Made by a program: the position numbers and the translations under genes
Shown: positions 1 to 64,000 of the stretch, one piece after another
How positions within the stretch are numbered: position 1 is the first letter of the stretch
Layout: every line of letters begins with the position of its first letter
Assembly (NCBI GenBank): GCA_029858205.1
Contig: JAOUFM010000003.1
Span: forward strand, 210,936-274,935
Length of the DNA stretch: 64,000 bases
Direction of reading: 5' to 3'
Source of the DNA: Deltaproteobacteria bacterium
GTDB lineage: Bacteria; Desulfobacterota; GWC2-55-46; DRQE01
Notes under the pieces: model-generated
What the model saw: the letters and a program-made list of their open reading frames with translations, nothing else
Told to the model about the DNA's origin: nothing
The model's database searches: none

Positions 1-470
1 CGCCTCATACCTTCAGAAAACTCCAAATCATTGCACCAAACATCACAGCCAAACTCTTCATGCACTATCGCCGGGAACGGCGAGCCGGCATTCGCTATAT
101 CCATAACGCGGCTCGTTTTATATAATTTCATAAAATCCGTGGAAATGTAATGTTCGAGGCTTTTTTCAACAAAACCATCCCCATATATGCCCCTGTACGA
201 GGCATAATTGCTTTCGTGCCGCGTTATAAACCTCGCAAAGGCATCGACATCAACGCTATAGTCCACCGGAGGCAAACCAAACTTGACAAACTGCTCATGC
301 ACAGATTCAATATCGCTGGCAAGATCCCCGTCTATGGCTTGCTTTCCGGATTCCATAAAAATTTTGTAATTTTTCCTGGCGGCGACATAGTTACGGGCCT
401 TTTTCAGAAAAAACACCAGGGCCCTTTTAAACTTTCCCCACAAACCGTTCTTATCAGCACGCGTGGTCAC
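1..470 (-). CDS. Hypothetical protein, 3'-truncated at the window edge (possible methyltransferase-like enzyme). The long minus-strand ORF from a GTG near 470 runs off the window start; it is not in the ORF track.
   Basis: My translation of the reverse strand gives a continuous frame '...VTTRADKNGLWGKFKRALVFFLKKARNYVAARKNYKIFMESGKQAIDGD...MKLYKTSRVMDIANAGSPFPAIVHEEFGCDVWCNDLEFSEGMR' with no stop through coordinate 1. Its codon usage looks like protein. The start codon is uncertain. Confidence 0.35.
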   Translation of the reverse strand, partial: MTTRADKNGLWGKFKRALVFFLKKARNYVAARKNYKIFMESGKQAIDGDLASDIESVHEQFVKFGLPPVDYSVDVDAFARFITRHESNYASYRGIYGDGFVEKSLEHYISTDFMKLYKTSRVMDIANAGSPFPAIVHEEFGCDVWCNDLEFSEGMR

Positions 471-569
471 GATATCATCCGCTCTCCAGAATCAAGAAAC
501 CCTTTTCGAAAACACCCTGTCACCGCAAACCTGACACAAATCATACGCATCACAAGCCCTTTTACAACC

Positions 570-1847
570 TTATTCAAACCCGAGCCTTTCCAGAACCATC
601 ATCGCTTCTTCCCTGGCCCTGCCGATAGCATAATTATCATTCACCAACTTGTAACACTCTGCGCCTATGGCTGCGGCCTTAGCTTTATCAGTCAATAGTT
701 CGATTGTAGCTGCCGCAAACTCCTCGGGCGTATCGGCAATCAGGATATCCTTGCCGTGCGTAACATTTAACCCTTCCGCCCCGAGCGTCGTTGAAACCAC
801 CGGCACCTTACAGGCCCCGGCCTCCAGAATCTTAAACCTTGTTCCGGATTCGAATTTCAGCGGCACAAGCGCGATATCGACGTTACACAAGTACGGCAGC
901 ACCGATTCTACACGTCCGGCAATCGTTATTCTTTCATCTTTAACATCAGCCAACGTCTCGCAAGAACCGTTGCCAAGAATATAAAAACGCACTTGCGGGA
1001 TATCTTTCCAAACCAGCGGCATAACTTTTTCTATAGTCCAACGCGCGGCCTCTTCCATCGGACTGTTTTTCCCAAAACTGCCCGCCAAGTATACAGACGG
1101 CCTTTGTATACCGGGATTTTCATGACGTCCCGTATAATTAGCCATGTCTATGACATTCGAAAAAAGCATTACTTTATCTTTTCGCTCGGTAAGACCCTGA
1201 TAATACTCTTTATCCACATCAGAGACCGCAGTTGTAATATCGGCCAGGTTGGTCCACTCCGCTTCTTCCTTCTCCTTCGCCCTGCCTGCAGTCTCGGTTT
1301 TTTCTCTCACGTCCTTATCCACATGATACGCCAGGCCCCTTAAAAGAAATCTGGACCACACGCTATCCGTATCCACAACGACCCTGTACGCCGAATTTTC
1401 CTTTATATACTTCATCAAAGGATACGATATGTTCCCAAACCCAAGCCAGATAACATCGGCCTGCACGGAATCGGCCGTACGCAGCAAATCGTCAAAATCC
1501 ATCTTGCTTTCGTAATGCTGCAAAATATTTTTTCCCAATGCCTTGCGCCCAACAATATTTATCCCTCCAACAACTGTTCTGTGCAATTTGTGCCTCTTGC
1601 ATGACGGAGCCATAAAAAACTTTTTACATAATTTTTCATAATATTCCACAGCCCTGTCCCCGCCCATGTTTTCAGGCGTGACCCTTGAATAAAGATACAG
1701 CTCCGAAATGGCATTAAGCGCCTTTACGGAGTTCTCTATCCTCAGATACGGCCCTCCGGTTGCTGGATACCTCAACTCCTGGGTCGTAAAAAGTATTGCC
1801 GGGTTTTTTTTATTCATTATACGCCTGCCCTTATCGCGACCATACAC
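570..1847 (-). CDS. Glycosyltransferase family 1 (GT4-like retaining glycosyltransferase)
   Basis: C-terminal GT1 signature 'GTRFKILEAGACKVPVVSTTLGAEGLNV...ADTPEEFA' (E-X7-E region), 425 aa; it sits in a polysaccharide cluster. Confidence 0.75.
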   Translation of the reverse strand: MYGRDKGRRIMNKKNPAILFTTQELRYPATGGPYLRIENSVKALNAISELYLYSRVTPENMGGDRAVEYYEKLCKKFFMAPSCKRHKLHRTVVGGINIVGRKALGKNILQHYESKMDFDDLLRTADSVQADVIWLGFGNISYPLMKYIKENSAYRVVVDTDSVWSRFLLRGLAYHVDKDVREKTETAGRAKEKEEAEWTNLADITTAVSDVDKEYYQGLTERKDKVMLFSNVIDMANYTGRHENPGIQRPSVYLAGSFGKNSPMEEAARWTIEKVMPLVWKDIPQVRFYILGNGSCETLADVKDERITIAGRVESVLPYLCNVDIALVPLKFESGTRFKILEAGACKVPVVSTTLGAEGLNVTHGKDILIADTPEEFAAATIELLTDKAKAAAIGAECYKLVNDNYAIGRAREEAMMVLERLGFE

Positions 1848-1864
1848 CGTATACTTCGGATCAT

Positions 1865-2821
1865 TTAATACGCAAACAGCAAATAGGGGCGCGGCGGCTC
1901 AAAATAAGCGTACATGCCCCTGAACTCAATATGATAATCGCTTCTGAAAGAGCGTATTATGCGCGCGCACTCCCTGGCGTTCATATAATCGTGGTATATC
2001 GCGACGGCAAGTTTCGGCTTTAGCGATTCGATGGTATTTCGCGCTCCACGCAAGGCTTCCATTTCGTATCCTTCGATATCTATCTTTACTATACCCGGGC
2101 CTTCGACACCGTATTCCCTGACAAGATTATCTATCGTTGTAAGTTCCACCTTCTGCCAGGCATCTTTCGGCGAAGCCTCGGCGACATATGAACTGCAGTT
2201 GCTAACGGCATCTTGATTTATATAACAATGGCCCATACGGCTGCCAAGCGCTTTGGCGACCACTTTATACTTGGATTCCCTTGCCGCTTTCCCGAGGGTC
2301 AATCCCAGGGCCTCTTCCATGGCGGGAAACGGTTCAACAGCTATAAGCATCCCCGCAAAGTTCTTTCTTAAGGCAAAAAGAGAGTAGAATCCTTCGAACG
2401 CGCCGGCATCCATGACCCAGCAAGCAGCAGTCAAATCAAACTGCGGATGGTCGTAAGACGAGGGGTTTTCCCTCCAATCATCAAAGACCTCGTGGTATAG
2501 CCAGGGCAGGTCTCCGGTAGGAATGTTTTTCGGCCAATAAAATTCGATATCGCCAACTCCCAGCAAAAAATGGTTGTCGTCAGCGCCTACGACATTGACC
2601 GGCGGCAGCAGTGCCGCACGCTCCGAAACATAGAGGGCGACATCCTCTCCTGTAAAATCATAGCGCTCGGGCCTGAAATCCTTATACCGGCGCAGGGCCA
2701 GTTCGGCTTCCCATCTGCCACGACAACGTCTATACAGCCTCTGGAGGCCGTTTTTAATCTGCATACTTTTCCCAATCAAGGACATAATCAACGCTGCGCT
2801 TGTTTTCGGCCCATCTGGCAA
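1865..2821 (-). CDS. FkbM-family SAM-dependent methyltransferase
   Basis: Hallmark FkbM motif 'VKIDIEGYEMEALRGA'. It is paralogous to 6265..7065 and 15173..15874. Confidence 0.75.
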   Translation of the reverse strand: MPDGPKTSAALIMSLIGKSMQIKNGLQRLYRRCRGRWEAELALRRYKDFRPERYDFTGEDVALYVSERAALLPPVNVVGADDNHFLLGVGDIEFYWPKNIPTGDLPWLYHEVFDDWRENPSSYDHPQFDLTAACWVMDAGAFEGFYSLFALRKNFAGMLIAVEPFPAMEEALGLTLGKAARESKYKVVAKALGSRMGHCYINQDAVSNCSSYVAEASPKDAWQKVELTTIDNLVREYGVEGPGIVKIDIEGYEMEALRGARNTIESLKPKLAVAIYHDYMNARECARIIRSFRSDYHIEFRGMYAYFEPPRPYLLFAY

Positions 2822-4460
2822 AGCTTTCTATTTCTGGAGGGTACTCCTCGGCGCCAAGCCGTATCGGCCCCTCCGGCATGCAACAGAGCGAACCGAAAAG
2901 CCGAACCTCCTTGAAACCGCGCCGTATTACCGGTTTAAGCATGCTCAACCTGATCGGTTTCAAGGCAAAAATGGCGTAATAATAATACAGCGCCAACCTG
3001 ATCTTTTCTTCAGTCATCGGCGGGATGTTATGCAGGTTCCTCAAAAGGTCTCTATACTCCTGTCTGCTTTGCGGATCGATTGTAAACCCCAGGCCCGCGT
3101 ACCGTCCGCTTGCCGCGGTTATGACATTATTGCCAAAACACGGCAGCTCCATGCCAATACTGCCCCTGACGGTAATGCCGAAGTCGGAATGTCTGATCCA
3201 CGAAAGCGGGTTAACGGGCGTGGAGGGATAAATCAGCTTCACGTGATCCGGCAGATCGCCAAACGCCTCCATCACTATCCGTGCCTCCTCATATTCGGCT
3301 TTGTCGCGGTATTCCCCGCGCCAGGCATTCGACGGGTGCAGCTTAAGCAGCCAGTTCACGTGCTTGTTCTCGATAGCCACGCCAACGGTATCTACCAGCC
3401 ACTCCGCATAATTCGTATAAAGCTCCTTCTCGAAGAAATACAGTGTGTCGTAGAGAATGTGGCTAAATATCGTCGCAATGCGTTTTTGCGGCGAAAGACC
3501 GTACTTTTCCACCAGATGTTGCCTGCTTGCAAGTTCCGTATTCCGAAAATTGCGCTTTGACAAGTGCCATTTATCGGAATATCTCTCGGCAAAATTAGTT
3601 TCGACAAACTCCCTGACCGCTTCTATTTTTATGTCTTTATCGTTTACGATTCTCTCGAACGTTTCGCTCGTGACGGTATTGTGATGCATGCCGTCGTTTG
3701 CCTTATTTCTTCTCTGTATAAGAACTCTGTCGTCGATGACCGACAAATTCGTCTTTAGCACGTCCACGCCCTTATTGAGCATATAATAATAAAAAATGCC
3801 ATGCTCGTCATGAAAGGCTTCGGAGGTTATGTACACATCGGGTATTTCCAGAAAATCTTGCGCATGATGGGCAAATTTCAGGTTTTGGCAAAGCAGCCTC
3901 CTTATGCCTTCTTTCTCAGCAGCGGAAGCGTAGTCGATATTTCCGCGCAGTTGATACCGTGAATACCCCGATAACGTTATCTTACCTACCGGAAGCCCTT
4001 TATAAGTGAATTCCAGCAACTCCTTCATGTCGCAAGAACCGAGAAGTTCATCCACCTTCTGCAACAATTCTGGCGGCAAATCCTTCTTGTCAAAAAAATC
4101 GTCGATAAACCAAAAATTCCTGCAGCCAAACAGCCTGTAATATTTATTTTGGATAACCGATGTTTTCCTCGTCAACACTATAGGACGGTAACCGTTCCTC
4201 AAAAGCGGTTGAATCAGAACGGACCACCTTGTTGCCCATATAATCTCGTGATCGTTTCCGTCGATCATTACCGTTTTTTGCGGCTCTTGGCAGGCCCCGG
4301 CATCCGCAGTACTCGTGCCGCGCACCAGTTTCGAAAACTCACGAAACTGTATCTCGTCGAATATCCGCTGCCTGCCTCTCCCAAATAGATGCAAAAGATG
4401 CGCTACGGCCATTGCTCCCTTACCTTTTCCCTTGGTCGTCATAAAAGCCGCACACGGCAT
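2754..4460 (-). CDS. Capsule-polysaccharide-biosynthesis-type transferase (Capsule_synth/KpsS-KpsC-like family); candidate Kdo or nonulosonic-acid transferase
   Basis: 568-aa cytoplasmic protein with a conserved C-terminal block 'KLHPSNAWRGEY...IYPSTPVNPLSWIRHSDFGITVRGSIGMELPCFGNNVI' that recalls capsule biosynthesis (KpsS/LpsZ-type) proteins. It lies immediately downstream of the CMP-sugar synthetase gene. Confidence 0.4.
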   Translation of the reverse strand: MPCAAFMTTKGKGKGAMAVAHLLHLFGRGRQRIFDEIQFREFSKLVRGTSTADAGACQEPQKTVMIDGNDHEIIWATRWSVLIQPLLRNGYRPIVLTRKTSVIQNKYYRLFGCRNFWFIDDFFDKKDLPPELLQKVDELLGSCDMKELLEFTYKGLPVGKITLSGYSRYQLRGNIDYASAAEKEGIRRLLCQNLKFAHHAQDFLEIPDVYITSEAFHDEHGIFYYYMLNKGVDVLKTNLSVIDDRVLIQRRNKANDGMHHNTVTSETFERIVNDKDIKIEAVREFVETNFAERYSDKWHLSKRNFRNTELASRQHLVEKYGLSPQKRIATIFSHILYDTLYFFEKELYTNYAEWLVDTVGVAIENKHVNWLLKLHPSNAWRGEYRDKAEYEEARIVMEAFGDLPDHVKLIYPSTPVNPLSWIRHSDFGITVRGSIGMELPCFGNNVITAASGRYAGLGFTIDPQSRQEYRDLLRNLHNIPPMTEEKIRLALYYYYAIFALKPIRLSMLKPVIRRGFKEVRLFGSLCCMPEGPIRLGAEEYPPEIESFARWAENKRSVDYVLDWEKYAD

Positions 4461-4469
4461 CCGGTGGCG

Positions 4470-5189
4470 TCACGTAGCATATTCCTCTATCCTCACAATT
4501 CCTTTTGTCACAAGCGCTTCGATTAAATACAAATCCATCATGCCATCCAAGTTAACGCTTCTCTCCTTTGGCATGACAAAAGGAAGCGTATGCTCAGGCA
4601 TGAAAGTACGTTCCCTGAGAAGAACGCCTGTATGGGTAATATAAAAGGCCCCGTTCAGGGCGTAAACCTCGGGCAAAGACTGCCTCGCAACCAGGGATTC
4701 CTTTCCGAGATAAGACTTAAGATACCCGCCATCTATCTTCTGTATCTTGTCCGGATGCGGGGAGTCGTGCCTCACGACACTTGCAACGGCATCGGCTTTA
4801 CCGGTATTCTTTTCAAGAAGACCGCAGACCCCCTCCGCGTCGGCAAGGGTTCTAAGCGGGGACGTTGTCTGAAGAAGAAATATATACGCGTCATTTATAC
4901 TCATCTCTTCCATCACATGCAACACAACATCGACGGTTCTTGCCGTATCCGTAGCGAGATGCGCTGGCCTAGGCGCCGGCATATTAACCCCGTATTTCTT
5001 CGCCAACTCATGCATTTCTGCATCATCTGTCGACACAACCACACTGTCCACATACCTGCATGCCTTCGCAAGCTTTATTGTTCTTTCAAGTAACGTATCA
5101 TTTCCAAGGCGGTACAGGTTCTTTCGCGGGATCCCTTTGCTTCCCCCGCGAGCAGGAATAAGAGCATACACTGTTTTACCGTTTAACAT
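4470..5189 (-). CDS. neuA: Acylneuraminate cytidylyltransferase (CMP-nonulosonic acid synthetase, NeuA family)
   Basis: N-terminal 'ALIPARGGSKGIPRKNL' cytidylyltransferase motif, about 239 aa; neuB and neuC are in the same cluster. Confidence 0.75.
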   Translation of the reverse strand: MLNGKTVYALIPARGGSKGIPRKNLYRLGNDTLLERTIKLAKACRYVDSVVVSTDDAEMHELAKKYGVNMPAPRPAHLATDTARTVDVVLHVMEEMSINDAYIFLLQTTSPLRTLADAEGVCGLLEKNTGKADAVASVVRHDSPHPDKIQKIDGGYLKSYLGKESLVARQSLPEVYALNGAFYITHTGVLLRERTFMPEHTLPFVMPKERSVNLDGMMDLYLIEALVTKGIVRIEEYAT

Positions 5190-6249
5190 TTTTAAATATC
5201 CCTATCATCCTGCTGCCGAGATTATGCCTGTATATATACTCCGGCGTTACAAAATCGAACAATCCGTCAGGGTCTCCATGGCCATGGTACGGGTACTCGC
5301 CTGACATATAGCTCTTTATGTTGTCTATTTCGGTAATTACCGTTTCAAACCGTACGCAATCAAATCCGTGGATTGCCATCAGATGTTTCAAGCTCTTCGG
5401 CGAAAAATGAGACAGATGCTTCCACGCAAACACGGGCGACATCTCCCGCATGAGCCTTGTTGCCAGCGATTCGACATTTGGAACAAGTATGAACAACAAC
5501 CCGCCGTCTTTCAAAAGCCCCTTAACCGCCCTGATTATATTGTGAACATCATAAAGATGTTCGAGCACACTCCACATGGCCACGCAATCATACCCCGAAC
5601 CGAGCCTCGAGGCGTCAAGGGCCTCGAATGTGGAATTTATGAACTGGACCCCTTTTGCATCGGCGTAGATATCGGCATACCTCTCGTTTACATCGACCCC
5701 CACGCAGCTCTTCCAGCCCCTTTCAAACGCAACCTCCAGAAACACTCCAGCGCCGCAACCTATGTCCATTATTTTTTCAATTGACGGAGGATCGAGCTGT
5801 TCTATAAGCTCAAGCCCGTAACTATATTTTATCCTGTCTATTTCCTTTTGAAGCGGTTGGGTATAGATGTCGGAGGCCGTTTTATCGTCGGCATATATCT
5901 TCATGGCCTCGTCAAACTTTACGCGCGGGTTCAAATACCTGTGCGTGCAATCGCAGCACCTATAGATATCGAGGGCAAAGCGCGTAAGAAATTTTTCCCT
6001 GTCCTTCGACGAACACGCCGGGCACGTATCCACATCTTCCCACACCCCACTGATACACTGATAGCGTTCGGCCCCGGTATCTACAACCACCTTCGCATGT
6101 TCTCTTATCAAATATCCGCTCGAAGGCCGCCCTTGCCCTGAACGGTTAGTCTCGGCATGGAACTTCTTAGCGCCAAACCGCAGATTACCATCGAACTCAT
6201 TCTTGGCCTTTACACATTCCTCGAAATTCTTAATATCGATTTTCTTCAT
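5176..6249 (-). CDS. Class I SAM-dependent methyltransferase with an N-terminal Cys4 zinc-ribbon
   Basis: Motif I 'DIGCGAGVFLE'; N-terminal 'CPAC...CCDC'; 357 aa. Confidence 0.65.
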   Translation of the reverse strand: MKKIDIKNFEECVKAKNEFDGNLRFGAKKFHAETNRSGQGRPSSGYLIREHAKVVVDTGAERYQCISGVWEDVDTCPACSSKDREKFLTRFALDIYRCCDCTHRYLNPRVKFDEAMKIYADDKTASDIYTQPLQKEIDRIKYSYGLELIEQLDPPSIEKIMDIGCGAGVFLEVAFERGWKSCVGVDVNERYADIYADAKGVQFINSTFEALDASRLGSGYDCVAMWSVLEHLYDVHNIIRAVKGLLKDGGLLFILVPNVESLATRLMREMSPVFAWKHLSHFSPKSLKHLMAIHGFDCVRFETVITEIDNIKSYMSGEYPYHGHGDPDGLFDFVTPEYIYRHNLGSRMIGIFKNVKR

Positions 6250-6264
6250 ACCACCCTTTTGTTT

Positions 6265-7065
6265 TTAAATCGGCACGGCAAAAAGATGCACCCGCCTGTC
6301 TATCTCCGTCTTGCCATCATAGACTACCGGCTCCTCATTATCCGCCCATTGAATCCAAACCTTATATTCGGTTATATCGATAAAATCGAGAAGATCCTTT
6401 ATCTTTGCATTATAATTCTGTAAGGCATCGGTATGCACTTCTATTACAAGTTTTGGTTTCCGCTTTAGGATTTCACCGGCCCCGCGCAGCACCTCAACCT
6501 CATACCCCTCCACGTCCACCTTCAATACGGTAGGCTTACAATCCAGATAATCGTCCAGACGCACAGAATCGACCACCAAACCCGTCCCGAAAGCGCTTTT
6601 CATAACAAAAGAATTGGACGTATTCCCGATCCGAAGCCGTCCCGTGACCACACCAACCGCCTTCTCCTCGACAAGTACATTTTTCAGACGATTAATTTCC
6701 ATATTTTTGCGCAAAATACGCGCGTTATTCGGCAACGCTTCGAAGGTAACCACCTTGCCGCTCTCCCCGACCCAGTTCGACAACAATATAGTTGTGCATC
6801 CATGATGCCCACCACATTCAAGAACAACATCTCCCTTGCCAACGATATTATCCCGCACGAACCTCATTTCAATCCAGTCAGGATCGGTACAACCAACATC
6901 GTACCATTCTCGGCCGGACGTATCTCCTATCAGAAAATCAAAAGTAACGCCCTCGATAGTTTTTCTCTTGATGTATGGCCTGAAAAACAAAGCGCGCAAT
7001 TCGCCGATTTTAGATAACATGCCCCAACACAGGCTTCTGAACCAATACAGAAGACTTTTTTTCAT
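6265..7065 (-). CDS. FkbM-family methyltransferase
   Basis: 'VLKVDVEGYEVEVLRGA' FkbM motif. Confidence 0.75.
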   Translation of the reverse strand: MKKSLLYWFRSLCWGMLSKIGELRALFFRPYIKRKTIEGVTFDFLIGDTSGREWYDVGCTDPDWIEMRFVRDNIVGKGDVVLECGGHHGCTTILLSNWVGESGKVVTFEALPNNARILRKNMEINRLKNVLVEEKAVGVVTGRLRIGNTSNSFVMKSAFGTGLVVDSVRLDDYLDCKPTVLKVDVEGYEVEVLRGAGEILKRKPKLVIEVHTDALQNYNAKIKDLLDFIDITEYKVWIQWADNEEPVVYDGKTEIDRRVHLFAVPI

Positions 7066-7080
7066 CTATACAATTCTCCT

Positions 7081-7802
7081 TTACTTTATAGCAAGGAACC
7101 CCTCGAAACAAACATATTTAAAAACCGTAATTACATCCACAAATCCGGCGCGCTTTAGCAAGTCGGCATTTCCCTGCGACGAAAACGGCTCCAGAACACC
7201 CTTTAAACTGCGCGCCTTGGACACTATTTCTTCGGCCGTATATCCCTGTCTGAGTTTATATTCATTATACAATCCGGTCATGATATCCTGAAACCGAGCA
7301 TCATTGGCTCTGACCTTTTCAAACAGAATAAAGGCCCCTCCCCAATTGAGGTTTTCATATATGCGGTTAAATATGTCCTGCCTTACGCGCGGCTTTACAA
7401 ACTGCAGTGTGTAGTAGGCCGTAAAGACATCGGCCTTCTCATAGTTATACTGGAATATATCGGCGGCCTCGAACTCGACATTTACAGCACTTGATTGTTT
7501 CTTCTTTTCCAGAGCCATCTTTATCATATCCGGCTCGATATCTATGCCTACGAACCTGGCCTCGGGCTTTGTGCTGTTATGCCGAGCGAGCTTCAGCGTC
7601 AACTCACCTGTCGATGTCCCGAGTTCATAGCATAAAGAATTTTTCCCGACAAAAAAATCGCTCAAATTACAGATCAACTCGTGCCCTTCGTTATAAAAGG
7701 GAACCGACCGCGAAACATGCTCATCGAAATTCTTGGCCACATCTCCTTTGAAGTTCCAGTTCGCATTGGCAGCCGTAAGACCGTCTCCGACACCGGACAT
7801 AT
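7081..7802 (-). CDS. CmoA-like class I SAM-dependent methyltransferase / carboxy-SAM-synthase-like enzyme. Start re-assigned to the ATG at 7802 behind a GAGAGGAGAGA Shine-Dalgarno; the 88-codon upstream extension in the ORF track is Arg-rich junk.
   Basis: 'NFDEHVSRSVPFYNEGHELI...CYELGTSTGELTLKL...GIDIEPDMIKMA...TLQFV' is colinear with E. coli CmoA ('[24 protein letters not shown]...'). Confidence 0.6.
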
Positions 7803-7906
7803 TATCTCTCCTCTCTGTCTTCTTTGATATTACACGCTCGCGCAACGGACCACAACAGCGCATTGTCTGCCGCCCTCGCGGTACAAAAACCCTTGCAACA
7901 TGTTTT

Positions 7907-8689
7907 TCACTTAAAGAAATCCGAGCCCAGAATATTATATTTGCCGAGCCTTTCCTCCTGCAATTCAAAGGTTGTAATATCGCCCTTTTTGTCCCAGATA
8001 ATTTCGTACTTTCTGGTAAAATTTCTCTCGAGAAACCGCGCGTTGTTCGTTCTGCCGTCAATTATTATAAAAGTGCCTGGCAGAAAAGTCGGCTCCATCA
8101 ACAGCAAGTCCGCAGACATGACAGTACGCTCATCGCACTGAAAACTCAATCCGTTTACCTGCCCCTGCACGTCCTTGGGCGTCGGTCCGTCTAGATAAAT
8201 AAAATCAGGCACTACATCGGGCAAATTTTTATAATAATGGCAAATTTGCCCGATGTGCGTTCCTATCACAACATCGCTTTGCTGCACATGAACCCTGTCG
8301 CGCAGGTCCTCCGGAATTTTGCCTTTCGTTTGCTCTATCCAATGCATGGACGCGTCGACCGAAAAGATTTTGAACATAAAACGATTTCGTACCTCGGGTT
8401 TGTCCGGCAAGGCATTCCATTCTATTTCGTTCTTCCTTAATGCATCGGCCATAACCATTGTCGAATATCCTATCCCGAACTCCAGCACAGTGAAACACTT
8501 GCGGCTCCTGACAAGTTTATGTAACCGGACCAGGTCCGCAACCTGTAGCGGGAAAGGAAGTATCCTCTTGCCGCTTACGGAATCATAGACATCTCTTTGC
8601 GCGTCGCCGCCCGCCTGGAAATCAATTAATCTATCCAGACCGTTTGCAACGATATATTCATTATCATCCATGTTTTTTCCCAAACTCAT
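7907..8689 (-). CDS. Class I SAM-dependent methyltransferase
   Basis: Motif I 'VLEFGIGYSTMVMA'; 260 aa; good RBS (GAGAGG) before the ATG. Confidence 0.5.
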   Translation of the reverse strand: MSLGKNMDDNEYIVANGLDRLIDFQAGGDAQRDVYDSVSGKRILPFPLQVADLVRLHKLVRSRKCFTVLEFGIGYSTMVMADALRKNEIEWNALPDKPEVRNRFMFKIFSVDASMHWIEQTKGKIPEDLRDRVHVQQSDVVIGTHIGQICHYYKNLPDVVPDFIYLDGPTPKDVQGQVNGLSFQCDERTVMSADLLLMEPTFLPGTFIIIDGRTNNARFLERNFTRKYEIIWDKKGDITTFELQEERLGKYNILGSDFFK

Positions 8690-8744
8690 TATTTGCCTCT
8701 CGATTGCCGTATTTATCTAAGCCAACGGCGCACATCGGCTTGTA

Positions 8745-9893
8745 TCACAAATATGCCAATCTTTTTTGGATATAAAGCACCACCTGTGATAATGCCGCAG
8801 CAATTTTCCCGCTGGCAGTACCGTCACCATACAGACTGCTGGGGGTAAATCCGCCCTTACCAAGCTGCTTTTTCACGGCCTCGAATATCAATGTGCGTTC
8901 AGGAGCAACAGGTAACACATTCTCCGCCACTTCGCGCCCGCCCTGCCTGTCCCCCACCAGCACGACCGGAGTTCCAAGAAAGGACGAATCCCGCACAAAA
9001 CTGCTGCTATTACCGATGGCGCACGAAGCATTTGCAAGCACCTTAAGGTAATTTTCCGGAGTAAAATTTTTTATCAAACGAAGCCACTTTGCCTCGCGTT
9101 GCTCACGAAAAGCGCGAATAACCTTGCTCACATGATCGGAGCCGGCATCAATATTAGGCCACAACCATACCGTCGGCATCTTAATCTCGCCCAATGCCGT
9201 AATAAGTTGCAACGTTTCGTCCTTTTCCATCCCATACTCGGTGGTAACCGGATGGAAAACCACCAGCAGATATTTATCCGTAGCTGCTATTTCCCCGCCA
9301 ACACCGCGCGCAAAGATATCGAACGGCAGCTCTTTATTAAGCTTTAATGCTATATCGCCGCTTGGACATCCGACAAAAAACACGGTTTCTGGCCTTTCAC
9401 CCATACTTTTCAAATGCTCGGCAGCCTTGCGCGTGGACGGGAAATGAAAATGCGCGAGTTTCGTAATGGCATGCCTTGCGCTCTCGTCTATAGATCCGCT
9501 GACCTCTCCCCCCTGTATATGCGCAATGCAAATATTCATATATGACGCGGCCAGAGCGGCGGCTAACGCTTCATACCTGTCGCCGATAATGAGAACAATA
9601 TCCGGACGAAGCCTCTGGAATTCGCTCGCGAATTCTATTACGGCAAAACCGAGCGACTTGGCCATCGTCAACGGCGTAGACCCTTCCAGTTCTATATATA
9701 TTTCACTGCTTACATCAAAACCATCGGTTCTGACAATATTTACGGGAGCTCCAAACCGCTCCAAGACCATCGTTCCGGCACATACAACTTGCAGGGCCAG
9801 ATCATCGTTACGTTTCACGGCCTCCATGACAGGCTTGAGCCTTCCATAATTGGCCCTATCAACCAAGATAACGGCAATTTTACGTTTATTCAT
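8745..9893 (-). CDS. neuC: UDP-N-acetylglucosamine 2-epimerase (hydrolysing), NeuC family
   Basis: 'KIAVILVDRANYGRLKPV...IGDRYEALAAALAASYMNICIAHIQGGEVSGSIDE' is typical of NeuC/SiaA. Confidence 0.8.
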   Translation of the reverse strand: MNKRKIAVILVDRANYGRLKPVMEAVKRNDDLALQVVCAGTMVLERFGAPVNIVRTDGFDVSSEIYIELEGSTPLTMAKSLGFAVIEFASEFQRLRPDIVLIIGDRYEALAAALAASYMNICIAHIQGGEVSGSIDESARHAITKLAHFHFPSTRKAAEHLKSMGERPETVFFVGCPSGDIALKLNKELPFDIFARGVGGEIAATDKYLLVVFHPVTTEYGMEKDETLQLITALGEIKMPTVWLWPNIDAGSDHVSKVIRAFREQREAKWLRLIKNFTPENYLKVLANASCAIGNSSSFVRDSSFLGTPVVLVGDRQGGREVAENVLPVAPERTLIFEAVKKQLGKGGFTPSSLYGDGTASGKIAAALSQVVLYIQKRLAYL

Positions 9894-9920
9894 ATAATAT
9901 CCGGCTCCACCTCGCTACAC

Positions 9921-10970
9921 TCATTTCAAGTCTTTAAGACTTATGAATTCGTCGGCACAAACGCAACGCTTAAGTTTTTTTCCATAAAGCTTTTTCAGCA
10001 TGCTTGCCGGTATGCCTATATTCGGCTTTTTAAGAATAAGATCTCCTTCTTCGAGAATTTTCCCTGCCGGAAGATCTGTTCTCGGCACGACACTTCTGCG
10101 AAATATTTCCCGTATCGTCTCAAGTTCTTTTGCCACAGAGTTTTTTTTAACTGGATTTAGCGCGGCTATTTCCAAAAATCTTACTCCCTTTGCCAATTGC
10201 GCCAACTCTTCCATGGTTACGGACGCTATCACGTCGGGGCCAAACATATGCCGCGACATCGTGACATGCACCTCGACAAACCTGGCGCCAAGCGCACAGG
10301 CGGCAAGCCCTGGGTAAATCGTCCCGGAATGGTCCGACAATCCGACCGGGCAACCAAACTGCCGGCTATACCCGGCAAGAACGTTAAGCCCGATTTTTTC
10401 CGGCGGAGTCGGGTACATCGTCGTCGCCTGGAATAAGGAAAAAACAGTTTTTTCCCTTTTTAAAAACGCGACAACTTTTTTTATTTCCCTGTCGGTGCTC
10501 ATGCCGGTAGAGATCAAAACCGGTTTTCGCGTGGCAACTATCCGTTCCAACATTGCCTCATTACCCAATTCTCCGGACCCTATTTTCCACGCGGCAATAC
10601 CTGCCTTTTGCAACAGATTTACGGCCTCTAACGAAAACGGCGAACTGAGAAAATGCAGTCCCTTGCTGCGCGCATACTTTGCCAAACCGCACCATTGCTC
10701 CGGCGTAAACTCCATCCTCTTCCAATAATCATATCTATTTCTGTCCTGCCTGCTAAACTTAACCCTAAACGGTTCATCCAACGTGCTTTCCGCATCGGCG
10801 ATATGGGTTTGGAACTTAATGGCATCCACGCCGGCCTCTGCCACGACATCTACGAATGCATACGCCTGACCGAGGCTCCCGTCGTGCGTTTGCGCGACCT
10901 CGGCAATCAAAAAACACGCCTTGCAGCCTCTTTCGAAATACTTCCCGATATTTTGCATTTTCCGCACCAC
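9921..10970 (-). CDS. neuB: N-acetylneuraminate (nonulosonic acid) synthase, NeuB family
   Basis: NeuB TIM-barrel motifs ('FLIAEVAQTHDGS', 'AGVDAIKFQTH') plus a C-terminal SAF domain. Confidence 0.85.
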   Translation of the reverse strand: MVRKMQNIGKYFERGCKACFLIAEVAQTHDGSLGQAYAFVDVVAEAGVDAIKFQTHIADAESTLDEPFRVKFSRQDRNRYDYWKRMEFTPEQWCGLAKYARSKGLHFLSSPFSLEAVNLLQKAGIAAWKIGSGELGNEAMLERIVATRKPVLISTGMSTDREIKKVVAFLKREKTVFSLFQATTMYPTPPEKIGLNVLAGYSRQFGCPVGLSDHSGTIYPGLAACALGARFVEVHVTMSRHMFGPDVIASVTMEELAQLAKGVRFLEIAALNPVKKNSVAKELETIREIFRRSVVPRTDLPAGKILEEGDLILKKPNIGIPASMLKKLYGKKLKRCVCADEFISLKDLK

Positions 10971-12257
10971 CTATACCACCTTTTGAGGCTGAGTCCAGAC
11001 ATAGGGCAATTTTACGGCACCAAGGCTATGGTATGACCAATTAACATTGGAATACCCCTTTGACGATGGCTCTATAGCGAAATCTAGCGCCGGCCTTATG
11101 CCGTCCTGCAAAGACGGCGCGTACATACTGAGCCAGGTAAAATATCTGCCGGGGCGCAAATAGTTCGGGGATATATCGAGCCCAAACTTGTACATTCCAG
11201 GCGCCATGACAGCCTCCATCACATCTGACAGAACCGCAAACACCTTTGCGTCCATCGAATCAAGTACCCCGAAATGTATTTCCAAAAGATCCAACTGTTG
11301 CCTCACTTCAACATAGATATCTATATGTATCGATTCTTCCTCTTCATACTGTGACCGCGCTTTGCCAATCTTATCCGAGCAAATGGCTTTTACAAAAACC
11401 GCCTTGGCGGTTTTGGGATTTACTTTATGCAAAGGTCTTTCCAAAAGCCTTAAATCATATACGCCATCCTCCCTCGCAGACAGGCCGCAGCCGGAAGGAT
11501 CTTTAACATAATGTTCTATCACTTCATGCGTTACCCCGGACATAGTCACAACGCCTTTAGTAAGCTCTATGCATCTCGTCGTGAGAGATGCTACCGCGCT
11601 CATGTTATGGCTTACAAAAAGGACGGTCCGCCCCCCCTCTGCCACCTCACCCATCTTACCAAGACATTTCTTCTGAAATCCGGCATCACCGACGGCAAGA
11701 ACTTCATCAACTACCAGTATCTCCGGCTCAAGATGCGCAGCAACTGCAAAGGCCAAACGCACATACATGCCGCTCGAATACCGTTTAACAGGCGTATCGA
11801 GAAACTTCTCTATCTCCGAGAACGCCACTATCTCGTCAAACTTGCTTTTTATCTCAGCCCTCGTCATTCCAAGAAGAGCGCCGTTTAAAAGTATATTTTC
11901 CCTTCCGGTAAGTTCCGGATGAAAACCCGTGCCGACCTCGAGAAGGCTCGCAACGCGCCCCTTCATCGTAATACGGCCGGACGTGGGCTCAGTTATCCTC
12001 GAAAGTATTTTCAAGAGCGTACTTTTACCTGCGCCGTTACGGCCTATAATACCTACAACCTCTCCTTCCTTTACGTTGAAGGAAACGTCCTTCAACGCCC
12101 AAACGATATTATCTTCTTCCTTTTTAGGAGCGCCAAAATTCTTGAACGGCGCAGTCAACGTCTGTACTATTTCATCGCGAAGGCTACCGTAAGCCATCCT
12201 TTCGCCGATCCTGTATTGTTTAGATATATTTCTTACTTCTATTATATTCTTAGACAT
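10971..12257 (-). CDS. wzt: Polysaccharide ABC exporter ATP-binding protein Wzt, with a C-terminal extension
   Basis: Walker A 'GIIGRNGAGKSTLL', ABC signature 'YSSGM', Walker B 'ILVVDE'. An extra C-terminal domain of about 170 aa follows the nucleotide-binding domain. Confidence 0.85.
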   Translation of the reverse strand: MSKNIIEVRNISKQYRIGERMAYGSLRDEIVQTLTAPFKNFGAPKKEEDNIVWALKDVSFNVKEGEVVGIIGRNGAGKSTLLKILSRITEPTSGRITMKGRVASLLEVGTGFHPELTGRENILLNGALLGMTRAEIKSKFDEIVAFSEIEKFLDTPVKRYSSGMYVRLAFAVAAHLEPEILVVDEVLAVGDAGFQKKCLGKMGEVAEGGRTVLFVSHNMSAVASLTTRCIELTKGVVTMSGVTHEVIEHYVKDPSGCGLSAREDGVYDLRLLERPLHKVNPKTAKAVFVKAICSDKIGKARSQYEEEESIHIDIYVEVRQQLDLLEIHFGVLDSMDAKVFAVLSDVMEAVMAPGMYKFGLDISPNYLRPGRYFTWLSMYAPSLQDGIRPALDFAIEPSSKGYSNVNWSYHSLGAVKLPYVWTQPQKVV

Positions 12258-12264
12258 ACTCGTA

Positions 12265-13089
12265 TCAGACCACGTCCGAGAAATAACGCTCTACGCGGCG
12301 GAAATAAAAAACACCGCTTACAAAAACCGCAAAACCGCATACGGCAGACACAGCCAGAGATGCCCAAGGAATATCCACATGACCCAGAACAGCAGCCCGG
12401 ATTGCCTCTATGACACCGGACATCGGGTTTAGCATCAATATCATCTTATACTTTTCCGATAAAAGACCTGCCGGATAAATAACCGGGGTCACGAACATCC
12501 ATATCTGCACGAAAAACGGTATTGCATACTGAATATCCCTGTACCTTACGTTTAGCGCCGAAAACCAAAGCCCGAACCCAACAGCATTCATCATGACGAA
12601 AGACATCAATATCGGCACAAGAAAAATTCCCAAACCAGGCTTTACGCCGTAATAAACCATTATCGCGCCAAACACGAGCGCCGAGATAAAGAAATCCAGA
12701 AACACGGACACGGCGGAACTCGCAGGCATGATGATTCGCGGAAAATATATTTTTGTTATAAGATTTTTTTCAGAAACGACACTGCTGGTAGATTGCGTAA
12801 GCACTGCAGCAAAGTACTGCCACGGTAAAAGACCGGCATACACGAAAACCGGGTACGGTACGCCCTCCGATGGCATCCCCGCGAACCTGCCGAAAATTAC
12901 CGAAAAAACGACCATGGTCAGCACCGGCTGCAGCACGGCCCACACTATGCCGATAACAGCCTGCTTATACTTTACCTTTACATCCCTCCACGCAAGAAAA
13001 TACAAAAGCTCCCTGTACTTCCATATCTCGCGAAGGTCGACCGGTATAAACCCTTTTCTGGGTTCTATGACAGTAACATTATCAGCCAT
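12265..13089 (-). CDS. wzm: ABC-2 type polysaccharide exporter permease Wzm
   Basis: About six predicted transmembrane helices, 274 aa; adjacent to and translationally coupled with wzt. Confidence 0.8.
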   Translation of the reverse strand: MADNVTVIEPRKGFIPVDLREIWKYRELLYFLAWRDVKVKYKQAVIGIVWAVLQPVLTMVVFSVIFGRFAGMPSEGVPYPVFVYAGLLPWQYFAAVLTQSTSSVVSEKNLITKIYFPRIIMPASSAVSVFLDFFISALVFGAIMVYYGVKPGLGIFLVPILMSFVMMNAVGFGLWFSALNVRYRDIQYAIPFFVQIWMFVTPVIYPAGLLSEKYKMILMLNPMSGVIEAIRAAVLGHVDIPWASLAVSAVCGFAVFVSGVFYFRRVERYFSDVV

Positions 13090-13092
13090 AAA

Positions 13093-14034
<942 letters not shown>

Positions 14035-15171
14035 TTAACCTACCGTCAATTTACTATCTGTCCAGGCTATGCCTTTTTTGGCGAGTATCTTTCTGCCTTC
14101 ACCCTTTGAATCGACACCTGCGGCCTCAAGGTCATAATCCACCATTATCTTGACCAGATCCTTGAATGTTATCTCAGGGGTCCACCCGAGTTCCTTTTTG
14201 GCCTTTCTTATGTCAGCCTTAAGCACATCGACCTCTGTAGGCCTTAAATAACGGGGATCGAGCTCTATGATTGCGTATCCCGGCTTTAGACCGTCGGCAA
14301 TGCCTTTTTTAAGAGACTTTATTACTCCCTTTTCCTTAATGCCCTTGCCCTTCCATTCGATCTCTATTCCCGCATATTCGAATGCATGGTTCAAAAAGTC
14401 CCTTACCGACCTTGTATCGCCCGTGCCTATTACAAAATCCCCGGGCTTATCGTGCTGAAGGATGCGCCACTGGCATTCGACGTATTCGGGCGCAAACCCC
14501 CAGTCCCTTTTTGCGTCGAGGTTGCCAAGGTAAAGCTTTTTTTGCTTACCCGCGACTATCGCGGCAAGGGCGCGCGTGATTTTGCGCGTAACAAAAGTCT
14601 CGCCCCTTCTTGGAGATTCGTGGTTAAAAAGTATCCCGTTCGAGGCGAACATGCGGTAGCCTTCGCGGTAGTTTACGGTCATCCAGTACGAGTACACCTT
14701 TGCCGCGGCGTAAGGGCTCTGCGGCCGAAATACCGTTTTCTCGCTTTGCGGAGGAAGCGCGCTCCCAAACATTTCACTCGAAGACGCCTGATAAAAACGC
14801 GCAGGCACTCCGCTTCTCCTGACTGCCTCGAGAAGGCGTGTTGTGCCAAGTCCGGTGATGTCGCCTGTGTATTCGGGTATATCGAAACTCACGCGAACGT
14901 GGCTCTGGGCGCCGAGATGATAAATCTCGTTTGGCGCAATATTGTAAACCAGATTAACGAGCTGTCCCGAGTCCGAAAGGTCTCCGTAGTGAAGTAAAAG
15001 TTTTGTCCCCGGCAGGTGACGGTCCTTATATATATGATCTATCCTGTGGGTATTGAAGGTACTGGCGCGCCGTATTATGCCGTGCACCTCGTAGCCCTTG
15101 CTTAAGAGAAGTTCGGCAAGGTAGCTTCCGTCCTGCCCTGTTATTCCCGTTATAAGCGCGCGCTTTCCCAT
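14035..15171 (-). CDS. gmd: GDP-mannose 4,6-dehydratase
   Basis: '[33 protein letters not shown]' is the canonical Gmd N-terminus. Confidence 0.9.
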
Positions 15172-15172
15172 T

Positions 15173-15874
15173 CTATTCTCCCGGATTGTTTTTTATTATA
15201 GTAGGCCTCTCGGCCCAGCGTTTCTTATCGACAAAAACGGTGTTAACGAACGTATCGCCGCAGACGATATATCCATTACGCTCCATCACCTTGAATATTT
15301 CATCGTTCTTCCTGTTCTCGTTATAATAAACGGTCTCTATGCAAAACACCTCGGGTCTGTACTTCTTGAAATCGAAACTCTCGAGTATCTCGACCTCGAG
15401 GCCTTCGACGTCAATGGTTACAAGGTTCGGGCATTTATCGAAATATTTTTCGATTATCCCGTTTATGGGCACGACATTTATCTTCAACACCTTCGGCTCG
15501 CCGCTGCCAATACTCTTGTAACGCTCCATGGTTTCCCTGCTGCAGGTGCTAAGTGTTGTGCCGCCCGGTATAACGTAAAAATCAATGACCCCTGCCTTTG
15601 CCGCAACGCCGACATTAAGATTAACGTCCCTTCTTCTCTTAAAACCGAACTTGGCGAAAAGCTCCGGGTCTGGCTCCACGTTCACGCCCTTGCATCCGTT
15701 CTTGTAAAAATAGTACGTGTTACTGAACTTAACGGGGTCGTGCGCGCCGACATCAAGATAAGTGGGTTTACGTATCTTTAACGCCCTCAAGATGAAATCC
15801 GCAAGCACGTCCTCGCCTGCCTGGGCGTAAGATCTCTTATAATCTCTTTTGAATATATTCCTTATGAATTTCAT
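15173..15874 (-). CDS. FkbM-family methyltransferase
   Basis: '[16 protein letters not shown]' motif. Confidence 0.7.
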
Positions 15875-15891
15875 CTCATTGAACTCCGGCC

Positions 15892-17217
15892 CTACGCCGG
15901 CACCACCTTTTTGCTTTTAAATTTCCTTGCCGCGCCTCTTGCATCCACCACTATCTTGCTGTTAACAGCTATCATCTTATAGTCGTAACACGTATGGTCC
16001 GTGGATATGACGACGCAATCGTATTTCTTTAACGCCGCGGGGGTAAGTTTCACGGACTTAAGTTCGATTGCATGGTGCCGCATCCTCGGCATCTTCGGCA
16101 CATAGGGGTCGTTATAATCCACCTTTGCGCCAAGCCCCTTTAGCATTTCTATGATATGCACGGAAGGAGACTCCCTCATGTCATCCACATCTTTTTTATA
16201 CGCCGCTCCGAGCACAAGGATACGCGAGCCTTTGACGGACTTGCCTTCCTTGTTTAGCGCTGTACCGACCTTCCCAATGACATAAGAAGGCATGGAGGTG
16301 TTTATCTCCCCGGCAAGCTCTATAAAGCGCGTTGCGAACTCGTACTCCTTCGCCTTCCACGTAAGGTAAAACGGGTCTATGGGAATGCAATGCCCGCCAA
16401 GGCCCGGGCCCGGATAAAAGGCCTGGAACCCGAAGGGCTTGGTCTTCGAGGCATCGATGACCTCCCATATGTCAATGCCCATCTTATCGGTAAGCATCTT
16501 AAGCTCGTTTACAAGCGCTATATTGACGCAGCGATATATATTCTCGAGAAGCTTTGTCATCTCTGCCGCGCGCGTGGTAGAGACCTCTACCACCTTATCT
16601 ATAATCTGCGAGTACAACAGACTGCCCGCTGCCAGACAATCCTTTGTAACACCGCCAACCACCTTGGGAATCGTCTTTGTCGAAAAATCCTTTCTCCCCG
16701 GATCTTCCCTTTCGGGCGAGAATACAAGGAAGTAATCTTTGCCGACACGAAGCCCTGTTTTTTCGAATTCCGTAAGAAGTATTTCGTCGGTTGTTCCGGG
16801 ATAAGTAGTGGACTCAAGAGAAACAAGCTGGCCTATTCTAAGGCGCTCCACTATCTCCTTTGTCGTACCGACAACATAGCTCATATCCGGCTCGCGCATC
16901 TTACCCAGCGGCGTAGGCACGCATATGATGACCGCATCCGGCTCCTTAAGCCTGTTCATGTCAGCGGTCGCGGCAAACTTCTTTCCCTTGACATGTTTTG
17001 CGATATCCCCTGCGGCTATGTGCTTTATGTAAGACCTTCCGGCATTGAGCGCCTTTACTTTGGACGAGTCAACATCGAACCCGAGCACCCTGAAGCCTTC
17101 GTCGCAGAACCTGAGTACCAGCGGCAACCCGACATAACCAAGCCCGATAACGCCTATGAGCGCGCTTCGTTTTTCTATTTTTTCAAGCAGTTTTTCTTTT
17201 ACGATATTTTTCGCCAT
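15892..17217 (-). CDS. Nucleotide-sugar dehydrogenase (UDP-GlcNAc/ManNAc 6-dehydrogenase family, WbpA/TviB-like)
   Basis: '[13 protein letters not shown]' Rossmann motif, catalytic 'GGHCIPID', 441 aa. Confidence 0.75.
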
Positions 17218-17253
17218 AGCACCTCATTTAAAGCCGTTTCTCAGGATTTTTTC

Positions 17254-17919
17254 TCAAACCTGTCCTTTTTTGCTGATGTCTATGATCCGTGCCTGAACAA
17301 CCCCTGCCTCTATCAATGCCTTCGAAAGTTCCGCGCTTCTATAAAACGAAGTTATTACTATGGCCTCGGCTGCGCCGTCCCTGAGCTTTTCAATACCGAC
17401 AACCGGCATATCGAAAAACTTTTCGGTTCTTTCGATATCCGAAATGCAGACAAGCTCCAACCCGGCCTCCTTTAAAGACAGATACGCTATCTCGGCAACC
17501 TCATCTACGCCGCAGAAAGCGACTCTGCTTATGCCAAGCTCCTTCAACCTTGCAAACAGTTCAGCGAAATCCGTCCTCGCAACCCTGTAGAGGTTGGTAA
17601 AATTCCTCAGATGTTCGTAGGTGAGACGGGTCTTTTCAAGAAAACCATTTGGCGTAAGATAATATTTGTAGCGCTTTGCGGGAATACCGGAGACTGTTAT
17701 GTAACCTTTTGAAATGAGATTCTTTATGTAGGAATTTATGAGTCCCAGCGCAATACCGAGGTTTTTGCTTATTTCACGCTGGGTTAGGTCGCCGTTTCGC
17801 GATATCTCGTCAAGCACGAGAAGCGAACGGTACCCATCCATATGGCCGTTTTTATCCTCGCTGTTCATACTATGAACATACCATTTAATCAGGCATTTTG
17901 TCAAGTAAAACGCGTTCAT
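17254..17919 (-). CDS. Winged-helix transcriptional regulator with a C-terminal Rossmann-like domain. It is the last gene before the glycan cluster and divergent from the novel cassette.
   Basis: 'LDEISRNGDLTQREISKNLGIALGLINSYIKNLISKGYITV' wHTH. The real start is possibly the internal Met at 17868. Confidence 0.45.
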   Translation of the reverse strand: MNAFYLTKCLIKWYVHSMNSEDKNGHMDGYRSLLVLDEISRNGDLTQREISKNLGIALGLINSYIKNLISKGYITVSGIPAKRYKYYLTPNGFLEKTRLTYEHLRNFTNLYRVARTDFAELFARLKELGISRVAFCGVDEVAEIAYLSLKEAGLELVCISDIERTEKFFDMPVVGIEKLRDGAAEAIVITSFYRSAELSKALIEAGVVQARIIDISKKGQV

Positions 17920-18050
17920 GCAATGAACTGGCCGCGCGCAAAAAATTAGTAATTTACATTTGCCGGGGTTTTATTGTATGGTATATTACTTAAAATTCCC
18001 CGTGCTGTTTTATTAAAAAATATTCCAACTTCGCTATCTGAAAAGTAAAT

Positions 18051-18080
18051 TTGGCCATGCCAGTCTTTTTATGCTACAAT
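18051..18080 (+). promoter_or_regulatory. Candidate sigma-70 promoter for the 5-gene cassette: -35 TTGGCC (18051-56), 18-nt spacer, extended -10 TGcTACAAT (18072-80).
   Basis: Read directly from the sequence, about 22 nt upstream of the ATG at 18103; the leader is short with a weak SD. Confidence 0.3.
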
Positions 18081-18102
18081 AAAAGATACGGGTATATCCA
18101 AC

Positions 18103-20238
18103 ATGAATGCCAGAGATTTTGAAAAAGAGATAAAAATCCACATCGAAGCGCGCTACCCCATTTTGTGGCTCGTATCGTTCGAAGAGCGCCGGGTCGAGCG
18201 CATCGTCGAAAACCTCTGCAATACCAACGGGTTCAAGTTCTGGACATGGTCCGTGTCAAAAGGGCTCTACGGTAGCGACAAAAAAAAGAAAGAGCCCGTT
18301 GGCAGGGAAAAAATCCTTACCTCCATTGAGGAAAAGATAGTAAAGAACGAGGAAATCAATAACTTCTTCCTTTTAAAGGACATTGCCGGGTATTTCCAAT
18401 CCCACGAGTTCCTAAGAAAGTTTCGCGACATCCCGGGCACCATCGAGGACTATCGCTCGCTTAACACCGTCTGCATCCTCTCGCCAACACTTAGCGAGAT
18501 TCCGCCGGAGCTCGAAGAAGACATCGTGGTAATCGAGCTTAGCCTGCCCGAGTACGACGAAATCGAGGAGATGGTAAACACGAACTTTTCCAAATACATC
18601 CCCGCGTCGTGGCATTCGTCTACGAGGTCGGTTCTCTACAAATCGCTACAGGGCCTTTCTCTAGATAACATCAAAAGGGTCGTAAGAAAGGCAATCAGCC
18701 TGAATAGAGGCGTGCTGAACGAAGAATGCATCAAGTACATACAGGACGAGAAGCAGCAAATCATAAAAAAGCAGCAGATACTCGATTACTACCCCTACAG
18801 GGAAACTATCGACCACATCGGCGGCCTCGATGAAATAAAAAAATGGTTCGTCGAGAGAGAGCATGTCTTCCGTTTAAGCAAGGGCAAAATCGAAACTCTC
18901 GGCCTTGACGTTCCAAAAGGCCTCATGCTAATTGGCGTTCCGGGCTCCGGGAAAAGCCTCTGCTGCAAGGCCCTTGCCGGCATCTGGAACCTTCCGCTTC
19001 TAAGAATGGACGTAGGCCGTCTCTTTGGCTCGACAGTCGGAGAGTCCGAGAAAAATATTCGTAAGGCCATACAGCTTGCAGAGGCGGTAAGCCCCTGCAT
19101 AATGTGGATCGACGAGATAGACAAGGCATTCGGCGGAATATCCGGTTTCCAGGGGGATTCGGGCACGCAGCTAAGGGTGTTTGGCACCTTCATCACATGG
19201 CTGCAGGAAAAGGACAAACCCGTCTTTGTCATAGCAACTGCCAACGACCCGAAAAACCTTCCTCCCGAGCTATGGAGAAAAGGCCGCTACGACGAAGTGT
19301 TCTTCGTCGATCTTCCAAGCGCCGAGGAAAGAGACGAAATATTCAAGATACACCTCGAAAGAAGAGGACAAAAACCGTCGAACTTCCGCTTAAAGGAACT
19401 CTCGCAGAACTCGCAGGGCTACACGGGCGCCGAGATAGAGCAGGCCATAAAGGACGCGGTCGTTGCCACATTCAACACTCTGCACGAGGGAAAAGAAGCA
19501 AAAGAGGCCGACGCAATAATAGACGGCACCTTAACCCTCTCACTCGACACGGCAACGCTTCTCGAAGCGATACGGCACATAACGCCGCTCTCGGTTCTGA
19601 AAAAAGAGGAGATCGAGGCGCTTCGCGAATGGAGCCAGCAAAGGGCGCGGCCCGCATCGAAGTCTCTCTTCATGCAGCGCGCAGAGATGCTCTCTGACGC
19701 GGAAAAGCGCACTATCGCCATACACGAGGCCGGACATATAATAATGATGTGGCATCACTTCAATGGCACGCCGGTCTTCGTGAGCATAGATAACTACAAG
19801 GACACCTCTGCATTCACCGGCAAGAGCGAAAGCCTCGTAAACACACTTACCAAGCGCGACCTGGAAAAGGAAATCGGCGTGATGCTTGGCGGCATGGTGG
19901 CCGAAGACGAGGTCGGCGGAGCGGACTCGAAAACTGTTGGCGCCTCGCACGACCTTAGCGACGCAACGGCCAAGGCAAGAAGAATGGTCGTGGAATACGG
20001 CTTTGGCGACATAATGAAGAACACGAGCCTTGTAGAGCTCCAGGAATACGCCATGATGTCCGGGAAAGACATTCTCGAGGACATACAGAAGATAATCCAC
20101 GGCGCAAAGGAAGAGACCGAGTCCGTCATTTCGAAGAACAAAGCGCTTCTCGAAAAGCTCGCGGACAAGCTCGTGGCGGAGATACTCGTAAACGGCGAGG
20201 GATTAAGGAATTTCCTTACGCAGCACAATCTGGAATAA
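18103..20238 (+). CDS. Soluble FtsH-like AAA+ ATPase-zinc metalloprotease (Ycf46-like N-domain + AAA + peptidase M41), no transmembrane anchor
   Basis: Walker A 'GVPGSGKS', Walker B 'IMWIDEID', sensor-1 'ATANDP', Arg-finger region 'RKGRYDEV', 'HEAGH' zinc motif and downstream 'GASHDLSDATAKARRMVVEYGFG' (FtsH 'GASNDIERATEIARKMV'). The N-terminal ~240 aa ('ARYPILWLVSFEERRVERIV') are non-membrane. Confidence 0.8.
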   Translation: MNARDFEKEIKIHIEARYPILWLVSFEERRVERIVENLCNTNGFKFWTWSVSKGLYGSDKKKKEPVGREKILTSIEEKIVKNEEINNFFLLKDIAGYFQSHEFLRKFRDIPGTIEDYRSLNTVCILSPTLSEIPPELEEDIVVIELSLPEYDEIEEMVNTNFSKYIPASWHSSTRSVLYKSLQGLSLDNIKRVVRKAISLNRGVLNEECIKYIQDEKQQIIKKQQILDYYPYRETIDHIGGLDEIKKWFVEREHVFRLSKGKIETLGLDVPKGLMLIGVPGSGKSLCCKALAGIWNLPLLRMDVGRLFGSTVGESEKNIRKAIQLAEAVSPCIMWIDEIDKAFGGISGFQGDSGTQLRVFGTFITWLQEKDKPVFVIATANDPKNLPPELWRKGRYDEVFFVDLPSAEERDEIFKIHLERRGQKPSNFRLKELSQNSQGYTGAEIEQAIKDAVVATFNTLHEGKEAKEADAIIDGTLTLSLDTATLLEAIRHITPLSVLKKEEIEALREWSQQRARPASKSLFMQRAEMLSDAEKRTIAIHEAGHIIMMWHHFNGTPVFVSIDNYKDTSAFTGKSESLVNTLTKRDLEKEIGVMLGGMVAEDEVGGADSKTVGASHDLSDATAKARRMVVEYGFGDIMKNTSLVELQEYAMMSGKDILEDIQKIIHGAKEETESVISKNKALLEKLADKLVAEILVNGEGLRNFLTQHNLE

Positions 20239-20248
20239 GGGCCCCGCT

Positions 20249-20587
20249 ATGTCGTTTTTCACAAAGCTCAACACCGAACTCAAAAACAAACAGTACGTGC
20301 TCGCTGCCATAGCCGCCCTTAAGCAGACAGGCGAGATAAAGAACTACGCCATAAACGAAAAGAAGGAAAGCGTCGAAATAAACCGCGCCGGCGACATTAT
20401 ACAGGTAGTAAAAACAAAGACCGGCGAGTACGAACTGCAGGGAGACGCAAGAGTGGTAAGCGCCTTCTCGAGCAGGCTAAAGCAGCTCTACGCGTACGAG
20501 GCAATCAAAGACAACATGCCGCTGGACTTCGAGATAGCCGAAGAGATAGAAACCGCCGGAGAGATCCGCATCGTGCTTAAAGGCTAA
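20249..20587 (+). CDS. Small conserved hypothetical protein (112 aa), possibly DUF1257/Ycf35-like
   Basis: Sits 10 nt after the protease gene. It is charged, Lys/Glu-rich and cysteine-free. The family assignment is from memory only. Confidence 0.4.
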   Translation: MSFFTKLNTELKNKQYVLAAIAALKQTGEIKNYAINEKKESVEINRAGDIIQVVKTKTGEYELQGDARVVSAFSSRLKQLYAYEAIKDNMPLDFEIAEEIETAGEIRIVLKG

Positions 20588-20589
20588 AT

Positions 20590-20775
20590 ATGGGTAAAGA
20601 GATAAAAATAAAGATAACACCCGACGGCAAGGTCGAGATAGATTCGACCGTGTTCAAGGACTGTAAAGAGGTGGCCGAACACCTATCGAAGGTCATAGGA
20701 AAGGTCGAGGTCTTCACCATAAAAGAAGAACACGAGCGCGAAGAAAAACTTCGCATAAAAAAAGGCGACAAATAA
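20590..20775 (+). CDS. Small hypothetical protein (61 aa), possibly DUF2997-like
   Basis: Begins 2 nt after the previous stop (translational coupling). 'KIKITPDGKVEIDSTVFKDCKEVAEHL...' with a Lys/Glu-rich tail. Confidence 0.35.
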   Translation: MGKEIKIKITPDGKVEIDSTVFKDCKEVAEHLSKVIGKVEVFTIKEEHEREEKLRIKKGDK

Positions 20776-20779
20776 GCAC

Positions 20780-21364
20780 ATGGCATCGTCGATATTCATA
20801 GACACGCACGCGATAATCGAGAGGTCGCGTGTAAACGGCCCAGGACAGAGGCTGGTGGTCTTTTTCCAGGGCTGTCACAGGAACTGTCCTGGCTGCTTCA
20901 ATCCGGCAACGCACTCAATCGGCACTGGCGTCAAATACGGCATACGGGAGATATTCGCGCGTTTCCTCTCTAAAAACGTAAGCGGCTTAACTGTTAGCGG
21001 AGGTGAGCCGTTTCTGCAAAGCGCGGCGCTCTGTGAACTGCTTAAAACCGCAAAACGCGAACACGGCCTTACGACCGCCGTGTACACGGGATTCACGATA
21101 GAGGAAATACGTTCATCAACGGAGCTTAGCCCTGCGCTCGAGCACATAGACGTGCTCATAGACGGGGCGTTCGACGAAAACAACACAGAAAGGACAACTC
21201 TTGCAAGAGGTTCCACAAACCAGCGCCTTCACTTTCTCTCCGGCGTTTATTCGATAGATGATTTTATTTTGCCAGGCAAAGCGGAGATAATAATCAACAA
21301 GGACGGTTCGGTGGTAGAGACCGGATTTTCGAAGCCGGCGGGAATAAACTCCATCCTCTTGTAA
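20780..21364 (+). CDS. NrdG-family radical-SAM activase (glycyl-radical-enzyme activating protein-like, single 4Fe-4S cluster)
   Basis: 'VNGPGQRLVVFFQGCHRNCPGCFNPATH' (CX3CX2C), 'GLTVSGGEPF', 'AVYTGFTIEEI', 'VLIDGAFDEN...RGSTNQRLHFL' are colinear with E. coli NrdG. Confidence 0.75.
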   Translation: MASSIFIDTHAIIERSRVNGPGQRLVVFFQGCHRNCPGCFNPATHSIGTGVKYGIREIFARFLSKNVSGLTVSGGEPFLQSAALCELLKTAKREHGLTTAVYTGFTIEEIRSSTELSPALEHIDVLIDGAFDENNTERTTLARGSTNQRLHFLSGVYSIDDFILPGKAEIIINKDGSVVETGFSKPAGINSILL

Positions 21365-21377
21365 AACGACCCACACC

Positions 21378-24161
21378 ATGACGATAGAGAACTTCTTCAG
21401 GGACAATTCCGGCATAGCGCGCACAAGCGCAGTTGAGCAGCGCGACGCGGCGCTAAAATACCTGCGCTCGCTGCCAGAGTCTAGCGACAGGGCCGAGGAC
21501 TTCAAATCGGCGTACGCGTACATACGAAACATCAGCGACGCCGAAGAAATGCGAAACGCACTCATCGAGCTTGCCATCACGATGCCAAAGCACGGCCCGT
21601 GCATGGACCTGTTTAAAGAAGTGTTCCCCGGCGCCATCAACTCCACAGACGCCATACCCGAGCCCATACACCGCAAATCAACGCTTACGCGCCTTGTAGA
21701 CTGCGTGCCCGACAAACCGGAGTACGCCGAGGCATACGCGCGCGTCGTGGAAAAATACATCGAGGCCGCAGACAAGATAGACGACCGCTTTGCGCGGCGC
21801 TACGCGCTTGCGGAAATTGCATCGAGACTCAAACACAGGGACGAATACGAAGCCCTCATGCTCCATGCCATGAAGGTGAGCCTCGGGTTTGCCGGCCTTC
21901 CGGGCTTTAGGCAATACTCGCTTCCCGAGATAGCAAGGGAACTTCCGAAAAGCTGCGACGTGGAGGTCTACAGAAACCACACATTCCTCGGGCTTGCGTT
22001 CTCGCTGCCGCACAGGGGCGAGTTCCTCGAACTCTTCAAAAAGGCCCTGACCACGGCCATCGAGTCAACGGAGCACATCGTTGAGCCGTATTACAAGAAA
22101 TACGCCCTTCTCTTCATGGCCAACAGGCTGCCCGAGACAGCAGAGTTTTTACCGCTAAGAAAGAGCGCTTTCAGGGCCGCCCTTGCCTCGGTCGACACGC
22201 TCGCCGACAGCTTCGCCAGGCAGTACGGATATAACGAATTCCTAAAGGACGTGCCAAAGACGCGCGAATTCTCCGACATACTGCTCGATACGGTCGAGAA
22301 GAGCCTTCCGTTCTTTTCTCTAAGAAGCCAGATGTCGGACTACGAGCCCATAGAGATACTCGACCGGATACTGATCGTCGCGGACAAAAAAATATCGGAT
22401 TCGAAGAAAAAACATTACACCCGCTTCCATTACGCCGATTTTTTCCTGAAACAGCTGAACCTGATAGCCGATAACTTAAACGATGTGCGCCTTCTGGAAA
22501 TTCTAAGGCCCTACACGCACGTATGGGTAAGGCCAAAAACTTTCAGGGACTCGATACGCAAGGTGTTCGACAAGGTCTCGTCCTTAAAAGGCAGATACCA
22601 CGGCGCCGAAGTAGAGCGTCCACTTTATGTCAGCGAGGCATGCCTCGGCATAGACAAACGAAGCCGCACGGCATCCGTTATGGCGGATACGCGCGAAGGC
22701 TACGCGCTCTCGATAGACCTTGGCGCCACCAATACCGTTGTAATGCTTAAAAAACCCGGGGCATTCCCGGAATTCGTCAACATAGAAGGATTATCCGAAA
22801 CCATCGGAAGCGTTGCCTTCATAAGCACGGCAGTAGACAAGAACAACGACTTGATAGGCGCTGCGGCGCCGGCCCAGTCGCGCTCGAACAACATAAAAAA
22901 ACTGTTCATGGAAGGCGACGAAGAGGGGCGCGAGCTCATCGAGAAGTTTTTCCGCATCCTGTACTCCAGAATAAAGGAATCTGTCGAGGTGCCCGGGTTT
23001 TTCAAGAAACTTTCCGGCAGGATTTTCGATACCGTTTCCGTGACAGTGCCGGTCGGGTATACGGATTACAGCGGCGAACTTACCAGAATCATCGAAAAAT
23101 ACGCGGGCAGCGCGCGCATAAAGCTCGTGGAAGAGCCGCTTGCTGCGGCGATAGGCTATAACGTGGCGGAGAAAAAGGAAAAATTCGTCCTTGTTCTCGA
23201 CTTTGGCGGCTGCACGCTCGACCCGATGCTTTTAAGGCTCTCTACCGACATGACACACGTCATAGCAAAGCCCGACAGATCCAAGATGCTTGGCGGGCGC
23301 GACATAGACCGCTGGGTGGCCGAGTACGTGAACGAAAAGCATAACCTTAGGACCAACCCTTCGGGGCACGAGGCCCTGACTGCGGCAGAGGCGCTGAAAA
23401 TAGAACTTAGCGCCAAAAACTCGGCGAAGTTCGTGTTTGGCGGCCGCGATATCGCGGAACTTACGCGCATAGAGTTCGAGGAGCTTCTCTCGCGCAGAGG
23501 GTTCTACAGCGACATAGACAGGGAACTTTCGAACGTGCTAAAAAAGGCTTCGAAGCTCGGCGTTTATAAATCCATGATAGAGGCCGTCATCATAACCGGG
23601 GGCTCTTCGCAGATACCGTCGTTCAAGGAAAAGATATCTCACTACTTCCACAACCTGGCCGTGCAAAACGCGATATACGACCACAGCCCGCTGTCGTCGG
23701 TCGCAAGGGGCGCGGCCCTCTACGGCACGGCCTCGGTGCTGGACCGCCACCTGGCCATGGCGTACGCAATAAAGCACATTGCAAGGGAAGAGGAAAAACA
23801 GTTTGCCTACGAAATCGTACTCGAAAAGGGCGAATCGCTTCCGTTCAAAAAGACCTTGCGCTTTACTCCTGCCATGACGCTCGGTGGACAGAAGGAAATA
23901 TTTCTCGAACTCTTCGAGGTGCCCGATTCCCTTATCGTACGGCGCTGGATATCCGAGGGCGGCATGGAGTTCATAAAGCAAATACTTAAGCACACGCCCG
24001 ACGAACTCGATCTGAGGGCTTTCAAGACCGTCACGCTTTCATTCGACGCTCCTATAGAAGGAAGCACAGACATCACATTTATAGTGGAAGAGAACGGACG
24101 ATTGAAGGTGCGCTACGAAAAAGACGGCCGCGAACTTGCAACCGACATACACCTTCAGTAA
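21378..24161 (+). CDS. Large Hsp70/actin-fold ATPase with a ~430-aa N-terminal alpha-helical repeat domain
   Basis: Hsp70 phosphate-1 'IDLGATNTVV', phosphate-2 'VLDFGGCTLDPML', adenosine motif 'VIITGGSSQIPSF', 'LVEEPLAAAIGY'; 927 aa. Confidence 0.75.
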   Translation: MTIENFFRDNSGIARTSAVEQRDAALKYLRSLPESSDRAEDFKSAYAYIRNISDAEEMRNALIELAITMPKHGPCMDLFKEVFPGAINSTDAIPEPIHRKSTLTRLVDCVPDKPEYAEAYARVVEKYIEAADKIDDRFARRYALAEIASRLKHRDEYEALMLHAMKVSLGFAGLPGFRQYSLPEIARELPKSCDVEVYRNHTFLGLAFSLPHRGEFLELFKKALTTAIESTEHIVEPYYKKYALLFMANRLPETAEFLPLRKSAFRAALASVDTLADSFARQYGYNEFLKDVPKTREFSDILLDTVEKSLPFFSLRSQMSDYEPIEILDRILIVADKKISDSKKKHYTRFHYADFFLKQLNLIADNLNDVRLLEILRPYTHVWVRPKTFRDSIRKVFDKVSSLKGRYHGAEVERPLYVSEACLGIDKRSRTASVMADTREGYALSIDLGATNTVVMLKKPGAFPEFVNIEGLSETIGSVAFISTAVDKNNDLIGAAAPAQSRSNNIKKLFMEGDEEGRELIEKFFRILYSRIKESVEVPGFFKKLSGRIFDTVSVTVPVGYTDYSGELTRIIEKYAGSARIKLVEEPLAAAIGYNVAEKKEKFVLVLDFGGCTLDPMLLRLSTDMTHVIAKPDRSKMLGGRDIDRWVAEYVNEKHNLRTNPSGHEALTAAEALKIELSAKNSAKFVFGGRDIAELTRIEFEELLSRRGFYSDIDRELSNVLKKASKLGVYKSMIEAVIITGGSSQIPSFKEKISHYFHNLAVQNAIYDHSPLSSVARGAALYGTASVLDRHLAMAYAIKHIAREEEKQFAYEIVLEKGESLPFKKTLRFTPAMTLGGQKEIFLELFEVPDSLIVRRWISEGGMEFIKQILKHTPDELDLRAFKTVTLSFDAPIEGSTDITFIVEENGRLKVRYEKDGRELATDIHLQ

Positions 24162-24168
24162 AACGCGC

Positions 24169-24654
24169 CTATGCGTGGGATTTAAGGATTTTCTCTACGA
24201 TGTTCGTGGTGGAGAGCCCTTTTACGAGCCGTATCCTGGCAACGCGCCCGCCGTTTGCCATAACAACGTCCTCGCCGACTATCTGCCCTTTTTTCCAATC
24301 AGCGCCCTTTACAAGGATATCCGGCTTTACCGCGGTTATGAGCTTAATGGGTGTTGAATCGCCAAAGAGCACGACATAATCGACAAATCCGAGCGCCGAG
24401 AGCACCTCTGCGCGCTCTTTCTCCGGAACTATGGGGCGTTTGTGGCCTTTGATGCCCCTTACGGAAGAATCGCTGTTTAGACCGATAACGAGCACATCGC
24501 CAAGCGATGCCGCCTTTTTAAGATACCTCACATGCCCGGCATGCAGGATATCGAAACAGCCGTTCGTGAAAACAACCTTTTTCCTCTTCGCCTTTTGCCT
24601 TTTCAGGCATGTAAGCAGTTTTTTAAGCCCTACGATCTCTCCCACGCCTCGCAC
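24169..24654 (-). CDS. rfaE: D-glycero-beta-D-manno-heptose-1-phosphate adenylyltransferase (RfaE/HldE domain II only)
   Basis: 'VVFTNGCFDILHAGHVRYLKKAASLGDVLVIGLNSD' cytidylyltransferase-like HxGH motif, 161 aa. Confidence 0.75.
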   Translation of the reverse strand: MRGVGEIVGLKKLLTCLKRQKAKRKKVVFTNGCFDILHAGHVRYLKKAASLGDVLVIGLNSDSSVRGIKGHKRPIVPEKERAEVLSALGFVDYVVLFGDSTPIKLITAVKPDILVKGADWKKGQIVGEDVVMANGGRVARIRLVKGLSTTNIVEKILKSHA

Positions 24655-24684
24655 CGCGCAATGTTCGACATTCGTATAACGATA

Positions 24685-25431
24685 TCACAGTTTGACTGCC
24701 ATGGCAAACGTGGCAACATAGACCGCTGCCCCGGCCCTGGCAAGCACCTTTGAGCACTCGGCTATGGTCGCTCCGGTGGTACACACGTCGTCGATGAGAA
24801 GAACGCGCCTGTTCTTTACCGCGCCCTTGTCCCTGAGCGCAAAGGCGTCTTTCACGTTCGCACTCCGCTCGTTGTGCTCGAGCTCGACCTGCGGCCTGGT
24901 GTGCCTGATCCTTTCGAGATTGTCGTAAGAAAGGCGTGCGCCAAGCCTTTTCGAAACCTCGCGCGCTATAAGAAGCGACTGGTTAAAACCGCGCTCCCTT
25001 AGCCGTTTTAAATGAAGCGGCACGGGCATGACCGTATCGAAGCCGCCTTCGCCAAGACCTTTCGCAGCCAGAGACACCCACTTGGCCATCGGCCGCGCAA
25101 GCTCGGTCTTTTTATTGTACTTTAAATCGCGCACCGCCTCCGCAACATTGCCATCGTAGAAAAACGCACTGCGCATCGCCTCGAACCAGCGCTTTTCCGT
25201 AAGACATTCGCCGCAGCTACCCGGCGTTTCTATCGCTCCGGCAAAAGGCCTGCCGCATTTTACGCAGTGCGCAGCATCGGATATCTTCCTGATACTATCG
25301 AGACAGGCATTGCAAAGCCAGCTGTCCGAAGCTGTCTTGCCGCAAAAGCGGCAGAGGTTCGGGAAAAACACGTCCAGAAAAGGCAGCGCAAAAGTTTTCG
25401 CCCTTTTTCCAAGCTCCGTTGCCGTTATCAT
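24685..25431 (-). CDS. comF: ComF/GntX-family phosphoribosyltransferase-domain protein
   Basis: N-terminal double zinc-ribbon (CRFC...CNAC, CVKC...CGEC) and PRTase motif 'VLLIDDVCTTGATI'. Confidence 0.7.
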   Translation of the reverse strand: MITATELGKRAKTFALPFLDVFFPNLCRFCGKTASDSWLCNACLDSIRKISDAAHCVKCGRPFAGAIETPGSCGECLTEKRWFEAMRSAFFYDGNVAEAVRDLKYNKKTELARPMAKWVSLAAKGLGEGGFDTVMPVPLHLKRLRERGFNQSLLIAREVSKRLGARLSYDNLERIRHTRPQVELEHNERSANVKDAFALRDKGAVKNRRVLLIDDVCTTGATIAECSKVLARAGAAVYVATFAMAVKL

Positions 25432-27026
25432 GCCAGGCCCCCTTTGGGCGCTGCAGGCAGCTTGACCGTGAACACCGAACCCTTGCCAGGCTTGCTATCT
25501 ACGAAGATATTGCCGCCGTGCTCCCTGACTATGCCCCTGCTAACGCTAAGGCCAAGGCCGGTGCCTACCCCAGGCTCTTTTGTCGTAAAGAACGGCTCGA
25601 AAAGCCTTGCCACCGTTCTCTCATCCATTCCCGTGCCCGTATCGCTGACACTTAATATGACATGACGTGAGTCAGGGCCGTCCTCGCACTCCGTTGCAAG
25701 CACAATCTCTCCGCCGCCAGGCATGGCGTCCCGCGCGTTGGCAACGAGATTTACGATTACCTGCTCGAGCCTGGTAGAATCGCCGATAACAGGCGGCAGC
25801 GTTCCTTTTTCAAACCTGACCTCTACACCGCTTTTCTTTAGTATCTCGCCAACGACTATGAACGCATCGTCGATAACGGCATTTAAGTCCACCTGTTTGT
25901 ACACGGGATTATCCTGACGCATGAACACGCGAAGATGCCCGACTACATTTTCCATCTTTCTTGCCGCAGAGTCTATTACTTTTAATTTTTCGAACACATC
26001 GGCGTCCATGCCTTCCTTTTTAAGAAGGTGCTGGGTAAGCCCGCTTACCACCGTAAGCGGCTGCCTTAGCTCGTGCGCGAGCACGGCAGACATCTCGCCA
26101 AGGGCCCTAAGCTTCGAGACCTGCGTCAGATGGTCCTGTGCCTGCTTGAGTTCGTTGTACGCGGCCTTCAAGTCCTTTTCTCCGTCATCGAGGATCTTTA
26201 CCATGCCAACAAGGCTGTCGACCACTTCCTCGTGCCTGCGCTCTCTTTGCTCAAGCTCCCTTTTTACCGCGCGCACCTCGCTACGTAACTCTTCGACCTT
26301 GCCCGTCTCCGTAAACACAATGACAAAACCGTCCCTTATGGTATCGAGTTTCATGGCAGCGGCCCGGATGCGTTTTTTTACTCCGCCGATTCTGGCTTCA
26401 ACGGTCATCGGGGAAGAACCAAGCACATCCATATCAACATCGCCCAAGACCTGCGCTATGTTTGGCCCCTTGGCCCCGGCATAAACGAGACCAAATGTAT
26501 CCAGAAACGTCTTGCCTGCATACAGAATGTTCCCCTTCGAATCAACGGCACAGACAAAAAAATCGCTCACAGACAAGGCCTTGCTTACTATCTCCACCTC
26601 TGCCTCCACGAGACCAACGGCCCTGCCAAGCATCGATACAAGCCCATCGTCTTTTCCGTGCTTTTTTGCCACTCCCGACATTTCAAGCCTGCTCCACTTC
26701 AATTCCAGCAAACTGCTTCTTTTAACGACCGCCGCTGCCCCGACAAACAACGTATCCAATATAGCCACTATCTTCTTCCAGAAAATAACGGAAAATACGA
26801 TACCGACCGCCAGGCCTACCAGGACAGAAAACCCAAAACTGACATATTGCGCCTGCTCCAGTATCTTTTCAGGCTCGACGGCGCCAAGTATATTCGAACT
26901 ATCCACATCCTCGACATAAAAAAGAAAAACAACCCTGGCGCCAAGGGCAATCAGCACAACGCCAAGCATTGCCGCCAGAATCGAAAGCGAAAGTTTTTTT
27001 CTTACATCCAAGAATTCTTTATGCAT
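25428..27026 (-). CDS. Sensor histidine kinase (membrane-anchored)
   Basis: H-box 'HELRQPLTVV', N/G boxes 'VNLVANARDAM', 'DTGTGMD', 'GTGLGLSVSRGIV'. Confidence 0.8.
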   Translation of the reverse strand: MHKEFLDVRKKLSLSILAAMLGVVLIALGARVVFLFYVEDVDSSNILGAVEPEKILEQAQYVSFGFSVLVGLAVGIVFSVIFWKKIVAILDTLFVGAAAVVKRSSLLELKWSRLEMSGVAKKHGKDDGLVSMLGRAVGLVEAEVEIVSKALSVSDFFVCAVDSKGNILYAGKTFLDTFGLVYAGAKGPNIAQVLGDVDMDVLGSSPMTVEARIGGVKKRIRAAAMKLDTIRDGFVIVFTETGKVEELRSEVRAVKRELEQRERRHEEVVDSLVGMVKILDDGEKDLKAAYNELKQAQDHLTQVSKLRALGEMSAVLAHELRQPLTVVSGLTQHLLKKEGMDADVFEKLKVIDSAARKMENVVGHLRVFMRQDNPVYKQVDLNAVIDDAFIVVGEILKKSGVEVRFEKGTLPPVIGDSTRLEQVIVNLVANARDAMPGGGEIVLATECEDGPDSRHVILSVSDTGTGMDERTVARLFEPFFTTKEPGVGTGLGLSVSRGIVREHGGNIFVDSKPGKGSVFTVKLPAAPKGGLA

Positions 27027-27032
27027 TTATAT

Positions 27033-28298
27033 TTACGTCTCTTCCCGAAAATCGTCCTTAACGCCCCGCTCTCGAAGCGTTTGGCTGCCGAATGTTCCGG
27101 CCTCCTGTTTATGCATTTCCCTTTTTACGGCAAGTATGGCCAGGTCCTCGAGATTCTTTATTGCCGCCTTCAGTTTTTGCTCGCTTTCCTCGGCCCTGAC
27201 CCTTGCCTCTACGGCCTCGTCCATAAGACGCTTTTTTTCGCTCACATCTCTGGCAACAAGCAGCGCAGACTCGATTTTTCCGCCCGATGCAAGCGGCACT
27301 GCGGTTATATCCCATATACCGTCTTTGCTGCCGCCAAACTCCCTTGGTTCCTGCGGCCTTCCGTCGAACACAGCGGCCAGGAACGCTTTATAATCCAAGT
27401 CCGCTGACTTATCCATGAAATCGCCAAAGCGCGCGCCAAGGAGCCCGCTGCCGCTTTTCTTTAAAAGCCTCATCGCCCCGTGGTTCGCGTACTTTATCCT
27501 GCCGGCCCGGTCAAGTTCTACAACGCAGTCGGGCAATGACTCGAGTATCTCAATATAATGCGCTATGGAGTCCTTCAGCATAGCAACTGCCGCGTTATAA
27601 TATGCCGCGATATCGGCCAACTCGACAGTTCCTTTTTCGTCAAGTTGATAATTATAATTACCTTTGGCAAGGCACTCCATGCCAAGAACCGTGTTTTCAA
27701 GCGGCTCGACAACGATTCTACGATTAATAAGATACATTATCAAAAAACACACAACGAAGAATACGGCAAAGGCCGCTGTCATGGTCTTCATTCGCATGAC
27801 ATTTGCCGCATAATGCGCGGACATAAGCCGCACATTATCGTCTATCTGGTTTATCAGGCCCGGAATCAATACATCGAGGATCTCCGTCCGCTTACTTCTG
27901 CTGACTTTCTTATCTTTAAACTCCTTTAATGCGGTCTTTACGTTCCCCCAGCCCGCCTCAGTTGCATTAAGGCTTTTTATTATTTCCTCATTCTCGGCAA
28001 AACCCGATGTTCCATACCTGGCATCTCCGTGCTTGAGGCCATAGAGAACGCTGTCTACCTGCCCGATGTTTTCATCCAGCGCATGGGAAATTCTATCAAA
28101 TTCAGCCTCCGAAGCATTCACAGACCTTAAAACAAGATTCTGTATAGACACTACGAAAAACCTCTGACGCCCCACAAGGTTTATTTCCCCATGGCTGCCG
28201 TGGAGCGTATTAACCGTATTGACCATTAACGCAAAAAATATAATGGCAATAAGCAACAACACTCCTATGAATGATTTTGCCAGATTGGCGGATTTCAT
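27033..28298 (-). CDS. Membrane sensor protein: periplasmic PilJ/NarX-like 4-helix sensing domain, TM, cytoplasmic PAS and coiled coil, with no output domain
   Basis: 'GEINLVGRQRFFVVSIQN' (PilJ/NIT-like), PAS 'LESLPDCVVELDRAGRIKYANHGAMRLL'. It is only 6 nt upstream of the kinase. Confidence 0.6.
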   Translation of the reverse strand: MKSANLAKSFIGVLLLIAIIFFALMVNTVNTLHGSHGEINLVGRQRFFVVSIQNLVLRSVNASEAEFDRISHALDENIGQVDSVLYGLKHGDARYGTSGFAENEEIIKSLNATEAGWGNVKTALKEFKDKKVSRSKRTEILDVLIPGLINQIDDNVRLMSAHYAANVMRMKTMTAAFAVFFVVCFLIMYLINRRIVVEPLENTVLGMECLAKGNYNYQLDEKGTVELADIAAYYNAAVAMLKDSIAHYIEILESLPDCVVELDRAGRIKYANHGAMRLLKKSGSGLLGARFGDFMDKSADLDYKAFLAAVFDGRPQEPREFGGSKDGIWDITAVPLASGGKIESALLVARDVSEKKRLMDEAVEARVRAEESEQKLKAAIKNLEDLAILAVKREMHKQEAGTFGSQTLRERGVKDDFREET

Positions 28299-28538
28299 AG
28301 GCCCTATAAAATCAATTTTTATGTATAAATCGGTTTGGTTTTTAAGGAAACGTTTAGCTGCGCTACTTACTGTATAATTATACCAAATATTATTATTATA
28401 TCAAGCCGTAATTCCGGCTCAGGTATATCAATTAACGTTCCTGCGTAAGCTCATAAAAAACTTTCATTTAAATTGCCGCTATGTTATCCTTTTATTCTTA
28501 AAGTATAGCGTAAAACTTACGCGCCAAATCGGACAACC

Positions 28539-29426
28539 ATGGTTTTCGACAGCATAAAAGCAGGACTCTTAAAAACCCGTAACGCGATAGTCGGCGGAAT
28601 ATCCTCGGCCCTTGGCATGGCGCCGACAGCAGAGACACTTGAGAAGCTCGAGGAATCGCTTCTTACCGCAGACATAGGGGTCGAAACTTCCACGGAAATA
28701 ATCGAAGCAATCAAGACGGGCAGCGGCAAAGAGCCGGACGCCCTTGCCGGAGTAATCCGCTCGAAGATTTTCGACATAATGAGGACGGTTGAGGCGCCGC
28801 TCTCCGTGGCCCCCCAGACTCCTTTTGTAATAATGGTGCTCGGCGTAAACGGGGTTGGCAAGACAACCACCATCGGAAAGCTTGCAACGTATTTTTCCGC
28901 CAAAGGTAAAAACGTGCTCATTGGCGCTGGCGACACCTTTCGCGCAGCGGCCATAGAACAACTAGACGTCTGGTGCAAACGTGCGAACTGCCAGGTCGTA
29001 AAGCACTCGCACGGCGCAGACCCTGCGGCGGTTGCCTACGACACCATACGCTCGGCAATATCCAAAAAGGCCGATGTCGTAATCCTCGACACAGCCGGAA
29101 GGCTGCATACGAAAACCAACCTCATGGAAGAACTAAAAAAAATAAAGCGCGTCATGGAAAAGGAACTCCCCGGCGCGCCACACGAAAGGCTTCTCGTGCT
29201 CGACGCCTCGACCGGCCAGAACGCCCTTAACCAGGCGCGCCTCTTTAACGAGGCCGTCGGGGTGACCGGCATAATAGTGACAAAACTCGACGGCACGGCA
29301 AAGGGCGGCATAATCGTGCCAATGGCCAGGGAGCTGAAAATTCCCATCCGTTTCATCGGGGTTGGAGAGAGCGCCGAAGACTTAAAGGAATTCAACGCAA
29401 AGGATTTCGCTGACGCCATAGTGTAG
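28539..29426 (+). CDS. ftsY: Signal recognition particle receptor FtsY (short NG form)
   Basis: 'MVLGVNGVGKTTTIGKLA', 'DTAGR', 'TKLDGTAKGG'. Confidence 0.9.
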   Translation: MVFDSIKAGLLKTRNAIVGGISSALGMAPTAETLEKLEESLLTADIGVETSTEIIEAIKTGSGKEPDALAGVIRSKIFDIMRTVEAPLSVAPQTPFVIMVLGVNGVGKTTTIGKLATYFSAKGKNVLIGAGDTFRAAAIEQLDVWCKRANCQVVKHSHGADPAAVAYDTIRSAISKKADVVILDTAGRLHTKTNLMEELKKIKRVMEKELPGAPHERLLVLDASTGQNALNQARLFNEAVGVTGIIVTKLDGTAKGGIIVPMARELKIPIRFIGVGESAEDLKEFNAKDFADAIV

Positions 29427-29466
29427 CGGGCACATTACAGCAAACCGCCTAACCAAGAGAGAGCTC

Positions 29467-30003
29467 ATGGATAAGAACACCGAAATATTCTACGCAATCT
29501 CCAAAAAACGCAAAAGCATCCGCGCGTTCAAACCCGACAGCATAAGCGACGAAATAACCTCGCGCCTTCTTGAAGAACTTAGAAACTCGGAAAGCGCGGC
29601 AAACCGGCAGCCCTGGCACTTTATCGTGCTAAAAGGCGAGGACAAGAAACGCTTTGACCACGTGTTTACAAAAGACGGCTTTAAGACAGCGCCGCTTTGC
29701 ATCGTTGGCTGCGCAGAGCCAAAGCAGGCCTGGGTAAGGAAATCCGACAACGCCAACTACGCGGAAATCGACGTGACCATAGCACTTACGAGAATGATAA
29801 GCGCCGCAACTGCAGAAGGCATCGGAAGCTGCTGGATAGCGGCATTCGACCCGATTGAAGTAAGAAAAACCCTTTCTTTACCCGACGCCGTAGTACCCGT
29901 CGGCATCATAGCCCTTGGATACCCCGAGACCGAACTCAAAGTGGAAGAAAAACCGCGCAAACCTCTAAAGGAGATACTCCACCATGGGAAATGGCAAGGA
30001 TAA
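29467..30003 (+). CDS. Nitroreductase-family protein
   Basis: 'SIRAFKPD...RQPWHFIV' nitroreductase fold, 178 aa. Confidence 0.7.
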   Translation: MDKNTEIFYAISKKRKSIRAFKPDSISDEITSRLLEELRNSESAANRQPWHFIVLKGEDKKRFDHVFTKDGFKTAPLCIVGCAEPKQAWVRKSDNANYAEIDVTIALTRMISAATAEGIGSCWIAAFDPIEVRKTLSLPDAVVPVGIIALGYPETELKVEEKPRKPLKEILHHGKWQG

Positions 30004-30367
30004 CAAGAACGGCGACTACGTACTGCTAAGGCCCGACCGAAGGCGCGACACGCGTAAGCCGATACTCGTGCTTCGCGTAACAGAGGCACGCTCTAACGTC
30101 TTCTTTGGTTACGCAAAAAACATCAGCAGAGGCGGGCTCTTTATTTCGACCGTAAACCCAAGAAAGGTCGGTGAAGAATTCAAGATAGCCTTCGATTCCC
30201 CTGTGGACGGCAAGCAAATAATCTGCAACAGTGCGGTCGCATGGATAAGGAACTATTCACCGGAGACAAAGCTCGAGGCAGGCATGGGCATGAGGTTCCT
30301 TGATCTAAACGAAGAGGAAAGAAAAACAATCGATGAATGGGTAAAGCTCAAGCCGAAAAAAAGATAA
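29984..30367 (+). CDS. PilZ-domain protein (c-di-GMP receptor-like)
   Basis: 'RRDTRKPILVLRV...GYAKNISRGGLFI' PilZ RxxxR / DxSxxG-like motifs. Confidence 0.6.
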   Translation: MGNGKDNKNGDYVLLRPDRRRDTRKPILVLRVTEARSNVFFGYAKNISRGGLFISTVNPRKVGEEFKIAFDSPVDGKQIICNSAVAWIRNYSPETKLEAGMGMRFLDLNEEERKTIDEWVKLKPKKR

Positions 30368-30370
30368 GCC

Positions 30371-31774
30371 CTAGTTTTTGACTGTCCATACAGTGCCCGA
30401 GGCTGTATCCTCGAGCATAATGCCCTTTTCCTTCAACTCGGCGCGTATCGCGTCTGCCCGCTTAAAGTCCTTGTTCTTTTTCGCCTCAAGCCTTTCGTTT
30501 ATAAGACGCTCTATCTCTTCCTTTGGAAGAGCTGCCATGGCCTTTAACTCGCCAAAGTAAGCAGCCGGGGTTTTGTCGAAGGTGCCAAGTATCTTCCCTG
30601 CCTCCTTTATTATGCCGAGCGAAGCGGCAATTGCCATTACGTCTTTTTTACCGGAATCAAGCGCTCTATTTATATCAGCGATTTCCTTAAACACCTCGCC
30701 CACAACTGCAGCGGTGTTAAAATCGTCGTCCATGGCCCCGGTTATCGCGCTTATATTCTTTTTGTCCGGGATATTCTTCACTGCCTCCGGGCACTCTGTC
30801 TCGACGCGCTCGAGCGTTTTATAGAACCTCGAGGCCTTTGCCTCGGCCTCAACAAGCGAATCTGCCGAGTACTCTATCGGAGAGCGGTAGTGGCTGGAGA
30901 GAAGAAAGAGCCTGACACTTTCAGCGGTATTTCTCTTTAGCACTTCCTTTATGGTAAGAATATTACCAAGCGACTTGCTCATCTTCTCTGACTCGATATT
31001 CACAAACCCATTATGCATCCAGTATCTGGCAAATGTCTTGCCGATTGCGGCCTCGCTCTGCGCGACCTCGTTTTCGTGGTGCGGGAACACAAGGTCCTTA
31101 CCGCCGCCGTGGATGTCTATTGTTTCGCCAAGGTGCTCAAGGCACATGGCAGAGCACTCTATGTGCCACCCCGGACGGCCTTCGCCCCACGGGCTCTTCC
31201 ACTTCGGTTCATTTGGCTTCGATGCCTTCCAGAGCGCAAAATCGAGCGGGTCGTTCTTGCGCTCGTTAACGTCTACTCTCGCGCCTGCCTCGAGGTCCTC
31301 GATGTTCTTACCCGAAAGTTTTCCGTACTCCTTGAACTTTCTTACCGAATAATAAACATCGCCGTCCATCACGTAGGCAAAGCCCTTTTCAACAAGCCGC
31401 TCTATGACCTCGATGATTTTCTCTATTGTCTCGGTTGCCTTGGGCCTGATGCTTGGAAGCTCCACGCCAAGAGATGCCATGTCCTCGTCGTAGGCCTTTA
31501 TGAACTCGGCGGCGACATCCTCGGATGTCCTGCCCTCTTTATTGGCACGGTTTATTATCTTGTCGTCGATGTCAGTATAATTCTTTGCGAACTTTACTTC
31601 ATAGCCGGCATACTTTAGATACCTGTACACGGCATCGAAGCTCACAGCGCTTCTTGCGTGTCCAATGTGGCTTAGGTCGTATACGGTAGGGCCGCAGACA
31701 TACATGAGCACGCGGTTGCCCGAGACCTTGAACTCTTCTTTTGCGCCTGTCTTTGTGTTGAAAATTTTAAGCAT
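30371..31774 (-). CDS. cysS: Cysteine--tRNA ligase
   Basis: 'HIGHARS' and 'KMSKSLGN' class-I motifs, 467 aa. Confidence 0.9.
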   Translation of the reverse strand: MLKIFNTKTGAKEEFKVSGNRVLMYVCGPTVYDLSHIGHARSAVSFDAVYRYLKYAGYEVKFAKNYTDIDDKIINRANKEGRTSEDVAAEFIKAYDEDMASLGVELPSIRPKATETIEKIIEVIERLVEKGFAYVMDGDVYYSVRKFKEYGKLSGKNIEDLEAGARVDVNERKNDPLDFALWKASKPNEPKWKSPWGEGRPGWHIECSAMCLEHLGETIDIHGGGKDLVFPHHENEVAQSEAAIGKTFARYWMHNGFVNIESEKMSKSLGNILTIKEVLKRNTAESVRLFLLSSHYRSPIEYSADSLVEAEAKASRFYKTLERVETECPEAVKNIPDKKNISAITGAMDDDFNTAAVVGEVFKEIADINRALDSGKKDVMAIAASLGIIKEAGKILGTFDKTPAAYFGELKAMAALPKEEIERLINERLEAKKNKDFKRADAIRAELKEKGIMLEDTASGTVWTVKN

Positions 31775-31794
31775 CTATCTGCCGCTATCCCTTC

Positions 31795-32271
31795 TTAAGC
31801 ATTATCAACGAGCAAAACAACTGCATAGGCCTTTATGCCAAGCTTCGAGCCCGTAAACCCGAGGCCTTCCTCTGTCTTGCCCTTTACGTTCACCATCTCC
31901 GCGCTGCAGCCAACCGCCTTTGCAATTGTCTCGCGTATCCTGTCAATGTAAGGCAAAAGCTTCGGCTCCTCGCATACGACGGTGGAATCGATATTATGTA
32001 CCTTAAGCTTCTTTTTCTTTATCTCGGCTATGGTCTTTTCAAGAAGCACGAGGCTGGATATGTCTTTATACGTGTTGTCGGTTGGAGGAAAATGGCGGCC
32101 TATGTCGCCAAGCCCGGCAGCCCCGAGTATCGCGTCGATTACCGCATGAAGAAGAACATCGGCATCGGAATGCCCGTCAGGGCCATAGGCGCACTCTATC
32201 CTCACGCCTCCGAGCACAAACGGCCTGCCTTCCTTATATCTATGTACGTCGTAACCGAATCCTATGCGCAT
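31795..32271 (-). CDS. ispF: 2-C-methyl-D-erythritol 2,4-cyclodiphosphate synthase
   Basis: 'MRIGFGYDVHRY...GHSDADVLLHA'. Confidence 0.9.
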   Translation of the reverse strand: MRIGFGYDVHRYKEGRPFVLGGVRIECAYGPDGHSDADVLLHAVIDAILGAAGLGDIGRHFPPTDNTYKDISSLVLLEKTIAEIKKKKLKVHNIDSTVVCEEPKLLPYIDRIRETIAKAVGCSAEMVNVKGKTEEGLGFTGSKLGIKAYAVVLLVDNA

Positions 32272-32314
32272 AGATTCTCCAAGGTCTTAAAGATACAGTA
32301 TCAGGGCGCGCTCT

Positions 32315-33145
32315 TCAAGGGTTTTCTCTTAGCTTTTCCCTGCCCTTCAAAAGCTCTTTGGCAACGAATTTTTTGGCCTCCATGAGCTCTTCGACAACGG
32401 TTATGTCAACGGGTGTTGTGCCATTCAAAAGCCCTTCGGCAACGGCTATGTCGACTGGCGTTGTGACCTTGATGTTCTCCGGCAGCCCCTCGACAACCGT
32501 TACGGCAATGCTTAGCCGCTCGACAAGCGAGCTTTCGTCCGTGCCGATGTAATTGTCTTTTAGGGCCGCGTCAAATGCCTTTTTTAAAACATCTACGGCA
32601 AAGCCCTGCGGCGTTTGCACGGAAATGAGCTTATCTCTATCTATGGTAGCCTTCACCCGGCCATCTGATACTTCCTTTATCGTGTCCTTCGGTTTTATGC
32701 CCGGAATGGCTGCCTTGTGTTTTATCACCGCTGCTATCACCTCGTCTATAAGCTTTACAGTAACAAGCGGCCTTGCAGCGTCGTGCACAAGGACAATATC
32801 AAAGGAATCCTTTATAACCTCGAAGCCATTTCTTACCGAATCTTGCCGCTCCTTGCCGCCCTCGACCACCTTCAAAACTTTTTTAAAGCCAAACTTCGTA
32901 ATGACTTCTTCCACGCACATCTCAACGTCTCCGGGAGGAACAACGACCACGACTGCGTCGACAAACGACGAGTCCTCGAATGGTCTAAGCGTGTGCGCGA
33001 GCATTGGACGCCCGTTAAGCTCAAGAAACGCCTTTTTCCTGGAACCGAGCCGTTTACCAAACCCTGCAGACGGAATTACGGCAGCGGCCCTTGGCCTTTG
33101 TGAGTTCATTTTCCCAATCATATCCATATAAGATTTATACGGCAA
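32315..33145 (-). CDS. ispD: 2-C-methyl-D-erythritol 4-phosphate cytidylyltransferase, with a duplicated C-terminal segment
   Basis: 'AAVIPSAGFGKRLG' motif. The C-terminus carries 'TTPVDIAVAEGLLNG' and 'TTPVDITVVEELMEA' in tandem. Confidence 0.85.
   Translation of the reverse strand: MPYKSYMDMIGKMNSQRPRAAAVIPSAGFGKRLGSRKKAFLELNGRPMLAHTLRPFEDSSFVDAVVVVVPPGDVEMCVEEVITKFGFKKVLKVVEGGKERQDSVRNGFEVIKDSFDIVLVHDAARPLVTVKLIDEVIAAVIKHKAAIPGIKPKDTIKEVSDGRVKATIDRDKLISVQTPQGFAVDVLKKAFDAALKDNYIGTDESSLVERLSIAVTVVEGLPENIKVTTPVDIAVAEGLLNGTTPVDITVVEELMEAKKFVAKELLKGREKLRENP
32385..32468 (-). repeat. Imperfect in-frame tandem duplication (two ~39-nt units, 45-nt period) inside the 3' end of ispD
   Basis: Units 32385-32423 and 32430-32468 are ~80% identical at the DNA level. 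They encode the duplicated 15-aa C-terminal motif. Confidence 0.6.
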
Positions 33146-33224
33146 AACCTGACAAAAAACAAGCTGCCCGGCATCTTACGCCGCCGGGCAGCTTTCCATT
33201 CCCAGAAACTTTTATAAAACCCTC

Positions 33225-33740
33225 TCAGGCCCTTTTGACCTTGAATATGATATCGAGCTCCTTCTCAACGTTCTCTTCCTTCTTCTTCTTTGCAACCGAT
33301 ATTTCCTTTACAAGAAGGTTTCTCGCGGTATCGAGCATCTTTCTCTCGCCAAAGGAAAGCTCCTTGCCGTTCTTAAGATTGCTTAAATCCCTTAGAACGC
33401 TCGCCACTTCCATAGCGCATCCGGTCTTTAGCTTCTCGGTATAATCTCTATACCTTCTGTTCCACGTCTGGCCGTCTTGAGAAGCCGACTTCTTCTGCTT
33501 AAGCACAGAGTAGACCTTCGGGACCATACTCTTCTTCATTACTTTTCTAAGTCCCACGTTATCGGCATTGGTGGTCGGCACCATGATGGTCGCATCAGAG
33601 CCGAGAACCTTAAGCACATAGAACGACGAGTCCTTACCGAGTATCTTTCGTTTCTCTATCCCCTCAACAACAGCCACCCCGTGCGCCGGATATACCATTA
33701 ATTCTCCGGCCTTAAACGTATCGATACTCACTTTCGCCAT
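33225..33740 (-). CDS. carD: CarD/CdnL-family RNA-polymerase-binding transcription regulator
   Basis: 'ELMVYPAHGVAVVEGIE' CarD_TRCF N-domain, 171 aa. Confidence 0.8.
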   Translation of the reverse strand: MAKVSIDTFKAGELMVYPAHGVAVVEGIEKRKILGKDSSFYVLKVLGSDATIMVPTTNADNVGLRKVMKKSMVPKVYSVLKQKKSASQDGQTWNRRYRDYTEKLKTGCAMEVASVLRDLSNLKNGKELSFGERKMLDTARNLLVKEISVAKKKKEENVEKELDIIFKVKRA

Positions 33741-33867
33741 AATTTTAGGACCTCTCTTGGTATTTAGGTATTTATAGGCAAACGACGAGCTAATAGACTA
33801 TATCATGAATATTGCTGTTGGTCAAGGATTTTTAATGTACACTTAATCTAAGTGATACTTTTAAAGC

Positions 33868-33900
33868 ACAAAACCCCGGCAGAAATTCTGCCGGGGTTTT
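33868..33900 (-). terminator. Rho-independent terminator downstream of glnA (perfect 9-bp GC-rich stem CCCCGGCAG/CTGCCGGGG, 5-nt loop, U-tract on both strands, so bidirectional)
   Basis: 'aaaaccccggcagaaattctgccggggtttt' read directly from the sequence, 28 nt after the glnA stop. Confidence 0.6.
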
Positions 33901-33927
33901 GCAAAATATACCTTTATTATCGGTATG

Positions 33928-35340
33928 TTAGCAGTCGAAATACAGGAGGAACTCGTGCGGTGTAGGCCTTAATCTGACCTCTTTAAGCTCCTTTTCGGTC
34001 TTGTACTCTATCCAGGTATCTATGACGTCCTGGGTAAAGACATCACCCTTCAAAAGGAACTCATGGTCATCCTTCAGGGCATTTAGCGCCTCGTCAAGGG
34101 AGCCTGCTGCCGACGGTATCTTCTTAAGCTCCTCAGGGGAGAGCCCGTAGATGTTCTTATCGAGCGCCTCACCCGGATCTATCTTGTTCTTAATGCCGTC
34201 AAGACCAGCCATGAGCATGGCGCTCATCGCAAGGTATCCGTTGCAGGCCGGGTCAGGGAACCTTACTTCGATCCTCTTTGCCTTTGGAGAAGGCGAATAC
34301 ATCGGTATCCTTATGGAGGCCGAACGGTTGCGGCTCGAGTACGCGAGGTTTATCGGCGCCTCGTAGCCTGGAACGAGCCTCTTATAGGAATTGGTCGTCG
34401 GGTTGCAGATGGCATTAAGGGCCTTAGCGTGCTTAAGGATACCGCCGATATAATACATGGCGAGCTCGCTCATGCCGCCGTACTTATTGCCGGCGAAAAG
34501 GGGCTTACCGCCCTTCCATATGGACTGGTGAACGTGCATGCCGCTGCCATTGTCACCGTAAAGGGGCTTTGGCATGAAGGTAACGGTCTTGTTCCACCTT
34601 CTTGCGACGTTCTTTATTATGTACTTGAACCACTGAAGCTTATCGCCCATGTTAAGGAGCGAATCGAAACGCATATCAATCTCCGCCTGCCCTGCTGTTG
34701 CGACCTCGTGATGCTGCCTCTCGACCTTTATCCCGACCTGCTCCATGATAAGGCACATCTCGTTACGAAGATCGTTTTGCGTGTCAGTCGGCGCAACCGG
34801 GAAGTACCCTTCCTTATGACGGGTCTTATAGCCGAGGTTCGGGCACTCTTCTCTTCCGGTGTTCCACACAGCCTCTTCCGAATCTATATAGAAGAAACCC
34901 TGGTGCGGGGTGCTGCTATAGCGGATATCGTCGAATATGAAGAACTCGGGCTCAGGGCCGAAGTACGCGACATCGCCTATGCCCGTGCTCTTGAGATATG
35001 CCTCTGCCTTGATCGCGATGTTCCTCGGGTCCCTTGAATACGCCTCCTTGGTTATCGGGTCAACGACATTGCATATGAGACTAAGTGTCGGCACCTCGGA
35101 GAAAGGCTCCATGACCGCTGTCCTTGCGTCCGGGATTACGAGCATGTCGCTTGCATGAATAGGCTGCCAGCCTCTTATGCTGGAGCCGTCAAAACCGAGC
35201 CCCTCTTCAAACACGTCTTCGGTCAACTCGTCTATCGGGCATACGAAGTGCTGCCATATGCCGATAAAGTCGAGGAATTTAAAATCCACCATCCGTGCCT
35301 TGTTGTCCTGCGCAAATTTTAGTGCGTCTTTCGGTTTCAT
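33928..35340 (-). CDS. glnA: Glutamine synthetase type I
   Basis: 470-aa GSI with the adenylylation-region and catalytic motifs. Confidence 0.9.
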
Positions 35341-35394
35341 CTTCTTATTGCTCCTTCTCTTGTTTTTTGAAAATCCCTGCTGTTTTATAAAAAC

Positions 35395-35769
<375 letters not shown>

Positions 35770-35774
35770 TTATA

Positions 35775-35791
35775 TTGCAAGCACCGTGCCT
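35775..35791 (-). promoter_or_regulatory. Sigma-54 (-24/-12) promoter for glnB-glnA: aGGCACGgtgcTTGCA on the minus strand
   Basis: GG and GC elements at the canonical 12-nt spacing, about 40 nt upstream of the glnB ATG. Confidence 0.5.
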
Positions 35792-35843
35792 AAATCTAAC
35801 AGCTTGATTTTATTGGATTTTATCCCGACAAGCCCGCAGCGCC

Positions 35844-35860
35844 TGCCTAAAAAATAGGCA
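35844..35860. promoter_or_regulatory. 17-bp dyad TGCCTAAAAAATAGGCA about 65 bp upstream of the sigma-54 -24 element. Candidate enhancer-binding (NtrC-like) site.
   Basis: Perfect inverted repeat read in the sequence. Its position fits an activator site for the divergent glnB promoter. Confidence 0.3.
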
Positions 35861-35933
35861 TTATTCGGGATATCTGTGTCAAATTTAATCAGGGTTGTTG
35901 ATTAATGGTGCATACTTCTGCTAATCTTTTTAT

Positions 35934-36440
35934 ATGTCCATGCGCATTATGATAGACGGATACAACCTTATAGCGACGATGTTCCCGGACGCTCTCTCCG
36001 GCGACCTCGAGGCAAAGAGAGAACAGCTCTCAGCCTCGCTCTCTGCCTACAAAAAGCTTCGCGGCGTAAAGATAACCATCGTGTTCGACGCCCAGGGAAG
36101 CGGCAGGCTTACGGAAGGAAGCTTTAACATAAAAGGCGTGTCGACCGTATTTACCGCCAAAGAAACGGCAGACGACTATCTTAAAAAAGCCAGCGTGGAA
36201 TTCGGAGGCGGCCTGACGATAATAACATCGGACAACGACGTTGCCGGCTTTGCGGAAAAAAATGGAGCTGTGGCAATATCTTCGGAAGAGTTCGCACGGA
36301 TACTGGAAAACGCCCTTTACTACGAAATAAAGGGCGTAACCGAAGAGGATGAGGAAGATAGTTGCGGAAATAAAAAAGGCCCGTCAAAGAGGCCTTCCAA
36401 AAAAGACCGGGCGCATAGCGCCCGCCTGAAAAAACTCTGA
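35934..36440 (+). CDS. YacP-like NYN-domain (PIN-like) ribonuclease
   Basis: 'IMIDGYNLIATMF...' NYN fold; basic C-terminal tail. Confidence 0.7.
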   Translation: MSMRIMIDGYNLIATMFPDALSGDLEAKREQLSASLSAYKKLRGVKITIVFDAQGSGRLTEGSFNIKGVSTVFTAKETADDYLKKASVEFGGGLTIITSDNDVAGFAEKNGAVAISSEEFARILENALYYEIKGVTEEDEEDSCGNKKGPSKRPSKKDRAHSARLKKL

Positions 36441-36452
36441 CAAAAGACTATC

Positions 36453-38174
36453 TTACTTATCGGGCCCTATAGTCTGAAGTTTCAACGGTGCTGCTGCTTT
36501 TTCTATCTCGGCTGCCGGCAAACGCTCGCCCTTTTGTACTCTATCTCCGAGCGTACTATAATACTTCACCTTTTCCGGCAACTCTTTTATCACATACAAC
36601 AATGCAAGACATCTATACGCCCAGGGGTCTTTCGTATCATTTAACAATACCGCTGTTTTAAAATCGATTTCCGCCTTTTCCATATCCCCTTTTTTATTTC
36701 TTCTTTGAAAAGCATTGCCTCGCATAACATAGTGATTCCATGCTTTAGGGTTCGCCTTTATGCCTTCATTGTAGTCTATGATTGCTTCATCAAGCCTGTT
36801 TATACGGAAAAAATAATACCCCCGCTTAATACGGCTAAGGACTATCGCATCGGCATTTCCTTTGCCGACGTAGGAAAGCTCATGTGTCCAAAATGAGTAA
36901 TCGTCTCTCCAAATATTTATCTGGGACGAAGTCTTCATGGTAAGCAAAATCACGATAGCAGCCGCAATGGCTATCGCCCCGGCCTTTACAACGCGCATTT
37001 CTCTGTAACCGTAAAACGCCGCGAGCGCCGCGCCCACAAGCAGAAATAACGACAAGGATGGCAGATACATATACCTATCGGCCGCCACCTGCCCGCCGAC
37101 CTGAACAATACCGATAACAGGCAACAGCGTTATAACGTAAAAAGCCCACGCGGCGAGAAAATATGGCCGCTTTTTACAATACATAACACCAATCGCAGTT
37201 ATAAACCCAAAAAAGGATATTGCCAACAAGGTTTTTCCTGACCACAGAGATATATCTACGCTGTGCGGATAAAACGGCATAAGAACGTTCGGAAAAACGG
37301 TTTTTTCAAGGTAAAACACATAGGTCTGAAACATATGCGCCGCCCTGACAGACATCGGTTTGACCTCTAACGGCGCTATTGCACTCTTTTGGGCCATTAT
37401 GGTCGTAAGCGACACGGCAAGACTTAGCATTATAAACGGCACTTTGTTTACCGCTTCACTTATAAGATTCTTGAAACTATTTAGCCTCCCTAACGGATAG
37501 AAATCCAGTATAAGCAAAGTCACCGGTATGGAAACCGCCATCGGCTTGCTCATCATAGACAACACACAAAAAAACAGAGAATACGCATAAGCCCCGCCCC
37601 TGCTTGCCGATTCACCCGTTTTATAGCGAATATAAAACAACAGACAAAGAACATAAAACACCGCACAAAGCACATCCTTGCGCTCCGATACCCAGGCAAC
37701 ACTTTCCACATGCAACGGGTGTATGCCAAACAACATCGCGCAAACAAATGCGGCAAAAAATAGCCTGAACCTATCTGTCTCTTTGTTCAACACAACGGAT
37801 AACAGCTTATACCCGAACCAGAACACAAGCCCTGTGGCAATGGCATGCAAAGCTATATTCGTAAGATGATAGCCCATGGGATCCAAACCCCAGATCATAT
37901 AATCGAACTTATATGACAAATTAGTAAGCGGGTGCCAATTACCGGGATGCATAGAGGTAAATGCGGCGAAAATAAAATCCCACCCGTTTTGGGAAAGTAG
38001 TGGATTGTTTAAGACATAATCATTGTCGTCCCAGTCTACAAAACCAAAGGTGATGGCTTTCAAATATACAACAAAGGTAAACAATCCGATTGCCAGCGAT
38101 ATTGCCGGAACAAACCATTTTTTAGCAGCACTGTCGGAATTACCTGATTTTTCAAATATACTATTATTTTTCAT
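36453..38174 (-). CDS. TMTC-like GT-C glycosyltransferase (DUF1736-type membrane domain + C-terminal TPR repeats), paralog 1
   Basis: Multi-TM N-half with 'NWHPLTNLSYKFDY...GYHLTNIALHA' and 'HPLHVESVAWVSERKDVL', followed by a C-terminal TPR region. Confidence 0.6.
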   Translation of the reverse strand: MKNNSIFEKSGNSDSAAKKWFVPAISLAIGLFTFVVYLKAITFGFVDWDDNDYVLNNPLLSQNGWDFIFAAFTSMHPGNWHPLTNLSYKFDYMIWGLDPMGYHLTNIALHAIATGLVFWFGYKLLSVVLNKETDRFRLFFAAFVCAMLFGIHPLHVESVAWVSERKDVLCAVFYVLCLLFYIRYKTGESASRGGAYAYSLFFCVLSMMSKPMAVSIPVTLLILDFYPLGRLNSFKNLISEAVNKVPFIMLSLAVSLTTIMAQKSAIAPLEVKPMSVRAAHMFQTYVFYLEKTVFPNVLMPFYPHSVDISLWSGKTLLAISFFGFITAIGVMYCKKRPYFLAAWAFYVITLLPVIGIVQVGGQVAADRYMYLPSLSLFLLVGAALAAFYGYREMRVVKAGAIAIAAAIVILLTMKTSSQINIWRDDYSFWTHELSYVGKGNADAIVLSRIKRGYYFFRINRLDEAIIDYNEGIKANPKAWNHYVMRGNAFQRRNKKGDMEKAEIDFKTAVLLNDTKDPWAYRCLALLYVIKELPEKVKYYSTLGDRVQKGERLPAAEIEKAAAPLKLQTIGPDK

Positions 38175-38217
38175 TTTTCAAACTGCTCCAACACAACGAT
38201 TTTTTTAACTTGCCGGT

Positions 38218-39909
38218 TTACTTACTACTTCTTGCGACCTTAACCGGATATGCCGCTTTTTCGATATCTTCAAAAGCAAGTTTCTCACCCTTCCTGATTT
38301 TTTCCCCAAGAGATCTATAATAATCCGCTTTTTTCAGCATCCCCGAAGCCGTATATAACTTCCCGAGCTTAAAAAAAGCATCAAAATGCACGCCCCTGTC
38401 AAGCGCCAGCATCGTCTTGTAATCTACAGCAGCCTTTTCGAAATCACCTTTGGCCACATAAGCATCGCCTCTCAACATATAATCTCCCGGAATTAATGCC
38501 GTCGGGCTCAAACCTGCATCGTAGGCCGCAATTGCCGCTTCATATTGCCCTCGCAAATAAAAATAACCTCCGATTTTTATAAGCGCAAGCTGCTTCATGT
38601 CCGCCGCTACAGCGAATTTATACTGGTGCATCCACATTGCACCGTCATCGCGCCATACCTCTATCTGCGCCGACGCCTGCACGCTCAAAAGAACCGTAAT
38701 AAAAACAGCACCGACTACGGCAGATATTTTGACTATCATTTTGCGCCCGCCGCCAAGCAATACTCCAAGCACGCCTCCGGCAAGCAAAAACAAACCAATC
38801 GACGGAATATACATGTACCTGTCCGCTGCTATCTGCCCCCCGACCTGCACCAATCCTATCACCGGCAAAAGCGTCAAAACATAGTACGCCCACGCGGCAC
38901 CGATATACGGTCTTTTTTTCATCCACAAAACACACGCTGCGGTTACGGCCAGGAGCACAAGAAAAGACACTACCGTTTCCGACGAAAAGTACTTGAACTC
39001 CGCAGTTTGCTGATAAAACGGAAGGAGCGGCTCGGGATAAAACAACTTCTTGAGATAAAAAACCCAGCTTTGTATCGCATTGGCAATGCGCGTCTCGCCG
39101 GTCTTGTATTCAAGCGGCACAATGGCGGTACTTTGCGCCAAAACGGTTATAACCGACATAATCGCGCTAAGCGCGAGAAATGGGGCCTTTCTCACGGTTT
39201 CTCTGACCAGGCTCTTAAACGTATCGATTGTTCTGAGCGGATAAAAATCCAAAATCAACAAAACCACCGGCAGCGTCACGGCCATGGCCTTGCTCATAAG
39301 AGCCAGCGTAAATGCGCTCAATGACAAGGCATAAAACCACGCGGCGCGGTTCCCCTGCGCTCCTTTGTGCTCAAGATAGAATATAACGCTTAAAACAAAG
39401 AATATCGCCGAAAGTTGATCCTTTCGTTCGGATATCCAAGCAACGCTCTCTACATGCTGAGGATGAACGCCAAACAGCACTGCGCAAAAAACCGCTCCAA
39501 CAAGCCTTCTACCGTCGTTCTCGGCACCTGAAAATACTATGCCCAAAACCTTATACCCGCAAATCAACACCAGCATGGTTGCCAGTGAGTGCAGCATAAT
39601 ATTCGTTAGGTGATACCCCATGGGGTCCAGGCCCCATATTGCATAATCGAACTTATAAGACAGCATCGTAAGCGGATGCCAGTTATCCATATAAAACCGC
39701 GTAAACACGGTTTGCGTGAATTCCCACCAATCTTTTTTCAGCAAAGAATTACGGACAACATAGAAATTGTCGTCCCAATTCACAAAATCGAAGGTAATTG
39801 CCTTTAGATACAGCATGAACGTAAAAAGCCCTACGGCAAATGCCGCACCCGACACAACGTACTTTCTCGTGTCGTACCCGTTTTTATTGTTTTCATAAAT
39901 TCCAAACAT
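38218..39909 (-). CDS. TMTC-like GT-C glycosyltransferase with TPR repeats, paralog 2
   Basis: Same motifs ('NWHPLTMLSYKFDY', 'HPQHVESVAWISERKD'). Confidence 0.6.
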   Translation of the reverse strand: MFGIYENNKNGYDTRKYVVSGAAFAVGLFTFMLYLKAITFDFVNWDDNFYVVRNSLLKKDWWEFTQTVFTRFYMDNWHPLTMLSYKFDYAIWGLDPMGYHLTNIMLHSLATMLVLICGYKVLGIVFSGAENDGRRLVGAVFCAVLFGVHPQHVESVAWISERKDQLSAIFFVLSVIFYLEHKGAQGNRAAWFYALSLSAFTLALMSKAMAVTLPVVLLILDFYPLRTIDTFKSLVRETVRKAPFLALSAIMSVITVLAQSTAIVPLEYKTGETRIANAIQSWVFYLKKLFYPEPLLPFYQQTAEFKYFSSETVVSFLVLLAVTAACVLWMKKRPYIGAAWAYYVLTLLPVIGLVQVGGQIAADRYMYIPSIGLFLLAGGVLGVLLGGGRKMIVKISAVVGAVFITVLLSVQASAQIEVWRDDGAMWMHQYKFAVAADMKQLALIKIGGYFYLRGQYEAAIAAYDAGLSPTALIPGDYMLRGDAYVAKGDFEKAAVDYKTMLALDRGVHFDAFFKLGKLYTASGMLKKADYYRSLGEKIRKGEKLAFEDIEKAAYPVKVARSSK

Positions 39910-40276
39910 TGGCTTATCTATCTTTTTAATTTTTTAGCCACACACTTCCATAAACATCAGCGCCGCCACTGCAACTGCGCCAGGTTTGTACCTCTTCGTA
40001 CTCCAATCTCCACGCGTGCTACACGCTTAATCAAACCGCCATACGACCGGCCGTTACTTCGTTCGTTTAGCCTATCATGGGAAAATCATACGCTCGGGGG
40101 AACAGCCGCCGGATCACCAGACGCTTTTTTGTAAATAACAGCGGCCTTTTTATCGTTAAGCTTCGAACCAACAACGCTTAAATTGCAATACGGTTCCTTG
40201 TACTTCGTGACGAGCTATGGTGCCTTCTTAAAACCACCGCGCACATCGACATGACATACGATTTATACCCAAAAAC

Positions 40277-42043
40277 TCACAGCCCCTCGCCTTTGGACGC
40301 TGCCTTCACTTCTATCTGCACCGGACTTACCGACACCCAGAACTCCTTATCAGAAAGAACCTCGCCTCGTGAAAGACGCATATTAAGACTCTCGTAATAT
40401 CGCGCCTTTTTGTCATTACCTGCGCCTCGAAATAACAATGCAAGATATTCATACCCGAATGCAGCCCAGGCCTTGTTAAGCGCTACGGCTACCTTATAAT
40501 CCAAAATAGCCTTGTCAATTTCACCCTTTTTTTCGTATACAGGGGCTCTGACAGCATATAATATCCAGTTCTCCGGATTGGCATTTATCGCCATCGTCAG
40601 ATCGGCAATCGCTTCATCGACCCTTCCTATGGAAAACAAATGCATGGCACGTTTCGCAAGCGGCAAAGGGAACACTTTGCCATCGAAATGCTCTATCTGG
40701 TGTGTCCAAAGCGTATAAGAATCCTTCCATATCGATATCTGAAAAGATGTTTTAATCGTCATAAGAACCAATAGAGCCGCTACTGTGACCGCGATACCGG
40801 CTTTCACCGGTTTTGCATGAGGCAATAAGAACAATAGCGCTGCCATACCGGCGCCTGCAATCAAAAACAGACCTATGGATGGTATGTACATATACCTGTC
40901 GGCAGCGGCCTGCCCTCCGACCTGCAATATGCCTATTACAGGAAGAAGCGTCAAAACATAACTTGCCCAGACGGCAGCTACGTACGGTCGGCGGCGCAAC
41001 CAGACGATACTGATGGCCGTTATGCCCAGAGCGACTACAGCCGAAACAATAACAGATACGGAAAAAAACGAAATATTTGGCGTGGGAGCATAATACGGCA
41101 ACAAGACATCCGGAATAAGAGCTTTCCTGAGATAAAAAACATAGGCAGACAACGCATGCGCCAAACGCATGGACAACGGCTTGGATTCCAGGGTCAGCAT
41201 CCCGTGTTTTTGTATCAATATGGTAACAACAGAAACTGCCGCACTAAAAACAAAGAACGGGATCTTATTTATGATTTCGGCGACCAATGTTTTTAACGAC
41301 GAAATTCTCATCAATGGATAAAAATCAAGGATAAGAAGAACAACGGGTAGCGTTACGGCCATTGGCTTACTTAACAACGCAAGAACAAAAGCGAAAAGGG
41401 AAAGCACATAAAAAGTCTTTTTTCTCACCTCATCGACATGACGATACCTAAGATATAAAACCATGCTCGCCACAAAAAATAATGCCGAGAGAATATCCTT
41501 ACGCTCGGATACCCACGCCACACTTTCAACATGTAGCGGATGTACTCCAAAAAGAATGGCCGCTATCGATGCGGCCGCTATCACGGCCCTCCGTCTATTA
41601 TCTCCTTTGAAAACAACAAGAAAAATCCTGTAACCGAAGACAAACACCAAGCCCGTGGCAACCGTATGCAGTATCACATTGGTCAAATGATACCCCATGG
41701 GATCGTCACCCCAAAAAATGTAATCGATCTTATACGACATCATCGTCAACGGATGCCAGTTACTGGCAAAGGTATAAATAAAAACATCGTTTAGGAAATT
41801 CCATCCGGTTTTCTCAAACAGGACATTCCCGAGAATATACTGATTATCGTCCCAGTTGACAAAACCAAAGGTAATGGCCTTGAGGTAAACAATGAAGGTA
41901 ACAAACGCGCAAAGCAGGCAAGCTACATACGCCGCCGACCTCGCATCGAGCATTCTTCCTACGATTCCTGTGCGCGCCGTGTCGACGCTTTTTCCCATTA
42001 AATTATCATTTTGCATTTTCATCCAAGCAGCAAGAAGTTCCAT
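40277..42043 (-). CDS. TMTC-like GT-C glycosyltransferase with TPR repeats, paralog 3
   Basis: Same motifs ('NWHPLTMMSYKIDY', 'HPLHVESVAWVSERKD'). Confidence 0.6.
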   Translation of the reverse strand: MELLAAWMKMQNDNLMGKSVDTARTGIVGRMLDARSAAYVACLLCAFVTFIVYLKAITFGFVNWDDNQYILGNVLFEKTGWNFLNDVFIYTFASNWHPLTMMSYKIDYIFWGDDPMGYHLTNVILHTVATGLVFVFGYRIFLVVFKGDNRRRAVIAAASIAAILFGVHPLHVESVAWVSERKDILSALFFVASMVLYLRYRHVDEVRKKTFYVLSLFAFVLALLSKPMAVTLPVVLLILDFYPLMRISSLKTLVAEIINKIPFFVFSAAVSVVTILIQKHGMLTLESKPLSMRLAHALSAYVFYLRKALIPDVLLPYYAPTPNISFFSVSVIVSAVVALGITAISIVWLRRRPYVAAVWASYVLTLLPVIGILQVGGQAAADRYMYIPSIGLFLIAGAGMAALLFLLPHAKPVKAGIAVTVAALLVLMTIKTSFQISIWKDSYTLWTHQIEHFDGKVFPLPLAKRAMHLFSIGRVDEAIADLTMAINANPENWILYAVRAPVYEKKGEIDKAILDYKVAVALNKAWAAFGYEYLALLFRGAGNDKKARYYESLNMRLSRGEVLSDKEFWVSVSPVQIEVKAASKGEGL

Positions 42044-42104
42044 CGTTTGACTAAACCATGTTATTATGACATAATTCGAAGACTAAATACATGCTAAAAC
42101 TCCA

Positions 42105-42869
42105 ATGCTCCGTGAACAAAAAATAGCCGTTGTGCTTCCGGCATACAAGGCCGAAAAAACCCTCGAGGCAACGTACAGGGAAATCCCTCTCGACATCGTC
42201 GACGAGGTAATCCTCGTCGATGACGGCAGCGCGGACAAAACCGTGGCTGTCGCAAAAACTCTCGGCATAAGGCACGTCATTGTCCATGAAAAAAACATGG
42301 GCTACGGCGCAAACCAGAAAACCTGCTACAAGGCCGCCCTTTCCCTCGGCGCCGACATAGTGGTCATGGTGCACCCGGACTACCAGTACACGCCAAAACT
42401 CATCACCGCAATGGCCGCCATGATAGTGTCCGGACACTACGACGTGGTGCTGGGATCTAGGATTCTCGGCAAAAGCGCCATCAAAGGCGGCATGCCGGTC
42501 TACAAGTACATCGCCAACCGGTTTCTTACGTTTACAGAGAACCTGCTGCTTGGACTGAAACTGTCGGAATACCACACCGGGTACAGGGCTTTTTCAAAGG
42601 ACGTACTCCTTAAACTCCCGCTCACCGAGAATTCGAACGATTTCGTCTTCGACAACGAAATGCTGGCGCAGGCGGCCTTTTTCAACTTTCGCATCGGCGA
42701 GATAAGCTGCCCCACAAAATACTTCGACGAGGCATCGTCCATAAGTTTTTCAAGAAGCGTTATCTACGGCCTCGGCGTACTTTCGACATCCTTCAAGTTC
42801 TTTTTAAACCGCATCGGCGTAAAGCAATTCCCTATCTTTTCCGAAAACGGCCGCAGACTTTTATCTTAG
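42105..42869 (+). CDS. GT2 polyprenyl-phosphate glycosyl (mannosyl/glucosyl) transferase, Dpm1/GtrB-like
   Basis: 'IAVVLPAYKAEKTL...ILVDDGSADKT' DXD-type GT2, 254 aa, soluble. Confidence 0.75.
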   Translation: MLREQKIAVVLPAYKAEKTLEATYREIPLDIVDEVILVDDGSADKTVAVAKTLGIRHVIVHEKNMGYGANQKTCYKAALSLGADIVVMVHPDYQYTPKLITAMAAMIVSGHYDVVLGSRILGKSAIKGGMPVYKYIANRFLTFTENLLLGLKLSEYHTGYRAFSKDVLLKLPLTENSNDFVFDNEMLAQAAFFNFRIGEISCPTKYFDEASSISFSRSVIYGLGVLSTSFKFFLNRIGVKQFPIFSENGRRLLS

Positions 42870-42920
42870 CCGCCGGTGTTTTAGTTTGCCGCCTTGCCCG
42901 GCCTCTGCTACAATCGTTAA

Positions 42921-44354
42921 ATGACGCCGCTCCTTCTCTCTAAAATAATCGAAGAACTATGGCCACAACTCGACGGCTCACTTGTAAGTTCCGTGCACCA
43001 GCCCGACGACAAGACCGTGCTGCTAAGGCTCATGACGCGGCGCGGCCAGAGGACGCTACTTGTATCCACGCATCCTCTTTTTTCGCGCCTTAATCTATTT
43101 ACGGAAAAGCGCGAGAACCCGGCAACCCCGCCGCGCTTTTGCGCGCTTCTTAGGAGCAGGATAGAAGGACTAAGAATCACGGAAATACGCCAAAAACCAG
43201 ACGAACGCATAGCCAAAATCGCTCTCGGCGACAATGCCTTCACGCTCGTAATGGAGCTTACCGGGAAATCCTCGAACATCATTTTACTCGACAATAAAGG
43301 GGTTATTGTCGATGCGCTAAGAATCTTCGCGCCGGAGACGTCGGTGCGAGCTGTAATGCCAGGAATAACTCTTGCCGCTCTTCCCAAACAAGAGATATTA
43401 AAAGAGTCCGCACCGAAAATCGAACCAGCGGACAACGAAACATGGAACGAAGCAGTTGAAAAATATTTTTCCGCAGCCGAGGAAAAGGAGAGATTTTTAA
43501 CGCTCAAAAAAAAGCTTCTTGGCGCGATATCGGGCGCGGCAAAGCACGCAAAGCGAAAGCTCGAAAACAGGCTTAACGACAAAACTGCCGCCAACAAAGA
43601 CCTGCTATCCTCCAAAACAGGCGACATAATATCGGCCAACCTTCATAAACTCAAAAAAGGCATGCACGAGGCTTTGCTTGCCGATATATATTCGGATACT
43701 AATAACGAAGTCTTGGTAAAGCTCGACCCGACGCTCTCTGCCTCGGAAAACGCGGCCAAATACTATAAACGCGCCAAAAAAGCCGCAACCGCGCTAAAAC
43801 TTCTTGAAAGGAGCATCCCGGAGGTCGAGGCTGAGATTCTAAAACTTGAAAATCTTACCAAAGAATGCGCGGCAATAAACACCGAAAAAGACGCTCTGAC
43901 GCTGGAGAAAAAGCTCATCGCCGCCGGATACATGAAAAAGGAAGAAACTCCTGGCGTAAGGAAGAAAGAGGCCTCGCTGCCCATACGCCAGGAAAAGACC
44001 TCGGACGGTTTTACACTTCTTATAGGAAAGAGCTCGAAAGGAAACGACCTGCTTATAAAGGAATACGCATCTGACGAAGACCTATGGTTTCACGCAAAAG
44101 GGATTGCCGGAGCGCACGTTGTTCTGAAATCAAAGGGGCGCGCAAAGCCTCCGAGTGAAAAAGCCATCCACGAAGCAGCCGTAACCGCGGCCTCCTCCTC
44201 TAAGGCATCTGCGTCGACAAAGCTCGAGGTAATATGCGCAAGCGTAAGGCACGTAAAGAAGCCCAAGGGCGCAAAGCCCGGAATGGTTACTGTAACCGAA
44301 TACAAAACCCTTATAGTAAAACCGGACAGGGCTCAGATAAAATCGAAGAAATAA
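42921..44354 (+). CDS. rqcH: NFACT-family protein (RqcH/FbpA-like ribosome-quality-control factor, short form)
   Basis: N-terminal NFACT-N ('...VSSVHQPDDKTVLLRL'), coiled-coil middle, C-terminal NFACT-R/DUF814 'WFHAKGIAGAHVVLK'. Confidence 0.65.
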   Translation: MTPLLLSKIIEELWPQLDGSLVSSVHQPDDKTVLLRLMTRRGQRTLLVSTHPLFSRLNLFTEKRENPATPPRFCALLRSRIEGLRITEIRQKPDERIAKIALGDNAFTLVMELTGKSSNIILLDNKGVIVDALRIFAPETSVRAVMPGITLAALPKQEILKESAPKIEPADNETWNEAVEKYFSAAEEKERFLTLKKKLLGAISGAAKHAKRKLENRLNDKTAANKDLLSSKTGDIISANLHKLKKGMHEALLADIYSDTNNEVLVKLDPTLSASENAAKYYKRAKKAATALKLLERSIPEVEAEILKLENLTKECAAINTEKDALTLEKKLIAAGYMKKEETPGVRKKEASLPIRQEKTSDGFTLLIGKSSKGNDLLIKEYASDEDLWFHAKGIAGAHVVLKSKGRAKPPSEKAIHEAAVTAASSSKASASTKLEVICASVRHVKKPKGAKPGMVTVTEYKTLIVKPDRAQIKSKK

Positions 44355-46264
44355 CGCCAGGTAAGCGCGGCATCGGTTGAGTAGATGCCGAAGGTGCGCT
44401 CCCTTTTTACTTCCAGCATAAGAGAATTGTTTTGCGAAAGCTTGACGCTTTGCAAGAGCGCGGCCTCGTAGGTCTTATGCGTATCGCCAAAGGCAAAGCT
44501 CGTTGCCCGCACATATAGATGCGCCGAGTACCTGCCCGCCGGGCTTAAAAGAAACCCGAGGGTCGCTCCGCCGCCAAGGGCATAACTATCTTCGAGCCTG
44601 CCGCTGATATCGAACATGCCGTCAACTGTAACATACGGCCTAAGGGCGCCGAAACCGGCCACATACCCTGCCCCGGCAGAGGTCCTGTACACCAGGTGGT
44701 CGTCCTTGTCCGGGAATATCCGTTGAACAAACCCGGTCCTAACCTTCCAGGAAAGCGGCTTAAAGAATATGTCGCGCGGGGTTAACGAAAGAATATTTAA
44801 AAAGTCGAAGTACTCGAGCTCCCCGTTATTTCTCTCCGGATAATGCCTGGCGCCGAGGCTGAAAAACTCTATCTGTGAGCCGTCTATGAAGCCTTCCTTT
44901 GGGTCAAGGAGGTTATGGTACGCTGGACGAAGCCTTATCTCCTCGTAAAAACGGCCGGAATCAGTGCCAATGCCAAGCGAGAAACTTTTTGAACGGTGCC
45001 CTGCCTCGGGCCCGGCAGGCGTTGGCACCGAATACACGTTCTCGCTTTTTTCGGCAATCGTTCCGCGCGCCTTGAGGATAGCGAGAAAACGCCTCTGAAA
45101 CTCGCCCTTTTCCATCTTTTCCTTTGTATAACGGTACTGCGAATATTCCGCCGCAAGGTCGAGTATTTCTATCTTCTCGGTTGCCGGGATGCCAGACGAC
45201 AGCACGCTTTCCGGCTCTATCTCTTTTTTCGCCACGGCAATGGCCGTTTTGGAACCGCTGCGGCCAACAAGCGAAGCGACATGACGTATTTTGGAGGATC
45301 TCGACGGACGGTACTCGACCTCCTTTATTATGCCGGAATCGCGTATTTTTCTTAGCGTATCAACCGGAATAACGGAGAATCCGAAACCGTCTGTAAGCCT
45401 AAGCTCCGGCCTCGCGGCCTCCATAGCGAACATAATGGTGTATGAACAGTTCTCGTCGAAGAAATAATAATATGTATACAGGTCCTTCATCTCCCAGAGA
45501 TGATACACCATCATCCTCACCTCGGCCTCCGTGAGATCGAGTTTATATTCCCACATGTCGCGCTGGTCCATGTCGTTATACTCCTGCACCTTCGTATAAT
45601 ACGGCAGGATGGAATAAAAGCCCTGATAATAACCGAAGACGCCTTTAAAGGCGTAGATAAGGCCGTTTGTGTCGGTCGGGAGCGCGGCATAATTGGCCGC
45701 AAAGGACACGAGCTTACTTTCCTTATCCGAATCTATTCTCAAAAATGTATGGCCAAACATCGAAGCCGGCGCGTTTATATGAGCGGCCGAAAACACCAGG
45801 GCCGCGCTCTTGGGATTTATATTGCGCATGGCCTCGTTGAACATGGCGCAGTTTATCGCAGGCAGTTTCGATACATCGATGGAAAGTTCTTTTATAAGCC
45901 ACTCGTGTCTGGCAACGAATCGACACCTCGGGTTTGTTTTCTCATCGGTCGAGGCGTCGAAAAGCGCGTCTATGGTTGCGTTAAGCTCTACCTCCGGGTT
46001 TCTCTTGCCTCCGAGGGCAAGAAAAAAGAACGGGTCGTCAACAAGGCTCTCCACGCCGCCGCGCACGGGCTTATAGTGCAAAAGGACTTCCCATGTCCTG
46101 CTCTGGGCAAGCTTTTTCTCCGAAGCCGCCTTTTTAAGCTCTGCTGCGTATGGATTTTCGTCTGAAAAACAAACGGAAGGAAATATCAAAACAGCCAGAA
46201 TAAGGCAAAAAAAGAGGGATACGCGCCGTGAAAATATCGCGTATCCCCTGAGAAGATGCTTCAA
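44333..46264 (-). CDS. Secreted hypothetical protein (DUF4105-like)
   Basis: Signal peptide, then 'SRTWEVLLHYKP' which recalls the DUF4105/Lnb N-terminal family; 643 aa. Confidence 0.35.
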   Translation of the reverse strand: MKHLLRGYAIFSRRVSLFFCLILAVLIFPSVCFSDENPYAAELKKAASEKKLAQSRTWEVLLHYKPVRGGVESLVDDPFFFLALGGKRNPEVELNATIDALFDASTDEKTNPRCRFVARHEWLIKELSIDVSKLPAINCAMFNEAMRNINPKSAALVFSAAHINAPASMFGHTFLRIDSDKESKLVSFAANYAALPTDTNGLIYAFKGVFGYYQGFYSILPYYTKVQEYNDMDQRDMWEYKLDLTEAEVRMMVYHLWEMKDLYTYYYFFDENCSYTIMFAMEAARPELRLTDGFGFSVIPVDTLRKIRDSGIIKEVEYRPSRSSKIRHVASLVGRSGSKTAIAVAKKEIEPESVLSSGIPATEKIEILDLAAEYSQYRYTKEKMEKGEFQRRFLAILKARGTIAEKSENVYSVPTPAGPEAGHRSKSFSLGIGTDSGRFYEEIRLRPAYHNLLDPKEGFIDGSQIEFFSLGARHYPERNNGELEYFDFLNILSLTPRDIFFKPLSWKVRTGFVQRIFPDKDDHLVYRTSAGAGYVAGFGALRPYVTVDGMFDISGRLEDSYALGGGATLGFLLSPAGRYSAHLYVRATSFAFGDTHKTYEAALLQSVKLSQNNSLMLEVKRERTFGIYSTDAALTWRYFFDFI

Positions 46265-46286
46265 TGGTATCTGTTCCGTGCCTTAA

Positions 46287-46799
46287 TTAGCCCTTGGTAA
46301 CCGCAACGATGTTGTCGATTACGTCGGCAGCTTCAACGTTCTCGGAGGTGTAGATGTTCGAGAAGTTGGACTGAAGTGTTGCGAAGAACTCGCCTCTCTC
46401 TGCGGTCGGTACGTTCATAAGCTCCGCGAGTGTGGAAAGGCTCTCGCCCGAACCCATTGCGATGTCGGAAGCGAGGTTGTCCATGTTCGAGGCAACGAAG
46501 GTGTTGACCTCATTGGAGGCTATCTTGTCAGCCTTTTTGCAGTTCGAGGTGCCGGAGGTGATGCCAAAGGTGCCGTTGCCGCAGGTGCCGTTAAGAAGCG
46601 TCATCGCGAGCTGGGCAAGGAGTGAATCGTTATTCTGGATAAGGACCGCTCCGAGACCGCAACCCGTGTTGGACTGCGCTGCTGCATTTGCTGCCTTTGC
46701 GTCACTTGCCGACATACCGAATACAACTGCTGCTGCCGCTGCTGCTACCAAATACTTTTTCATGTGCCAAACCTCCTTAGATAGATTGTTTTGTGACAT
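46287..46799 (-). CDS. Secreted Ala/Gly-rich hypothetical protein (DUF3015-like?)
   Basis: Signal peptide 'MKKYLVAAAAAAVVFGMSASDAKA', 170 aa; cotranscribed with the DUF4105-like gene. Confidence 0.3.
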   Translation of the reverse strand: MSQNNLSKEVWHMKKYLVAAAAAAVVFGMSASDAKAANAAAQSNTGCGLGAVLIQNNDSLLAQLAMTLLNGTCGNGTFGITSGTSNCKKADKIASNEVNTFVASNMDNLASDIAMGSGESLSTLAELMNVPTAERGEFFATLQSNFSNIYTSENVEAADVIDNIVAVTKG

Positions 46800-46958
46800 G
46801 AAACCAACTGGTTAATTATAACTCTATGGGTTTTATTGTCAAGACGATAAATGAAAATTCTCGATTTCTTTTATATTACGGAACGTTAGGAACGGGTACA
46901 CGGCCTTTGGCCGTGGAAAATACCGCCCCTTGATGCTATACTATAATGACCGACCATA

Positions 46959-47822
46959 ATGACAACCATCAAAAAATACCCGGATTCCTCGGAACTGACC
47001 GTTCAAATGAAGGATACGTTGAAAAGCCGCCTGGCAAGCCTAAGGGACGGCGTGTCCGAGCACTCGTTTGCGAACCTATACCTTTTCAGAAAGATCCATA
47101 ACTATAAAATAAGCGCCCTTGAAGGCGACAACCTCATAATAACAGGCTCTGACCTCGGCAAAAAGTTCTTCATGCTGCCCTTCGAGCTGCCGGATAAAGG
47201 CACACTCGATAAGCTCTTCGAGAAGCACTTATCCATGAAATGCGTTTCAGAGGAAAAGGCAACGCGCCTAAGCCTGCTCGGCTACGCTATAAAAGAAGAC
47301 CGCGACAATTTCGACTACCTTTATAAGAGGGACGAGATGGCCTCGCTTGCCGGCAAGAAATACTATAAGAAGAAAAACCGGGTAAAAAAGTTCCTTTCCG
47401 AGCACTCGCCCGAGTGCCTGCCGCTAACCAATGACCGCATAAAGGACGCCCTCTCGGTGCTTGAGCTCTGGAAGGGCGAAAAGGACACTCTCGGGGACTA
47501 CGAGGCGGCAAAAGAAGGTCTCCTTCTTATGGAGGAACTATCCCTTTGCGGCGCGGTCTATTATATAAACAACAAGGCAGCAGCCTATACGCTTGGCGAA
47601 GAACTTCACGCTGGCGACACATTCGTCGTACACTTTGAAAAAGCAGCGCACAAGTACACGGGGATTTTTCAGTACGTTGCCCGGAGCTTTGCTTCACTTC
47701 TTCCGGAAAAATACGTCTACATAAACAGGGAGCAGGACCTGGGGCTTGAGGGGCTAAGACAGGCAAAGGAGAGCCTGAAGCCGGCTGCGTTCATAAAAAA
47801 ATACCGGGTATTTGCCAAATGA
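46959..47822 (+). CDS. DUF2156 / lysyl-PG-synthase C-domain-like protein (acyltransferase fold)
   Basis: 'EHSFANLYLFRKIHNYKI...KKYYKKKNRVKKF' pattern. Confidence 0.4.
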   Translation: MTTIKKYPDSSELTVQMKDTLKSRLASLRDGVSEHSFANLYLFRKIHNYKISALEGDNLIITGSDLGKKFFMLPFELPDKGTLDKLFEKHLSMKCVSEEKATRLSLLGYAIKEDRDNFDYLYKRDEMASLAGKKYYKKKNRVKKFLSEHSPECLPLTNDRIKDALSVLELWKGEKDTLGDYEAAKEGLLLMEELSLCGAVYYINNKAAAYTLGEELHAGDTFVVHFEKAAHKYTGIFQYVARSFASLLPEKYVYINREQDLGLEGLRQAKESLKPAAFIKKYRVFAK

Positions 47823-48730
47823 AAAGTACCGAGCGGTATTACTCGCTGTCGTCGTATCTGAAAGAGACCTACGGCGCGGCACTAAGAAAGGTCTCCATAG
47901 ACGCGGGTTTTACCTGCCCAACGCGCGACGGAACGATTACTACGGGCGGCTGCGCGTACTGCAATGCCGACACGCTAAGGTTCGAGGATAACTCGCAAAA
48001 ACTCGCCATAACCGAACAAATCAATAACGGAATAGCAAGGCTTGGGGAAAAAACAGCGCCCGGGGTCATTGCCTACTTTCAGGTAAACACCAATACATAC
48101 AAAGACGCCGACACACTTAAAAAACTTTACCTCGAAGCTGCAACACATCCAAAGGTGCGCATCGTGGCTGTATCCACCAGGCCCGATTGTCTTGAAGACA
48201 GCGCTCTCGATATATTGGAAGACATCCGCAAAACAAAGCCCGTATGGCTGGAGATGGGGCTCCAGAGCTCAAACGACGCAACCCTCAAGGCCATAAACCG
48301 CGGCCATACGCAAAAAGATTTCGATGACGCGCTAAAAAAGGCCGTAAAAAGGAACCTCGATGTCTGCGGCCATGTAATATTGGGCCTTCCTGGCGAGGAC
48401 AAAGAGACCATGCTCAAATCAGTAAGGTTTCTTGCTCGTCGCGGCATCTGGGGCATAAAGTTGCATCAATTGGACATTGTAAAAGATACGCTGTTTGCAG
48501 CGAAGTACGAGTGCGGCAGAATCAAAACTCTTTCCCTTGATGAATACGCCGAAATAGTGGTAGAATCCCTTGAACTGCTCCCTGCGTCAACGGTAATACA
48601 CAGGCTTTCCGGGGACACTAAAAAAGAGCTCCTCGTTTCGCCGCTATGGGGGCTTGAAAAACTAAAGGTCAAAAATAAAATCGAAAAGCTGCTTACGGAA
48701 AAAAACACGCGGCAAGGGGCGAAATACTAG
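47819..48730 (+). CDS. TIGR01212-family radical SAM protein (YhcC-like)
   Basis: 'CPTRDGTITTGGCAYC' cluster motif, 303 aa. Confidence 0.75.
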   Translation: MKSTERYYSLSSYLKETYGAALRKVSIDAGFTCPTRDGTITTGGCAYCNADTLRFEDNSQKLAITEQINNGIARLGEKTAPGVIAYFQVNTNTYKDADTLKKLYLEAATHPKVRIVAVSTRPDCLEDSALDILEDIRKTKPVWLEMGLQSSNDATLKAINRGHTQKDFDDALKKAVKRNLDVCGHVILGLPGEDKETMLKSVRFLARRGIWGIKLHQLDIVKDTLFAAKYECGRIKTLSLDEYAEIVVESLELLPASTVIHRLSGDTKKELLVSPLWGLEKLKVKNKIEKLLTEKNTRQGAKY

Positions 48731-48767
48731 CCCTGATATAAAACGAATACAGAGGAGACCACACAAA

Positions 48768-49838
48768 ATGACCGACCCAAAGATAAAAAAGCTCGCATCC
48801 ATACTCGTTAACCACTCGGTTACAGCGAAAAAAGGCGATGTCGTGCAGATAAACGCCGGAACAGAGCTTGCAAAGCCGCTTGCGCTCGAGGTATATAAAG
48901 AAGCGCTCAAAGCCGGCGCGCATCCTTTTATAAATGTCGGGTTCGAAGAAGCAAACAAAATATTCTACGACATGGCCACAAAAGACCAGCTCCAAAACTT
49001 CCCAAAAATAAAGATGTTCGAGGCAGAGAACATAGATTGCGTCATAAGCATCGCTGCGCCGTACAACAAAAAGTCCATGTCAACGGTCAACCCGGCAAAG
49101 GTGGGAGAGAGAAGTAAGATTATCAGAAAAATCCGCGACACCATTATAAATAAAAAGCGCTGGGTCATAACGAACTTCCCCACACACGCCCTTGCGCAGG
49201 AAGCGGACATGACGCTGCCTGATTACGAGGAATTCCTTTATAAGGCCACCAACATCGACTGGAACAAAGCAAAGGTCATGGGCAATAAAATCAAGCGCGT
49301 GCTCGACAAAGGCAACACCGTGCGAATAGTCGGCAAGGATACGGACCTTACGCTAAACATCAAGGGCAGGCGGAGCATCCCCTGCTTTGGCGAGAGGAAC
49401 ATGCCGGACGGCGAGACCTTCATGTCGCCAATCGAGGACTCGGCAGAGGGTAAAATCTACTACGAGATGCCTGCCATATACCAGGGCAGAGAGGTCACCG
49501 GCATACGCCTTACCTTCAGGAAAGGCAAGGTCGTGGAGGCCAGAGCCGATAAGAACGAGGCATTCCTAAACGCCATGCTCGACACAGACAAGGGCGGCAG
49601 ATATCTTGGCGAGCTCGGCATAGGCTTTAACTACGGCATACAGAAGTTCACGAAAGACATCCTTTTCGACGAAAAGATCGGCGGCACCGTGCACCTTGCG
49701 GTCGGCAAATCCTACGAAGAGGTCGGCGGCAAGAACGTCTCTGCCATACACTGGGACATGATAAAGGATTTACGCCAGGGCGGGGCCATATACATAGACG
49801 GCAAGGCCATACAGAAAAACGGCAAGTTCCTCATATAA
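48768..49838 (+). CDS. M29-family aminopeptidase (AmpS/PepS-like)
   Basis: N-terminal 'DPKIKKLASILVNHSVTAKKGDVVQI' is typical of aminopeptidase T/S. Confidence 0.75.
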   Translation: MTDPKIKKLASILVNHSVTAKKGDVVQINAGTELAKPLALEVYKEALKAGAHPFINVGFEEANKIFYDMATKDQLQNFPKIKMFEAENIDCVISIAAPYNKKSMSTVNPAKVGERSKIIRKIRDTIINKKRWVITNFPTHALAQEADMTLPDYEEFLYKATNIDWNKAKVMGNKIKRVLDKGNTVRIVGKDTDLTLNIKGRRSIPCFGERNMPDGETFMSPIEDSAEGKIYYEMPAIYQGREVTGIRLTFRKGKVVEARADKNEAFLNAMLDTDKGGRYLGELGIGFNYGIQKFTKDILFDEKIGGTVHLAVGKSYEEVGGKNVSAIHWDMIKDLRQGGAIYIDGKAIQKNGKFLI

Positions 49839-49850
49839 GCCACACCCTTC

Positions 49851-50930
49851 ATGTCCGTTCGCGCCGCAATATCACGCAAAATAAACATTATATATGACGC
49901 GCTCCCTGCCCCTGTAAAAATGGGTTGGGCGCGCGCGCGTGTACATATAACGCTTAAGCGCGTTATTATAATCACCGCGATACTCGTGGTTGCAGGCGGC
50001 ATTTCATTTGCCCTCTGGACGCGAAAGGCGCCGGACGTTAGTAAACTCAAAAAACAAAGCCCCGGCATAACGCTAAAGCTCAAGACAGCAGATGGCAAGG
50101 AGCGGCTCTTCGACGTCGGGACAAAGAACCCGTCGTGGACACCAATAGACAACGTGCCGCAAAACCTCATAACCGCCATAATTCAGAGCGAGGACATTTC
50201 GTTTTACTCGCACCACGGCTTCGATTTTTCCGAGATATGGGACGCGATAAAGACCGATATAGAGGAAATGAGTTATGTAAGGGGCGCATCGACCATTTCC
50301 ATGCAACTCGTGAAAAACCTCTATCTTACGAGAGAAAAATCAATGGGAAGAAAGATAAAAGAGGCCTACCTCGTCGTAAAGATGGAAAAGGCTATTTCCA
50401 AAAAGCGCATCATGGAGCTTTACTTGAACATCGTCGAATGGGGCCCCGGGGTTTACGGCGTAAAGGAGGCTTCGGCCTACTACTTCGGCAAAACACCCTC
50501 GGAACTGACGCTCGACGAAGCAGCGGTGCTCGCCGTGATACTGCCAAACCCGGTCTACTATAACCCGTACAAGCGGCCCAAGTATGCAGAGAAAAAGAAA
50601 GTACAAATACTGGAGCGCATGCTAAAACGCGGTCACATAACCGAAGAGGCATTCAAAACAGCGCTCGAGGCCCCGCTTGCCTTAAAGAACGTCGCAAAGG
50701 GCGCGGCAGAGGCCGAGGCATGGGAAAAGGGATTTCCGGATGAAGAAGACACCGAAGAAACACCCGGCACGCCGGCAAAGACTGGTGACGCTACCGCGCC
50801 TTCGAAAGAGGAATCTTTAGAAAACCCGGCAGACGCAGGAACAGCCGAAGACCAGAAACCGCAAACAGACAACGACACAGGCAAGGCAACCGAAGGTACA
50901 GCTCCGGCACAGGCTCCGGCCGCAAATTAA
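49851..50930 (+). CDS. mtgA: Monofunctional peptidoglycan glycosyltransferase (GT51) with a ~100-aa acidic low-complexity C-terminal tail
   Basis: TM anchor, then 'EDISFYSHHGFDFSEIWDA...GASTISMQLVKNLYL'. The tail is rich in E/D/T/P/A. Confidence 0.75.
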   Translation: MSVRAAISRKINIIYDALPAPVKMGWARARVHITLKRVIIITAILVVAGGISFALWTRKAPDVSKLKKQSPGITLKLKTADGKERLFDVGTKNPSWTPIDNVPQNLITAIIQSEDISFYSHHGFDFSEIWDAIKTDIEEMSYVRGASTISMQLVKNLYLTREKSMGRKIKEAYLVVKMEKAISKKRIMELYLNIVEWGPGVYGVKEASAYYFGKTPSELTLDEAAVLAVILPNPVYYNPYKRPKYAEKKKVQILERMLKRGHITEEAFKTALEAPLALKNVAKGAAEAEAWEKGFPDEEDTEETPGTPAKTGDATAPSKEESLENPADAGTAEDQKPQTDNDTGKATEGTAPAQAPAAN

Positions 50931-50978
50931 GACACCTTGCCGCCTGGAATTCCCTGTCTTTTTTAAACAGTTATCCCC

Positions 50979-51008
50979 TTGACATAAAACGCGCTAAAAG
51001 GCTATCAT
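50979..51008 (+). promoter_or_regulatory. Candidate sigma-70 promoter: TTGACA, 18 nt, TATCAT, 15 nt upstream of gmhA
   Basis: Read directly from the sequence. Confidence 0.35.
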
Positions 51009-51023
51009 CTCATATACTATATT

Positions 51024-51604
51024 ATGGAAGAACTGACACTTAAAATATTCAGGGAAAGCATTAAGGCAAAAGAAAAATTCCTTATCAAGGCGAACGTTGC
51101 GCGACTGGTAAAGTGCGCCGAGCTCATTGCCGCGGCATTCACCTCCGGAGGTAAGCTCATCGTCGCGGGAAACGGCGGAAGCGCAGCGGATGCACAGCAC
51201 ATAGCAGCCGAGTTCGTGAACCGCTTCCTGATAGAAAGGCCGCCTCTGCCTGCGCTGGCATTAACGACAGACTCGTCGATACTTACGTCAATTGGCAATG
51301 ACTACGACTTCTCGCTTGTATTTGCCAAACAGGTCAAGGCCCTTGGCAAAGAAGGCGACGTCTGCTTGCCATATCAACAAGCGGCAATTCCCAAAACGTC
51401 ATAAAGGCCATGGACGAGGCAAAAAAGATAGGCATAACGACCATCGCGCTGACAGGCAAGGACGGCGGCAAGATGGCCAAGAAAGCGGACATAGTATTAA
51501 ACGTGCCGACTGACTCGACACCAAGGGTGCAGGAAACACACCTTGTTATACTGCACACGCTCTGCGAGCTCGTGGACACTATACTGTTCAACAAGAAAAA
51601 CTGA
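51024..51604 (+). pseudogene. gmhA: Phosphoheptose isomerase / DiaA-type SIS-domain gene, interrupted by a 1-nt deletion (-1 frameshift) near 51360-51362
   Basis: ORFs 51024-51404 and 51410-51604 together are colinear with GmhA. The frame changes exactly inside the conserved '[13 protein letters not shown]' motif (read 'GDVCLPYQQ' in frame 0, '[20 protein letters not shown]' in frame 2). Confidence 0.6.
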
Positions 51605-51607
51605 GCC

Positions 51608-52558
51608 ATGAAATTCAAGCCGCTGGACCTTAAAAAAATACGCACCTATTCGGTGAAAAAGAGACGCAGCAAAGTCTCTTTATCGAAAAAGGCGGCGATA
51701 TATAAAGGAGGCTGTTCTTTTAAAGAGTTTCTCTGCACGCTGCCAGGAATACTCGCTGCAAGCGATTTAAAGGCAGTTGTCGCTGCAATGGCCAGGGCGC
51801 ACAGGGATAAACGCACCATCGCCCTTGGCATGGGCGCGCACGTGATAAAGACCGGGCTTAGCCCGCTTATAATCGAGCTCATGGAGCGCGGCATAGTAAA
51901 TGCCGTTGCAACAAATGGCGCGTGCATAATACACGACTTCGAGCTTGCGTACCTCGGCCAAACTTCGGAAGATGTGGACAAAGAACTACGAAGCGGCATG
52001 TTCGGCATGGCCAGGGAAACAGGCGAGCTTTTAAACAACGCCATAGGCAGGGGCGTAAAAAAAGGCTACGGCCTCGGTAAAGCGGTTGGCGAGTTCATTT
52101 TGAACTCGAAGTTCCCGAATAAGGATGTTAGCATATTCGCCGCTGCCGAACGGCTGAATGTGCCTATAACCGTGCACGTTGCGCTCGGCACAGACATCAT
52201 ACACGCGCACCCGAGCATGAACGGCAGCCTTACCGGAGAAGGCTCGATGCGCGACTTTAAGATATTTTCATCGGTCGTGCAGGCATTGTCAAAAGGAGTA
52301 TTTCTAAATATCGGCTCTGCCGTGCTTATACCGGAGGTTTTTTTAAAGGCACTCACGCTTTCGAGAAACATCGGGGGCGGAGAAAAGGCAGTGAAGGATT
52401 TTACGACCGTTGACATGGACTTTGTCAGGCACTACAGGCCCATGATGAACGTTGTGAAACGCCCTACCGCCGGAAGCGGCAAGGGGTACGCTCTCATCGG
52501 GCATCATGAAATAATGTTGCCGCTTTTATTCGCGGCTCTCATCGAAGAACTGGCATAG
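51608..52558 (+). CDS. Deoxyhypusine-synthase-like protein
   Basis: 'VATNGACIIHDFEL' and C-terminal 'IGHHEIMLPLLFAALIEE' parallel DHS 'VTTAGGVEEDLIK' / 'YADASLVFPLLVAETF'; 316 aa. Confidence 0.45.
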   Translation: MKFKPLDLKKIRTYSVKKRRSKVSLSKKAAIYKGGCSFKEFLCTLPGILAASDLKAVVAAMARAHRDKRTIALGMGAHVIKTGLSPLIIELMERGIVNAVATNGACIIHDFELAYLGQTSEDVDKELRSGMFGMARETGELLNNAIGRGVKKGYGLGKAVGEFILNSKFPNKDVSIFAAAERLNVPITVHVALGTDIIHAHPSMNGSLTGEGSMRDFKIFSSVVQALSKGVFLNIGSAVLIPEVFLKALTLSRNIGGGEKAVKDFTTVDMDFVRHYRPMMNVVKRPTAGSGKGYALIGHHEIMLPLLFAALIEELA

Positions 52559-52577
52559 ACAAAAAGGTTTTCTAAAG

Positions 52578-53969
52578 ATGGCTACGAAAAATAAAAAACT
52601 CTGGGCAGGACGCTTCAAGGCCGCGACCGATAAGATTGCGGAAGAGCTGAACGCGTCCATCGCCTTCGACAAGCGCCTCTTTCGTCAAGACATACGCGGC
52701 TCGATTGCGCACGCCATGACGCTAAAAAAGGCCCGCGTGCTTACGGCAAAGGAGGCCTCGCGCATAATCACGGGGCTAAAGGCCGTTGAGGCTGAAATCG
52801 CATCGGGTAAATTCAAACCTGGCGCGGAATACGAAGACATACACATGGCAGTTGAGGCGCGGCTTACGCAGAAAATAGGCCCGCTTGGCGGAAAGCTCCA
52901 TACCGGGCGTTCGAGAAACGACCAGGTAGCACTCGATATACGCATGTATCTCAAGGACGAGATAGCAGAGATACAGAAACTTCTTACTTCGCTAAAGCAG
53001 GCGACATACGAGGTTGCGCTAAAGAACGCGGACACGGTCATGCCCGGGTACACGCACCTTCAAAGAGCGCAGCCCGTGCTTCTTGCTCACCACATGCTCG
53101 CGTACTATGAAATGTTTACCCGCGACTCGGAGCGTCTCCTGGACGTATTCAAACGCGCCGACTCGATGCCGCTTGGCTCCGGAGCGCTTGCCGGAAGCCC
53201 GTACAAGCTCGACCGCTTCTACACAGCGCGGCTTCTTAAGTTCTCGCGCGTAACGGAAAACAGCATGGACGCTGTCGGGGACCGCGACTTCATAATAGAG
53301 TTCCTTGCAGCCGCTTCTATTATAATGATGCACCTTTCGCGCCTCTCCGAGGAGCTTATCATCTGGGCCTCGAATGAGTTCAGCTTTATCGAGCTATCGG
53401 ATGAGTACTCTACCGGCTCATCCATCATGCCGCAAAAGAAGAACCCGGACATGGCAGAGCTCGCGCGCGGAAAGACAGGGCGCGTATACGGCTCGCTTAT
53501 CTCGGTGCTTACGACGATGAAGGCGCTTCCGCTTGCATATAATAAAGACATGCAGGAGGATAAAGAACCTCTATTCGACGCAATCGACACGCTAAAGGCC
53601 GTGCTCGCGGTCTTTACTCCTATGATAAAGAAGATGCGCGTAAACAAAGCGGCCATGCGTAAGGCTACTGCTGCGGGGTTTTTGACCGCAACTGACGCGG
53701 CAGACTATCTTGTCAAACGGGGGCTGCCCTTTAGAAACGCGCATGAGGTAGCAGGAAAGATAGTCGCGTACTGCATAGAAAAAGACAAAACTCTCGAAGA
53801 CCTTACAATGGATGAGTGGAAAAAGTTTTCTCCCCTCTTCTCTGCGTCTATAAAAGACGCGGTAAAGGCCGAGAGCTCGCTTACTTCGCGCGTTATTTAT
53901 GGCGGGACAGGCTACAATGCGGTTAAAAAACGCCTTACGGAAGTAAAAAAGAAGCTGAAGAAGGGCTGA
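52578..53969 (+). CDS. argH: Argininosuccinate lyase
   Basis: Fumarase/ASL family 'GSSIMPQKKNPD' signature, 463 aa. Confidence 0.9.
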   Translation: MATKNKKLWAGRFKAATDKIAEELNASIAFDKRLFRQDIRGSIAHAMTLKKARVLTAKEASRIITGLKAVEAEIASGKFKPGAEYEDIHMAVEARLTQKIGPLGGKLHTGRSRNDQVALDIRMYLKDEIAEIQKLLTSLKQATYEVALKNADTVMPGYTHLQRAQPVLLAHHMLAYYEMFTRDSERLLDVFKRADSMPLGSGALAGSPYKLDRFYTARLLKFSRVTENSMDAVGDRDFIIEFLAAASIIMMHLSRLSEELIIWASNEFSFIELSDEYSTGSSIMPQKKNPDMAELARGKTGRVYGSLISVLTTMKALPLAYNKDMQEDKEPLFDAIDTLKAVLAVFTPMIKKMRVNKAAMRKATAAGFLTATDAADYLVKRGLPFRNAHEVAGKIVAYCIEKDKTLEDLTMDEWKKFSPLFSASIKDAVKAESSLTSRVIYGGTGYNAVKKRLTEVKKKLKKG

Positions 53970-53980
53970 GACCGCGGTTT

Positions 53981-54151
53981 ATGAAAAAGGCCGTAAAGGG
54001 ATTTTTATTTTCTTTTGTCTGCGCCGTGGCGACAGCGGCTTTTTTCCTAACCGCATCCGGGTGCGGCAAGAAGACCGCGCCAAAACCGCCAATTGAAAAT
54101 AACGCTGCAGAAACACCGGCAACTACCACCAACGATAACGGAGGAAAATAA
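53981..54151 (+). CDS. lptM: Small lipoprotein (56 aa), LptM/YifL-like; not in the ORF track because it is under 60 aa
   Basis: Signal peptide + lipobox 'LTASGC', then 'GKKTAPKPP' (compare E. coli LptM 'LTGCGLKGPLYFPP'). It sits immediately upstream of lysA-dapF, as yifL does upstream of dapF in E. coli. Confidence 0.45.
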   Translation: MKKAVKGFLFSFVCAVATAAFFLTASGCGKKTAPKPPIENNAAETPATTTNDNGGK

Positions 54152-54154
54152 CAG

Positions 54155-55444
54155 ATGCACCACTTCGAATACAAAGGACAAAAACTTCATGCCGAAGGCG
54201 TTGCGCTAGATAAAATTGCAACAAAGACAGGCACGCCCGTGTTCGTCTACAGCCTTAAAACGCTAAGGCGCCACATAAACGCATTTTCCGAGGCCTTCAG
54301 CTCCGCGCCCCACATTATATGCTACTCGGTCAAGGCAAACTCCAATATCGCTATCCTCAAGACCTTTGCAAGAGAAGGAAGCGGCTTTGACATCGTATCC
54401 GCGGGAGAGCTCTACAGGGTCGTAAAGGCCGGAGGAGATTCGAAGAAGGTCGTGTTTTCGGGTGTAGGCAAAAAGGTTGATGAGATAGAATTCGCAATCA
54501 AGAAAAATATTCTCATGTTCAACGCCGAGAGCCCCGAAGAGCTCGCTGCCATAAACGCCGTTGCAAAGCGCCTTAAAAAAAAGGTTGCCGTGGCGATAAG
54601 GATAAATCCGGACGTGAACCCGAAAACGCACCCCTACATTTCAACCGGTCTAAAGAAAAACAAGTTCGGCATAGAGACCGAGGAGGCGATAAAGCAGTAC
54701 GCCTACGCAAAGAGCAATTACAAGAACCTCGACATGGCGGGTGTTGACTGCCATATAGGCTCGCAGATAACGGAGCTTACGCCCTTTGGCGACGCGCTCG
54801 AAAAAGTAAAGGACGTCATCAACCGCCTTAGAAAGACGGGCACGAACATACGCTACCTGGACATGGGCGGCGGGCTCGGCATAACCTATAAGGATGAGGC
54901 AGCCCCTCACCCGTCGAACTACGGCACGGAAATACTTAAACGTACCGCAGGCCTTGGCGTTACTCTTATATTCGAGCCCGGAAGAAATATCGTCGGCAAC
55001 GCCGGAGTGCTTGTAACGCGCGTCGTGTACACAAAACAGGGCTCCCTTAAGAAATTCGTCATCTCCGACGCCGCGATGAACGACCTGCCGCGCCCGAGCC
55101 TCTACGGCTCGTACCACGCGATAAAGCCCGTTGACTTAAGAAAGAGCGCTCCTGACGAGGTCGTAGACGTCGTAGGCCCAATCTGCGAGAGCGGCGACTT
55201 CTTTGCCCACGACAGAGAAATATCAAAGGTAACAAGTGGCGAGCTCCTTGCCCTTATGAGCGCCGGGGCGTACTGTTTCTCGATGTCTAGTAACTATAAC
55301 TCGCGCCCGAGGGCAGCGGAAGTAATCGTGGATGGCAAAGACTTTCACGTGATAAGAAAACGCGAAACCCTCGAAGACATTGTGCGAAACGAAGTAATAC
55401 CTGCAAAGCTATTCAAGGGCGCAAAGGCAAGGAAAGGAAAATAA
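54155..55444 (+). CDS. lysA: Diaminopimelate decarboxylase
   Basis: PLP fold-III decarboxylase motifs, 429 aa; dapF is next. Confidence 0.9.
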   Translation: MHHFEYKGQKLHAEGVALDKIATKTGTPVFVYSLKTLRRHINAFSEAFSSAPHIICYSVKANSNIAILKTFAREGSGFDIVSAGELYRVVKAGGDSKKVVFSGVGKKVDEIEFAIKKNILMFNAESPEELAAINAVAKRLKKKVAVAIRINPDVNPKTHPYISTGLKKNKFGIETEEAIKQYAYAKSNYKNLDMAGVDCHIGSQITELTPFGDALEKVKDVINRLRKTGTNIRYLDMGGGLGITYKDEAAPHPSNYGTEILKRTAGLGVTLIFEPGRNIVGNAGVLVTRVVYTKQGSLKKFVISDAAMNDLPRPSLYGSYHAIKPVDLRKSAPDEVVDVVGPICESGDFFAHDREISKVTSGELLALMSAGAYCFSMSSNYNSRPRAAEVIVDGKDFHVIRKRETLEDIVRNEVIPAKLFKGAKARKGK

Positions 55445-55450
55445 CGCATC

Positions 55451-56272
55451 ATGACGCTAAGATTCACAAAGATGCACGGCCTGGGTAACGACTTCATCGT
55501 GCTGGACTTGAGAAAAAAAGATTTAAAGAGCCTGCCCGCTCTCATGAAAAAGCTCGGGCACAGGAACTTCGGCATTGGCTTTGACCAGGCGCTCGTGCTT
55601 AAAAACTCGAAAAAAGCCGACTTTAGGATGGACATCTATAACAGCGACGGCAGCCGTGTTGAGATGTGCGGAAATGGCATCAGGTGCCTCGCAAACTACA
55701 TATGGGAAACAGGGCTTAGCAAAAAGCCGGTTCTCGAAATAGAAACCCTTGCCGGCATTATCAGGCCAAGGAAGGCAGGAAAGCTCGTTACCGTTGACAT
55801 GGGAGAGCCAATACTCGAAGGCAAACTCATACCGACAACCGCCTCCGGCCATATAAAGAAAAGGCCGCTTAAGGCGCTGGACAGGACATTTTCAATTACA
55901 TGCGTATCAATGGGCAACCCGCACTGCGTAATACCGGTAAAGGACGTCGACTCATATCCGGTTACAAAGTACGGCCCGTTCCTCGAAACAAACAAGTTCT
56001 TCCCAAAACGTACGAATGTAGAATTTATAGAAATAACAAACCCCGCTCGCATAAAGATGCGCGTATGGGAAAGGGGCGCTGGCGAGACCATGGCCTGCGG
56101 CACAGGGGCGTGCGGCGCGGCAGTTGCGGCGAACCTCCTGGGGCTCGCAAAGCGGCGTGTCACAATGGAGCTAAAGGGCGGAAATCTGAACATACACTGG
56201 AACGAAAAAGACAACCGCGTGTACATGACAGGGCCTGCCGTAAAGGTGTTCGACGGCACGCTGGAACTTTAA
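55451..56272 (+). CDS. dapF: Diaminopimelate epimerase
   Basis: 'FTKMHGLGNDFIV', catalytic Cys motifs 'MCGNGIRC' and 'ACGTGACG'. Confidence 0.9.
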   Translation: MTLRFTKMHGLGNDFIVLDLRKKDLKSLPALMKKLGHRNFGIGFDQALVLKNSKKADFRMDIYNSDGSRVEMCGNGIRCLANYIWETGLSKKPVLEIETLAGIIRPRKAGKLVTVDMGEPILEGKLIPTTASGHIKKRPLKALDRTFSITCVSMGNPHCVIPVKDVDSYPVTKYGPFLETNKFFPKRTNVEFIEITNPARIKMRVWERGAGETMACGTGACGAAVAANLLGLAKRRVTMELKGGNLNIHWNEKDNRVYMTGPAVKVFDGTLEL

Positions 56273-56317
56273 CGGATTTAAAGGTATAATTACCGGATAC
56301 AAAAGGAGTGGCCTGAA

Positions 56318-57205
56318 ATGTTCAAAGGATGCTTCACGGCAATAGTAACGCCGTTTAAAAACAACCGCGTTGACACCGACGCGCTCACTAACTTCATTCG
56401 CTTTCAGATAAAAAGCGGCATAGCAGGCATCGTTCCATGCGGCTCAACGGGCGAGGCTGCGACACTAACCTATGAAGAACACTACCGCGTCATCAACATC
56501 TCGCTCGAGGCTGCGAACGCAAAGATCCCGGTAATCGCCGGCACAGGCTCGAACTCGACAGCCGAGACCATAACACTTACAAAATACGCAGAAAGGGCCG
56601 GAGCGGACGCAGCGCTTCTCTCTACCCCCTACTATAACAAGCCAACGCAGCGCGGTCTCTATGAACACTACAAGGCGGTAGCAGAAGCGGTCACCATACC
56701 GCTTATCCTTTATAACGTGCCCGGAAGGACCGGGGTAAACATGCTTCCGGAGACGGTTGCGAGGCTTTCGGAACTTAAAAACATCGTCGGCATAAAAGAG
56801 GCCACCGGAAACCTCGAGCAGATAAGCAACGTAATCGAGTTCTCGAAAAAGGACTTTATCGTGCTCTCCGGCGACGACGCAACGACTCTGCCGCTTCTCT
56901 CAATTGGCGGGCACGGCACGATATCGGTCACATCGAATGTCGCGCCAGGGGACATGGTCGCGCTTTGTAGCCTGTTTTGCAGGGGCAAGATGGCGGAGGC
57001 AAGAAAGCTGCACTATAAGCTTCAGCAGCTAAACCGCGTGATGTTCATCGAAACAAACCCCGTGCCCGTAAAAACAGCGCTTGCGCTTATGGGCTTGATG
57101 GGCCCGGAACTAAGGCTTCCGCTCGTGGGGCTCGAAGACGGGAATCTTAAGAAACTAAAGGCCGCTCTAAAGGCCTACGGGCTTTTGAAAGGCCGCGCGA
57201 GGTAA
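56318..57205 (+). CDS. dapA: 4-hydroxy-tetrahydrodipicolinate synthase
   Basis: 'AIVTPF', 'GIVPCGSTGE', 'YNVPGRTG'. Confidence 0.9.
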   Translation: MFKGCFTAIVTPFKNNRVDTDALTNFIRFQIKSGIAGIVPCGSTGEAATLTYEEHYRVINISLEAANAKIPVIAGTGSNSTAETITLTKYAERAGADAALLSTPYYNKPTQRGLYEHYKAVAEAVTIPLILYNVPGRTGVNMLPETVARLSELKNIVGIKEATGNLEQISNVIEFSKKDFIVLSGDDATTLPLLSIGGHGTISVTSNVAPGDMVALCSLFCRGKMAEARKLHYKLQQLNRVMFIETNPVPVKTALALMGLMGPELRLPLVGLEDGNLKKLKAALKAYGLLKGRAR

Positions 57206-57212
57206 TATAGAA

Positions 57213-58016
57213 ATGGTAAAAATAGCGATAACCGGCGCTGCCGGAAGAATGGGCAAGGCCCTTGTAGCCGCAGTAACGCAAAACAACAGCGCAAAACTCG
57301 CGGGCGCGCTCGAAAAAGAAGGGCACGCTGCCGTTGGTAAAGACAGCGGCGAAGCAGCCGGAATAGAGGCAACGGGCGTAAAGATAACCGATTCGCCGGA
57401 AAAGGCGTTCAAGGACGCTGACATTATAATAGACTTTAGCGCTCCTGAGCCGACGCTACGCCACCTGGAAATTGTATCGAGCCTCAAAAAAGGCATCGTA
57501 ATCGGCACTACCGGGTTTTCACGCCATCACAAGGAGAAAATAGGCGAGGCTGCTGCTGCTACGCGCATCGTGCTCTCCCCGAACATGAGTATCGGCGTAA
57601 ACGTGCTCTTTAAGCTCGTTGCCGATTCCGCGCGCGTGCTCGGGCTTGACTACGACATCGAGATAGTCGAGAGCCACCACCGCCACAAGGTGGACGCGCC
57701 CTCGGGCACGGCGATGCGTCTTGCCGAGGTCGCTGCCGAAGCGCTAAAGAGAAACCTGGAAGAAGTTGCGGTCTACGGAAGAAAAGGCATCATAGGAGAA
57801 AGGAAACCCGAAGAGATAGGGATTCAAACGGTTCGCGGCGGCGACATAGTCGGAGACCATACGGTCATGTTCGCCGGAACCGGAGAGAGAATAGAACTAA
57901 TCCACAGGGCGCACACAAGGTCAACGTTCGCCTCCGGAGCCGTACGCGCTGCCATCTGGCTAAACAACAAGGCAAACGGACTCTACGACATGCAGGATGT
58001 GCTGGGACTCAAGTAA
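57213..58016 (+). CDS. dapB: 4-hydroxy-tetrahydrodipicolinate reductase
   Basis: 'KIAITGAAGRMG', 'ESHHRHKVDAPSGTA'. Confidence 0.9.
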   Translation: MVKIAITGAAGRMGKALVAAVTQNNSAKLAGALEKEGHAAVGKDSGEAAGIEATGVKITDSPEKAFKDADIIIDFSAPEPTLRHLEIVSSLKKGIVIGTTGFSRHHKEKIGEAAAATRIVLSPNMSIGVNVLFKLVADSARVLGLDYDIEIVESHHRHKVDAPSGTAMRLAEVAAEALKRNLEEVAVYGRKGIIGERKPEEIGIQTVRGGDIVGDHTVMFAGTGERIELIHRAHTRSTFASGAVRAAIWLNNKANGLYDMQDVLGLK

Positions 58017-58062
58017 AGAAACCTGTCTTAAAAATCGCTAACACCATAAGGAGGTTATTACC

Positions 58063-58878
58063 GTGCTTAAAAGAATTCTTTTTGCGTTTACCCTGACCCT
58101 GATGCTCACAGCTTATTCTTCCCTGGCCCACGCCCTGACAACCGGCGCTCCGGATGTCGCCGAATGCGGCGCGTGCCACAAACTCAACATCGACGAGGCG
58201 GCAAGCCTCCTGGCCGTAGAAAAATTCAACGCCAAGGTCGTATCGGTAAAACCGGCGCAGATACTCGGGCTCTGGGAAGTAACCCTTGAACAGACCAATC
58301 CCCAGGACGCCTCGGTGCGCACAGTCACCGCGTATATGGACTTCGGCAAGAAGATGTTAGTGGAAGCGAGAATGACGCCGCTTTCCTCGCTCGGCGGCAA
58401 CGTCAAGATAGATATATCGAAGATTCCCTCAAAGGACGCCCTTATACTCGGCAACCCAAAGGCCAAGCACAAGGTCTTTATATTTACGGACCCGGACTGC
58501 CCGTATTGCAGAAAATTCCACGCCGAGGCCGTAAAAATAGCAAAGGATTTCAAGGACATAGCCTTTTACATAGTTCTCTTCCCGCTTGACATACACCCGG
58601 GGGCGTACGACAAGGCCCTGGCCATAAACTGCGAGAAATCGGTAAAGCTCCTCGAAGACGCTTTTGAGGGCAAGACGCTCGAGGCGGCAAAATGCGATTC
58701 GAAAAAGACGATAGACGCGAATTTGGCGGCCGGCAAGAACCTCGGCATCAGCGGCACTCCTGCCATCGTGTTCCCGGACGGCACGCTTAATTCCGGAACG
58801 CTGCCTTACGACGCGTTCATAAAGATGTTCGACCGGTTGATGAAGACGAAGTATTCGGAAAAACTCGAAAAGAAGTAG
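58063..58878 (+). CDS. dsbC: Periplasmic DsbC/DsbG-like thiol:disulfide isomerase with an extra N-terminal CXXCH motif
   Basis: Signal peptide; thioredoxin-fold 'DPDCPYCRKFH'; also 'AECGACHKLN' right after the signal peptide. Confidence 0.65.
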   Translation: MLKRILFAFTLTLMLTAYSSLAHALTTGAPDVAECGACHKLNIDEAASLLAVEKFNAKVVSVKPAQILGLWEVTLEQTNPQDASVRTVTAYMDFGKKMLVEARMTPLSSLGGNVKIDISKIPSKDALILGNPKAKHKVFIFTDPDCPYCRKFHAEAVKIAKDFKDIAFYIVLFPLDIHPGAYDKALAINCEKSVKLLEDAFEGKTLEAAKCDSKKTIDANLAAGKNLGISGTPAIVFPDGTLNSGTLPYDAFIKMFDRLMKTKYSEKLEKK

Positions 58879-58902
58879 GCCCGATAGACGGTTTCCCGTA
58901 AA

Positions 58903-58977
58903 TGGAGCCGGCGGGGAGAATCGAACTCCCGACCTACTGATTACGAATCAGTTGCTCTGCCCCTGAGCTACGCCGGC
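58903..58977 (-). tRNA. tRNA-Thr (anticodon CGT)
   Basis: The reverse complement folds as a cloverleaf: acceptor GCCGGCG, D-arm GCTC/GAGC, anticodon stem ACTGA/TCAGT with loop TTCGTAA, T-arm GGGAG-TTCGATT-CTCCC, 3' CCA encoded. Confidence 0.85.
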
Positions 58978-59046
58978 GATGCACGACAATGTAATATAGT
59001 AAAGTAAGGCCGTCCTTTTGTCAAGACCGGGGACGCCTTTTATACC

Positions 59047-60477
59047 ATGGAAACCTCGAGAGAACGAAAAGTCCTCATTGTCGACGACGACCCTCTGATA
59101 GTGGAAATGTCGGCGGCCCTGCTTGCTTCGGAGGGGCACTCGACGCGTCAGGCAAGGACCGGCCTCGAGGCATGCGAAACTGTGCGCTCCTGGCACCCGG
59201 ACGTCATTCTCCTCGACATCTCTCTTCCGATAATGAACGGCATAGAGGCATGCATGCGCATACGCGAGATGCAGCTCCCGCACAGACCTTCCATCATAAT
59301 GATATCGTCCATTTCCGACAAAGCCATCATCGCGGACACGCTTTTAAAAGGCGCCGACGACTTTATAACCAAGCCGTTCATAAAGATCGAGCTCTCTGCC
59401 AGGGTGGCTGCGCAGATCCGCCTCGTTGACATGTACAAGAGTCTCGATGCCGACAGAAGAAACCTCAAGGCCGTACTCGAGGTAACGAACTCGATTGGCA
59501 GTTCGCTAAACACCGCGTCGGTTTTAAGCACGATAGTCGGCAGGGTTGCGGAAATAACAAGCGCGATACGCTGCTCCATCGTGCTTATCTCGACTAACAA
59601 CGACGGTTACGTGCTTGCCTCTCACGAAAACCCGGAATTGAGGGACTTAAAGATAGACCTTTCGAAGTATCCCGAGATACAGCAGGTCATGAAGACTAAA
59701 AAGCCTCTTGCGCTAAACGACATCGCGCTGGATCCGATAATGTCGGGGGTCCAACCGCTTGTTTCCGACCTAAAGGGAATGAGCGTTCTCGTGCTTCCCA
59801 TAATAACCAACGAGGAAGTGCTCGGCACGCTGTTTTTGAGGGCCAGGCGTCTTACCGAAGGATTCTCGTCCGAAGAGATAAGCATCTGCCAGATAATCGC
59901 AAACGCCTCGTACAACGCCATAAGGAACGCCAGGCTCTTCGAGACCGTCGTAACGGAGCGGGAAATACTCAGGGAAATCTCAATTACAGACCAGCTGACA
60001 GGTCTATACAACCACAATTTTTTCTTCGGCAGGCTCGAAGAAGAATTCGACCGCGCCGTGCGCTACGAGAATAACCTTTCGCTTTTAATGATAGACATCG
60101 ACAACTTTAAGGGCATAAACGACCGCTACGGCCACCTTGTCGGCGATAAAGTGCTCTCCGGAATGTCGGAATTGATAAAAAAATGCGTGAGAAAAAGCGA
60201 CCTCGTTGCCAGGTACGGTGGCGAAGAGTTCTCGGTAATACTGCCGCAAACTCCGCTCGACGGCGCATTGACAGAGGCCGATAAGATACGCGCCTCCATT
60301 GCAGAACACAGCTACGGCGGCGTGATAAACGAAAAAGTAACGGTAAGCATCGGTGTGGCAGCCTTGCCGCACAAGACAATCGTTGAACCCGTTGACCTCG
60401 TTAACATCGCGGACAGGGCCCTATACAGGGCAAAAGGTTCGGGAAAGAACCGCGTACTGACCGAACAGACGAACTAA
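59047..60477 (+). CDS. Response regulator with REC-GAF-GGDEF architecture (diguanylate cyclase)
   Basis: REC 'VLIVDDD...DVILLDISLP', GAF middle, GGDEF 'RYGGEEFSVIL'. Confidence 0.8.
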   Translation: METSRERKVLIVDDDPLIVEMSAALLASEGHSTRQARTGLEACETVRSWHPDVILLDISLPIMNGIEACMRIREMQLPHRPSIIMISSISDKAIIADTLLKGADDFITKPFIKIELSARVAAQIRLVDMYKSLDADRRNLKAVLEVTNSIGSSLNTASVLSTIVGRVAEITSAIRCSIVLISTNNDGYVLASHENPELRDLKIDLSKYPEIQQVMKTKKPLALNDIALDPIMSGVQPLVSDLKGMSVLVLPIITNEEVLGTLFLRARRLTEGFSSEEISICQIIANASYNAIRNARLFETVVTEREILREISITDQLTGLYNHNFFFGRLEEEFDRAVRYENNLSLLMIDIDNFKGINDRYGHLVGDKVLSGMSELIKKCVRKSDLVARYGGEEFSVILPQTPLDGALTEADKIRASIAEHSYGGVINEKVTVSIGVAALPHKTIVEPVDLVNIADRALYRAKGSGKNRVLTEQTN

Positions 60478-61757
60478 CGCTTTACCGGACCGTTTATCTT
60501 TATGGCGCAGAGGCTGCCGCACATAGAACAGACCTCCGTATCCGCAGGTGCGGCATTCGACCGCACGTAACGCGCTCTTTCGGGGTCCACGGAAAGCCTT
60601 ATCTGTGTTTCCCAATCGAGCGCCTTTCTTGCCTTGCTAAGCGCAATATCCTTTTCTATCGCTCCCCTGACGCCCTTTGCAACGTCCCCGGCATGCGCTG
60701 CTATTCTCGAAGCTATCACGCCCTGTCTTACGTCCTCGACACCCGGGAGCCCGAGGTGTTCGCTCGGAGTAACATAGCAGAGGAAATCGACTCCTTTACT
60801 CGCCGCTATGGCGCCGCCTATGGCGCTCGTTATATGGTCGTAACCGGGCGCGATGTCAGTAACAAGCGGCCCAAGCACGTAAAACGGCGCTCCGTTACAA
60901 AGCTTCTTTTGCAAGAGCACGTTGGCCTCTATCTGATCTATGGGCATGTGCCCCGGACCTTCTATCATCACCTGCACGCCGGAATCAAAGGCCTCTTTTG
61001 CGAGTTCGCCAAGGGTCATCAGTTCCTCGATTTGCGCCCTATCGGTTGCGTCAACAAGGGCCCCTGGCCTAAGACCGTCGCCAAGGCTTAAAACCATTTC
61101 GTACTTACGCGCGATTTTTACAAGACGCGGAAAATCTTCGTAAAGCGGGTTCTCTTTCTTATTGTAACGCATCCACTCTGCCGTGAGCGCGCCGCCCCTT
61201 GACACTATGCCCATCACGCGCCCCTGCTTATTAAGTCTCTCCACAGAGCGCATCGTAAGCCCCGAGTGCACGGTTATAAAATCAACACCATCCTCGGCAT
61301 GCTTTTCTATTCCATCGAAGAATTCCTCTTTCTCTATCTCTACAAACGATTTTCCTTTTTTAGCCGAATCCATGGCAGCCTGGTATACAGGAACGGTGCC
61401 AACCGGTATCGTGGAGGCAGCCATCACGGCCTTTCTTATGGCGTCGATATCTCCGCCTGTAGATAAATCCATCACAGCGTCGGCACCGGCGTCTATCGCT
61501 GCCTTTAGCTTTTCAAGCTCCATGGCAACGTCCATCCTGTCCTGCGAAGTGCCGATGTTGGCGTTTATCTTTGTCCTCAATCCTTTTCCAATGGCAAGCG
61601 GCTCGATTGCCTTACGCCTTTTCGAGTTGAGCGTGATTACCGCGGTGCCGTCTGCTATGCGGGCCCGCAATGTTTCCGCATCAACTCCTTCTTTTTTAGC
61701 GGTTATCTTTATTTCTTCGGTAATATTACCGCTTTTTGCAGCCTCGATGAGCGTCAT
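60474..61757 (-). CDS. thiC: Phosphomethylpyrimidine synthase
   Basis: Radical-SAM ThiC with C-terminal 'CSMCGSLCAIK'. Confidence 0.9.
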   Translation of the reverse strand: MTLIEAAKSGNITEEIKITAKKEGVDAETLRARIADGTAVITLNSKRRKAIEPLAIGKGLRTKINANIGTSQDRMDVAMELEKLKAAIDAGADAVMDLSTGGDIDAIRKAVMAASTIPVGTVPVYQAAMDSAKKGKSFVEIEKEEFFDGIEKHAEDGVDFITVHSGLTMRSVERLNKQGRVMGIVSRGGALTAEWMRYNKKENPLYEDFPRLVKIARKYEMVLSLGDGLRPGALVDATDRAQIEELMTLGELAKEAFDSGVQVMIEGPGHMPIDQIEANVLLQKKLCNGAPFYVLGPLVTDIAPGYDHITSAIGGAIAASKGVDFLCYVTPSEHLGLPGVEDVRQGVIASRIAAHAGDVAKGVRGAIEKDIALSKARKALDWETQIRLSVDPERARYVRSNAAPADTEVCSMCGSLCAIKINGPVKR

Positions 61758-61771
61758 CTCTTCTTCTCCTG

Positions 61772-62395
61772 TTAAGCGTTTAAGGCACCAAGCAATTGCT
61801 TAGCGCTTTTTTCCGGGTCTTTGCTCGATGCTATGGCGGATATCACCGCAACTCCGCTTGCCCCGGCGTTTATTACTTCACCTATGTTATTTTCCTTTAT
61901 CCCGCCTATAGCAATAAGCGGTATCCTGATAACAGCCGCAGTTTTTTTCACTGGCTCAAGCCCTATGGGGCTTCCGTACGCGGCCTTACTCTCCGTAAAA
62001 TACACCGGCCCAAGCGTTACGAAATCCGCTCCGTCCGCCTCCGCCTTTAAAGCACCTTCGACACTGTGCGCGGACGCGCCTATCAAAAAACCCTTCGGAC
62101 AAATCCTTCTTGCGTCCGTAACAGGCATGCCTGCCTCGCCAAGGTGCGCTCCCTTCGCGCCAGAAGCAAGTGCAACGTCGATTCTATCGTTTACAAAAAC
62201 CTTTGCCCCATACTTGGCGGCAATCGCTTTTACTTTAACGGCAAGCTCGAATAACCTTGCCCCGTCAAGCCCCTTTTCCCTTATCTGCACGGCCCGGACG
62301 CCGGCTAACACTGCTTTTTCAACAACTCCGAGCGTATCAAAGCCTTTATCAGCCATTCCGTTGGTTATGAAATAAAGCTTTCGCTCAGGCCGCAT
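61772..62395 (-). CDS. thiE: Thiamine-phosphate synthase
   Basis: 'LYFITN...VQIREK...IAIGGI', 207 aa. Confidence 0.85.
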   Translation of the reverse strand: MRPERKLYFITNGMADKGFDTLGVVEKAVLAGVRAVQIREKGLDGARLFELAVKVKAIAAKYGAKVFVNDRIDVALASGAKGAHLGEAGMPVTDARRICPKGFLIGASAHSVEGALKAEADGADFVTLGPVYFTESKAAYGSPIGLEPVKKTAAVIRIPLIAIGGIKENNIGEVINAGASGVAVISAIASSKDPEKSAKQLLGALNA

Positions 62396-63167
62396 CCCGT
62401 TTCCAGAGCCGCTTCCAGAATATTACCGCCACTACCGCCAGTATCAGCGCAATGCTAACTATCTGCGCTGCCTTCAAAGGCCCGAGCATCAGGCTGTCGG
62501 CCCTGAATGTTTCGACAAAAAGACGTCCTGCCGAATAAAGCGCGATGTAGAGCGCGAATACGAAGCCGTCTTTTCTTAAATTGTTCTGCTTTCTTATCTT
62601 CAGCCACAAAAACAGAAATATCGAAAAATTTATAAGAAGCTCATAAAGCATCACCGGATGAAGCGGTATGCCCGGATACTCGTCTCCCGCGATACTGCCG
62701 GCGGGGAACACCACGCCCCATGGAAGCGTTGTCGGCATGCCGTGCGCATCCCCGTTCATGAAGTTCCCGAACCGTCCGAACGCCTGCCCGAGTATTCCTG
62801 CCGGAGCAACGCAGTCGGCCATGGACCAGAACTTAACCTGTTTCCTCTTTAAAAAAAGATACCCGCCAAGAAGCCCGCCAATTATGCCGCCGTGTATCGC
62901 AAGCCCGCCGTGCCACACGGCAGGGATTTCCTTCAGATACTTCGAATAGAACTCCCAGTTGAACGCGACATAATATATGCGCGCAACAATTACACCTCCG
63001 GCCACCATCCAGACAACGAAGTTCATCACGTCATCGGGCGTTAGCTTTATCTCCTTACGCTTGACCTCGGACAATATGAGCCTGCTTCCGACCAGTATGG
63101 CTATGACATACATCAGGCCGTAGAAGCGTATCTCTATGGAGCCAAGACTTACAAGTACCGGATGCAC
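62385..63167 (-). CDS. lgt: Prolipoprotein diacylglyceryl transferase
   Basis: 'YGLMYVIAILVG', 'WHGGLAIHGG', 'GRFGNFMNGD' Lgt signature, 260 aa. Confidence 0.85.
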   Translation of the reverse strand: MHPVLVSLGSIEIRFYGLMYVIAILVGSRLILSEVKRKEIKLTPDDVMNFVVWMVAGGVIVARIYYVAFNWEFYSKYLKEIPAVWHGGLAIHGGIIGGLLGGYLFLKRKQVKFWSMADCVAPAGILGQAFGRFGNFMNGDAHGMPTTLPWGVVFPAGSIAGDEYPGIPLHPVMLYELLINFSIFLFLWLKIRKQNNLRKDGFVFALYIALYSAGRLFVETFRADSLMLGPLKAAQIVSIALILAVVAVIFWKRLWKRDAA

Positions 63168-63177
63168 TGCGTTTCTC

Positions 63178-63951
63178 CTATTCTATAAGCCCGCCAAGCG
63201 GGCTCGATGCCGTTGCGTAAAGCTTTCTCGGTATCCTGCCCGCTTTATATGCCAGCCTTCCTGCCTCAACGGCAAAACGCATGGCTTTAGCCATGGCTAC
63301 CGGGTCCTTTGCTCCGGCTATGCCCGTGTTCATCAAAACGCCGTCACACCCGAGCTCCAACGCTATGGCAGCGTCGGAAGCAGTGCCAACACCTGCATCC
63401 ACGATAACCGGCACCTTAATGGTCTCGAGTATTATTCTTATATTATACGGGTTCCGTATGCCAAGACCGCTGCCAATGGGCGCGGCAAGCGGCATCACTG
63501 CGGCGCAGCCGATATCTTCCAACTTCTTCGCCATGATAGGATCGTCGTTGGTATAGGGCAGCACGGTAAAACCTTCCTTAACGAGCTTTCTTGCGGCAAC
63601 GAGCAGTTCCTCATTATCAGGGAAAAGCGTTTTCTCGCTTCCTATGACCTCTAACTTCACGAGCTCTGTTTCAAGCGCCTCTCTGGCGAGCATGGAGGTG
63701 CGAATGGCGTCGTCTGCGGTGTAGCAGGCGGCGGTATTCGGGAGTATCGTATATTTCTTTCTGTCTATGTGCGTAAGAAAGGATTCCTCCTTACCGGTGA
63801 TATCAACGCGGCGCACGGCAACGGTCACGACCTCTGCGCCGGATTCTTCGAGCGCCTTTTTCATTATCTCGTTTGTCGGGTACTTGCCGCTGCCGACCAT
63901 CAGGCGCGACGTAAATTCGTATTTTCCTACTTTAAAAGTATCTTTCATCAT
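63178..63951 (-). CDS. thiG: Thiazole synthase
   Basis: (beta/alpha)8 ThiG '[14 protein letters not shown]', '[14 protein letters not shown]'; RBS GGAGGAT. Confidence 0.9.
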
Positions 63952-63968
63952 ATCCTCCGCTCTGCTTT

Positions 63969-64000
63969 TTATCCTCCGCCTACCATCTTCACTATCTCGA
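63969..64000 (-). CDS. thiS: Sulfur-carrier protein ThiS, 3' end only (5' part lies beyond the window)
   Basis: The reverse strand reads '...EIVKMVGGG*', the diagnostic Gly-Gly C-terminus, with its stop 17 nt before thiG. Confidence 0.5.

Follow-up and report, generated by a model that had tools for sequence, protein, structure and literature searches.

The first 17,217 positions of the window, a 64,000-nucleotide stretch of a Deltaproteobacteria contig, fall in a genuine, large gene cluster for a surface polysaccharide that includes a branch for a sialic-acid-like sugar. Two of its genes, one CmoA-like and the other encoding a 357-aa methyltransferase, look by sequence like a TglE/TglF-type pair of carboxy-SAM synthase and carboxymethyltransferase, and because this pair recurs in glycan loci together with a CMP-synthetase and a transferase, the locus product is predicted to carry a carboxymethylated nonulosonic acid. 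The best overall explanation, to which we give about an even chance, is an ABC-exported heteroglycan with a TglE/TglF-type carboxymethylated nonulosonic acid, most plausibly as a cap. If true, the locus may place a carboxymethyl group on a sugar; to our knowledge such a group has never been reported on a glycan.

The row is a single series of minus-strand genes with small gaps or overlaps between them (all window coordinates below are on this strand). Every gene that an earlier sequence-only reading had listed for this colinear glycan row of about 17 kb is present. Pfam and NCBIfam searches with each gene recover NeuC, a synthase of the NeuB family, a synthetase for a CMP-ulosonic acid, Gmd and an Fcl-like reductase, a dehydrogenase of UDP-HexNAc type, a GT4 enzyme, the Wzm/Wzt pair and six methyltransferase-like genes. 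A MarR-type, EPS-associated-like regulator gene on the right side (17254–17919; HTH_24, and 61.7 bits to TIGR04176 MarR_EPS with a cut-off of 88) stands at the head of the row and is probably part of it. The left window edge cuts the locus within a class-I methyltransferase-like gene, whose 5′ part, recognized by its translation, is at 3–470. The public contig L084 is 100% identical over an overlap of 11,817 bp, with no mismatches, and extends the locus leftward by 9,413 bp; the full 311-aa gene lies there at 11348–12283 and has a weak match to Methyltransf_11. The row forms the right-hand 17–18 kb of a locus that is operon-like and at least 26.6 kb long. The extension encodes an aminotransferase resembling the LegC family, three glycosyltransferases and two B12 radical-SAM enzymes, along with two more methyltransferase-like genes, and another SDR gene begins where the known sequence ends. 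The unusual methyltransferase density noted earlier is borne out as an unusually high number of SAM enzymes: window and extension together have eight methyltransferase-like and two B12 radical-SAM genes. There are at least five glycosyltransferases at the locus, one of them the predicted ulosonate transferase. The enzyme at 570–1847 (Glyco_trans_1_4, 83.5 bits) is a glycosyltransferase as proposed but belongs to CAZy family GT4, which is what Pfam 'group 1' denotes, and not to GT1. Its start is probably at 1817, the public contig being annotated with the 415-aa form, and it shares 46% identity with the GT4 enzymes of related loci L001 and L002.

Several enzymes account for sugar supply. The hydrolysing UDP-HexNAc 2-epimerase of NeuC/LegG type (8745–9893) scores 349.9 bits with TIGR03568 (cut-off 235.9), a model that we take to include LegG-type enzymes as well, and only 68 bits with the WecB model. 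The NeuB-family nonulosonate synthase, which has an SAF domain (9921–10970; PF03102, 212 bits), scores 283 bits with NeuB_NnaB (cut-off 400) and 198 bits with PseI; its best solved relative is NeuB of N. meningitidis (E 4e-47), and it is not a KdsA or DAHP synthase homologue. The CMP-ulosonic-acid synthetase of NeuA/PseF/LegF type (4470–5189; CTP_transf_3, 71.9 bits) has PseF as its best equivalog-level match (116 bits; cut-off 206), and its gene shares 14 nt with the upstream methyltransferase gene. Of the proposed Neu5Ac-type route the nonulosonic-acid branch stands, but the identity of the sugar as Neu5Ac is not established, because both NeuB and the cytidylyltransferase score below their equivalog cut-offs. 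The proposed Gmd/Fcl pair is present as GDP-mannose 4,6-dehydratase (14035–15171; TIGR01472, 526 bits, cut-off 415) and an Fcl-like GDP-4-keto-6-deoxymannose epimerase/reductase (13093–14031), for which GDP-L-fucose synthase is the top NCBIfam match (313 bits, cut-off 500); the two would yield a GDP-6-deoxyhexose, probably fucose, and an FkbM methyltransferase gene adjoins them. An NDP-sugar 6-dehydrogenase of UDP-HexNAc type (15892–17217; TIGR03026, 427 bits, cut-off 190), a HexNAc-uronic-acid dehydrogenase in agreement with the UDP-HexNAc 6-dehydrogenase named earlier, would also be part of sugar supply; UDP-ManNAc dehydrogenase models give it 245–268 bits and TviB 201 bits, all under their cut-offs. 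The reported absence of LegC and PseC holds inside the window but not beyond it, where a DegT aminotransferase gene lies ∼0.9–2.0 kb past the left edge (in L084) and best matches the LegC family among NCBIfam models (348 bits, cut-off 420), followed by PseC (274 bits). Together with genes for a WbuC-like cupin and a methyltransferase it forms a trio that is kept in L001, L002 and L040, apart from the NeuB genes, and that suggests an amino-dideoxy sugar.

The CmoA-like gene occupies 7081–7800, the 326-aa ORF at 7081–8061 being over-extended, and encodes a TglE-type CmoA paralogue and predicted carboxy-SAM synthase. The protein shares the fold of E. coli CmoA, aligns with it over its full length (97 bits to 1im8 and 4gek) and conserves the TLQF and EK motifs, Tyr39 and Glu164, although it is only about 30% identical, scores 159 bits with TIGR00740 (cut-off 193) and has Tyr in place of Asn132. 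It shares 59% identity (E 8e-110) with the Pseudomonas entomophila TglE orthologue, the first gene of the 3-thiaglutamate (tgl/pma) cluster, where orthology was assigned by synteny; TglI of that cluster reaches 444.5 bits (E 1e-133) with the thiaGlu_TglI equivalog, whose cut-off is 450. The family forms a single tight clade of ∼239-aa proteins with ∼30% identity to E. coli CmoA, in which nonulosonate-type members are 58.7% identical to tgl-type members and 60.8% identical among themselves, and 49 of its 80 loci lie in a context that is neither nonulosonate nor tgl. The position of Arg199, which binds the carboxylate in E. coli CmoA (PMC3663124), is Ala or Ser in the family, with an Arg one position later that is missing in 3 of 29 members.

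The partner methyltransferase (5176–6249, 357 aa; Methyltransf_23, 88.9 bits) has the layout of TglF, an N-terminal CxxC...CxxC zinc ribbon (here CPAC...CCDC) followed by a UbiG-like class-I methyltransferase. It is not CmoB-like (18 bits), and its family has no Arg or Lys that is conspicuously invariant. Identity to the P. entomophila TglF orthologue is only about 25%, confined to the methyltransferase core (E 2e-11), so that it would need a different acceptor, with a sugar taking the place of the peptide thiol. Between contexts the synthase is kept at about 60% identity while the partner drops to about 20%, the pattern expected of a shared cofactor-maker with substrate-specific transferases. 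TglE, to which synthesis of the rare cofactor carboxy-SAM is assigned, and TglF perform a carboxymethylation step, and the transferase has been shown to act in vitro with carboxy-SAM (10.1101/338681; PMC9016710; PMC10491745). We note that the two window proteins are probably not O-methyltransferases.

The window-type methyltransferase was found in eight glycan loci, at 63–68% identity. A window-type cytidylyltransferase (55–62% identity) accompanies it in all eight and a KpsC-like transferase in six, and these loci are distributed among Alpha- and Gammaproteobacteria, Campylobacterales, Bacteroidetes and one contig labelled Actinomycetota. The partner gene is directly downstream of the CmoA-like gene in most related glycan loci, as it is in tgl clusters, whereas in the window the second FkbM gene separates the two. 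The window also differs from tgl clusters in its glycan context, with NeuB, cytidylyltransferase and glycosyltransferase genes, and in having no scaffold peptide, PEARL, MNIO or protease.

Homologues, an AlphaFold model and gene context identify the protein encoded at 2754–4460 as a diverged Capsule_synth-like (KpsC-type) GT-B glycosyltransferase, in line with the sequence-only reading. The NCBI start at 4412 gives 552 aa, against 568 aa for the long ORF. The protein itself has no Pfam match, even at E≤10, and no direct PDB sequence match; 16 of 42 homologues match PF05159, and the model (pLDDT 90.5) has a GT-B fold with the highest target-normalised TM-scores, about 0.5, to KpsC (GT107), its best structural match. 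Residues K357, H359 and P360 of a KxHP motif are invariant, a motif common to sialyltransferases and retaining Kdo transferases (PMC12887879), and CTP_transf_3 and NeuB genes adjoin the transferase gene in all four homologue contexts examined. The protein is most likely a CMP-nonulosonate transferase. As predicted for the window enzyme, WbbB (GT99), which adds the beta-Kdo cap in Raoultella terrigena and Klebsiella O12, is a CMP-ulosonic-acid-dependent GT-B enzyme with a (K/R)xHP motif, and both belong to Wzm/Wzt loci in which Wzt has a carbohydrate-binding domain (PMC12887879, PMC9445017). WbbB and KpsC use Kdo, whereas the donor sugar in the window should be the nine-carbon product of NeuB, and the window protein is without a coiled-coil ruler or fused polymerase modules. 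KpsS1 (GT118) of Acinetobacter baumannii, about 30% identical to E. coli KpsS, is a retaining pseudaminic-acid transferase described as related to WbbB and KpsC (PMC12887879); it is a case of this superfamily handling nine-carbon sugars. In contrast to KpsS1, the window protein, of about 550 aa, falls in a separate family that has at least 848 cluster representatives.

Wzt (10971–12257; ABC_tran) is an ATPase with a C-terminal carbohydrate-binding domain, and the Wzm permease is encoded at 12265–13089 (ABC2_membrane, 66 bits). The isolated Wzt C-terminus matches Wzt_C weakly, and the best PDB match, 8dku/7k2t, which we take to be full-length A. aeolicus Wzt, covers query residues 51–378, past the ATPase into the C-terminal part (E 4e-63). 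No Wzx or Wzy domain was found by Pfam or NCBIfam among the listed window genes or in the 9.4-kb extension, consistent with the ABC-transporter-type locus proposed earlier; no initiating transferase or ligase was seen in the 26.6 kb of this incomplete locus. Wzt proteins bearing a carbohydrate-binding domain export capped chains (PMC9445017), so the domain implies export of a capped chain, and ulosonic-acid caps are known on ABC-exported O antigens (PMC9445017, PMC12887879). The domain is 40–47% identical between loci sharing the methyltransferase/cytidylyltransferase/transferase module, and it is possible that these share a cap. By analogy, the nonulosonic acid may be the chain-ending cap, although a methyl cap like that of A. 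aeolicus would fit just as well.

From the gene families, their synteny and the homology to the TglE orthologue and KpsC, we infer a chemistry, an acceptor and a cap role as follows. NeuC and NeuB would make a nonulosonic acid, and the TglE-type enzyme would turn SAM into carboxy-SAM, from which the zinc-ribbon methyltransferase would put a carboxymethyl group (+58 Da) on the nonulosonic acid. The co-evolving cytidylyltransferase would activate the modified sugar, and the KxHP-bearing GT-B enzyme would move it onto the glycan. The lipid-linked heteroglycan would be built in the cytoplasm and exported via Wzm/Wzt, with the modified nonulosonic acid most plausibly being the non-reducing terminal cap that Wzt recognises.

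A simpler alternative is a Neu5Ac-containing, fucosylated, heavily O-methylated glycan in which the CmoA-like protein and its partner act as conventional SAM methyltransferases. On paper the NeuC, NeuB and cytidylyltransferase genes amount to a complete Neu5Ac route, the row has three bona fide FkbM genes, Wzt proteins that bear a carbohydrate-binding domain are known to go with methyl caps (PMC9445017), and the CmoA-like protein is under the CmoA cut-off without Arg199 at the aligned position. We nonetheless consider it rather unlikely, given the close identity to the TglE orthologue, a family tree that does not separate tgl-type from glycan-type members, and the failure of NeuB and the cytidylyltransferase to reach their equivalog cut-offs; the characterised CmoA-superfamily members in the literature searched all make carboxy-SAM and none transfers methyl (PMC10491745, PMC12783734). 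That the CmoA-like gene has a housekeeping role in tRNA modification and is in the row by chance is very improbable: JGI labels family members tRNA (cmo5U34) methyltransferase, but the low identity to canonical CmoA, its place beside the same methyltransferase and cytidylyltransferase in the eight loci from several bacterial lineages (with the transferase family in six) and the lack of any tRNA-related neighbour seen all speak against it.

The nine-carbon sugar could instead be legionaminic-type or another nonulosonic acid, with its pathway partly outside the window. The LegC-like and PseC-like scores of the DegT protein, the NeuB and PseF scores, the SDR gene at the end of the known sequence and the presumed LegG coverage of the NeuC model point this way, yet no LegB/PseB-type 4,6-dehydratase or LegH/PseH acetyltransferase appears across the 26.6 kb seen, and the DegT/cupin/methyltransferase trio, which is apart from the NeuB genes, fits a distinct amino-dideoxy sugar derived from what Gmd makes, for example a perosamine-like one; we regard this as a tentative possibility. 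We also consider it rather unlikely that, instead of an LPS O antigen, the locus makes a capsule, an exopolysaccharide or an S-layer glycan with the nonulosonic acid internal or polymeric. The MarR_EPS-like regulator, GT4 proteins that best match PEP-CTERM/XrtA-type transferases, the ability of KpsC-type enzymes to polymerise ulosonic acids (PMC12887879) and the fused ABC exporter that replaces Wzm/Wzt in the closest analogue, L057, are in its favor; however, the pairing of Wzm with a Wzt that bears a carbohydrate-binding domain is the signature of loci exporting capped O-polysaccharides (PMC9445017), and there is a single predicted ulosonate transferase among the glycosyltransferases.

The Rhizobium tropici and R. 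etli O-antigen loci have wzm/wzt, gmd, fcl and methylated 6-deoxy sugars, and the window locus is likewise ABC-exported with gmd and fcl. We know of no nonulosonic-acid branch, TglE-type gene or B12 radical-SAM genes in those loci. The general combination of sugars and ABC export had been thought uncommon, but is less exotic than that, since fucose-containing ABC-exported O-polysaccharides of rhizobia (PMC12595478) and ulosonic-acid-capped O antigens (PMC9445017, PMC12887879) are already known. The 2-O-methylation of LPS fucose in rhizobia is documented by a title in the reference list of PMC12595478.

The count of six methyltransferase-like genes, including three of the FkbM family, was correct, but O-methylation by the CmoA-like and 357-aa proteins is improbable. 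FkbM 1 (1865–2821; TIGR01444, 89.8 bits, cut-off 37.7), which probably starts at 2764 to give 299 aa, comes after the KpsC-like transferase gene, as it does in L001 (43% identity). FkbM 2 (6265–7065; TIGR01444, 88.5 bits) is particular to the window locus, with no counterpart in the related loci compared, and FkbM 3 (15173–15874; PF05050, 85 bits; TIGR01444, 41.3 bits against the same cut-off of 37.7) is directly upstream of gmd. The FkbM and other methyltransferases may attach O-methyl groups or turn the new carboxylate into a methyl ester. A 260-aa protein encoded at 7907–8689 is weakly methyltransferase-like (Methyltransf_24, 23.2 bits, below the cut-off of 26.3); no PDB relative of it was found, and a partial homologue is present in L057.

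Minus-strand genes run in an unbroken row from position 17,919 down to the start of the window, separated by gaps of 0 to ∼100 nt and including two overlapping pairs in the ORF listing. The row (window 1–18000) has a G+C content of 46–50%, compared with 50–54% in most of 18000–64000; its GC skew is strongly negative, consistent with minus-strand coding and possibly with horizontal acquisition. Pfam and NCBIfam bear out the gene inventory of the sequence-only reading. From the left, the row encodes a GT4 enzyme (570–1847), three FkbM methyltransferases (1865–2821, 6265–7065 and 15173–15874), a 568-aa protein without a Pfam match (2754–4460), a cytidylyltransferase matching Pfam CTP_transf_3 (4470–5189), a Pfam Methyltransf_23 protein (5176–6249), a CmoA-like protein identified through NCBIfam (7081–7800, with its true start at 7800), a 260-aa protein weakly similar to Pfam Methyltransf_24 (7907–8689), NeuC (8745–9893), and a NeuB-family synthase with an SAF domain (9921–10970). 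The remaining genes of the row encode Wzt, Wzm, an Fcl-like reductase, Gmd, an NDP-sugar dehydrogenase and a MarR-type regulator. Further sugar genes were not found in window 18–55 kb, which contains housekeeping genes, and an Rfam scan of 1–20,000 reported no RNA family.

The gene at 3–470 continues past the window edge, so the locus is cut by the window. An overlapping public contig, L084, was retrieved by exact look-up of the 415-aa form of the GT4 enzyme; the same look-up with NCBI products P0001 and P0121 matched no contig. L084 aligns to window 1–11,817 with zero mismatches and reaches 9,413 bp beyond the left edge; a 42-mer from the far end of this extension had no exact match among metagenome contigs. 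Three glycosyltransferases are encoded on the extension, two of GT4 and one of GT2, along with two B12-binding radical-SAM proteins (L084 16857–18623 and 19804–21171, or 5.0–6.8 and 8.0–9.4 kb left of the window). It also completes the cut gene, whose methyltransferase-like product is 311 aa long, and carries genes for a class-I methyltransferase of 249 aa, a cupin resembling WbuC and a DegT aminotransferase, for which NCBIfam gives the LegC family as best match; the contig breaks off within an SDR gene, of which only the start is present. The radical-SAM pair sits among the glycosyltransferase genes; with scores far under cut-off in each case, it most resembles BchE and C- or P-methyltransferases, including those of RiPPs. 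Such cobalamin-dependent methylases are, to our knowledge, unusual in glycan loci, and their presence suggests C-methylation.

At ∼239 aa, the CmoA-like protein is one of a highly uniform family whose members are ∼59% identical to one another and ∼30% identical to the CmoA proteins of E. coli and H. influenzae. Searches of species-representative genomes with peptide patterns specific to the family find it at 550 or more loci, spread over many phyla. Against the canonical CmoA model TIGR00740 it scores 159.4 bits, below the equivalog cut-off of 193.3. In E. coli CmoA the carboxylate is bound by Arg199 (PMC3663124); this residue aligns with Ala196 here (Ala or Ser across the family), and the family has an arginine one position further on in phmmer, MAFFT and hhalign alignments alike. 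The same +1 shift is seen in the TglE orthologue of the Pseudomonas entomophila 3-thiaglutamate (tgl) cluster, assigned by synteny, to which the window protein is 59% identical (E 8e-110).

Seven of the 80 best family loci, from Trinickia species, Pseudomonas entomophila, Paraherbaspirillum and a Burkholderiaceae MAG, share a layout in which the family member comes first, followed by a zinc-ribbon methyltransferase, an HExxH membrane protease, an MNIO/DUF692 protein and a match to the thiaGlu_TglI equivalog (E 1e-133, 444.5 bits, just under the cut-off of 450). An ORF of ∼815 aa with no NCBIfam match is also present and is taken to be a LanB-like enzyme. This layout is the tgl cluster, and an eighth locus, from Sorangium, also scored as tgl-type. 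In the tgl pathway, TglE and TglF carboxymethylate a thiol by way of carboxy-SAM, and the transferase reaction has been shown in vitro (10.1101/338681; PMC9016710; PMC10491745). The family tree places the tgl-linked members within the rest; at 58.7%, identity between glycan-linked and tgl-linked members is about the same as inside the glycan-linked set (60.8%). Judged by these sequence relationships, the window protein probably makes carboxy-SAM. Phage CmoA homologues, some of them biochemically characterized, are only 30–38% identical and so lend the family no direct support.

About a quarter of the 80 loci examined adjoin nonulosonate genes. Forty-nine (L012, L034, L065 and L080 are examples) have neither a nonulosonate nor a tgl context; by eye, from translations, their neighbors include other methyltransferase-like proteins (one of them FkbM-like, in a cyanobacterium), a GT2 enzyme and membrane proteins. 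Because most members lie outside these two contexts, there may be uses of carboxy-SAM beyond the known ones. An AsnB-type glutamine amidotransferase (N-terminal MCG, ∼627 aa; cluster c627) is encoded no more than 6 kb from the synthase gene at 16 of the 80 loci, for instance at 12838–14718 of locus L070. By analogy with CmoY, the ligase of the phage carboxymethyl-cytosine system, this enzyme could amidate the new carboxylate; no such gene is present in the part of the window locus seen.

A zinc-ribbon, class-I methyltransferase is the next same-strand ORF after the synthase gene in 19 of the 80 loci and is encoded within 6 kb in 36. The window counterpart (5176–6249) resembles the TglF orthologue in having a CxxC…CxxC arrangement followed by a UbiG-like core, although the two are only 25% identical and align in the methyltransferase core alone (E 2e-11). 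Across contexts the synthases are ∼60% identical and the partners down to ∼20%, the pattern expected if a common cofactor-maker were to serve substrate-specific transferases. No arginine or lysine that might bind the carboxylate is invariant in the partner family.

For the 568-aa protein (2754–4460; 552 aa in the NCBI call), 151 of the candidates scored are homologues at E≤0.001, and with E≤1e-30 the family extends to at least 848 cluster representatives. The best 120 of the 151 are mostly annotated as hypothetical, a few having PF05159 (Capsule_synth) or a GT2 fusion. The label Capsule_synth-like given by the sequence-only reading is right in spirit, in that 16 of 42 homologues scanned singly match PF05159 (best E 1e-9), but the protein itself matches no Pfam model at E≤10, PF05159 included. 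In a 42-sequence alignment K357-x-H359-P360 is invariant, as are the acidic residues E198, D322, E376 and E422; a (K/R)xHP motif is the CMP-binding signature common to sialyltransferases and retaining Kdo transferases (PMC12887879). The AlphaFold model (pLDDT 90.5) retrieves GT-B enzymes generally in Foldseek searches, with the best target-normalized TM-scores (∼0.5) to the beta-Kdo transferase KpsC; a family profile run against PDB sequences returned KpsC only, below threshold (E 1.3). In all four homologue contexts inspected, the transferase gene adjoins a CTP_transf_3 gene with a NeuB gene nearby. The protein thus reads as a predicted CMP-nonulosonate transferase, and a function and motif can be proposed for a family of ∼550-aa proteins lacking a Pfam assignment.

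The nine-carbon sugar itself is less sharply defined. NeuC scores 349.9 bits against TIGR03568 (cut-off 235.9), a model not known to separate NeuC from LegG. The synthase is a genuine NeuB-family enzyme, as had been proposed, rather than a Kdo-8-P or DAHP synthase homologue: it matches the Pfam NeuB family and lies closest, among solved structures, to N. meningitidis NeuB and a pseudaminic acid synthase. Against the equivalog TIGR03569 it scores 283 bits, under the cut-off of 399.65. The cytidylyltransferase matches PF02348, and its best equivalog-level match is PseF (116 bits against 206). The reported absence of LegC and PseC is correct inside the window but not for the locus, as the DegT aminotransferase of the L084 extension scores 348 bits against the LegC-family model TIGR04181 (cut-off 420) and 274 bits against PseC. 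No LegB- or PseB-type dehydratase and no LegH or PseH acetyltransferase was seen in the 26.6 kb; Gmd and Fcl score 88–91 bits against the LegB model TIGR04180, for which the cut-off is 475. The cupin–DegT pair is kept in related loci away from their NeuB genes, which favors a separate amino-dideoxy sugar. Gmd is above its equivalog cut-off (526 against 415 bits), and Fcl is the best match for the reductase yet remains under cut-off (313 against 500).

A different supply route for the NeuB step is apparent in other loci, including L002 (3432–7510), L004 and L017 and also L008, L010, L040 and L051, none of which has NeuC. These encode a CBS-fused NDP-sugar dehydrogenase of ∼575 aa, a ∼265-aa protein in which a Nudix-like box can be made out by eye, and a short NeuB of 316–328 aa; L002 additionally has an HAD hydrolase. 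The dehydrogenase is present in every locus whose cytidylyltransferase is at least 47% identical to that of the window, a hint that a uronic acid could feed NeuB. We considered whether the dehydrogenase might feed the NeuB step and yield a dicarboxylic nine-carbon sugar, and set this aside, the support being correlative.

Window-type methyltransferases (63–68% identity) occur in eight loci, from Alpha- and Gammaproteobacteria, Campylobacterales, Bacteroidetes, a contig labeled Actinomycetota and an unassigned metagenome contig. All eight keep a window-type cytidylyltransferase (55–62%) and six the KpsC-like transferase (32–38%), whereas seven have a very different NeuB (26–31% identity) and no NeuC; the cytidylyltransferase therefore tracks the methyltransferase and not the NeuB synthase. 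Since the methyltransferase and cytidylyltransferase genes also overlap by 14 nt in the window, we infer that it is the nonulosonic acid that is modified, and no later than the CMP stage. Overall, the nearest analogue is locus L057, from an alphaproteobacterial MAG. Identities to the window proteins are 66% for its NeuC and 55% for its NeuB, 58% for both the dehydrogenase and the synthase, 67% for the methyltransferase, 62% for the cytidylyltransferase and 38% for the transferase; ManC, Gmd and an Fcl-like protein are encoded as well, and the exporter is of a fused ABC type. Formyltransferase-like and polysaccharide-deacetylase genes follow the cytidylyltransferase gene of L057 (13391–15141), which suggests that the N-acyl group of its nonulosonic acid is remodeled. 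Among cultured organisms, Chelatococcus sambhunathii S14 has a comparable locus of the nonulosonate type (L036), with NeuB at 52%, NeuC at 40%, the synthase at 62% and the cytidylyltransferase at 47% identity, and a partner methyltransferase at no more than ∼20%.

Wzm and Wzt are encoded by adjacent genes (PF01061, 66 bits; PF00005, 86 bits). The isolated C-terminus of Wzt gives a weak Wzt_C match (20.2 bits against a cut-off of 30.4). Its best solved relative is PDB 8dku/7k2t, taken here to be full-length Aquifex aeolicus Wzt, and this alignment covers query residues 51–378, past the ATPase domain, placing a carbohydrate-binding domain at the C-terminus (about residues 256–428). Neither a Wzx flippase nor a Wzy polymerase was seen in the 26.6 kb of this incomplete locus; an initiating polyprenyl-phosphate transferase and a WaaL ligase were likewise not seen there and may be elsewhere in the genome. 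We are confident of the gene content and transport type of the locus.

Transporters with a Wzt carbohydrate-binding domain export capped chains, the cap being methyl, methyl-phosphate or Kdo (PMC9445017). Capping could fall here to the KpsC-like transferase or to one of several methyltransferases; neither a kinase resembling WbdD nor a coiled coil was seen. The single ulosonate transferase is the natural analogue of the Kdo-capping WbbB; it is equally plausible that one of the many methyltransferases supplies a methyl cap. Between the window and two loci sharing the module, the carbohydrate-binding domain is 40–47% identical and the ATPase domain 61–65%. The Campylobacter O-methyl-phosphoramidate pathway likewise combines a cytidylyltransferase, methyltransferases and a large transferase; we rejected it for this locus, as genes for a glutamine kinase, an amidotransferase or a kinase are missing from the 26.6 kb seen.

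In the ulosonate-cap reading, the TglE-type carboxy-SAM synthase, the zinc-ribbon carboxymethyltransferase, a dedicated cytidylyltransferase and the KpsC-like transferase would form a four-gene module that makes and installs a carboxymethylated nonulosonic acid, here as the cap read by Wzt. The chances that the glycan carries a carboxymethyl group at all seem to us evenly balanced. That the group is on the nonulosonic acid, and that this sugar acts as the cap, is put forward tentatively, and we are similarly reserved about the broader proposal of a widespread, horizontally mobile module with this function.

The general architecture is already known: fucose-containing, ABC-exported O antigens occur in rhizobia (PMC12595478), 2-O-methylation of LPS fucose is documented there by a title in the reference list of the same paper, and ulosonate caps and nonulosonate transferases of the KpsC/KpsS superfamily have been described (PMC12887879). 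The new element is the nonulosonate branch with an embedded TglE/TglF-type pair, together with the two B12 radical-SAM genes, since no link of CmoA or carboxy-SAM to glycan or nonulosonic-acid synthesis was found in the searchable literature. Carboxy-SAM is rare, and we know of only a handful of uses. If the proposal is correct, a fifth biological use would join those in tRNA, 3-thiaglutamate, microcin C and phage DNA, and the sugar modification would be one not described before; O- or N-carboxymethylation would enter carbohydrate chemistry as a new reaction type, and a conserved gene family now annotated as 'tRNA methyltransferase' or 'methyltransferase domain protein' would be accounted for. 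The locus also offers a candidate for a new kind of O-antigen cap.

Beside the glycan genes lies a divergent plus-strand row (18103–24161) encoding an FtsH-like AAA and M41 protease (173 bits, far below the FtsH cut-off of 600), a 112-aa ORF, an NrdG-like radical-SAM activase, and a 927-aa protein with an Hsp70/MreB-like ATPase domain confined to residues 551–783. PADLOC analysis of the neighboring odd genes gave only AAA-level similarity to IetA. A second stretch of low G+C (0.46) lies at window 36–42 kb, and at 36453–42043 on the minus strand are genes for three successive proteins of 563–588 aa, two without a Pfam or PADLOC match and one with C-terminal TPR repeats.

Follow-up and report, generated by a model that had tools for sequence, protein, structure and literature searches.

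A cassette of five plus-strand genes (18103-24161), located within the 64-kb window (the whole stretch of DNA that was analyzed), appears from sequence comparisons to be a lineage-specific, condensed version of a wider AAA-DUF1257-DUF2997(-radical SAM-Hsp70/GrpE-WD40) gene neighborhood and not a one-off arrangement. The partnership extends across several phyla, is also carried by plasmids and phages, and has no published description that we could find. A preliminary description had proposed that no known pathway or defense system is composed in this way, and none was found in Pfam, NCBIfam, PADLOC, PHROGs, or the literature; no paper describing the combination of AAA, DUF1257, DUF2997, radical SAM, and Hsp70 was found, and database searches did not assign the genes to characterized, unrelated pathways.

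Organization and conservation of the cassette

The open reading frames span positions 18103-20238, 20249-20587, 20590-20775, 20780-21364, and 21378-24161 and encode 711, 112, 61, 194, and 927 amino acids (aa). All five start with ATG, and the intergenic gaps are 10, 2, 4, and 13 nt, exactly matching the layout first described. Profile searches (AAA, Peptidase_M41, DUF1257/Ycf35, DUF2997, Fer4_12, and HSP70) bore out all five of the original domain guesses, those of DUF1257 and DUF2997 at sub-threshold scores. Of 81 related loci drawn from 76 species-level MAGs, 62 hold all five genes in this arrangement, far more than chance would give, and all carriers are uncultured "Deltaproteobacteria/Thermodesulfobacteriota/Nitrospirae." The cassette is thus syntenic in other genomes, its genes overlap or nearly abut in these loci (median gaps, 15.5, 47.5, 42.5, and 7 nt), and the earlier view of a single coupled unit holds. 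Overlap is common between the radical SAM and Hsp70-like genes, for which the median gap is 7 nt and the smallest is −14. A consensus scan found no plus-strand terminator-like site inside the cassette.

The 184-nt spacer 5′ of the first gene holds two plus-strand promoter-like sites, at 17953-17987 and 18051-18080, both of which are consensus matches only; the latter reads TTGGCC-18-TACAAT with an upstream TG. On the other side of this spacer lies a divergently transcribed MarR/HTH_24-type regulator gene (17254-17919, minus strand; Pfam HTH_24 E value, 2.5e-12). Its counterparts, with 57 to 65% identity, also adjoin the cassette in five related loci (L005, L008, L053, L063, and L076) and are missing from three others (L001, L003, and L007). 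The protein is possibly a local regulator of the cassette, but its gene, which is lacking at those three loci and stays beside the cassette in the nearest relatives alone, is not a core part.

The GC content of the cassette (0.47 to 0.55) falls within the range across the window (0.44 to 0.55), in agreement with the proposed native codon usage. The chromosomal position is also kept: in relatives, the cassette adjoins the same sugar-nucleotide genes, and the AAA-M41 protein is as well conserved (74 to 75% identity) as the housekeeping enzymes encoded around it (66 to 78%). Together, these two observations indicate vertical descent under strong constraint, and we reject the idea that the cassette is part of a mosaic island. 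It is single-copy in all genomes but one, and its subfamily was absent from 2.9 million viral contigs. Parts have decayed or been lost in a few genomes (L024, L029, and L078), so not every genome needs the system. At one locus (L006), a Dcm/NgoFVII/Vsr restriction-modification system has been inserted between genes 3 and 4.

A soluble AAA+ protease with a degenerate N-domain

Gene 1 (18103-20238) encodes a soluble protease in which a degenerate N-domain resembling AAA is followed by an active AAA domain of the classical type (PF00004; E value, 6e-30) and an M41 zinc peptidase (PF01434; E value, 2e-19). It had been portrayed as an FtsH-type enzyme without a membrane anchor, and no 19-residue window in it reaches transmembrane hydrophobicity; indeed, none of the five proteins has a transmembrane segment (19-residue Kyte-Doolittle maximum, 1.17 to 1.40). 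Its relatives fill more than 120 database clusters at 71 to 77% identity, nearly all of them 711 to 713 aa long, and phrog_8638, annotated as of unknown function, matches aa 3 to 526 (E value, 6e-128).

The N-domain (aa 1 to 230; 18103-18792) is an alpha/beta domain with an AAA+-like strand order and without a P-loop, the place of which is taken by S-x-EE-x-R. Its AF2 model (pLDDT, 80 to 89) has a beta-alpha-beta order and a helical lid, and its profile matches the RFC3 AAA+ core only marginally (E value, 0.1). A profile of this domain matches the AAA proteins encoded beside genuine DUF1257 genes (E values, 1e-11 to 1e-28); the domain is a family signature common to all DUF1257-linked AAA proteins.

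Across 64 family members, no variation is seen in Walker A (GVPGSGKS, aa 278 to 285; 18934-18957), Walker B (WIDEID), the SRH arginines R392 and R395, the M41 catalytic site H541-E542-x-x-H545 (19723-19737), or D617 (19951-19953), which is the third zinc ligand. Pore-loop 1 (GSTVGESE, aa 309 to 316; 19027-19050), also invariant in 64 sequences, has a threonine in place of the usual aromatic residue, with an invariant phenylalanine three residues upstream; the wider family has the loop as G(S/G)(L/I/T/H/Y)VG(E/S/Q)SE. In FtsH, the aromatic residue of pore-loop 1 is required for proteolysis. Processive threading is therefore not assured, given the threonine here and the aliphatic residues in the wider family. 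The M41 domain was not present in any examined homologue outside the cassette lineage, and its fusion to the AAA protein in this one lineage suggests that the family threads polypeptides.

Two small proteins, a radical SAM enzyme, and an Hsp70-like ATPase

Genes 2 and 3 both score under the Pfam gathering thresholds. Gene 2 (20249-20587) encodes a divergent 112-aa member of the DUF1257/Ycf35 family (E value, 0.016) with the motifs MSF(Y/F)T at the N terminus, RLKQxYAYE, and PLDFEI; its C-terminal glycine is not invariant. Gene 3 (20590-20775) encodes a divergent 61-aa DUF2997-family protein (E value, 5.7e-4) with an N-terminal hairpin, I-x-I-x-P-DG-K-V-E, a single invariant cysteine (C25; 20662-20664), and a glycine, Gly37, that is likewise invariant. 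In other phyla, DUF1257 is followed by bona fide DUF2997 reading frames (Pfam E values, 6e-18 and 3e-13); the gene 3 protein aligns with these and shares with them the cysteine and an L-G motif, whereas the VRGVKG loop glycines of ordinary DUF2997 are missing.

Gene 4 (20780-21364) encodes a 194-aa NrdG-like radical SAM enzyme (Fer4_12 E value, 7e-34). The cysteines C32-x3-C36-x2-C39 (20873-20896) form an invariant CX3CX2C motif, SGGEP is likewise invariant, and RGSxNQ is also present. The NrdG model TIGR02491 aligns only to aa 10 to 151, with 117.3 bits against a cutoff of 126.1, and the best PDB sequence match is PFL activase (E value, 1e-8). Past the end of the NrdG match lies a conserved C-terminal extension of about 40 aa (PGKxExxIxxDGxVxETGF), a hairpin that resembles the N terminus of DUF2997 (hhalign P value, 4.6e-5 over 15 columns). 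The enzyme had been called an orphan with no glycyl-radical enzyme nearby, and so it proved: the glycyl-radical signature is absent from every real gene of the window, and a scan of the window and of 171 loci (1.73 Mb) yielded no open reading frame of at least 300 aa that has a glycyl-radical motif at its C terminus.

Gene 5 (21378-24161) encodes a 927-aa Hsp70-like ATPase (Hsp70 nucleotide-binding domain at aa 551 to 783; E value, 5e-27) with 54 full-length homologues at 37 to 48% identity. Its first 440 aa (21378-22697) hold about seven helical repeats of 41 aa with the signature LP(K/E)xxEF, seen at aa 69, 110, 151, 189/210, 251, and 292. This region has no Pfam match, and its profile found no match in the wider loci, whose Hsp70-like proteins of about 530 aa lack the repeats; we take it to be lineage specific. 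The nucleotide-binding domain (aa ~441 to 790) and a domain resembling SBD-beta (aa ~791 to 927) follow at 22698-24161; the former aligns to its counterparts in BiP and DnaK (E value, 8e-20). The phosphate-1, phosphate-2, and adenosine motifs are intact (IDLGATNT, EEPLAAAIGY, DFGGxTLD, and ITGGSSQIP are conserved), and there is no helical lid. A C-terminal profile matches the C termini of the ~530-aa proteins. The cassette encodes no J-domain protein or GrpE. As the stop codon of the radical SAM gene often overlaps the start of the Hsp70-like gene, the two products are probably partners.

A wider neighborhood on chromosomes, plasmids, and phages

Anchoring on bona fide DUF1257 genes uncovered a wider neighborhood in Acidobacteriota and also on plasmids of cyanobacteria, Bacillus, Actinomycetota, and Treponema. 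Its parts are an AAA+ protein of about 500 aa with the same N-domain and no protease, DUF1257, DUF2997, the same NrdG-like radical SAM enzyme, and the ~530-aa Hsp70-like protein, whose gene is preceded by that of a GrpE-like partner; a WD40 protein is often present as well. The shuffled order of these genes points to a functional rather than an accidental linkage. In unrelated metagenomes, genuine DUF1257 genes adjoin the N-domain AAA gene, DUF2997 (E value, 6e-18), the same radical SAM clade (36 to 44% identity), and genes for ~530-aa Hsp70-like, GrpE-like (E value, 2e-7), and WD40 proteins. No GrpE-like or HEAT-WD40 gene was seen among the called genes of the six cassette loci with fetched gene tables.

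Named carriers include Blastocatellia, plasmids of Pseudanabaena, Geminocystis, Treponema, Bacillus, and Paenarthrobacter, and Rhizobium phage L338C, which has the AAA-DUF1257-DUF2997 core. A tblastn search with the N-domain of an Acidobacteriota homologue (locus L085) found this domain on 28 plasmids and in 40 phages. Cluster O mycobacteriophages encode an AAA protein with this N-domain, and DUF1257 and DUF2997 were not detected beside it. The radical SAM clade is linked to the AAA gene across five phyla; homologues of gene 4 (33 to 44% identity) adjoin it in Acidobacteriota and also on plasmids of Treponema, Bacillus, and Paenarthrobacter, those of the last two being named by PGAP only as "4Fe-4S single cluster domain" proteins. 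A Pseudanabaena plasmid carries Hsp70, GrpE, DUF1257, DUF2997, and AAA genes, with no radical SAM gene within 9 kb, and on a Treponema succinifaciens plasmid, an AAA-family member and its radical SAM partner lie inside a contractile-injection-system locus. The cyanobacterial plasmid relatives sit amid genes for RelE, PIN, MazF, and zeta toxins, RloB, DUF4007, and HNH proteins, with selfish gene pairs inserted inside the module.

Proposed mechanism and alternative explanations

Our tentative preference is for adaptor-guided AAA+ proteolysis coupled to chaperone-assisted radical SAM modification, in an endogenous role. The core of the system would be the classical-clade AAA+ protein, with its degenerate N-domain and one active AAA domain, partnering the DUF1257 and DUF2997 proteins; the NrdG-like enzyme and a dedicated Hsp70-type chaperone would form a frequent accessory submodule. 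Two fusions have arisen in the cassette lineage: the AAA+ protein was joined to an M41 zinc peptidase that is intact, so that the product is a soluble protease resembling FtsH, and some 440 aa of helical repeats were added to the Hsp70. The AAA-M41 hexamer would unfold and degrade a specific protein target, with the DUF1257/DUF2997 pair on the N-domain serving, at a guess, as adaptor or gate. The Hsp70-like protein may keep a protein segment extended for H-atom abstraction by the translationally coupled NrdG-like enzyme, whose chemistry we guess to be of the glycyl-radical-activase type on a substrate other than a canonical glycyl-radical enzyme. Proteolysis or remodeling would thereby hinge on a radical or modification that responds to oxygen or redox state, as part of an endogenous regulated proteostasis or stress checkpoint. 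Such a role agrees with reports on the cyanobacterial ycf46 and ycf35 gene clusters. Several observations weigh against the model: the pore loop lacks its aromatic residue, the scans detected no canonical glycyl-radical motif, gene 3 lacks the DUF2997 loop glycines, the C-terminal glycine of gene 2 varies, no J-domain protein is encoded in the cassette, and a few genomes have lost parts of the system.

The main rival is a conflict system, either an anti-phage or anti-plasmid defense or, for the mobile relatives, a counterdefense or takeover module. The helical-repeat/Hsp70 protein would then sense the invader and the AAA-M41 protease would act as the effector, while the radical SAM enzyme would make a toxic or signaling product or arm the effector. 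We regard this reading as rather unlikely, although it fits the plasmid occurrence, amid toxin-antitoxin and defense-type genes and with selfish pairs inside the module, and the phage occurrence (40 genomes for the N-domain, and L338C for DUF1257/DUF2997; the matching PHROGs are annotated as of unknown function) at least as well as the proteostasis model does. WD40/HEAT-type partners as in NTP-dependent conflict systems (Kaur et al. 2020), the restriction-modification insertion at L006, a generic similarity to IetA (PADLOC E value, 4.5e-32), and a weak one to pVip also speak for it. Against it, the cassette is nearly always single-copy at a fixed position, native in composition, and missing from the viral contigs, and its AAA-M41 protein is as conserved as housekeeping enzymes. 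Defense genes, by comparison, are expected to be patchy and fast-evolving. Moreover, no PADLOC or NCBIfam system model fits (IteA scores 102 bits against a cutoff of 510), the partners IetS, MoxR, and vWA are absent, and plastid genomes retain both DUF1257 (ycf35) and ycf46, which would be unexpected of immunity genes.

Less probable still is a role in iron-sulfur or redox homeostasis, in which an HscA-like Hsp70 and the AAA+ protein mature, repair, or remove an oxygen-labile [4Fe-4S] protein; the radical SAM enzyme would be client instead of modifier, and DUF1257 and DUF2997 would be redox-linked cofactors. The best NCBIfam matches of the Hsp70-like protein are indeed HscA (E value, 1e-28, versus 1e-23 for DnaK), but this preference is small and the scores lie far under the cutoffs (100 versus 620 bits). 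Cotranscription of cyanobacterial DUF2997 and Ycf35 with the [4Fe-4S] ferredoxin Fed7, the red-algal loss of ycf35 and ycf46 alongside ycf34 and pbsA, a heme oxygenase gene, and the single invariant cysteine of DUF2997 are consistent with such a role. Yet no IscU, HscB, or Suf genes occur in the cassette or the gene lists of related loci examined, the Pseudanabaena plasmid version argues that the chaperone does not depend on a radical SAM client, and the M41 fusion points to degradation rather than maturation. It is quite improbable that gene 4 is simply the NrdG activase of the organism's class III ribonucleotide reductase, with nrdD elsewhere and the cassette serving or regulating anaerobic deoxynucleoside triphosphate (dNTP) synthesis. 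TIGR02491 is the best model (117 versus 126 bits), a PHROG match is annotated "anaerobic ribonucleotide reductase small subunit" (E value, 9e-33), and the host lineage is probably anaerobic; the score, however, is under the curated cutoff, the conserved C-terminal extension lies outside the model match, linkage of the clade to the AAA gene spans five phyla, the Bacillus and Paenarthrobacter plasmids included, and the scans for glycyl-radical enzymes were negative. Chance adjacency of unrelated housekeeping paralogues (FtsH, NrdG, DnaK, and two orphan reading frames) would account for each large protein coming from a common housekeeping superfamily, but it is effectively refuted by synteny: the order is kept in 62 loci despite the divergence of the Hsp70-like protein to 37 to 48% identity, the genes overlap or nearly abut, and the same families co-occur, rearranged, in other phyla.

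Comparison with known systems

Like FtsH, gene 1 combines a single AAA domain of the classical clade, which bears the SRH arginine fingers, with a C-terminal M41 domain that has HEXXH and a downstream Asp ligand; all of these residues are invariant. It differs in having no transmembrane helices or periplasmic domain and instead a 230-aa degenerate N-domain, in its pore-loop threonine, in its dedicated partner genes, and in its score against TIGR01241 (173 bits; cutoff, 600). The N-region/deficient/active AAA architecture recalls the Pvc15/Afp15 ATPases of extracellular contractile injection systems, classical-clade proteins with an N-region, a catalytically deficient D1, and an active D2 that unfold and load cargo; the likeness drawn here is one of architecture. 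Pvc15 keeps an aromatic pore loop (K528-Y529), unlike gene 1, and is not known to have DUF1257, DUF2997, or radical SAM partners.

Gene 4 resembles the NrdG/PflA family as a small Fer4_12-type radical SAM enzyme with GCxxxCxGCxNP, SGGEP, and RGSxNQ, the best models being NrdG and PFL activase. It is set apart by its sub-cutoff NrdG score, its C-terminal hairpin, and its linkage to AAA+ and Hsp70 genes, never beside a glycyl-radical signature in the scanned loci. Gene 5 shares with DnaK and HscA a nucleotide-binding domain with all ATPase motifs and an ensuing SBD-beta-like domain, whereas its 440-aa helical-repeat extension, the absence of a lid, and its scores (83 to 100 bits; equivalog cutoffs, 620 to 820) distinguish it.

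Kaur, Burroughs, Iyer & Aravind (2020) described a ternary system of MoxR, vWA, and a tandem inactive/active FtsH-type AAA protein, sometimes with a radical SAM gene and a small-peptide gene, deltaproteobacteria included. The tandem degenerate and active AAA domains, a partner whose N-terminal domain is large and all-alpha, the radical SAM gene, the small stand-alone genes, and the deltaproteobacterial occurrence are all echoed here. The defining components MoxR and vWA, however, occur neither in the cassette nor among the ten flanking genes scanned nor in the gene lists of related loci examined, and the partners are instead Hsp70-like, DUF1257, and DUF2997 proteins. The resemblance is thematic and does not amount to membership.

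In cyanobacteria, Ycf46 (slr0374/Synpcc7942_0417) is described as an AAA-family ATPase encoded in a three-gene operon that is induced by stress and ppGpp. The cassette AAA protein is likened to it by description only, the JGI label "SpoVK/Ycf46/Vps4" being a generic COG name. Across 127 red-algal plastid genomes, ycf35 and ycf46 share a pattern of loss. DUF2997-ycf35-fed7 is a conserved cyanobacterial operon, with DUF2997 and Ycf35 cotranscribed, and Fed7 binds a DnaJ-like protein and in plants is fused to a J-domain. Relative to these clusters, the cassette has no ferredoxin gene and adds an NrdG-like radical SAM enzyme and a giant Hsp70-like protein, and its AAA protein carries M41 and adjoins DUF1257 and DUF2997. 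The likeness to the Ycf35/DUF2997 operon lies in genes 2 and 3, which correspond to DUF1257 (the Ycf35 family) and DUF2997, respectively.

Organization and inheritance of the cassette

The five plus-strand genes of the cassette lie, to the exact base, where the preliminary description had placed them. The ORF listing gives an AAA-M41 protein of 711 aa (gene 1, 18103-20238), a DUF1257-like protein of 112 aa (gene 2, 20249-20587), a DUF2997-like protein of 61 aa (gene 3, 20590-20775), a NrdG-like radical-SAM protein of 194 aa (gene 4, 20780-21364), and an Hsp70-like protein of 927 aa (gene 5, 21378-24161), separated by gaps of 10, 2, 4, and 13 nt. Flanking genes on both sides are on the minus strand: upstream are GDP-mannose and UDP-glucose sugar-nucleotide genes and a MarR-type HTH gene, and downstream are genes for a cytidylyltransferase, a ComF-like PRTase, and a histidine kinase. 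The GC content of the cassette (0.47 to 0.55) is that of the window. The 184-nt spacer upstream of the cassette holds promoter-like hexamers (pattern matches only), and a pattern scan found no plus-strand terminator-like site within the cassette. An Rfam scan of the window found no riboswitch or other RNA leader near the cassette; its sole match in the 64 kb was a distant tRNA gene (58906-58977, minus strand). A small ORF that precedes the cassette in two related loci (L001 and L007) was rejected as a cassette member, as it encodes an unrelated membrane peptide and is missing from the window.

Each of six gene-context look-ups returned the full set of five in unchanged order. With the 112-aa family as the query, a scan of GTDB species, each represented by a single genome, yielded 76 loci, all from uncultured metagenome-assembled genomes labelled Deltaproteobacteria, Thermodesulfobacteriota, or Nitrospirae (many from groundwater metagenomes, by record titles). 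Synteny in other genomes had been left to be checked; using tblastn and ORF extraction, we recovered the complete, ordered set in 62 of 81 related loci; most of the others are cut by contig ends. Chance adjacency of the five genes is thereby refuted. Median gaps across loci are 15.5, 47.5, 42.5, and 7 nt, and the radical-SAM and Hsp70-like genes often overlap. The AAA-M41 protein is as conserved (71 to 77% identity) as the flanking sugar-nucleotide enzymes are in relatives sharing the flanks (66 to 78%), and the other four cassette proteins diverge faster (37 to 66%), which indicates that the cassette is inherited vertically at a stable position.

Some loci depart from this layout. L029 has no Hsp70-like gene, with unrelated genes there instead (11124-14399), and in L024 (435-4484) this gene is split into ORFs of 282 and 473 aa and a retropepsin-like gene occupies the AAA-M41 position; both show signs of decay. 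The truncated radical-SAM gene of L078, which matches residues 18 to 80 only, may be a pseudogene or an assembly artifact. This locus and L079 are two cassette copies on different contigs of one genome (MHEI01, Nitrospirae bacterium RBG_16_43_11). A complete restriction-modification set (Dcm-type methylase, NgoFVII-type endonuclease, and Vsr) lies on the same strand between the DUF2997-like and radical-SAM genes of L006 (identical to L071; 6601-9143), where all five cassette genes are kept. The same junction holds a 1.9-kb insertion in L044 (~8596 to 10477), and in L013 and L034 a gap of ~0.95 kb separates the radical-SAM and Hsp70-like genes, compared with an overlap or a few nucleotides in most genomes. 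About 6 kb downstream of the cassette, three loci have an hrcA-grpE-dnaJ cluster without dnaK between grpE and dnaJ (L001 18530-21374, L003 18198-21028, and L007 18834-21624).

A soluble AAA-M41 protein

Gene 1 encodes one AAA domain and an M41 peptidase (Pfam M41, E = 2e-19). Its initial reading as an FtsH-type protease without a membrane anchor holds: hydropathy over 19 residues peaks at a Kyte-Doolittle value of 1.17, no hydrophobic segment is present, and the N-terminal 230 aa form a soluble alpha/beta region. The protein is tightly conserved, with >120 clusters at 71 to 77% identity, nearly all of 711 to 713 aa. Across 64 family members, Walker A (GVPGSGKS), Walker B (WIDEID), the SRH arginines, the M41 active site (H541-E542-x-x-H545), and the downstream Asp ligand (D617) are invariant.

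Pore loop 1 (GSTVGESE, 19027-19050) is unusual in that the aromatic position is an invariant Thr in the same 64 sequences. A nonaromatic residue here characterizes the DUF1257-linked AAA family throughout: across the window protein and the AAA genes of the wider-system loci L085 to L164, it is Thr, Leu, Ile, or His. The family also has an invariant Phe a few residues upstream of this position (three upstream in the window protein). A stretch in gene 1 resembling a glycyl-radical site, RVFG, was rejected as such; it is conserved across the DUF1257-linked AAA family and, by comparison with other AAA proteins, is expected to be a helix between Walker B and sensor 1.

No Pfam family matched residues 1 to 230 (here, the N-domain). 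AlphaFold predicted a confident beta-alpha-beta domain with a helical lid (pLDDT 80 to 89), in a model of gene 1 (pTM 0.37) in which only the N-domain and M41 are confident. Searching the N-domain profile against PDB sequences gave only a marginal match, to the AAA+ core of RFC3 (E = 0.1). From the predicted fold and this match, we infer that the N-domain is a degenerate AAA+-like domain without a P-loop. In PHROGs, residues 3 to 526 match phrog_8638 (E = 6e-128), which is listed as "unknown function."

Two small proteins probably related to DUF1257/Ycf35 and DUF2997

The preliminary description had named DUF1257/Ycf35 and DUF2997 as families to search with, and HMM comparison points to genes 2 and 3 as probable divergent members, with subthreshold direct Pfam scores. 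Gene 2 scores 15.8 bits (E = 0.016) against DUF1257 (Ycf35, PF06868; gathering score, 22.2), and gene 3 scores 20.1 bits (E = 5.7e-4) against DUF2997 (PF11211; gathering score, 24.1). Outside the tight gene 2 family, a 22-sequence profile of gene 2 searched against 1.84 billion representatives matched only proteins of ~125 aa, each over the full length (E = 2e-5 to 1e-3), and these proteins are scored by Pfam as DUF1257 (E = 1e-9 to 6e-26). The gene 2 family and bona fide DUF1257 have MS(H/F)xT, QxYAY, and a C-terminal strand in common, and gene 2 also matches phrog_20456 (DUF1257, E = 8e-9; "unknown function"). We therefore treat gene 2 as a divergent DUF1257/Ycf35 member. A ubiquitin-like or glycyl C terminus was discarded for this protein because several homologs have Asp in place of the terminal Gly.

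Judging by shared motifs, gene 3 is probably a divergent DUF2997: like bona fide DUF2997 (ORFs scoring E = 6e-18), it has a hairpin, one invariant Cys, and an L-G motif. In most loci of the wider system, as in the window, DUF2997 directly follows DUF1257. A radical site at the VRGVKG loop glycines typical of DUF2997 is unlikely to be universal, as these glycines are missing from the 61-aa protein.

A NrdG-like radical-SAM protein and a large Hsp70-like protein

Gene 4 encodes a NrdG-like radical-SAM enzyme (Fer4_12, E = 7e-34). The cysteines C32/C36/C39 (CX3CX2C), SGGEP, and RGSxNQ are conserved, and a conserved extension of ~40 aa forms the C terminus, beyond aa 151 of 194, where the match to the NrdG model TIGR02491 stops. 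The partner of NrdG is the glycyl-radical enzyme NrdD, usually encoded adjacently. We found no C-terminal R[IVT]xG[YWF] in ORFs of at least 300 aa in 171 loci (1.73 Mb) and no glycyl-radical motif in the real genes of the 64-kb window, cassette proteins included, in agreement with the original remark that no glycyl-radical enzyme lies near this gene. The radical-SAM substrate would therefore be something else, most economically a partner protein. The tail of gene 4 (PGKxExxIxxDGxVxETGF, aa 152 to 187, 21233-21340) resembles the N-terminal DUF2997 hairpin (EIxIxIxxDGxV, 20590-20640 in the 61-aa protein), with an hhalign probability of 69% (P = 4.6e-5; 15 columns); the likeness may reflect a shared docking hairpin.

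Gene 5 consists of approximately seven 41-aa helical repeats, an Hsp70 nucleotide-binding domain, and a tail resembling the beta part of the substrate-binding domain (SBD-beta) but lacking the lid. The nucleotide-binding domain aligns with those of BiP and DnaK (E = 8e-20) and has intact phosphate-1 (IDLGATNT), phosphate-2 (DFGGxTLD), and adenosine (ITGGSSQIP) motifs. The catalytic motifs are intact in the AAA, M41, radical-SAM, and Hsp70 parts alike. Gene 5 has 54 full-length homologs at 37 to 48% identity. An HMM search with its N-terminal repeats matched nothing in the wider loci, and homology to the HEAT-WD40 partner of the wider system was rejected.

A wider system in other phyla and mobile elements

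Genes related to the cassette also occur in other phyla and on mobile elements. We scanned metagenomes with a four-sequence alignment of bona fide DUF1257 as the anchor (a broader alignment was too divergent), followed by tblastn, ORF calling, and family HMMs. Gene order around genuine DUF1257 is variable. The AAA proteins of these loci are 500 to 540 aa long, match gene 1 residues ~6 to 519 at 36 to 43% identity, and carry the N-domain (HMM E = 1e-11 to 1e-28); an M41 domain was never present on them in the DUF1257-anchored loci examined. DUF2997 is ~70 aa (Pfam E = 6e-18 and 3e-13), and the radical-SAM protein belongs to the same NrdG-like clade (36 to 44% identity). An Hsp70-like protein of ~530 aa, with a nucleotide-binding domain and SBD-beta, is encoded immediately downstream of a GrpE-like gene (Pfam E = 2e-7 and 4e-7), a partner confined to the wider system. 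Of 51 loci anchored on DUF1257 and at least 3 kb long, 24 have AAA, 17 radical-SAM, and 16 Hsp70-like within ~6 kb; the remaining loci, marine samples included, have DUF1257 alone. By cluster names, an example of the L085 type is placed in Blastocatellia (Acidobacteriota).

A protein with HEAT-like and WD40 parts is a frequent neighbor (L090 414-1916, L108 1690-3984, L112 1504-3747, L116 3043-5880, L132 2148-4310, and L165 10539-12743) and has a conserved C-terminal "(G)EFDIEI" tail. The full motif at its extreme C terminus, RFDIxxxxxxxIxxGEFDIEI, could be a docking tail or degron; the window lacks a counterpart. Neither a GrpE-like nor a HEAT-WD40 gene was found among the genes called in six window-lineage loci with gene tables.

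The N-domain of an Acidobacteriota homolog (L085), used as a tblastn query, retrieved 28 plasmids and 40 phages. Plasmid pPg_01 of Pseudanabaena galeata encodes GrpE, Hsp70, DUF1257, (two inserted genes), DUF2997, AAA, and WD40 amid toxin-antitoxin genes, and a Geminocystis plasmid encodes DUF1257, DUF2997, (a zeta toxin), and AAA, adjoining RloB and DUF4007 genes. On these cyanobacterial plasmids, selfish or defense-type gene pairs lie within or directly beside the DUF1257-DUF2997-AAA module (L165 7152-8725; L166 5115-7045 and 7926-8923); an ATP-binding protein is paired with either a hypothetical protein or RloB, and a zeta toxin also occurs. Megaplasmids of Bacillus cereus and Paenarthrobacter have a radical-SAM gene, a ~145-aa ORF (a subthreshold DUF1257 match in B. 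cereus only), a helix-hairpin-helix protein, AAA, and DUF2997. The helix-hairpin-helix protein (~250 aa; L168 7163-7903 and L169 10261-11034) takes the place of the Hsp70/GrpE/WD40 genes, which hints that this variant is DNA linked. A Treponema succinifaciens plasmid (pTRESU01, L167) has a radical-SAM-AAA pair within a contractile-injection-system locus, between VgrG/Pvc8-type and baseplate genes (7345-9500), where such loci normally carry a Pvc15/Afp15-type ATPase.

In phages, Rhizobium phage L338C encodes AAA, gp051, DUF1257 (E = 5e-9), and DUF2997 (E = 2.5e-5), and cluster O mycobacteriophages encode an AAA protein with the same N-domain, with no DUF1257 or DUF2997 in the five neighboring genes scanned. 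Relatives of the window subfamily were not found among 2.9 million viral contigs, and we rejected a viral origin for it. MSHF-type DUF1257 relatives are encoded by 457 viral contigs (IMG/VR); the best-matching 80 of these (L172 to L251) have no AAA, radical-SAM, or Hsp70 partner within 6 kb and look like the stand-alone, Ycf35-like type.

That these genes keep occurring together in shuffled order, in at least five phyla and on mobile elements, strongly suggests that AAA, DUF1257, DUF2997, and the accessories are functionally linked. AAA(N-domain)-DUF1257-DUF2997 forms the core of this system; the radical-SAM gene and the Hsp70/GrpE pair are frequently added and tend to co-occur, and WD40 or helix-hairpin-helix proteins are lineage-specific additions. 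The window lineage has condensed the system to five genes via two fusions, of M41 onto AAA and of helical repeats onto Hsp70.

Possible functions

The reading that we prefer, tentatively and with somewhat less than even confidence, is that a soluble AAA+ protease guided by adaptors is coupled to a chaperone-assisted radical-SAM step and serves endogenous regulated proteolysis or a stress checkpoint. Since M41 is fused to AAA in the window lineage, the AAA of this family would thread polypeptides, the fusion being a "Rosetta stone" clue that it feeds a protease. The missing aromatic pore residue makes threading less certain. Glycyl-radical activases such as those of PFL and NrdD need their target loop flipped out, and for this reason the Hsp70-like protein could present an extended segment to the activase; because their genes overlap, the radical-SAM and Hsp70-like proteins probably act together.

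The conflict reading, in which the system would act against mobile elements or phages, draws on the plasmid, toxin-antitoxin, and phage contexts of relatives, the WD40/HEAT partners, and a thematic likeness to FtsH-type ternary systems (Kaur et al. 2020). In the window lineage, however, the apparent vertical inheritance, the very high conservation, and the absence from the viral contigs searched argue against it, and every defense-system model failed, PADLOC returning only generic AAA (IetA), pVip, and PDC-M61B similarities; we regard this reading as unlikely. An Fe-S or redox role, to which a weak HscA preference, the single Cys of DUF2997, and a link to Fed7 (DUF2997-ycf35-fed7 has been reported as a conserved operon, with a DnaJ-like protein bound by Fed7) would point, seems to us improbable. 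That gene 4 is a true NrdG serving an nrdD elsewhere is more improbable still, given its subthreshold TIGR02491 score, its C-terminal extension, and the fidelity of its clade to AAA, the Bacillus and Paenarthrobacter plasmids included.

A further reading is put forward as a doubtful but possible proposal. The five genes and their wider relatives would constitute a hitherto undescribed machine for radical-SAM-gated protein remodeling or degradation, in which the NrdG-type activase and a dedicated Hsp70 put a radical (or a radical-derived modification) on a protein other than a glycyl-radical enzyme, and this mark switches the adaptor-guided AAA+ unfoldase/protease on or off. Candidates for the modified protein are the DUF2997 partner, the DUF1257 partner, or the AAA+ protein itself. 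If this is true, the same core would explain the orphan plastid and cyanobacterial ycf35 and, if orthologous, ycf46, as well as the presence of core genes on some large phages and megaplasmids.

To our knowledge, DUF1257/Ycf35, DUF2997, and Ycf46 have been without an assigned function for decades; all three are conserved in cyanobacteria at large, and Ycf35 and Ycf46 also occur in red-lineage plastids. The present finding joins long-standing orphan genes to a putative radical-SAM/Hsp70/AAA+ machine and, if the system is real, would open a way into the function of DUF1257/Ycf35 and DUF2997 and possibly of Ycf46. It would also show whether radical-SAM "activases" act on proteins beyond the glycyl-radical enzyme family, and it would add to bacterial proteostasis or conflict biology a component set of an AAA+ protein whose N-terminal AAA-like domain is degenerate, a pair of small obligate partners, an enzyme resembling glycyl-radical activases but without a glycyl-radical enzyme, and a private Hsp70/GrpE pair. 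Although the window organism is uncultured, direct testing is possible because hosts and elements that can be cultured have the wider system, namely, Bacillus cereus and B. thuringiensis megaplasmids, the Pseudanabaena galeata plasmid, and Rhizobium phage L338C. The AAA gene is also present in cluster O mycobacteriophages.

Comparison with known systems

The first reading of the window knew of no pathway or defense system combining these five domain types, and our searches agree: no such combination is found in the Pfam, NCBIfam, PADLOC, and PHROGs models or in the openly accessible literature that we searched. We rate the combination as categorically new as a kind of system, with a putative function; each part comes from a known superfamily.

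Gene 1 shares the M41 active site (HEXXH and the downstream Asp) with FtsH but lacks the two N-terminal transmembrane helices that flank a periplasmic domain there, has S-T-V-G in place of the aromatic-hydrophobic-Gly pore loop 1, and scores 173 bits against the TIGR01241 (FtsH) cutoff of 600. The actin-fold nucleotide-binding domain of gene 5, with all three motifs, is that of Hsp70 (DnaK/HscA); those chaperones, however, have a helical lid and J-protein and GrpE partners, whereas gene 5 has no lid, the cassette has no J or GrpE gene, and the equivalog scores are 83 to 100 bits against cutoffs of 620 to 820. Gene 4 has the CX3CX2C and NrdG-type motifs of the class III RNR activase but remains under the NrdG equivalog cutoff (117.3 versus 126.1 bits), and its likeness to viperin (pVip) is limited to the shared radical-SAM core (NF038283, 27 bits versus a cutoff of 180; PADLOC pVip, E = 1e-7).

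Among defense systems, the PADLOC match to IetA of IetAS (Iet) reflects the generic AAA core only (IteA NF042959, 102 bits versus a cutoff of 510), and the IetS subtilase partner is absent from the cassette and the ten flanking genes scanned. The MoxR AAA+ and vWA proteins of the MoxR-vWA-FtsH ternary conflict system (Kaur et al. 2020) are absent from the five genes, the ten flanking genes, and the called genes of six related loci.

The nearest named relatives are Ycf35 and Ycf46, themselves without an assigned function; for Ycf46, a generic COG label in JGI records and the ycf35-ycf46 link in the literature are the only pointers to kinship with the AAA protein. The cyanobacterial ycf46 operon has been found to be strongly stress induced in a ppGpp-dependent manner, and in red-algal plastids ycf35 and ycf46 were lost together.

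Follow-up and report, generated by a model that had tools for sequence, protein, structure and literature searches.

A Ycf46-type AAA+ protein with an appended M41 peptidase domain, a predicted membrane-free zinc protease encoded in a conserved five-gene operon

M41 proteases are textbook membrane-anchored enzymes, and our literature search turned up no relevant account of a soluble or TM-less FtsH. The conserved ORFs Ycf46 and Ycf35, of plastids and cyanobacteria, have long been unexplained. Red algal plastids lose ycf35 and ycf46 together (PMC5940233), and in cyanobacteria ycf35 lies in a DUF2997-ycf35-fed7 cluster, a DnaJ-like protein being bound by Fed7 (PMC4284462). Reported Ycf46 phenotypes concern circadian timing, carbon uptake and stress shutdown (bioRxiv 10.1101/2025.07.21.665879). 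We found no literature report of a biochemical function for Ycf46 or Ycf35, and none of the literature found on DUF1257 or DUF2997 addresses the Ycf46-DUF1257-DUF2997 module. Here we describe a gene in which a Ycf46-type protein is fused to an M41 peptidase domain, found in a 64,000-nucleotide stretch of DNA (the window) from a deltaproteobacterial assembly.

The fusion gene, which is our main finding, occupies positions 18103..20238 on the + strand as a single uninterrupted ORF of 711 aa. An in-frame stop lies 5' of the first start codon at 18103, hence an N-terminal extension of the protein is impossible. Pfam, PDB comparison and alignments place an active classical-clade AAA module with its lid at aa 233-457 (18799..19473, +; Pfam AAA, aa 274-403, E 6e-30). 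Pfam and alignments to Yme1 (6az0) and T. maritima FtsH (3kds/2ce7) place an M41 zinc peptidase domain at aa 529-711 (19687..20235, +; Pfam Peptidase_M41, aa 529-699, E 1.8e-19, 70.8 bits against a cutoff of 29.9); no FtsH_ext domain was found with Pfam. The AAA module is preceded by a degenerate (pseudo-ATPase) AAA+ module of the Ycf46 family that lacks a P-loop (aa 1-232; 18103..18798, +). It is followed by a Ycf46-type C-terminal tail (ITPLS...W...RARPAS, aa 458-528; 19474..19686, +), which aligns with the C-terminus of a 493-aa plastid protein, is kept in the Ycf46-like consensus and here forms the linker to the peptidase. The polypeptide therefore combines a tandem AAA pair, the inactive module before the active one, with a peptidase.

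The initial annotation had described an FtsH-like protease lacking any TM segment, and the lack of a TM segment was borne out by hydrophobicity. The Kyte-Doolittle 19-residue mean peaks at 1.17, within the Walker A strand, and its maximum is at most 1.51 across 120 orthologues and 1.31 in P0142, a divergent fusion. As a control, the two TM helices of E. coli FtsH reach around 2.3 on the same scale.

The proposal that this is an FtsH whose TM region has been replaced did not survive sequence comparison, by which aa 1-522 is a complete Ycf46-type protein to which the M41 domain at 529-711 has been appended. Residues 6-522 align with aa 3-493 of the 493-aa chloroplast protein of Aureococcus (37% identity, E 6e-105), and residues 5-520 share around 40% identity with cyanobacterial, Planctomycetota, Sumerlaeota and Armatimonadota homologues. 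With aa 1-240 as the query, phmmer matched 1246 representative proteins, mostly of 490-540 aa and with the same N-domain plus AAA layout, among them plastid-encoded proteins of Aureococcus and Cryptomonas and many cyanobacterial genes. The N-terminal region is therefore Ycf46-like as first supposed, but the likeness does not stop at around 240 aa and extends through aa 522. Furthermore, in PDB comparisons the score of the AAA domain with Cdc48 D2 equals or exceeds that with FtsH, and the FtsH equivalog models are missed (TIGR01241, FtsH_fam, 173.1 bits against a cutoff of 600; NF008004, 119.7 against 1008). Taken together, these three observations argue for a Ycf46 protein that gained an M41 domain rather than for an anchorless FtsH.

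We also considered an ordinary FtsH whose anchor is missing through a mis-called start, an assembly error or a recent truncation. Its AAA-then-M41 domain order is the one point in favour, and the idea is refuted by the in-frame stop ahead of the first start codon, by the same N-terminus (MN..DFEKEI) in more than 120 orthologues from independent assemblies, by the folded Ycf46-homologous domain at aa 1-240 and by the FtsH model score of 173 bits against 600.

An AF2 model of the N-domain (pLDDT 89) has a strand at residues 20-24 followed by a three-residue loop at the expected site of the P-loop, and E27, E28, R30, W49, D93, R105, R108, P149 and G184 are invariant in the family. The model identifies the N-domain as a degenerate AAA+ module lacking a P-loop rather than as a new kind of substrate-binding domain. 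As substrate adaptors, the neighbouring DUF1257 and DUF2997 proteins are at least as plausible as the N-domain.

The motifs of both catalytic centres were located on the + strand: Walker A GVPGSGKS (aa 278-285, 18934-18957), pore loop 1 FGSTVG (19024-19041), Walker B WIDEID (aa 335-340, 19105-19122), the sensor-1 residue N381 (inside 19234-19245) and the SRH arginines R392 and R395 (inside 19273-19296) in the AAA module, and HEAGH (aa 541-545, 19723-19737), E601 (inside 19897-19911) and D617 in GASHD (inside 19939-19953) in the M41 domain. K284, D337/E338, N381 and R392/R395 are invariant in the alignment of orthologues, and HEAGH, E601 and D617 are invariant in an alignment that includes the 36%-identical outlier P0142 (where the motifs read HEASH and GSSND). 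Walker A and B, sensor-1, both SRH arginines, HExxH and the downstream Asp are present in all 120 of the 120 orthologues. The HEAGH and GA(S/A)ND motifs of E. coli FtsH, T. maritima FtsH and Yme1 align with those of the fusion protein.

The view that all motifs look intact thus holds for Walker A/B, the SRH arginines, HEAGH and the Asp, but not for two other positions. Pore loop 1 (F-G-S-T-V-G, with STV in 115 of the 120 orthologues) lacks the canonical aromatic residue, and in the SRH the position of FtsH D307 is occupied by Pro (LPPEL), as in all Ycf46-like proteins. FtsH requires its pore-loop aromatic residue, F228, so the grip of the STVG loop on substrate may be weak or unusual. The M41 domain is also divergent, with 70.8 bits in Pfam and PDB E-values of 1e-16 to 1e-9. 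These departures from the canon, together with the presence of FtsHi proteins among the structural neighbours, could be read to mean that the M41 domain is a structural relic as in plastid FtsHi proteins, the protein only an unfoldase or chaperone and the peptidase ring a platform for hexamerisation. All 120 orthologues, and P0142 as well, retain HExxH, E601 and the Asp ligand, whereas FtsHi pseudo-proteases have lost these residues, and we consider a relic very unlikely. From its motifs, the fusion protein is probably a membrane-free, active ATP-dependent zinc protease.

Ycf46-M41 fusions were found in one clade, spread over at least 17 GTDB species, and in the divergent singleton P0142, and none was present among the 72,556 plasmids and 50,697 phages searched; the expectation that such a fusion would be uncommon was correct. 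The clade comprises more than 120 orthologue clusters at the 90% identity level, which are 71-77% identical and all around 711 aa long, a pattern we read as purifying selection. A search with P0142 for relatives left it a singleton; it lies on a 4-kb contig with an NrdG-like gene directly 3' of the fusion gene. Elsewhere the N-domain plus AAA module is fused to Lon (S16) and to a trypsin-like peptidase, which supports a role as an unfoldase for proteolysis, and it is also found fused to SIR2_2, EAD7 and protein kinase domains.

The fusion gene is the first of an operon whose order is strictly conserved: Ycf46-M41, a divergent DUF1257/Ycf35 protein, a DUF2997 protein, an NrdG-like radical SAM protein and an Hsp70-like ATPase. 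The intergenic gaps are only 2-13 nt, and all five genes are kept in the 13 of 13 orthologous loci that extend far enough, with varying genes on either flank. The neighbours identified in the window are exopolysaccharide-type genes upstream of the operon and ordinary chromosomal genes downstream. The upstream intergenic region (17920..18102, +) contains sigma-70-like promoter matches at 17953-18080, which are weak and to the consensus only, as were all matches in the terminator and promoter scans. An Rfam scan of this region found no riboswitch or leader, the single hit being a chance miRNA match.

The second gene (20249..20587, +) encodes p112, which was assigned to the DUF1257 (Ycf35) family by profile homology. 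Its Pfam PF06868 score is below the gathering score (15.8 against 22.2 bits), but hhalign matches it to PGAP-named DUF1257 proteins (95.6%, E 1e-8, 111 of 112 columns), and phrog_20456 is common to p112 (E 8e-9) and a named DUF1257 protein. The AF2 model of p112 has a TBP/KA1-like alpha+beta fold, and the protein always terminates in ...L(K/R)G before the stop codon. Compared by hhalign with the TM-anchored DUF1257-like proteins of Planctomycetota it gave a probability of 9%. The third gene (20590..20775, +) encodes p61, a small protein of the DUF2997 family with one invariant Cys. Its Pfam score is likewise under the PF11211 threshold (E 5.7e-4, 20.1 against 24.1 bits), and hhalign matches it (94.7%, E 6e-8) to Planctomycetota DUF2997 proteins that themselves score 50-52 bits in Pfam.

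The fourth gene (20780..21364, +) encodes a 194-aa NrdG-like radical SAM or '4Fe-4S single cluster' protein (Pfam Fer4_12, E 6.6e-34). It carries CX3CX2C at aa 32-39 (CHRNCPGC), within GCxxxCPGCFN, a GGEP motif at aa 74-77 and a C-terminal hairpin (EIIINKDGSVVETGF). It is just under the TIGR02491 NrdG cutoff (117.3 against 126.1 bits) and matches phrog_626, 'anaerobic ribonucleotide reductase small subunit', with 114 bits. Full-length homologues adjoin Ycf46-like AAA genes in L084, Treponema, B. cereus and Paenarthrobacter, and the subfamily has such neighbours in four phyla. NrdD is absent from the five-gene operon. A glycyl-radical motif was sought in the five operon proteins with the expression [STIV]xR[IVT][CSA]G[YWF] and a looser form and was absent, and ten further window ORFs gave no match to a glycyl-radical enzyme family.

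The fifth gene (21378..24161, +) encodes a 927-aa Hsp70-like ATPase, identified by Pfam and PDB comparison, and comes after the radical SAM gene in all orthologous loci of sufficient length. Around 430 aa of unmatched, alpha-helical sequence with repeats precede an NBD at around aa 440-785 and a C-terminal domain. The NBD motifs are intact (phosphate-1 DLGATNT at 447, phosphate-2 DFGGCTLD at 608 and adenosine GGSSQIP at 741), and the NBD matches those of BiP and DnaK in the PDB at around E 1e-18. The protein is under the equivalog cutoffs for both HscA (100 against 620) and DnaK (83 against 648), with HscA the best NCBIfam match by a slight margin.

These last two partners suggest another reading, in which the unit would be a machine for the maturation, repair or quality control of a radical or Fe-S enzyme encoded elsewhere. 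In this scheme the NrdG-like activase would supply the client with a radical or cofactor or restore it. Opening of the client would fall to the Hsp70-like protein and the AAA module, and disposal of damaged copies, such as oxygen-cleaved ones, to the M41 domain. The near full-length NrdG match with its GCxxxCPGCFN and GGEP motifs, the phrog_626 match, the finding of this radical SAM subfamily beside Ycf46-like AAA genes in four phyla and the place of HscA as top NCBIfam match are all consistent with this, as is the Fe-S/Hsp70-system theme of the DUF2997-ycf35 pair with fed7 and the DnaJ-like protein bound by Fed7 (PMC4284462). Against it, the glycyl-radical searches of the operon and of the ten further window ORFs were negative, the HscA score barely exceeds that for DnaK, and the whole scheme derives from gene neighbourhood. 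We regard it as quite unlikely.

The preferred view, of a Ycf46-M41 protease working with small partner proteins, has parallels in other lineages. A core of Ycf46-AAA, DUF1257 and DUF2997 genes is widespread; a member of the same radical SAM subfamily often accompanies it, and Hsp70/GrpE sometimes do. Planctomycetota have core sets, as do plasmids from four phyla and a Rhizobium phage. In the cyanobacterial, Sumerlaeota and Armatimonadota loci, phmmer with single-sequence queries gave no match (E<=1e-3) to p112, p61, the radical SAM protein or the Hsp70-like protein near Ycf46-like genes, and direct inspection of one Synechococcus locus found no small-protein partner beside the Ycf46-like gene.

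On plasmids, sets of Ycf46-like, DUF2997/DUF1257 and Fe-S genes adjoin toxin-antitoxin genes, integrases and transposases. This setting, with the one phage example, raises the idea that the five genes form a biological-conflict (anti-phage or abortive-infection) system, with Ycf46-M41 as a regulated proteolytic effector or thresholding chaperone, akin to the 'FtsH-type' tandem-AAA components of MoxR-vWA ternary systems or to IetAS. The fusions of the N-domain plus AAA module to SIR2_2, EAD7, protein kinase and trypsin-like domains would fit such a role. Conflict systems also include tandem inactive and active FtsH-type AAA proteins (Kaur et al. 2020, PMC7159879, section 21), and some pair a radical SAM enzyme with a peptide effector (PMC7159879). 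The AAA domain furthermore gave weak PADLOC and NCBIfam matches to IetA. However, PADLOC returned no system-level match for the operon, only that of the AAA core to IetA and a weak pVip match, and none for p112 or p61. The IteA score is 102.1 bits against a cutoff of 510, and MoxR, vWA, IetS and other known effectors are absent in and next to the operon. The identity of 70-77%, the fixed length and the fixed gene order over at least 17 species are unlike fast-evolving, patchy defence genes, and the identified window neighbours are of exopolysaccharide type upstream and ordinary chromosomal genes downstream. A conflict system therefore appears unlikely to us.

We consider it fairly likely that Ycf46-M41 is a soluble, self-compartmentalising ATP-dependent zinc metalloprotease within an adaptor-guided module for the remodelling and degradation of cytosolic proteins. 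In this model a complete Ycf46-type protein would have acquired a C-terminal FtsH-type M41 peptidase domain. FtsH and type-II AAA+ machines suggest, by analogy, that the protein would be a hexamer with a stack of three rings, made of pseudo-AAA, AAA and peptidase domains. The pseudo-AAA ring would provide assembly and docking surfaces, and the active ring would hydrolyse ATP and thread the client through its pore and on into the M41 chamber, to be cleaved there at the HEAGH/D617 zinc site. The gene neighbourhood suggests that p112 and p61 may be adaptors or regulators and that the radical SAM and Hsp70-like proteins may prepare or deliver the client.

A more specific form of the model, which we hold to be rather improbable, couples proteolysis to radical SAM chemistry: the NrdG-like enzyme would chemically mark or activate either one of the small DUF1257/DUF2997 proteins or a client, and the Hsp70-like protein would hand it over to the Ycf46-M41 ring to be unfolded and cleaved. 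If this were true, the general job of Ycf46 and Ycf35, perhaps with DUF2997, would be, as unfoldase and adaptor, to feed proteolysis in Fe-S or redox-stress proteostasis. The peptidase fused in the Ycf46-M41 lineage would then reveal what the Ycf46/Ycf35 set does in plastids, cyanobacteria, plasmids and phages.

Several points of wider interest follow from the soluble protease model. The Ycf46-M41 protein is new for the M41 family in being a natural, conserved and soluble member with a tandem AAA stack, and since detergent would be unnecessary it should be tractable for structural work. The fusions of Ycf46 modules to M41, Lon and trypsin-like domains are Rosetta-stone evidence that Ycf46-type ATPases may act as unfoldases feeding proteolysis, which gives a testable functional clue to the plastid and cyanobacterial ORFs. 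The neighbourhood with DUF1257, DUF2997, the NrdG-like radical SAM subfamily and Hsp70 parts makes a candidate multi-protein system. Should this prove to be a lineage-specific proteostasis accessory, the gain would be limited to a new subfamily annotation.

The fusion was compared with described systems. With FtsH and the i-AAA and m-AAA proteases (MEROPS M41; E. coli FtsH, T. maritima FtsH 2CE7/3KDS, yeast Yme1 6AZ0) it has in common a classical-clade AAA module followed by M41 in cis, the HExxH and downstream Asp zinc ligands and, presumably, ATP-driven threading into a hexameric chamber. It differs from FtsH in having no TM helices or extracytoplasmic domain, in its extra N-terminal pseudo-AAA module, in the STVG pore loop (FVG in FtsH), in the lack of the DGF inter-subunit motif, in the Pro at the D307 position and in the 70-aa Ycf46 tail between lid and peptidase. 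With Ycf46 of plastids and cyanobacteria (for example Synpcc7942_0417, proteins of around 493-500 aa) it is collinear over aa 1-522 at 37-41% identity, and it shares the degenerate N-terminal AAA module, a GDSGT..RVFGxFxxWxQEK motif, the C-terminal tail and the genetic link to a Ycf35/DUF1257 homologue (PMC5940233). Canonical Ycf46 is a stand-alone protein without the C-terminal M41 domain, the pore loop of its family is usually SLVG, and the hosts of the fusion are non-photosynthetic, uncultivated bacteria of Thermodesulfobacteriota type.

The remaining resemblances are to parts of the architecture or of the operon. Type-II AAA+ unfoldases whose first ring is inactive or weak (Cdc48/VAT-20S, ClpA/ClpC-ClpP) and Lon likewise place AAA tiers above a proteolytic chamber, an arrangement that is predicted for the fusion, whose protease is in cis and of family M41 and whose first tier has no nucleotide site at all. 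The best PDB score of the AAA module is with Cdc48/p97 D2. The 'FtsH-type' component of MoxR-vWA systems, compared by its description (PMC7159879), is also a tandem AAA protein with an N-terminal module lacking a P-loop; a radical SAM enzyme and a gene for a small peptide accompany it in some of these systems, and EAD7-fused relatives of the N-domain plus AAA module exist. Pfam found neither MoxR nor vWA among the five operon proteins, and PMC7159879 describes no M41 peptidase in those tandem AAA proteins. The likeness to IetA of IetAS is confined to a PADLOC/NCBIfam match of the generic AAA core over aa 260-478, at 102 bits against a cutoff of 510, and the operon has no IetS subtilase or peptidase S8 gene. 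Finally, the operon radical SAM protein resembles NrdG over nearly its full length, including CX3CX2C and GGEP; it differs from NrdG in having no adjacent NrdD and in its extra C-terminal hairpin, which is common only to the copies linked to Ycf46-like AAA genes.

The gene at 18103-20238 (+) is a single ORF of 711 aa that starts at the first start codon past an in-frame stop, and the database entry for the identical protein, from a contig of 277,523 bp, is titled 'MAG: AAA family ATPase [Deltaproteobacteria bacterium]'. Pfam searches place an AAA domain at aa 274-403 (E 6e-30) and a Peptidase_M41 domain at aa 529-699 (E 1.8e-19), and find no FtsH extracellular domain. The peak Kyte-Doolittle mean over a 19-residue window is 1.17, within the Walker A strand, and the maximum among the best 120 orthologues is 1.51, always within the AAA core; the two TM helices of an E. 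coli FtsH sequence, used solely as a control, reach ~2.3. Hence the protein has no membrane anchor, and the initial annotation of an FtsH-like AAA and M41 protein without a TM segment is borne out.

This protein scores 173 bits with the FtsH equivalog model, whose cutoff is 600, and the top PDB score of its AAA module is with Cdc48/p97 D2 (98 bits) rather than FtsH. A phmmer search of 1.84 billion representatives with aa 1-240 returned 1246 proteins at E <=1e-3, mostly of 490-540 aa, in which this domain is N-terminal and is followed by one AAA domain. The members of two matching clusters include a Cryptomonas protein and a 493-aa protein encoded in the chloroplast of Aureococcus anophagefferens. 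Residues 6-522 of the fusion protein align with the entire Aureococcus protein (37% identity, E 6e-105), including a C-terminal tail common to both. The product of ycf46 is an AAA protein of ~490-500 aa. In GTDB species genomes the best non-orthologous matches, ~40% identical over aa 5-520, belong to dozens of cyanobacteria and to Planctomycetota, Sumerlaeota and Armatimonadota. The label 'Ycf46' for the plastid and cyanobacterial matches derives from a study of Synechococcus elongatus, a JGI label and the size and AAA character of the ycf46 product; no retrieved record names a specific match 'ycf46'. In that study Ycf46 (Synpcc7942_0417) is a KaiC-interacting AAA ATPase from a stress-induced three-gene operon (bioRxiv 10.1101/2025.07.21.665879). 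The proposal of a Ycf46-like AAA joined to M41 was therefore right in substance, and the FtsH model score and the collinearity with the Aureococcus protein recast it as a Ycf46 protein with an added peptidase. That the gene is instead an artefactual FtsH is scarcely credible.

An AlphaFold2 model of the N-terminal domain, built from a 74-sequence alignment (pLDDT 89, pTM 0.82), shows a beta-alpha-beta core with a helical lid. Just three residues separate strand 20-24 from helix 28-42, which leaves no P-loop, and the model identifies the domain as a degenerate AAA+ module. The protein thus carries two AAA modules in tandem, the first inactive and the second active, ahead of M41. The predicted Ycf46-like character of this domain stands, with the pseudo-AAA fold as a further characterisation. 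Residues E27, E28, R30, W49, D93, R105, R108, P149 and G184 are invariant in the family.

The catalytic residues are conserved. In an alignment of 12 relatives (the divergent fusion P0142, 36% identical, and 11 orthologues of the clade, 71-76% identical) the invariant positions include G281, G283, K284 and S285 of Walker A, D337 and E338 of Walker B, N381 of sensor-1, the SRH arginines R392 and R395, and H541, E542, H545, E601 and D617 of the M41 part. At the positions aligned to its HEAGH and GASHD motifs, FtsH of E. coli, FtsH of T. maritima (3KDS/2CE7) and Yme1 (6AZ0) have HEAGH and GA(S/A)ND, and HExxH and the Asp are kept in 120/120 best orthologues, as expected from the intact motifs reported initially. 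Two features are non-canonical. Pore loop 1 reads F308-G-S-T-V-G313 and lacks the aromatic found in FtsH (F228); its S-T-V-G differs from the S-L-V-G of most Ycf46-like proteins. The equivalent of FtsH D307 is Pro. With both sets of residues in view, we consider a pseudo-protease very unlikely.

The fusion is uncommon, as had been supposed. From the 150 best N-domain representatives, Pfam scanning covered 17 of the 22 that have at least 600 aa and two top-scoring ~500-aa matches, and found M41 in P0142 alone, a singleton on a 4-kb contig (36% identity). The clade representative P0121 (712 aa) aligns over its full length at 71% identity. The clade comprises >120 clusters (90% identity), with lengths of ~711 aa throughout and identities of 71-77%. 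It spans at least 17 GTDB species, whose MAGs are labelled Deltaproteobacteria, Thermodesulfobacteriota, Desulfuromonadales or 'Nitrospirae'. Neither 72,556 plasmids nor 50,697 phages gave a tblastn match over >=80% of the protein. Elsewhere the N-domain and AAA module are fused to a complete Lon (P0168), a trypsin-like peptidase (P0180), Ser/Thr protein kinases (P0156/P0191), SIR2-like domains (P0240/P0259) and EAD7 (P0265). Ycf46-like AAA genes are often split by inteins inside the AAA domain (P0135, P0141, P0162, P0226, P0229 and P0237), several of them bearing LAGLIDADG endonuclease domains. Roseofilum halophilum (L047) carries two Ycf46-like paralogues in opposite orientation ~4.4 kb apart, at 9992-11491 (+) and 15887-17467 (-).

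Four genes follow the fusion gene on the same strand with gaps of 2-13 nt: p112 (20249-20587), p61 (20590-20775), an NrdG-like radical SAM gene (20780-21364) and a gene for a 927-aa Hsp70-like protein (21378-24161). The order of the five is kept in 13/13 orthologous loci of sufficient extent, with flanking genes that vary by locus, and on the P0142 contig an NrdG-like gene (36% identical) lies directly 3' of the fusion gene. One of the 13 loci (L008, 7566-10173) has a ~2.6-kb insertion with three ORFs separating the DUF2997 and radical SAM genes. Pfam scores p61 slightly under threshold for DUF2997, and hhalign matches it to Pfam-passing Planctomycetota DUF2997 proteins (94.7%, E 6e-8); by profile comparison it is a DUF2997 protein. 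Similarly p112, under the Pfam threshold for DUF1257, matches PGAP-named DUF1257 proteins over its full length (hhalign 95.6%, E 1e-8) and has phrog_20456 in common with them, identifying it at the sequence level as a divergent DUF1257/Ycf35 protein. Its family numbers 269 database proteins, and the 120 matches listed are unnamed or 'hypothetical'. The radical SAM protein has CX3CX2C and GGEP motifs and scores 117.3 bits for NrdG (cutoff 126.1). The Hsp70-like protein keeps its nucleotide-binding motifs, C-terminal to a ~430-aa helical repeat region for which the searches gave no match, and its aa 1-441 match no Pfam family; aa ~130-310 (21765-22307) hold at least four copies of a ~20-40-aa repeat with the core 'Y-x-L-x-x-I-A-x-x-L-P-x-x-x-E-F'. 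The C-terminal hairpin of the radical SAM protein, EIIINKDGSVVETGF (aa 169-183, 21284-21328), with the motif 'I-x-I-x-(P/K)DG', is similar to the DUF2997 motif at the N-terminus of p61, IKIKITPDGKVEIDS (aa 4-18, 20599-20643), and the two hairpins may dock on one common surface.

The partners recur in other lineages. As far as the contigs reach, 10/10 Planctomycetota loci carry, in this order, a PflX-like radical SAM, a Ycf46-like AAA, a TM-anchored DUF1257-like protein and DUF2997. There the DUF1257-like protein 3' of the AAA has an N-terminal hydrophobic helix, MSTVLILTPIVIGGWPAITAAAAGA... (L021, L022, L026, L030, L033, L038 and L059), so that this small partner may tether the module to the membrane. 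Plasmid annotations give AAA, a 141-aa protein, DUF2997, a hypothetical and a '4Fe-4S single cluster domain' protein in Paenarthrobacter pC; an Fe-S protein, two genes, AAA and DUF2997 in B. cereus; an Fe-S protein and AAA in Treponema succinifaciens; GrpE, Hsp70, DUF1257, two genes, DUF2997 and AAA in Pseudanabaena pPg_01; and DUF1257 and DUF2997 <=~2 kb from the AAA gene in Geminocystis and Planktothrix. Rhizobium phage RHph_I4 is annotated with an ATPase, a hypothetical, DUF1257 and DUF2997. Over their full length the Fe-S proteins of the plasmids are homologous to the radical SAM protein in the window (80-107 bits), and they have its C-terminal hairpin, as EIIINPDGIVTTTGF in Treponema, EIRLHPDGTISANGM in B. 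cereus and HVRIGPDGTADVAGF in Paenarthrobacter. In the Treponema plasmid (L087, 6524-8575) a 'phage baseplate assembly protein V' gene follows the Fe-S/AAA pair, which hints at a phage- or tailocin-related setting for some Ycf46-like members. Freshwater red algal plastids have jointly lost ycf35 and ycf46, along with ycf34 and pbsA (PMC5940233). A DUF2997-ycf35-fed7 cluster is conserved in cyanobacteria, and Fed7 is a [4Fe-4S] ferredoxin that binds a DnaJ-like protein (PMC4284462). A machine for maturation and quality control of a radical or Fe-S enzyme would be another reading of such associations, although a rather improbable one beside the predicted-active protease.

Collectively our data point, with fair confidence, to a soluble, predicted-active protease inside a dedicated multi-protein module. 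The fusion protein would form a hexameric three-tier assembly that threads clients into the M41 chamber at the expense of ATP, and the four partners may act as adaptors or in delivery. We favour, from sequence comparison, an unfoldase-for-proteolysis role for the Ycf46-type ATPase module because it is fused to three unrelated peptidase families. No description of a soluble Ycf46-M41 protease, or of this five-gene set, was found in the literature searched. The fusion is of moderate to high interest, both as a biochemical way into the Ycf46/Ycf35 problem and as a predicted natural soluble M41 protease.

The fusions to Lon, trypsin-like, kinase, SIR2-like and EAD7 domains link part of the pseudo-AAA and AAA family to conflict systems, and the plasmid and phage relatives make a defence role conceivable for the wider family. 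A defence function is nevertheless unlikely in the fusion lineage, which shows high conservation, fixed synteny and ordinary chromosomal neighbours in the window. Divergent from the operon, a long minus-strand ORF run (1-17919) closes with a UDP-glucose/GDP-mannose dehydrogenase-like gene, recognised by eye (15892-17217, -), and a MarR_EPS-type regulator (17254-17919, -). A YacP-like NYN nuclease (35934-36440, +) and an NFACT/RqcH-type ribosome quality-control homologue (42921-44354, +) are also encoded in the window. Whereas the fusion operon has neither a MoxR nor a vWA gene, both are carried by the MoxR-vWA conflict systems, which contain tandem inactive and active 'FtsH-type' AAA proteins, some with a radical SAM enzyme (Kaur et al. 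2020; PMC7159879).
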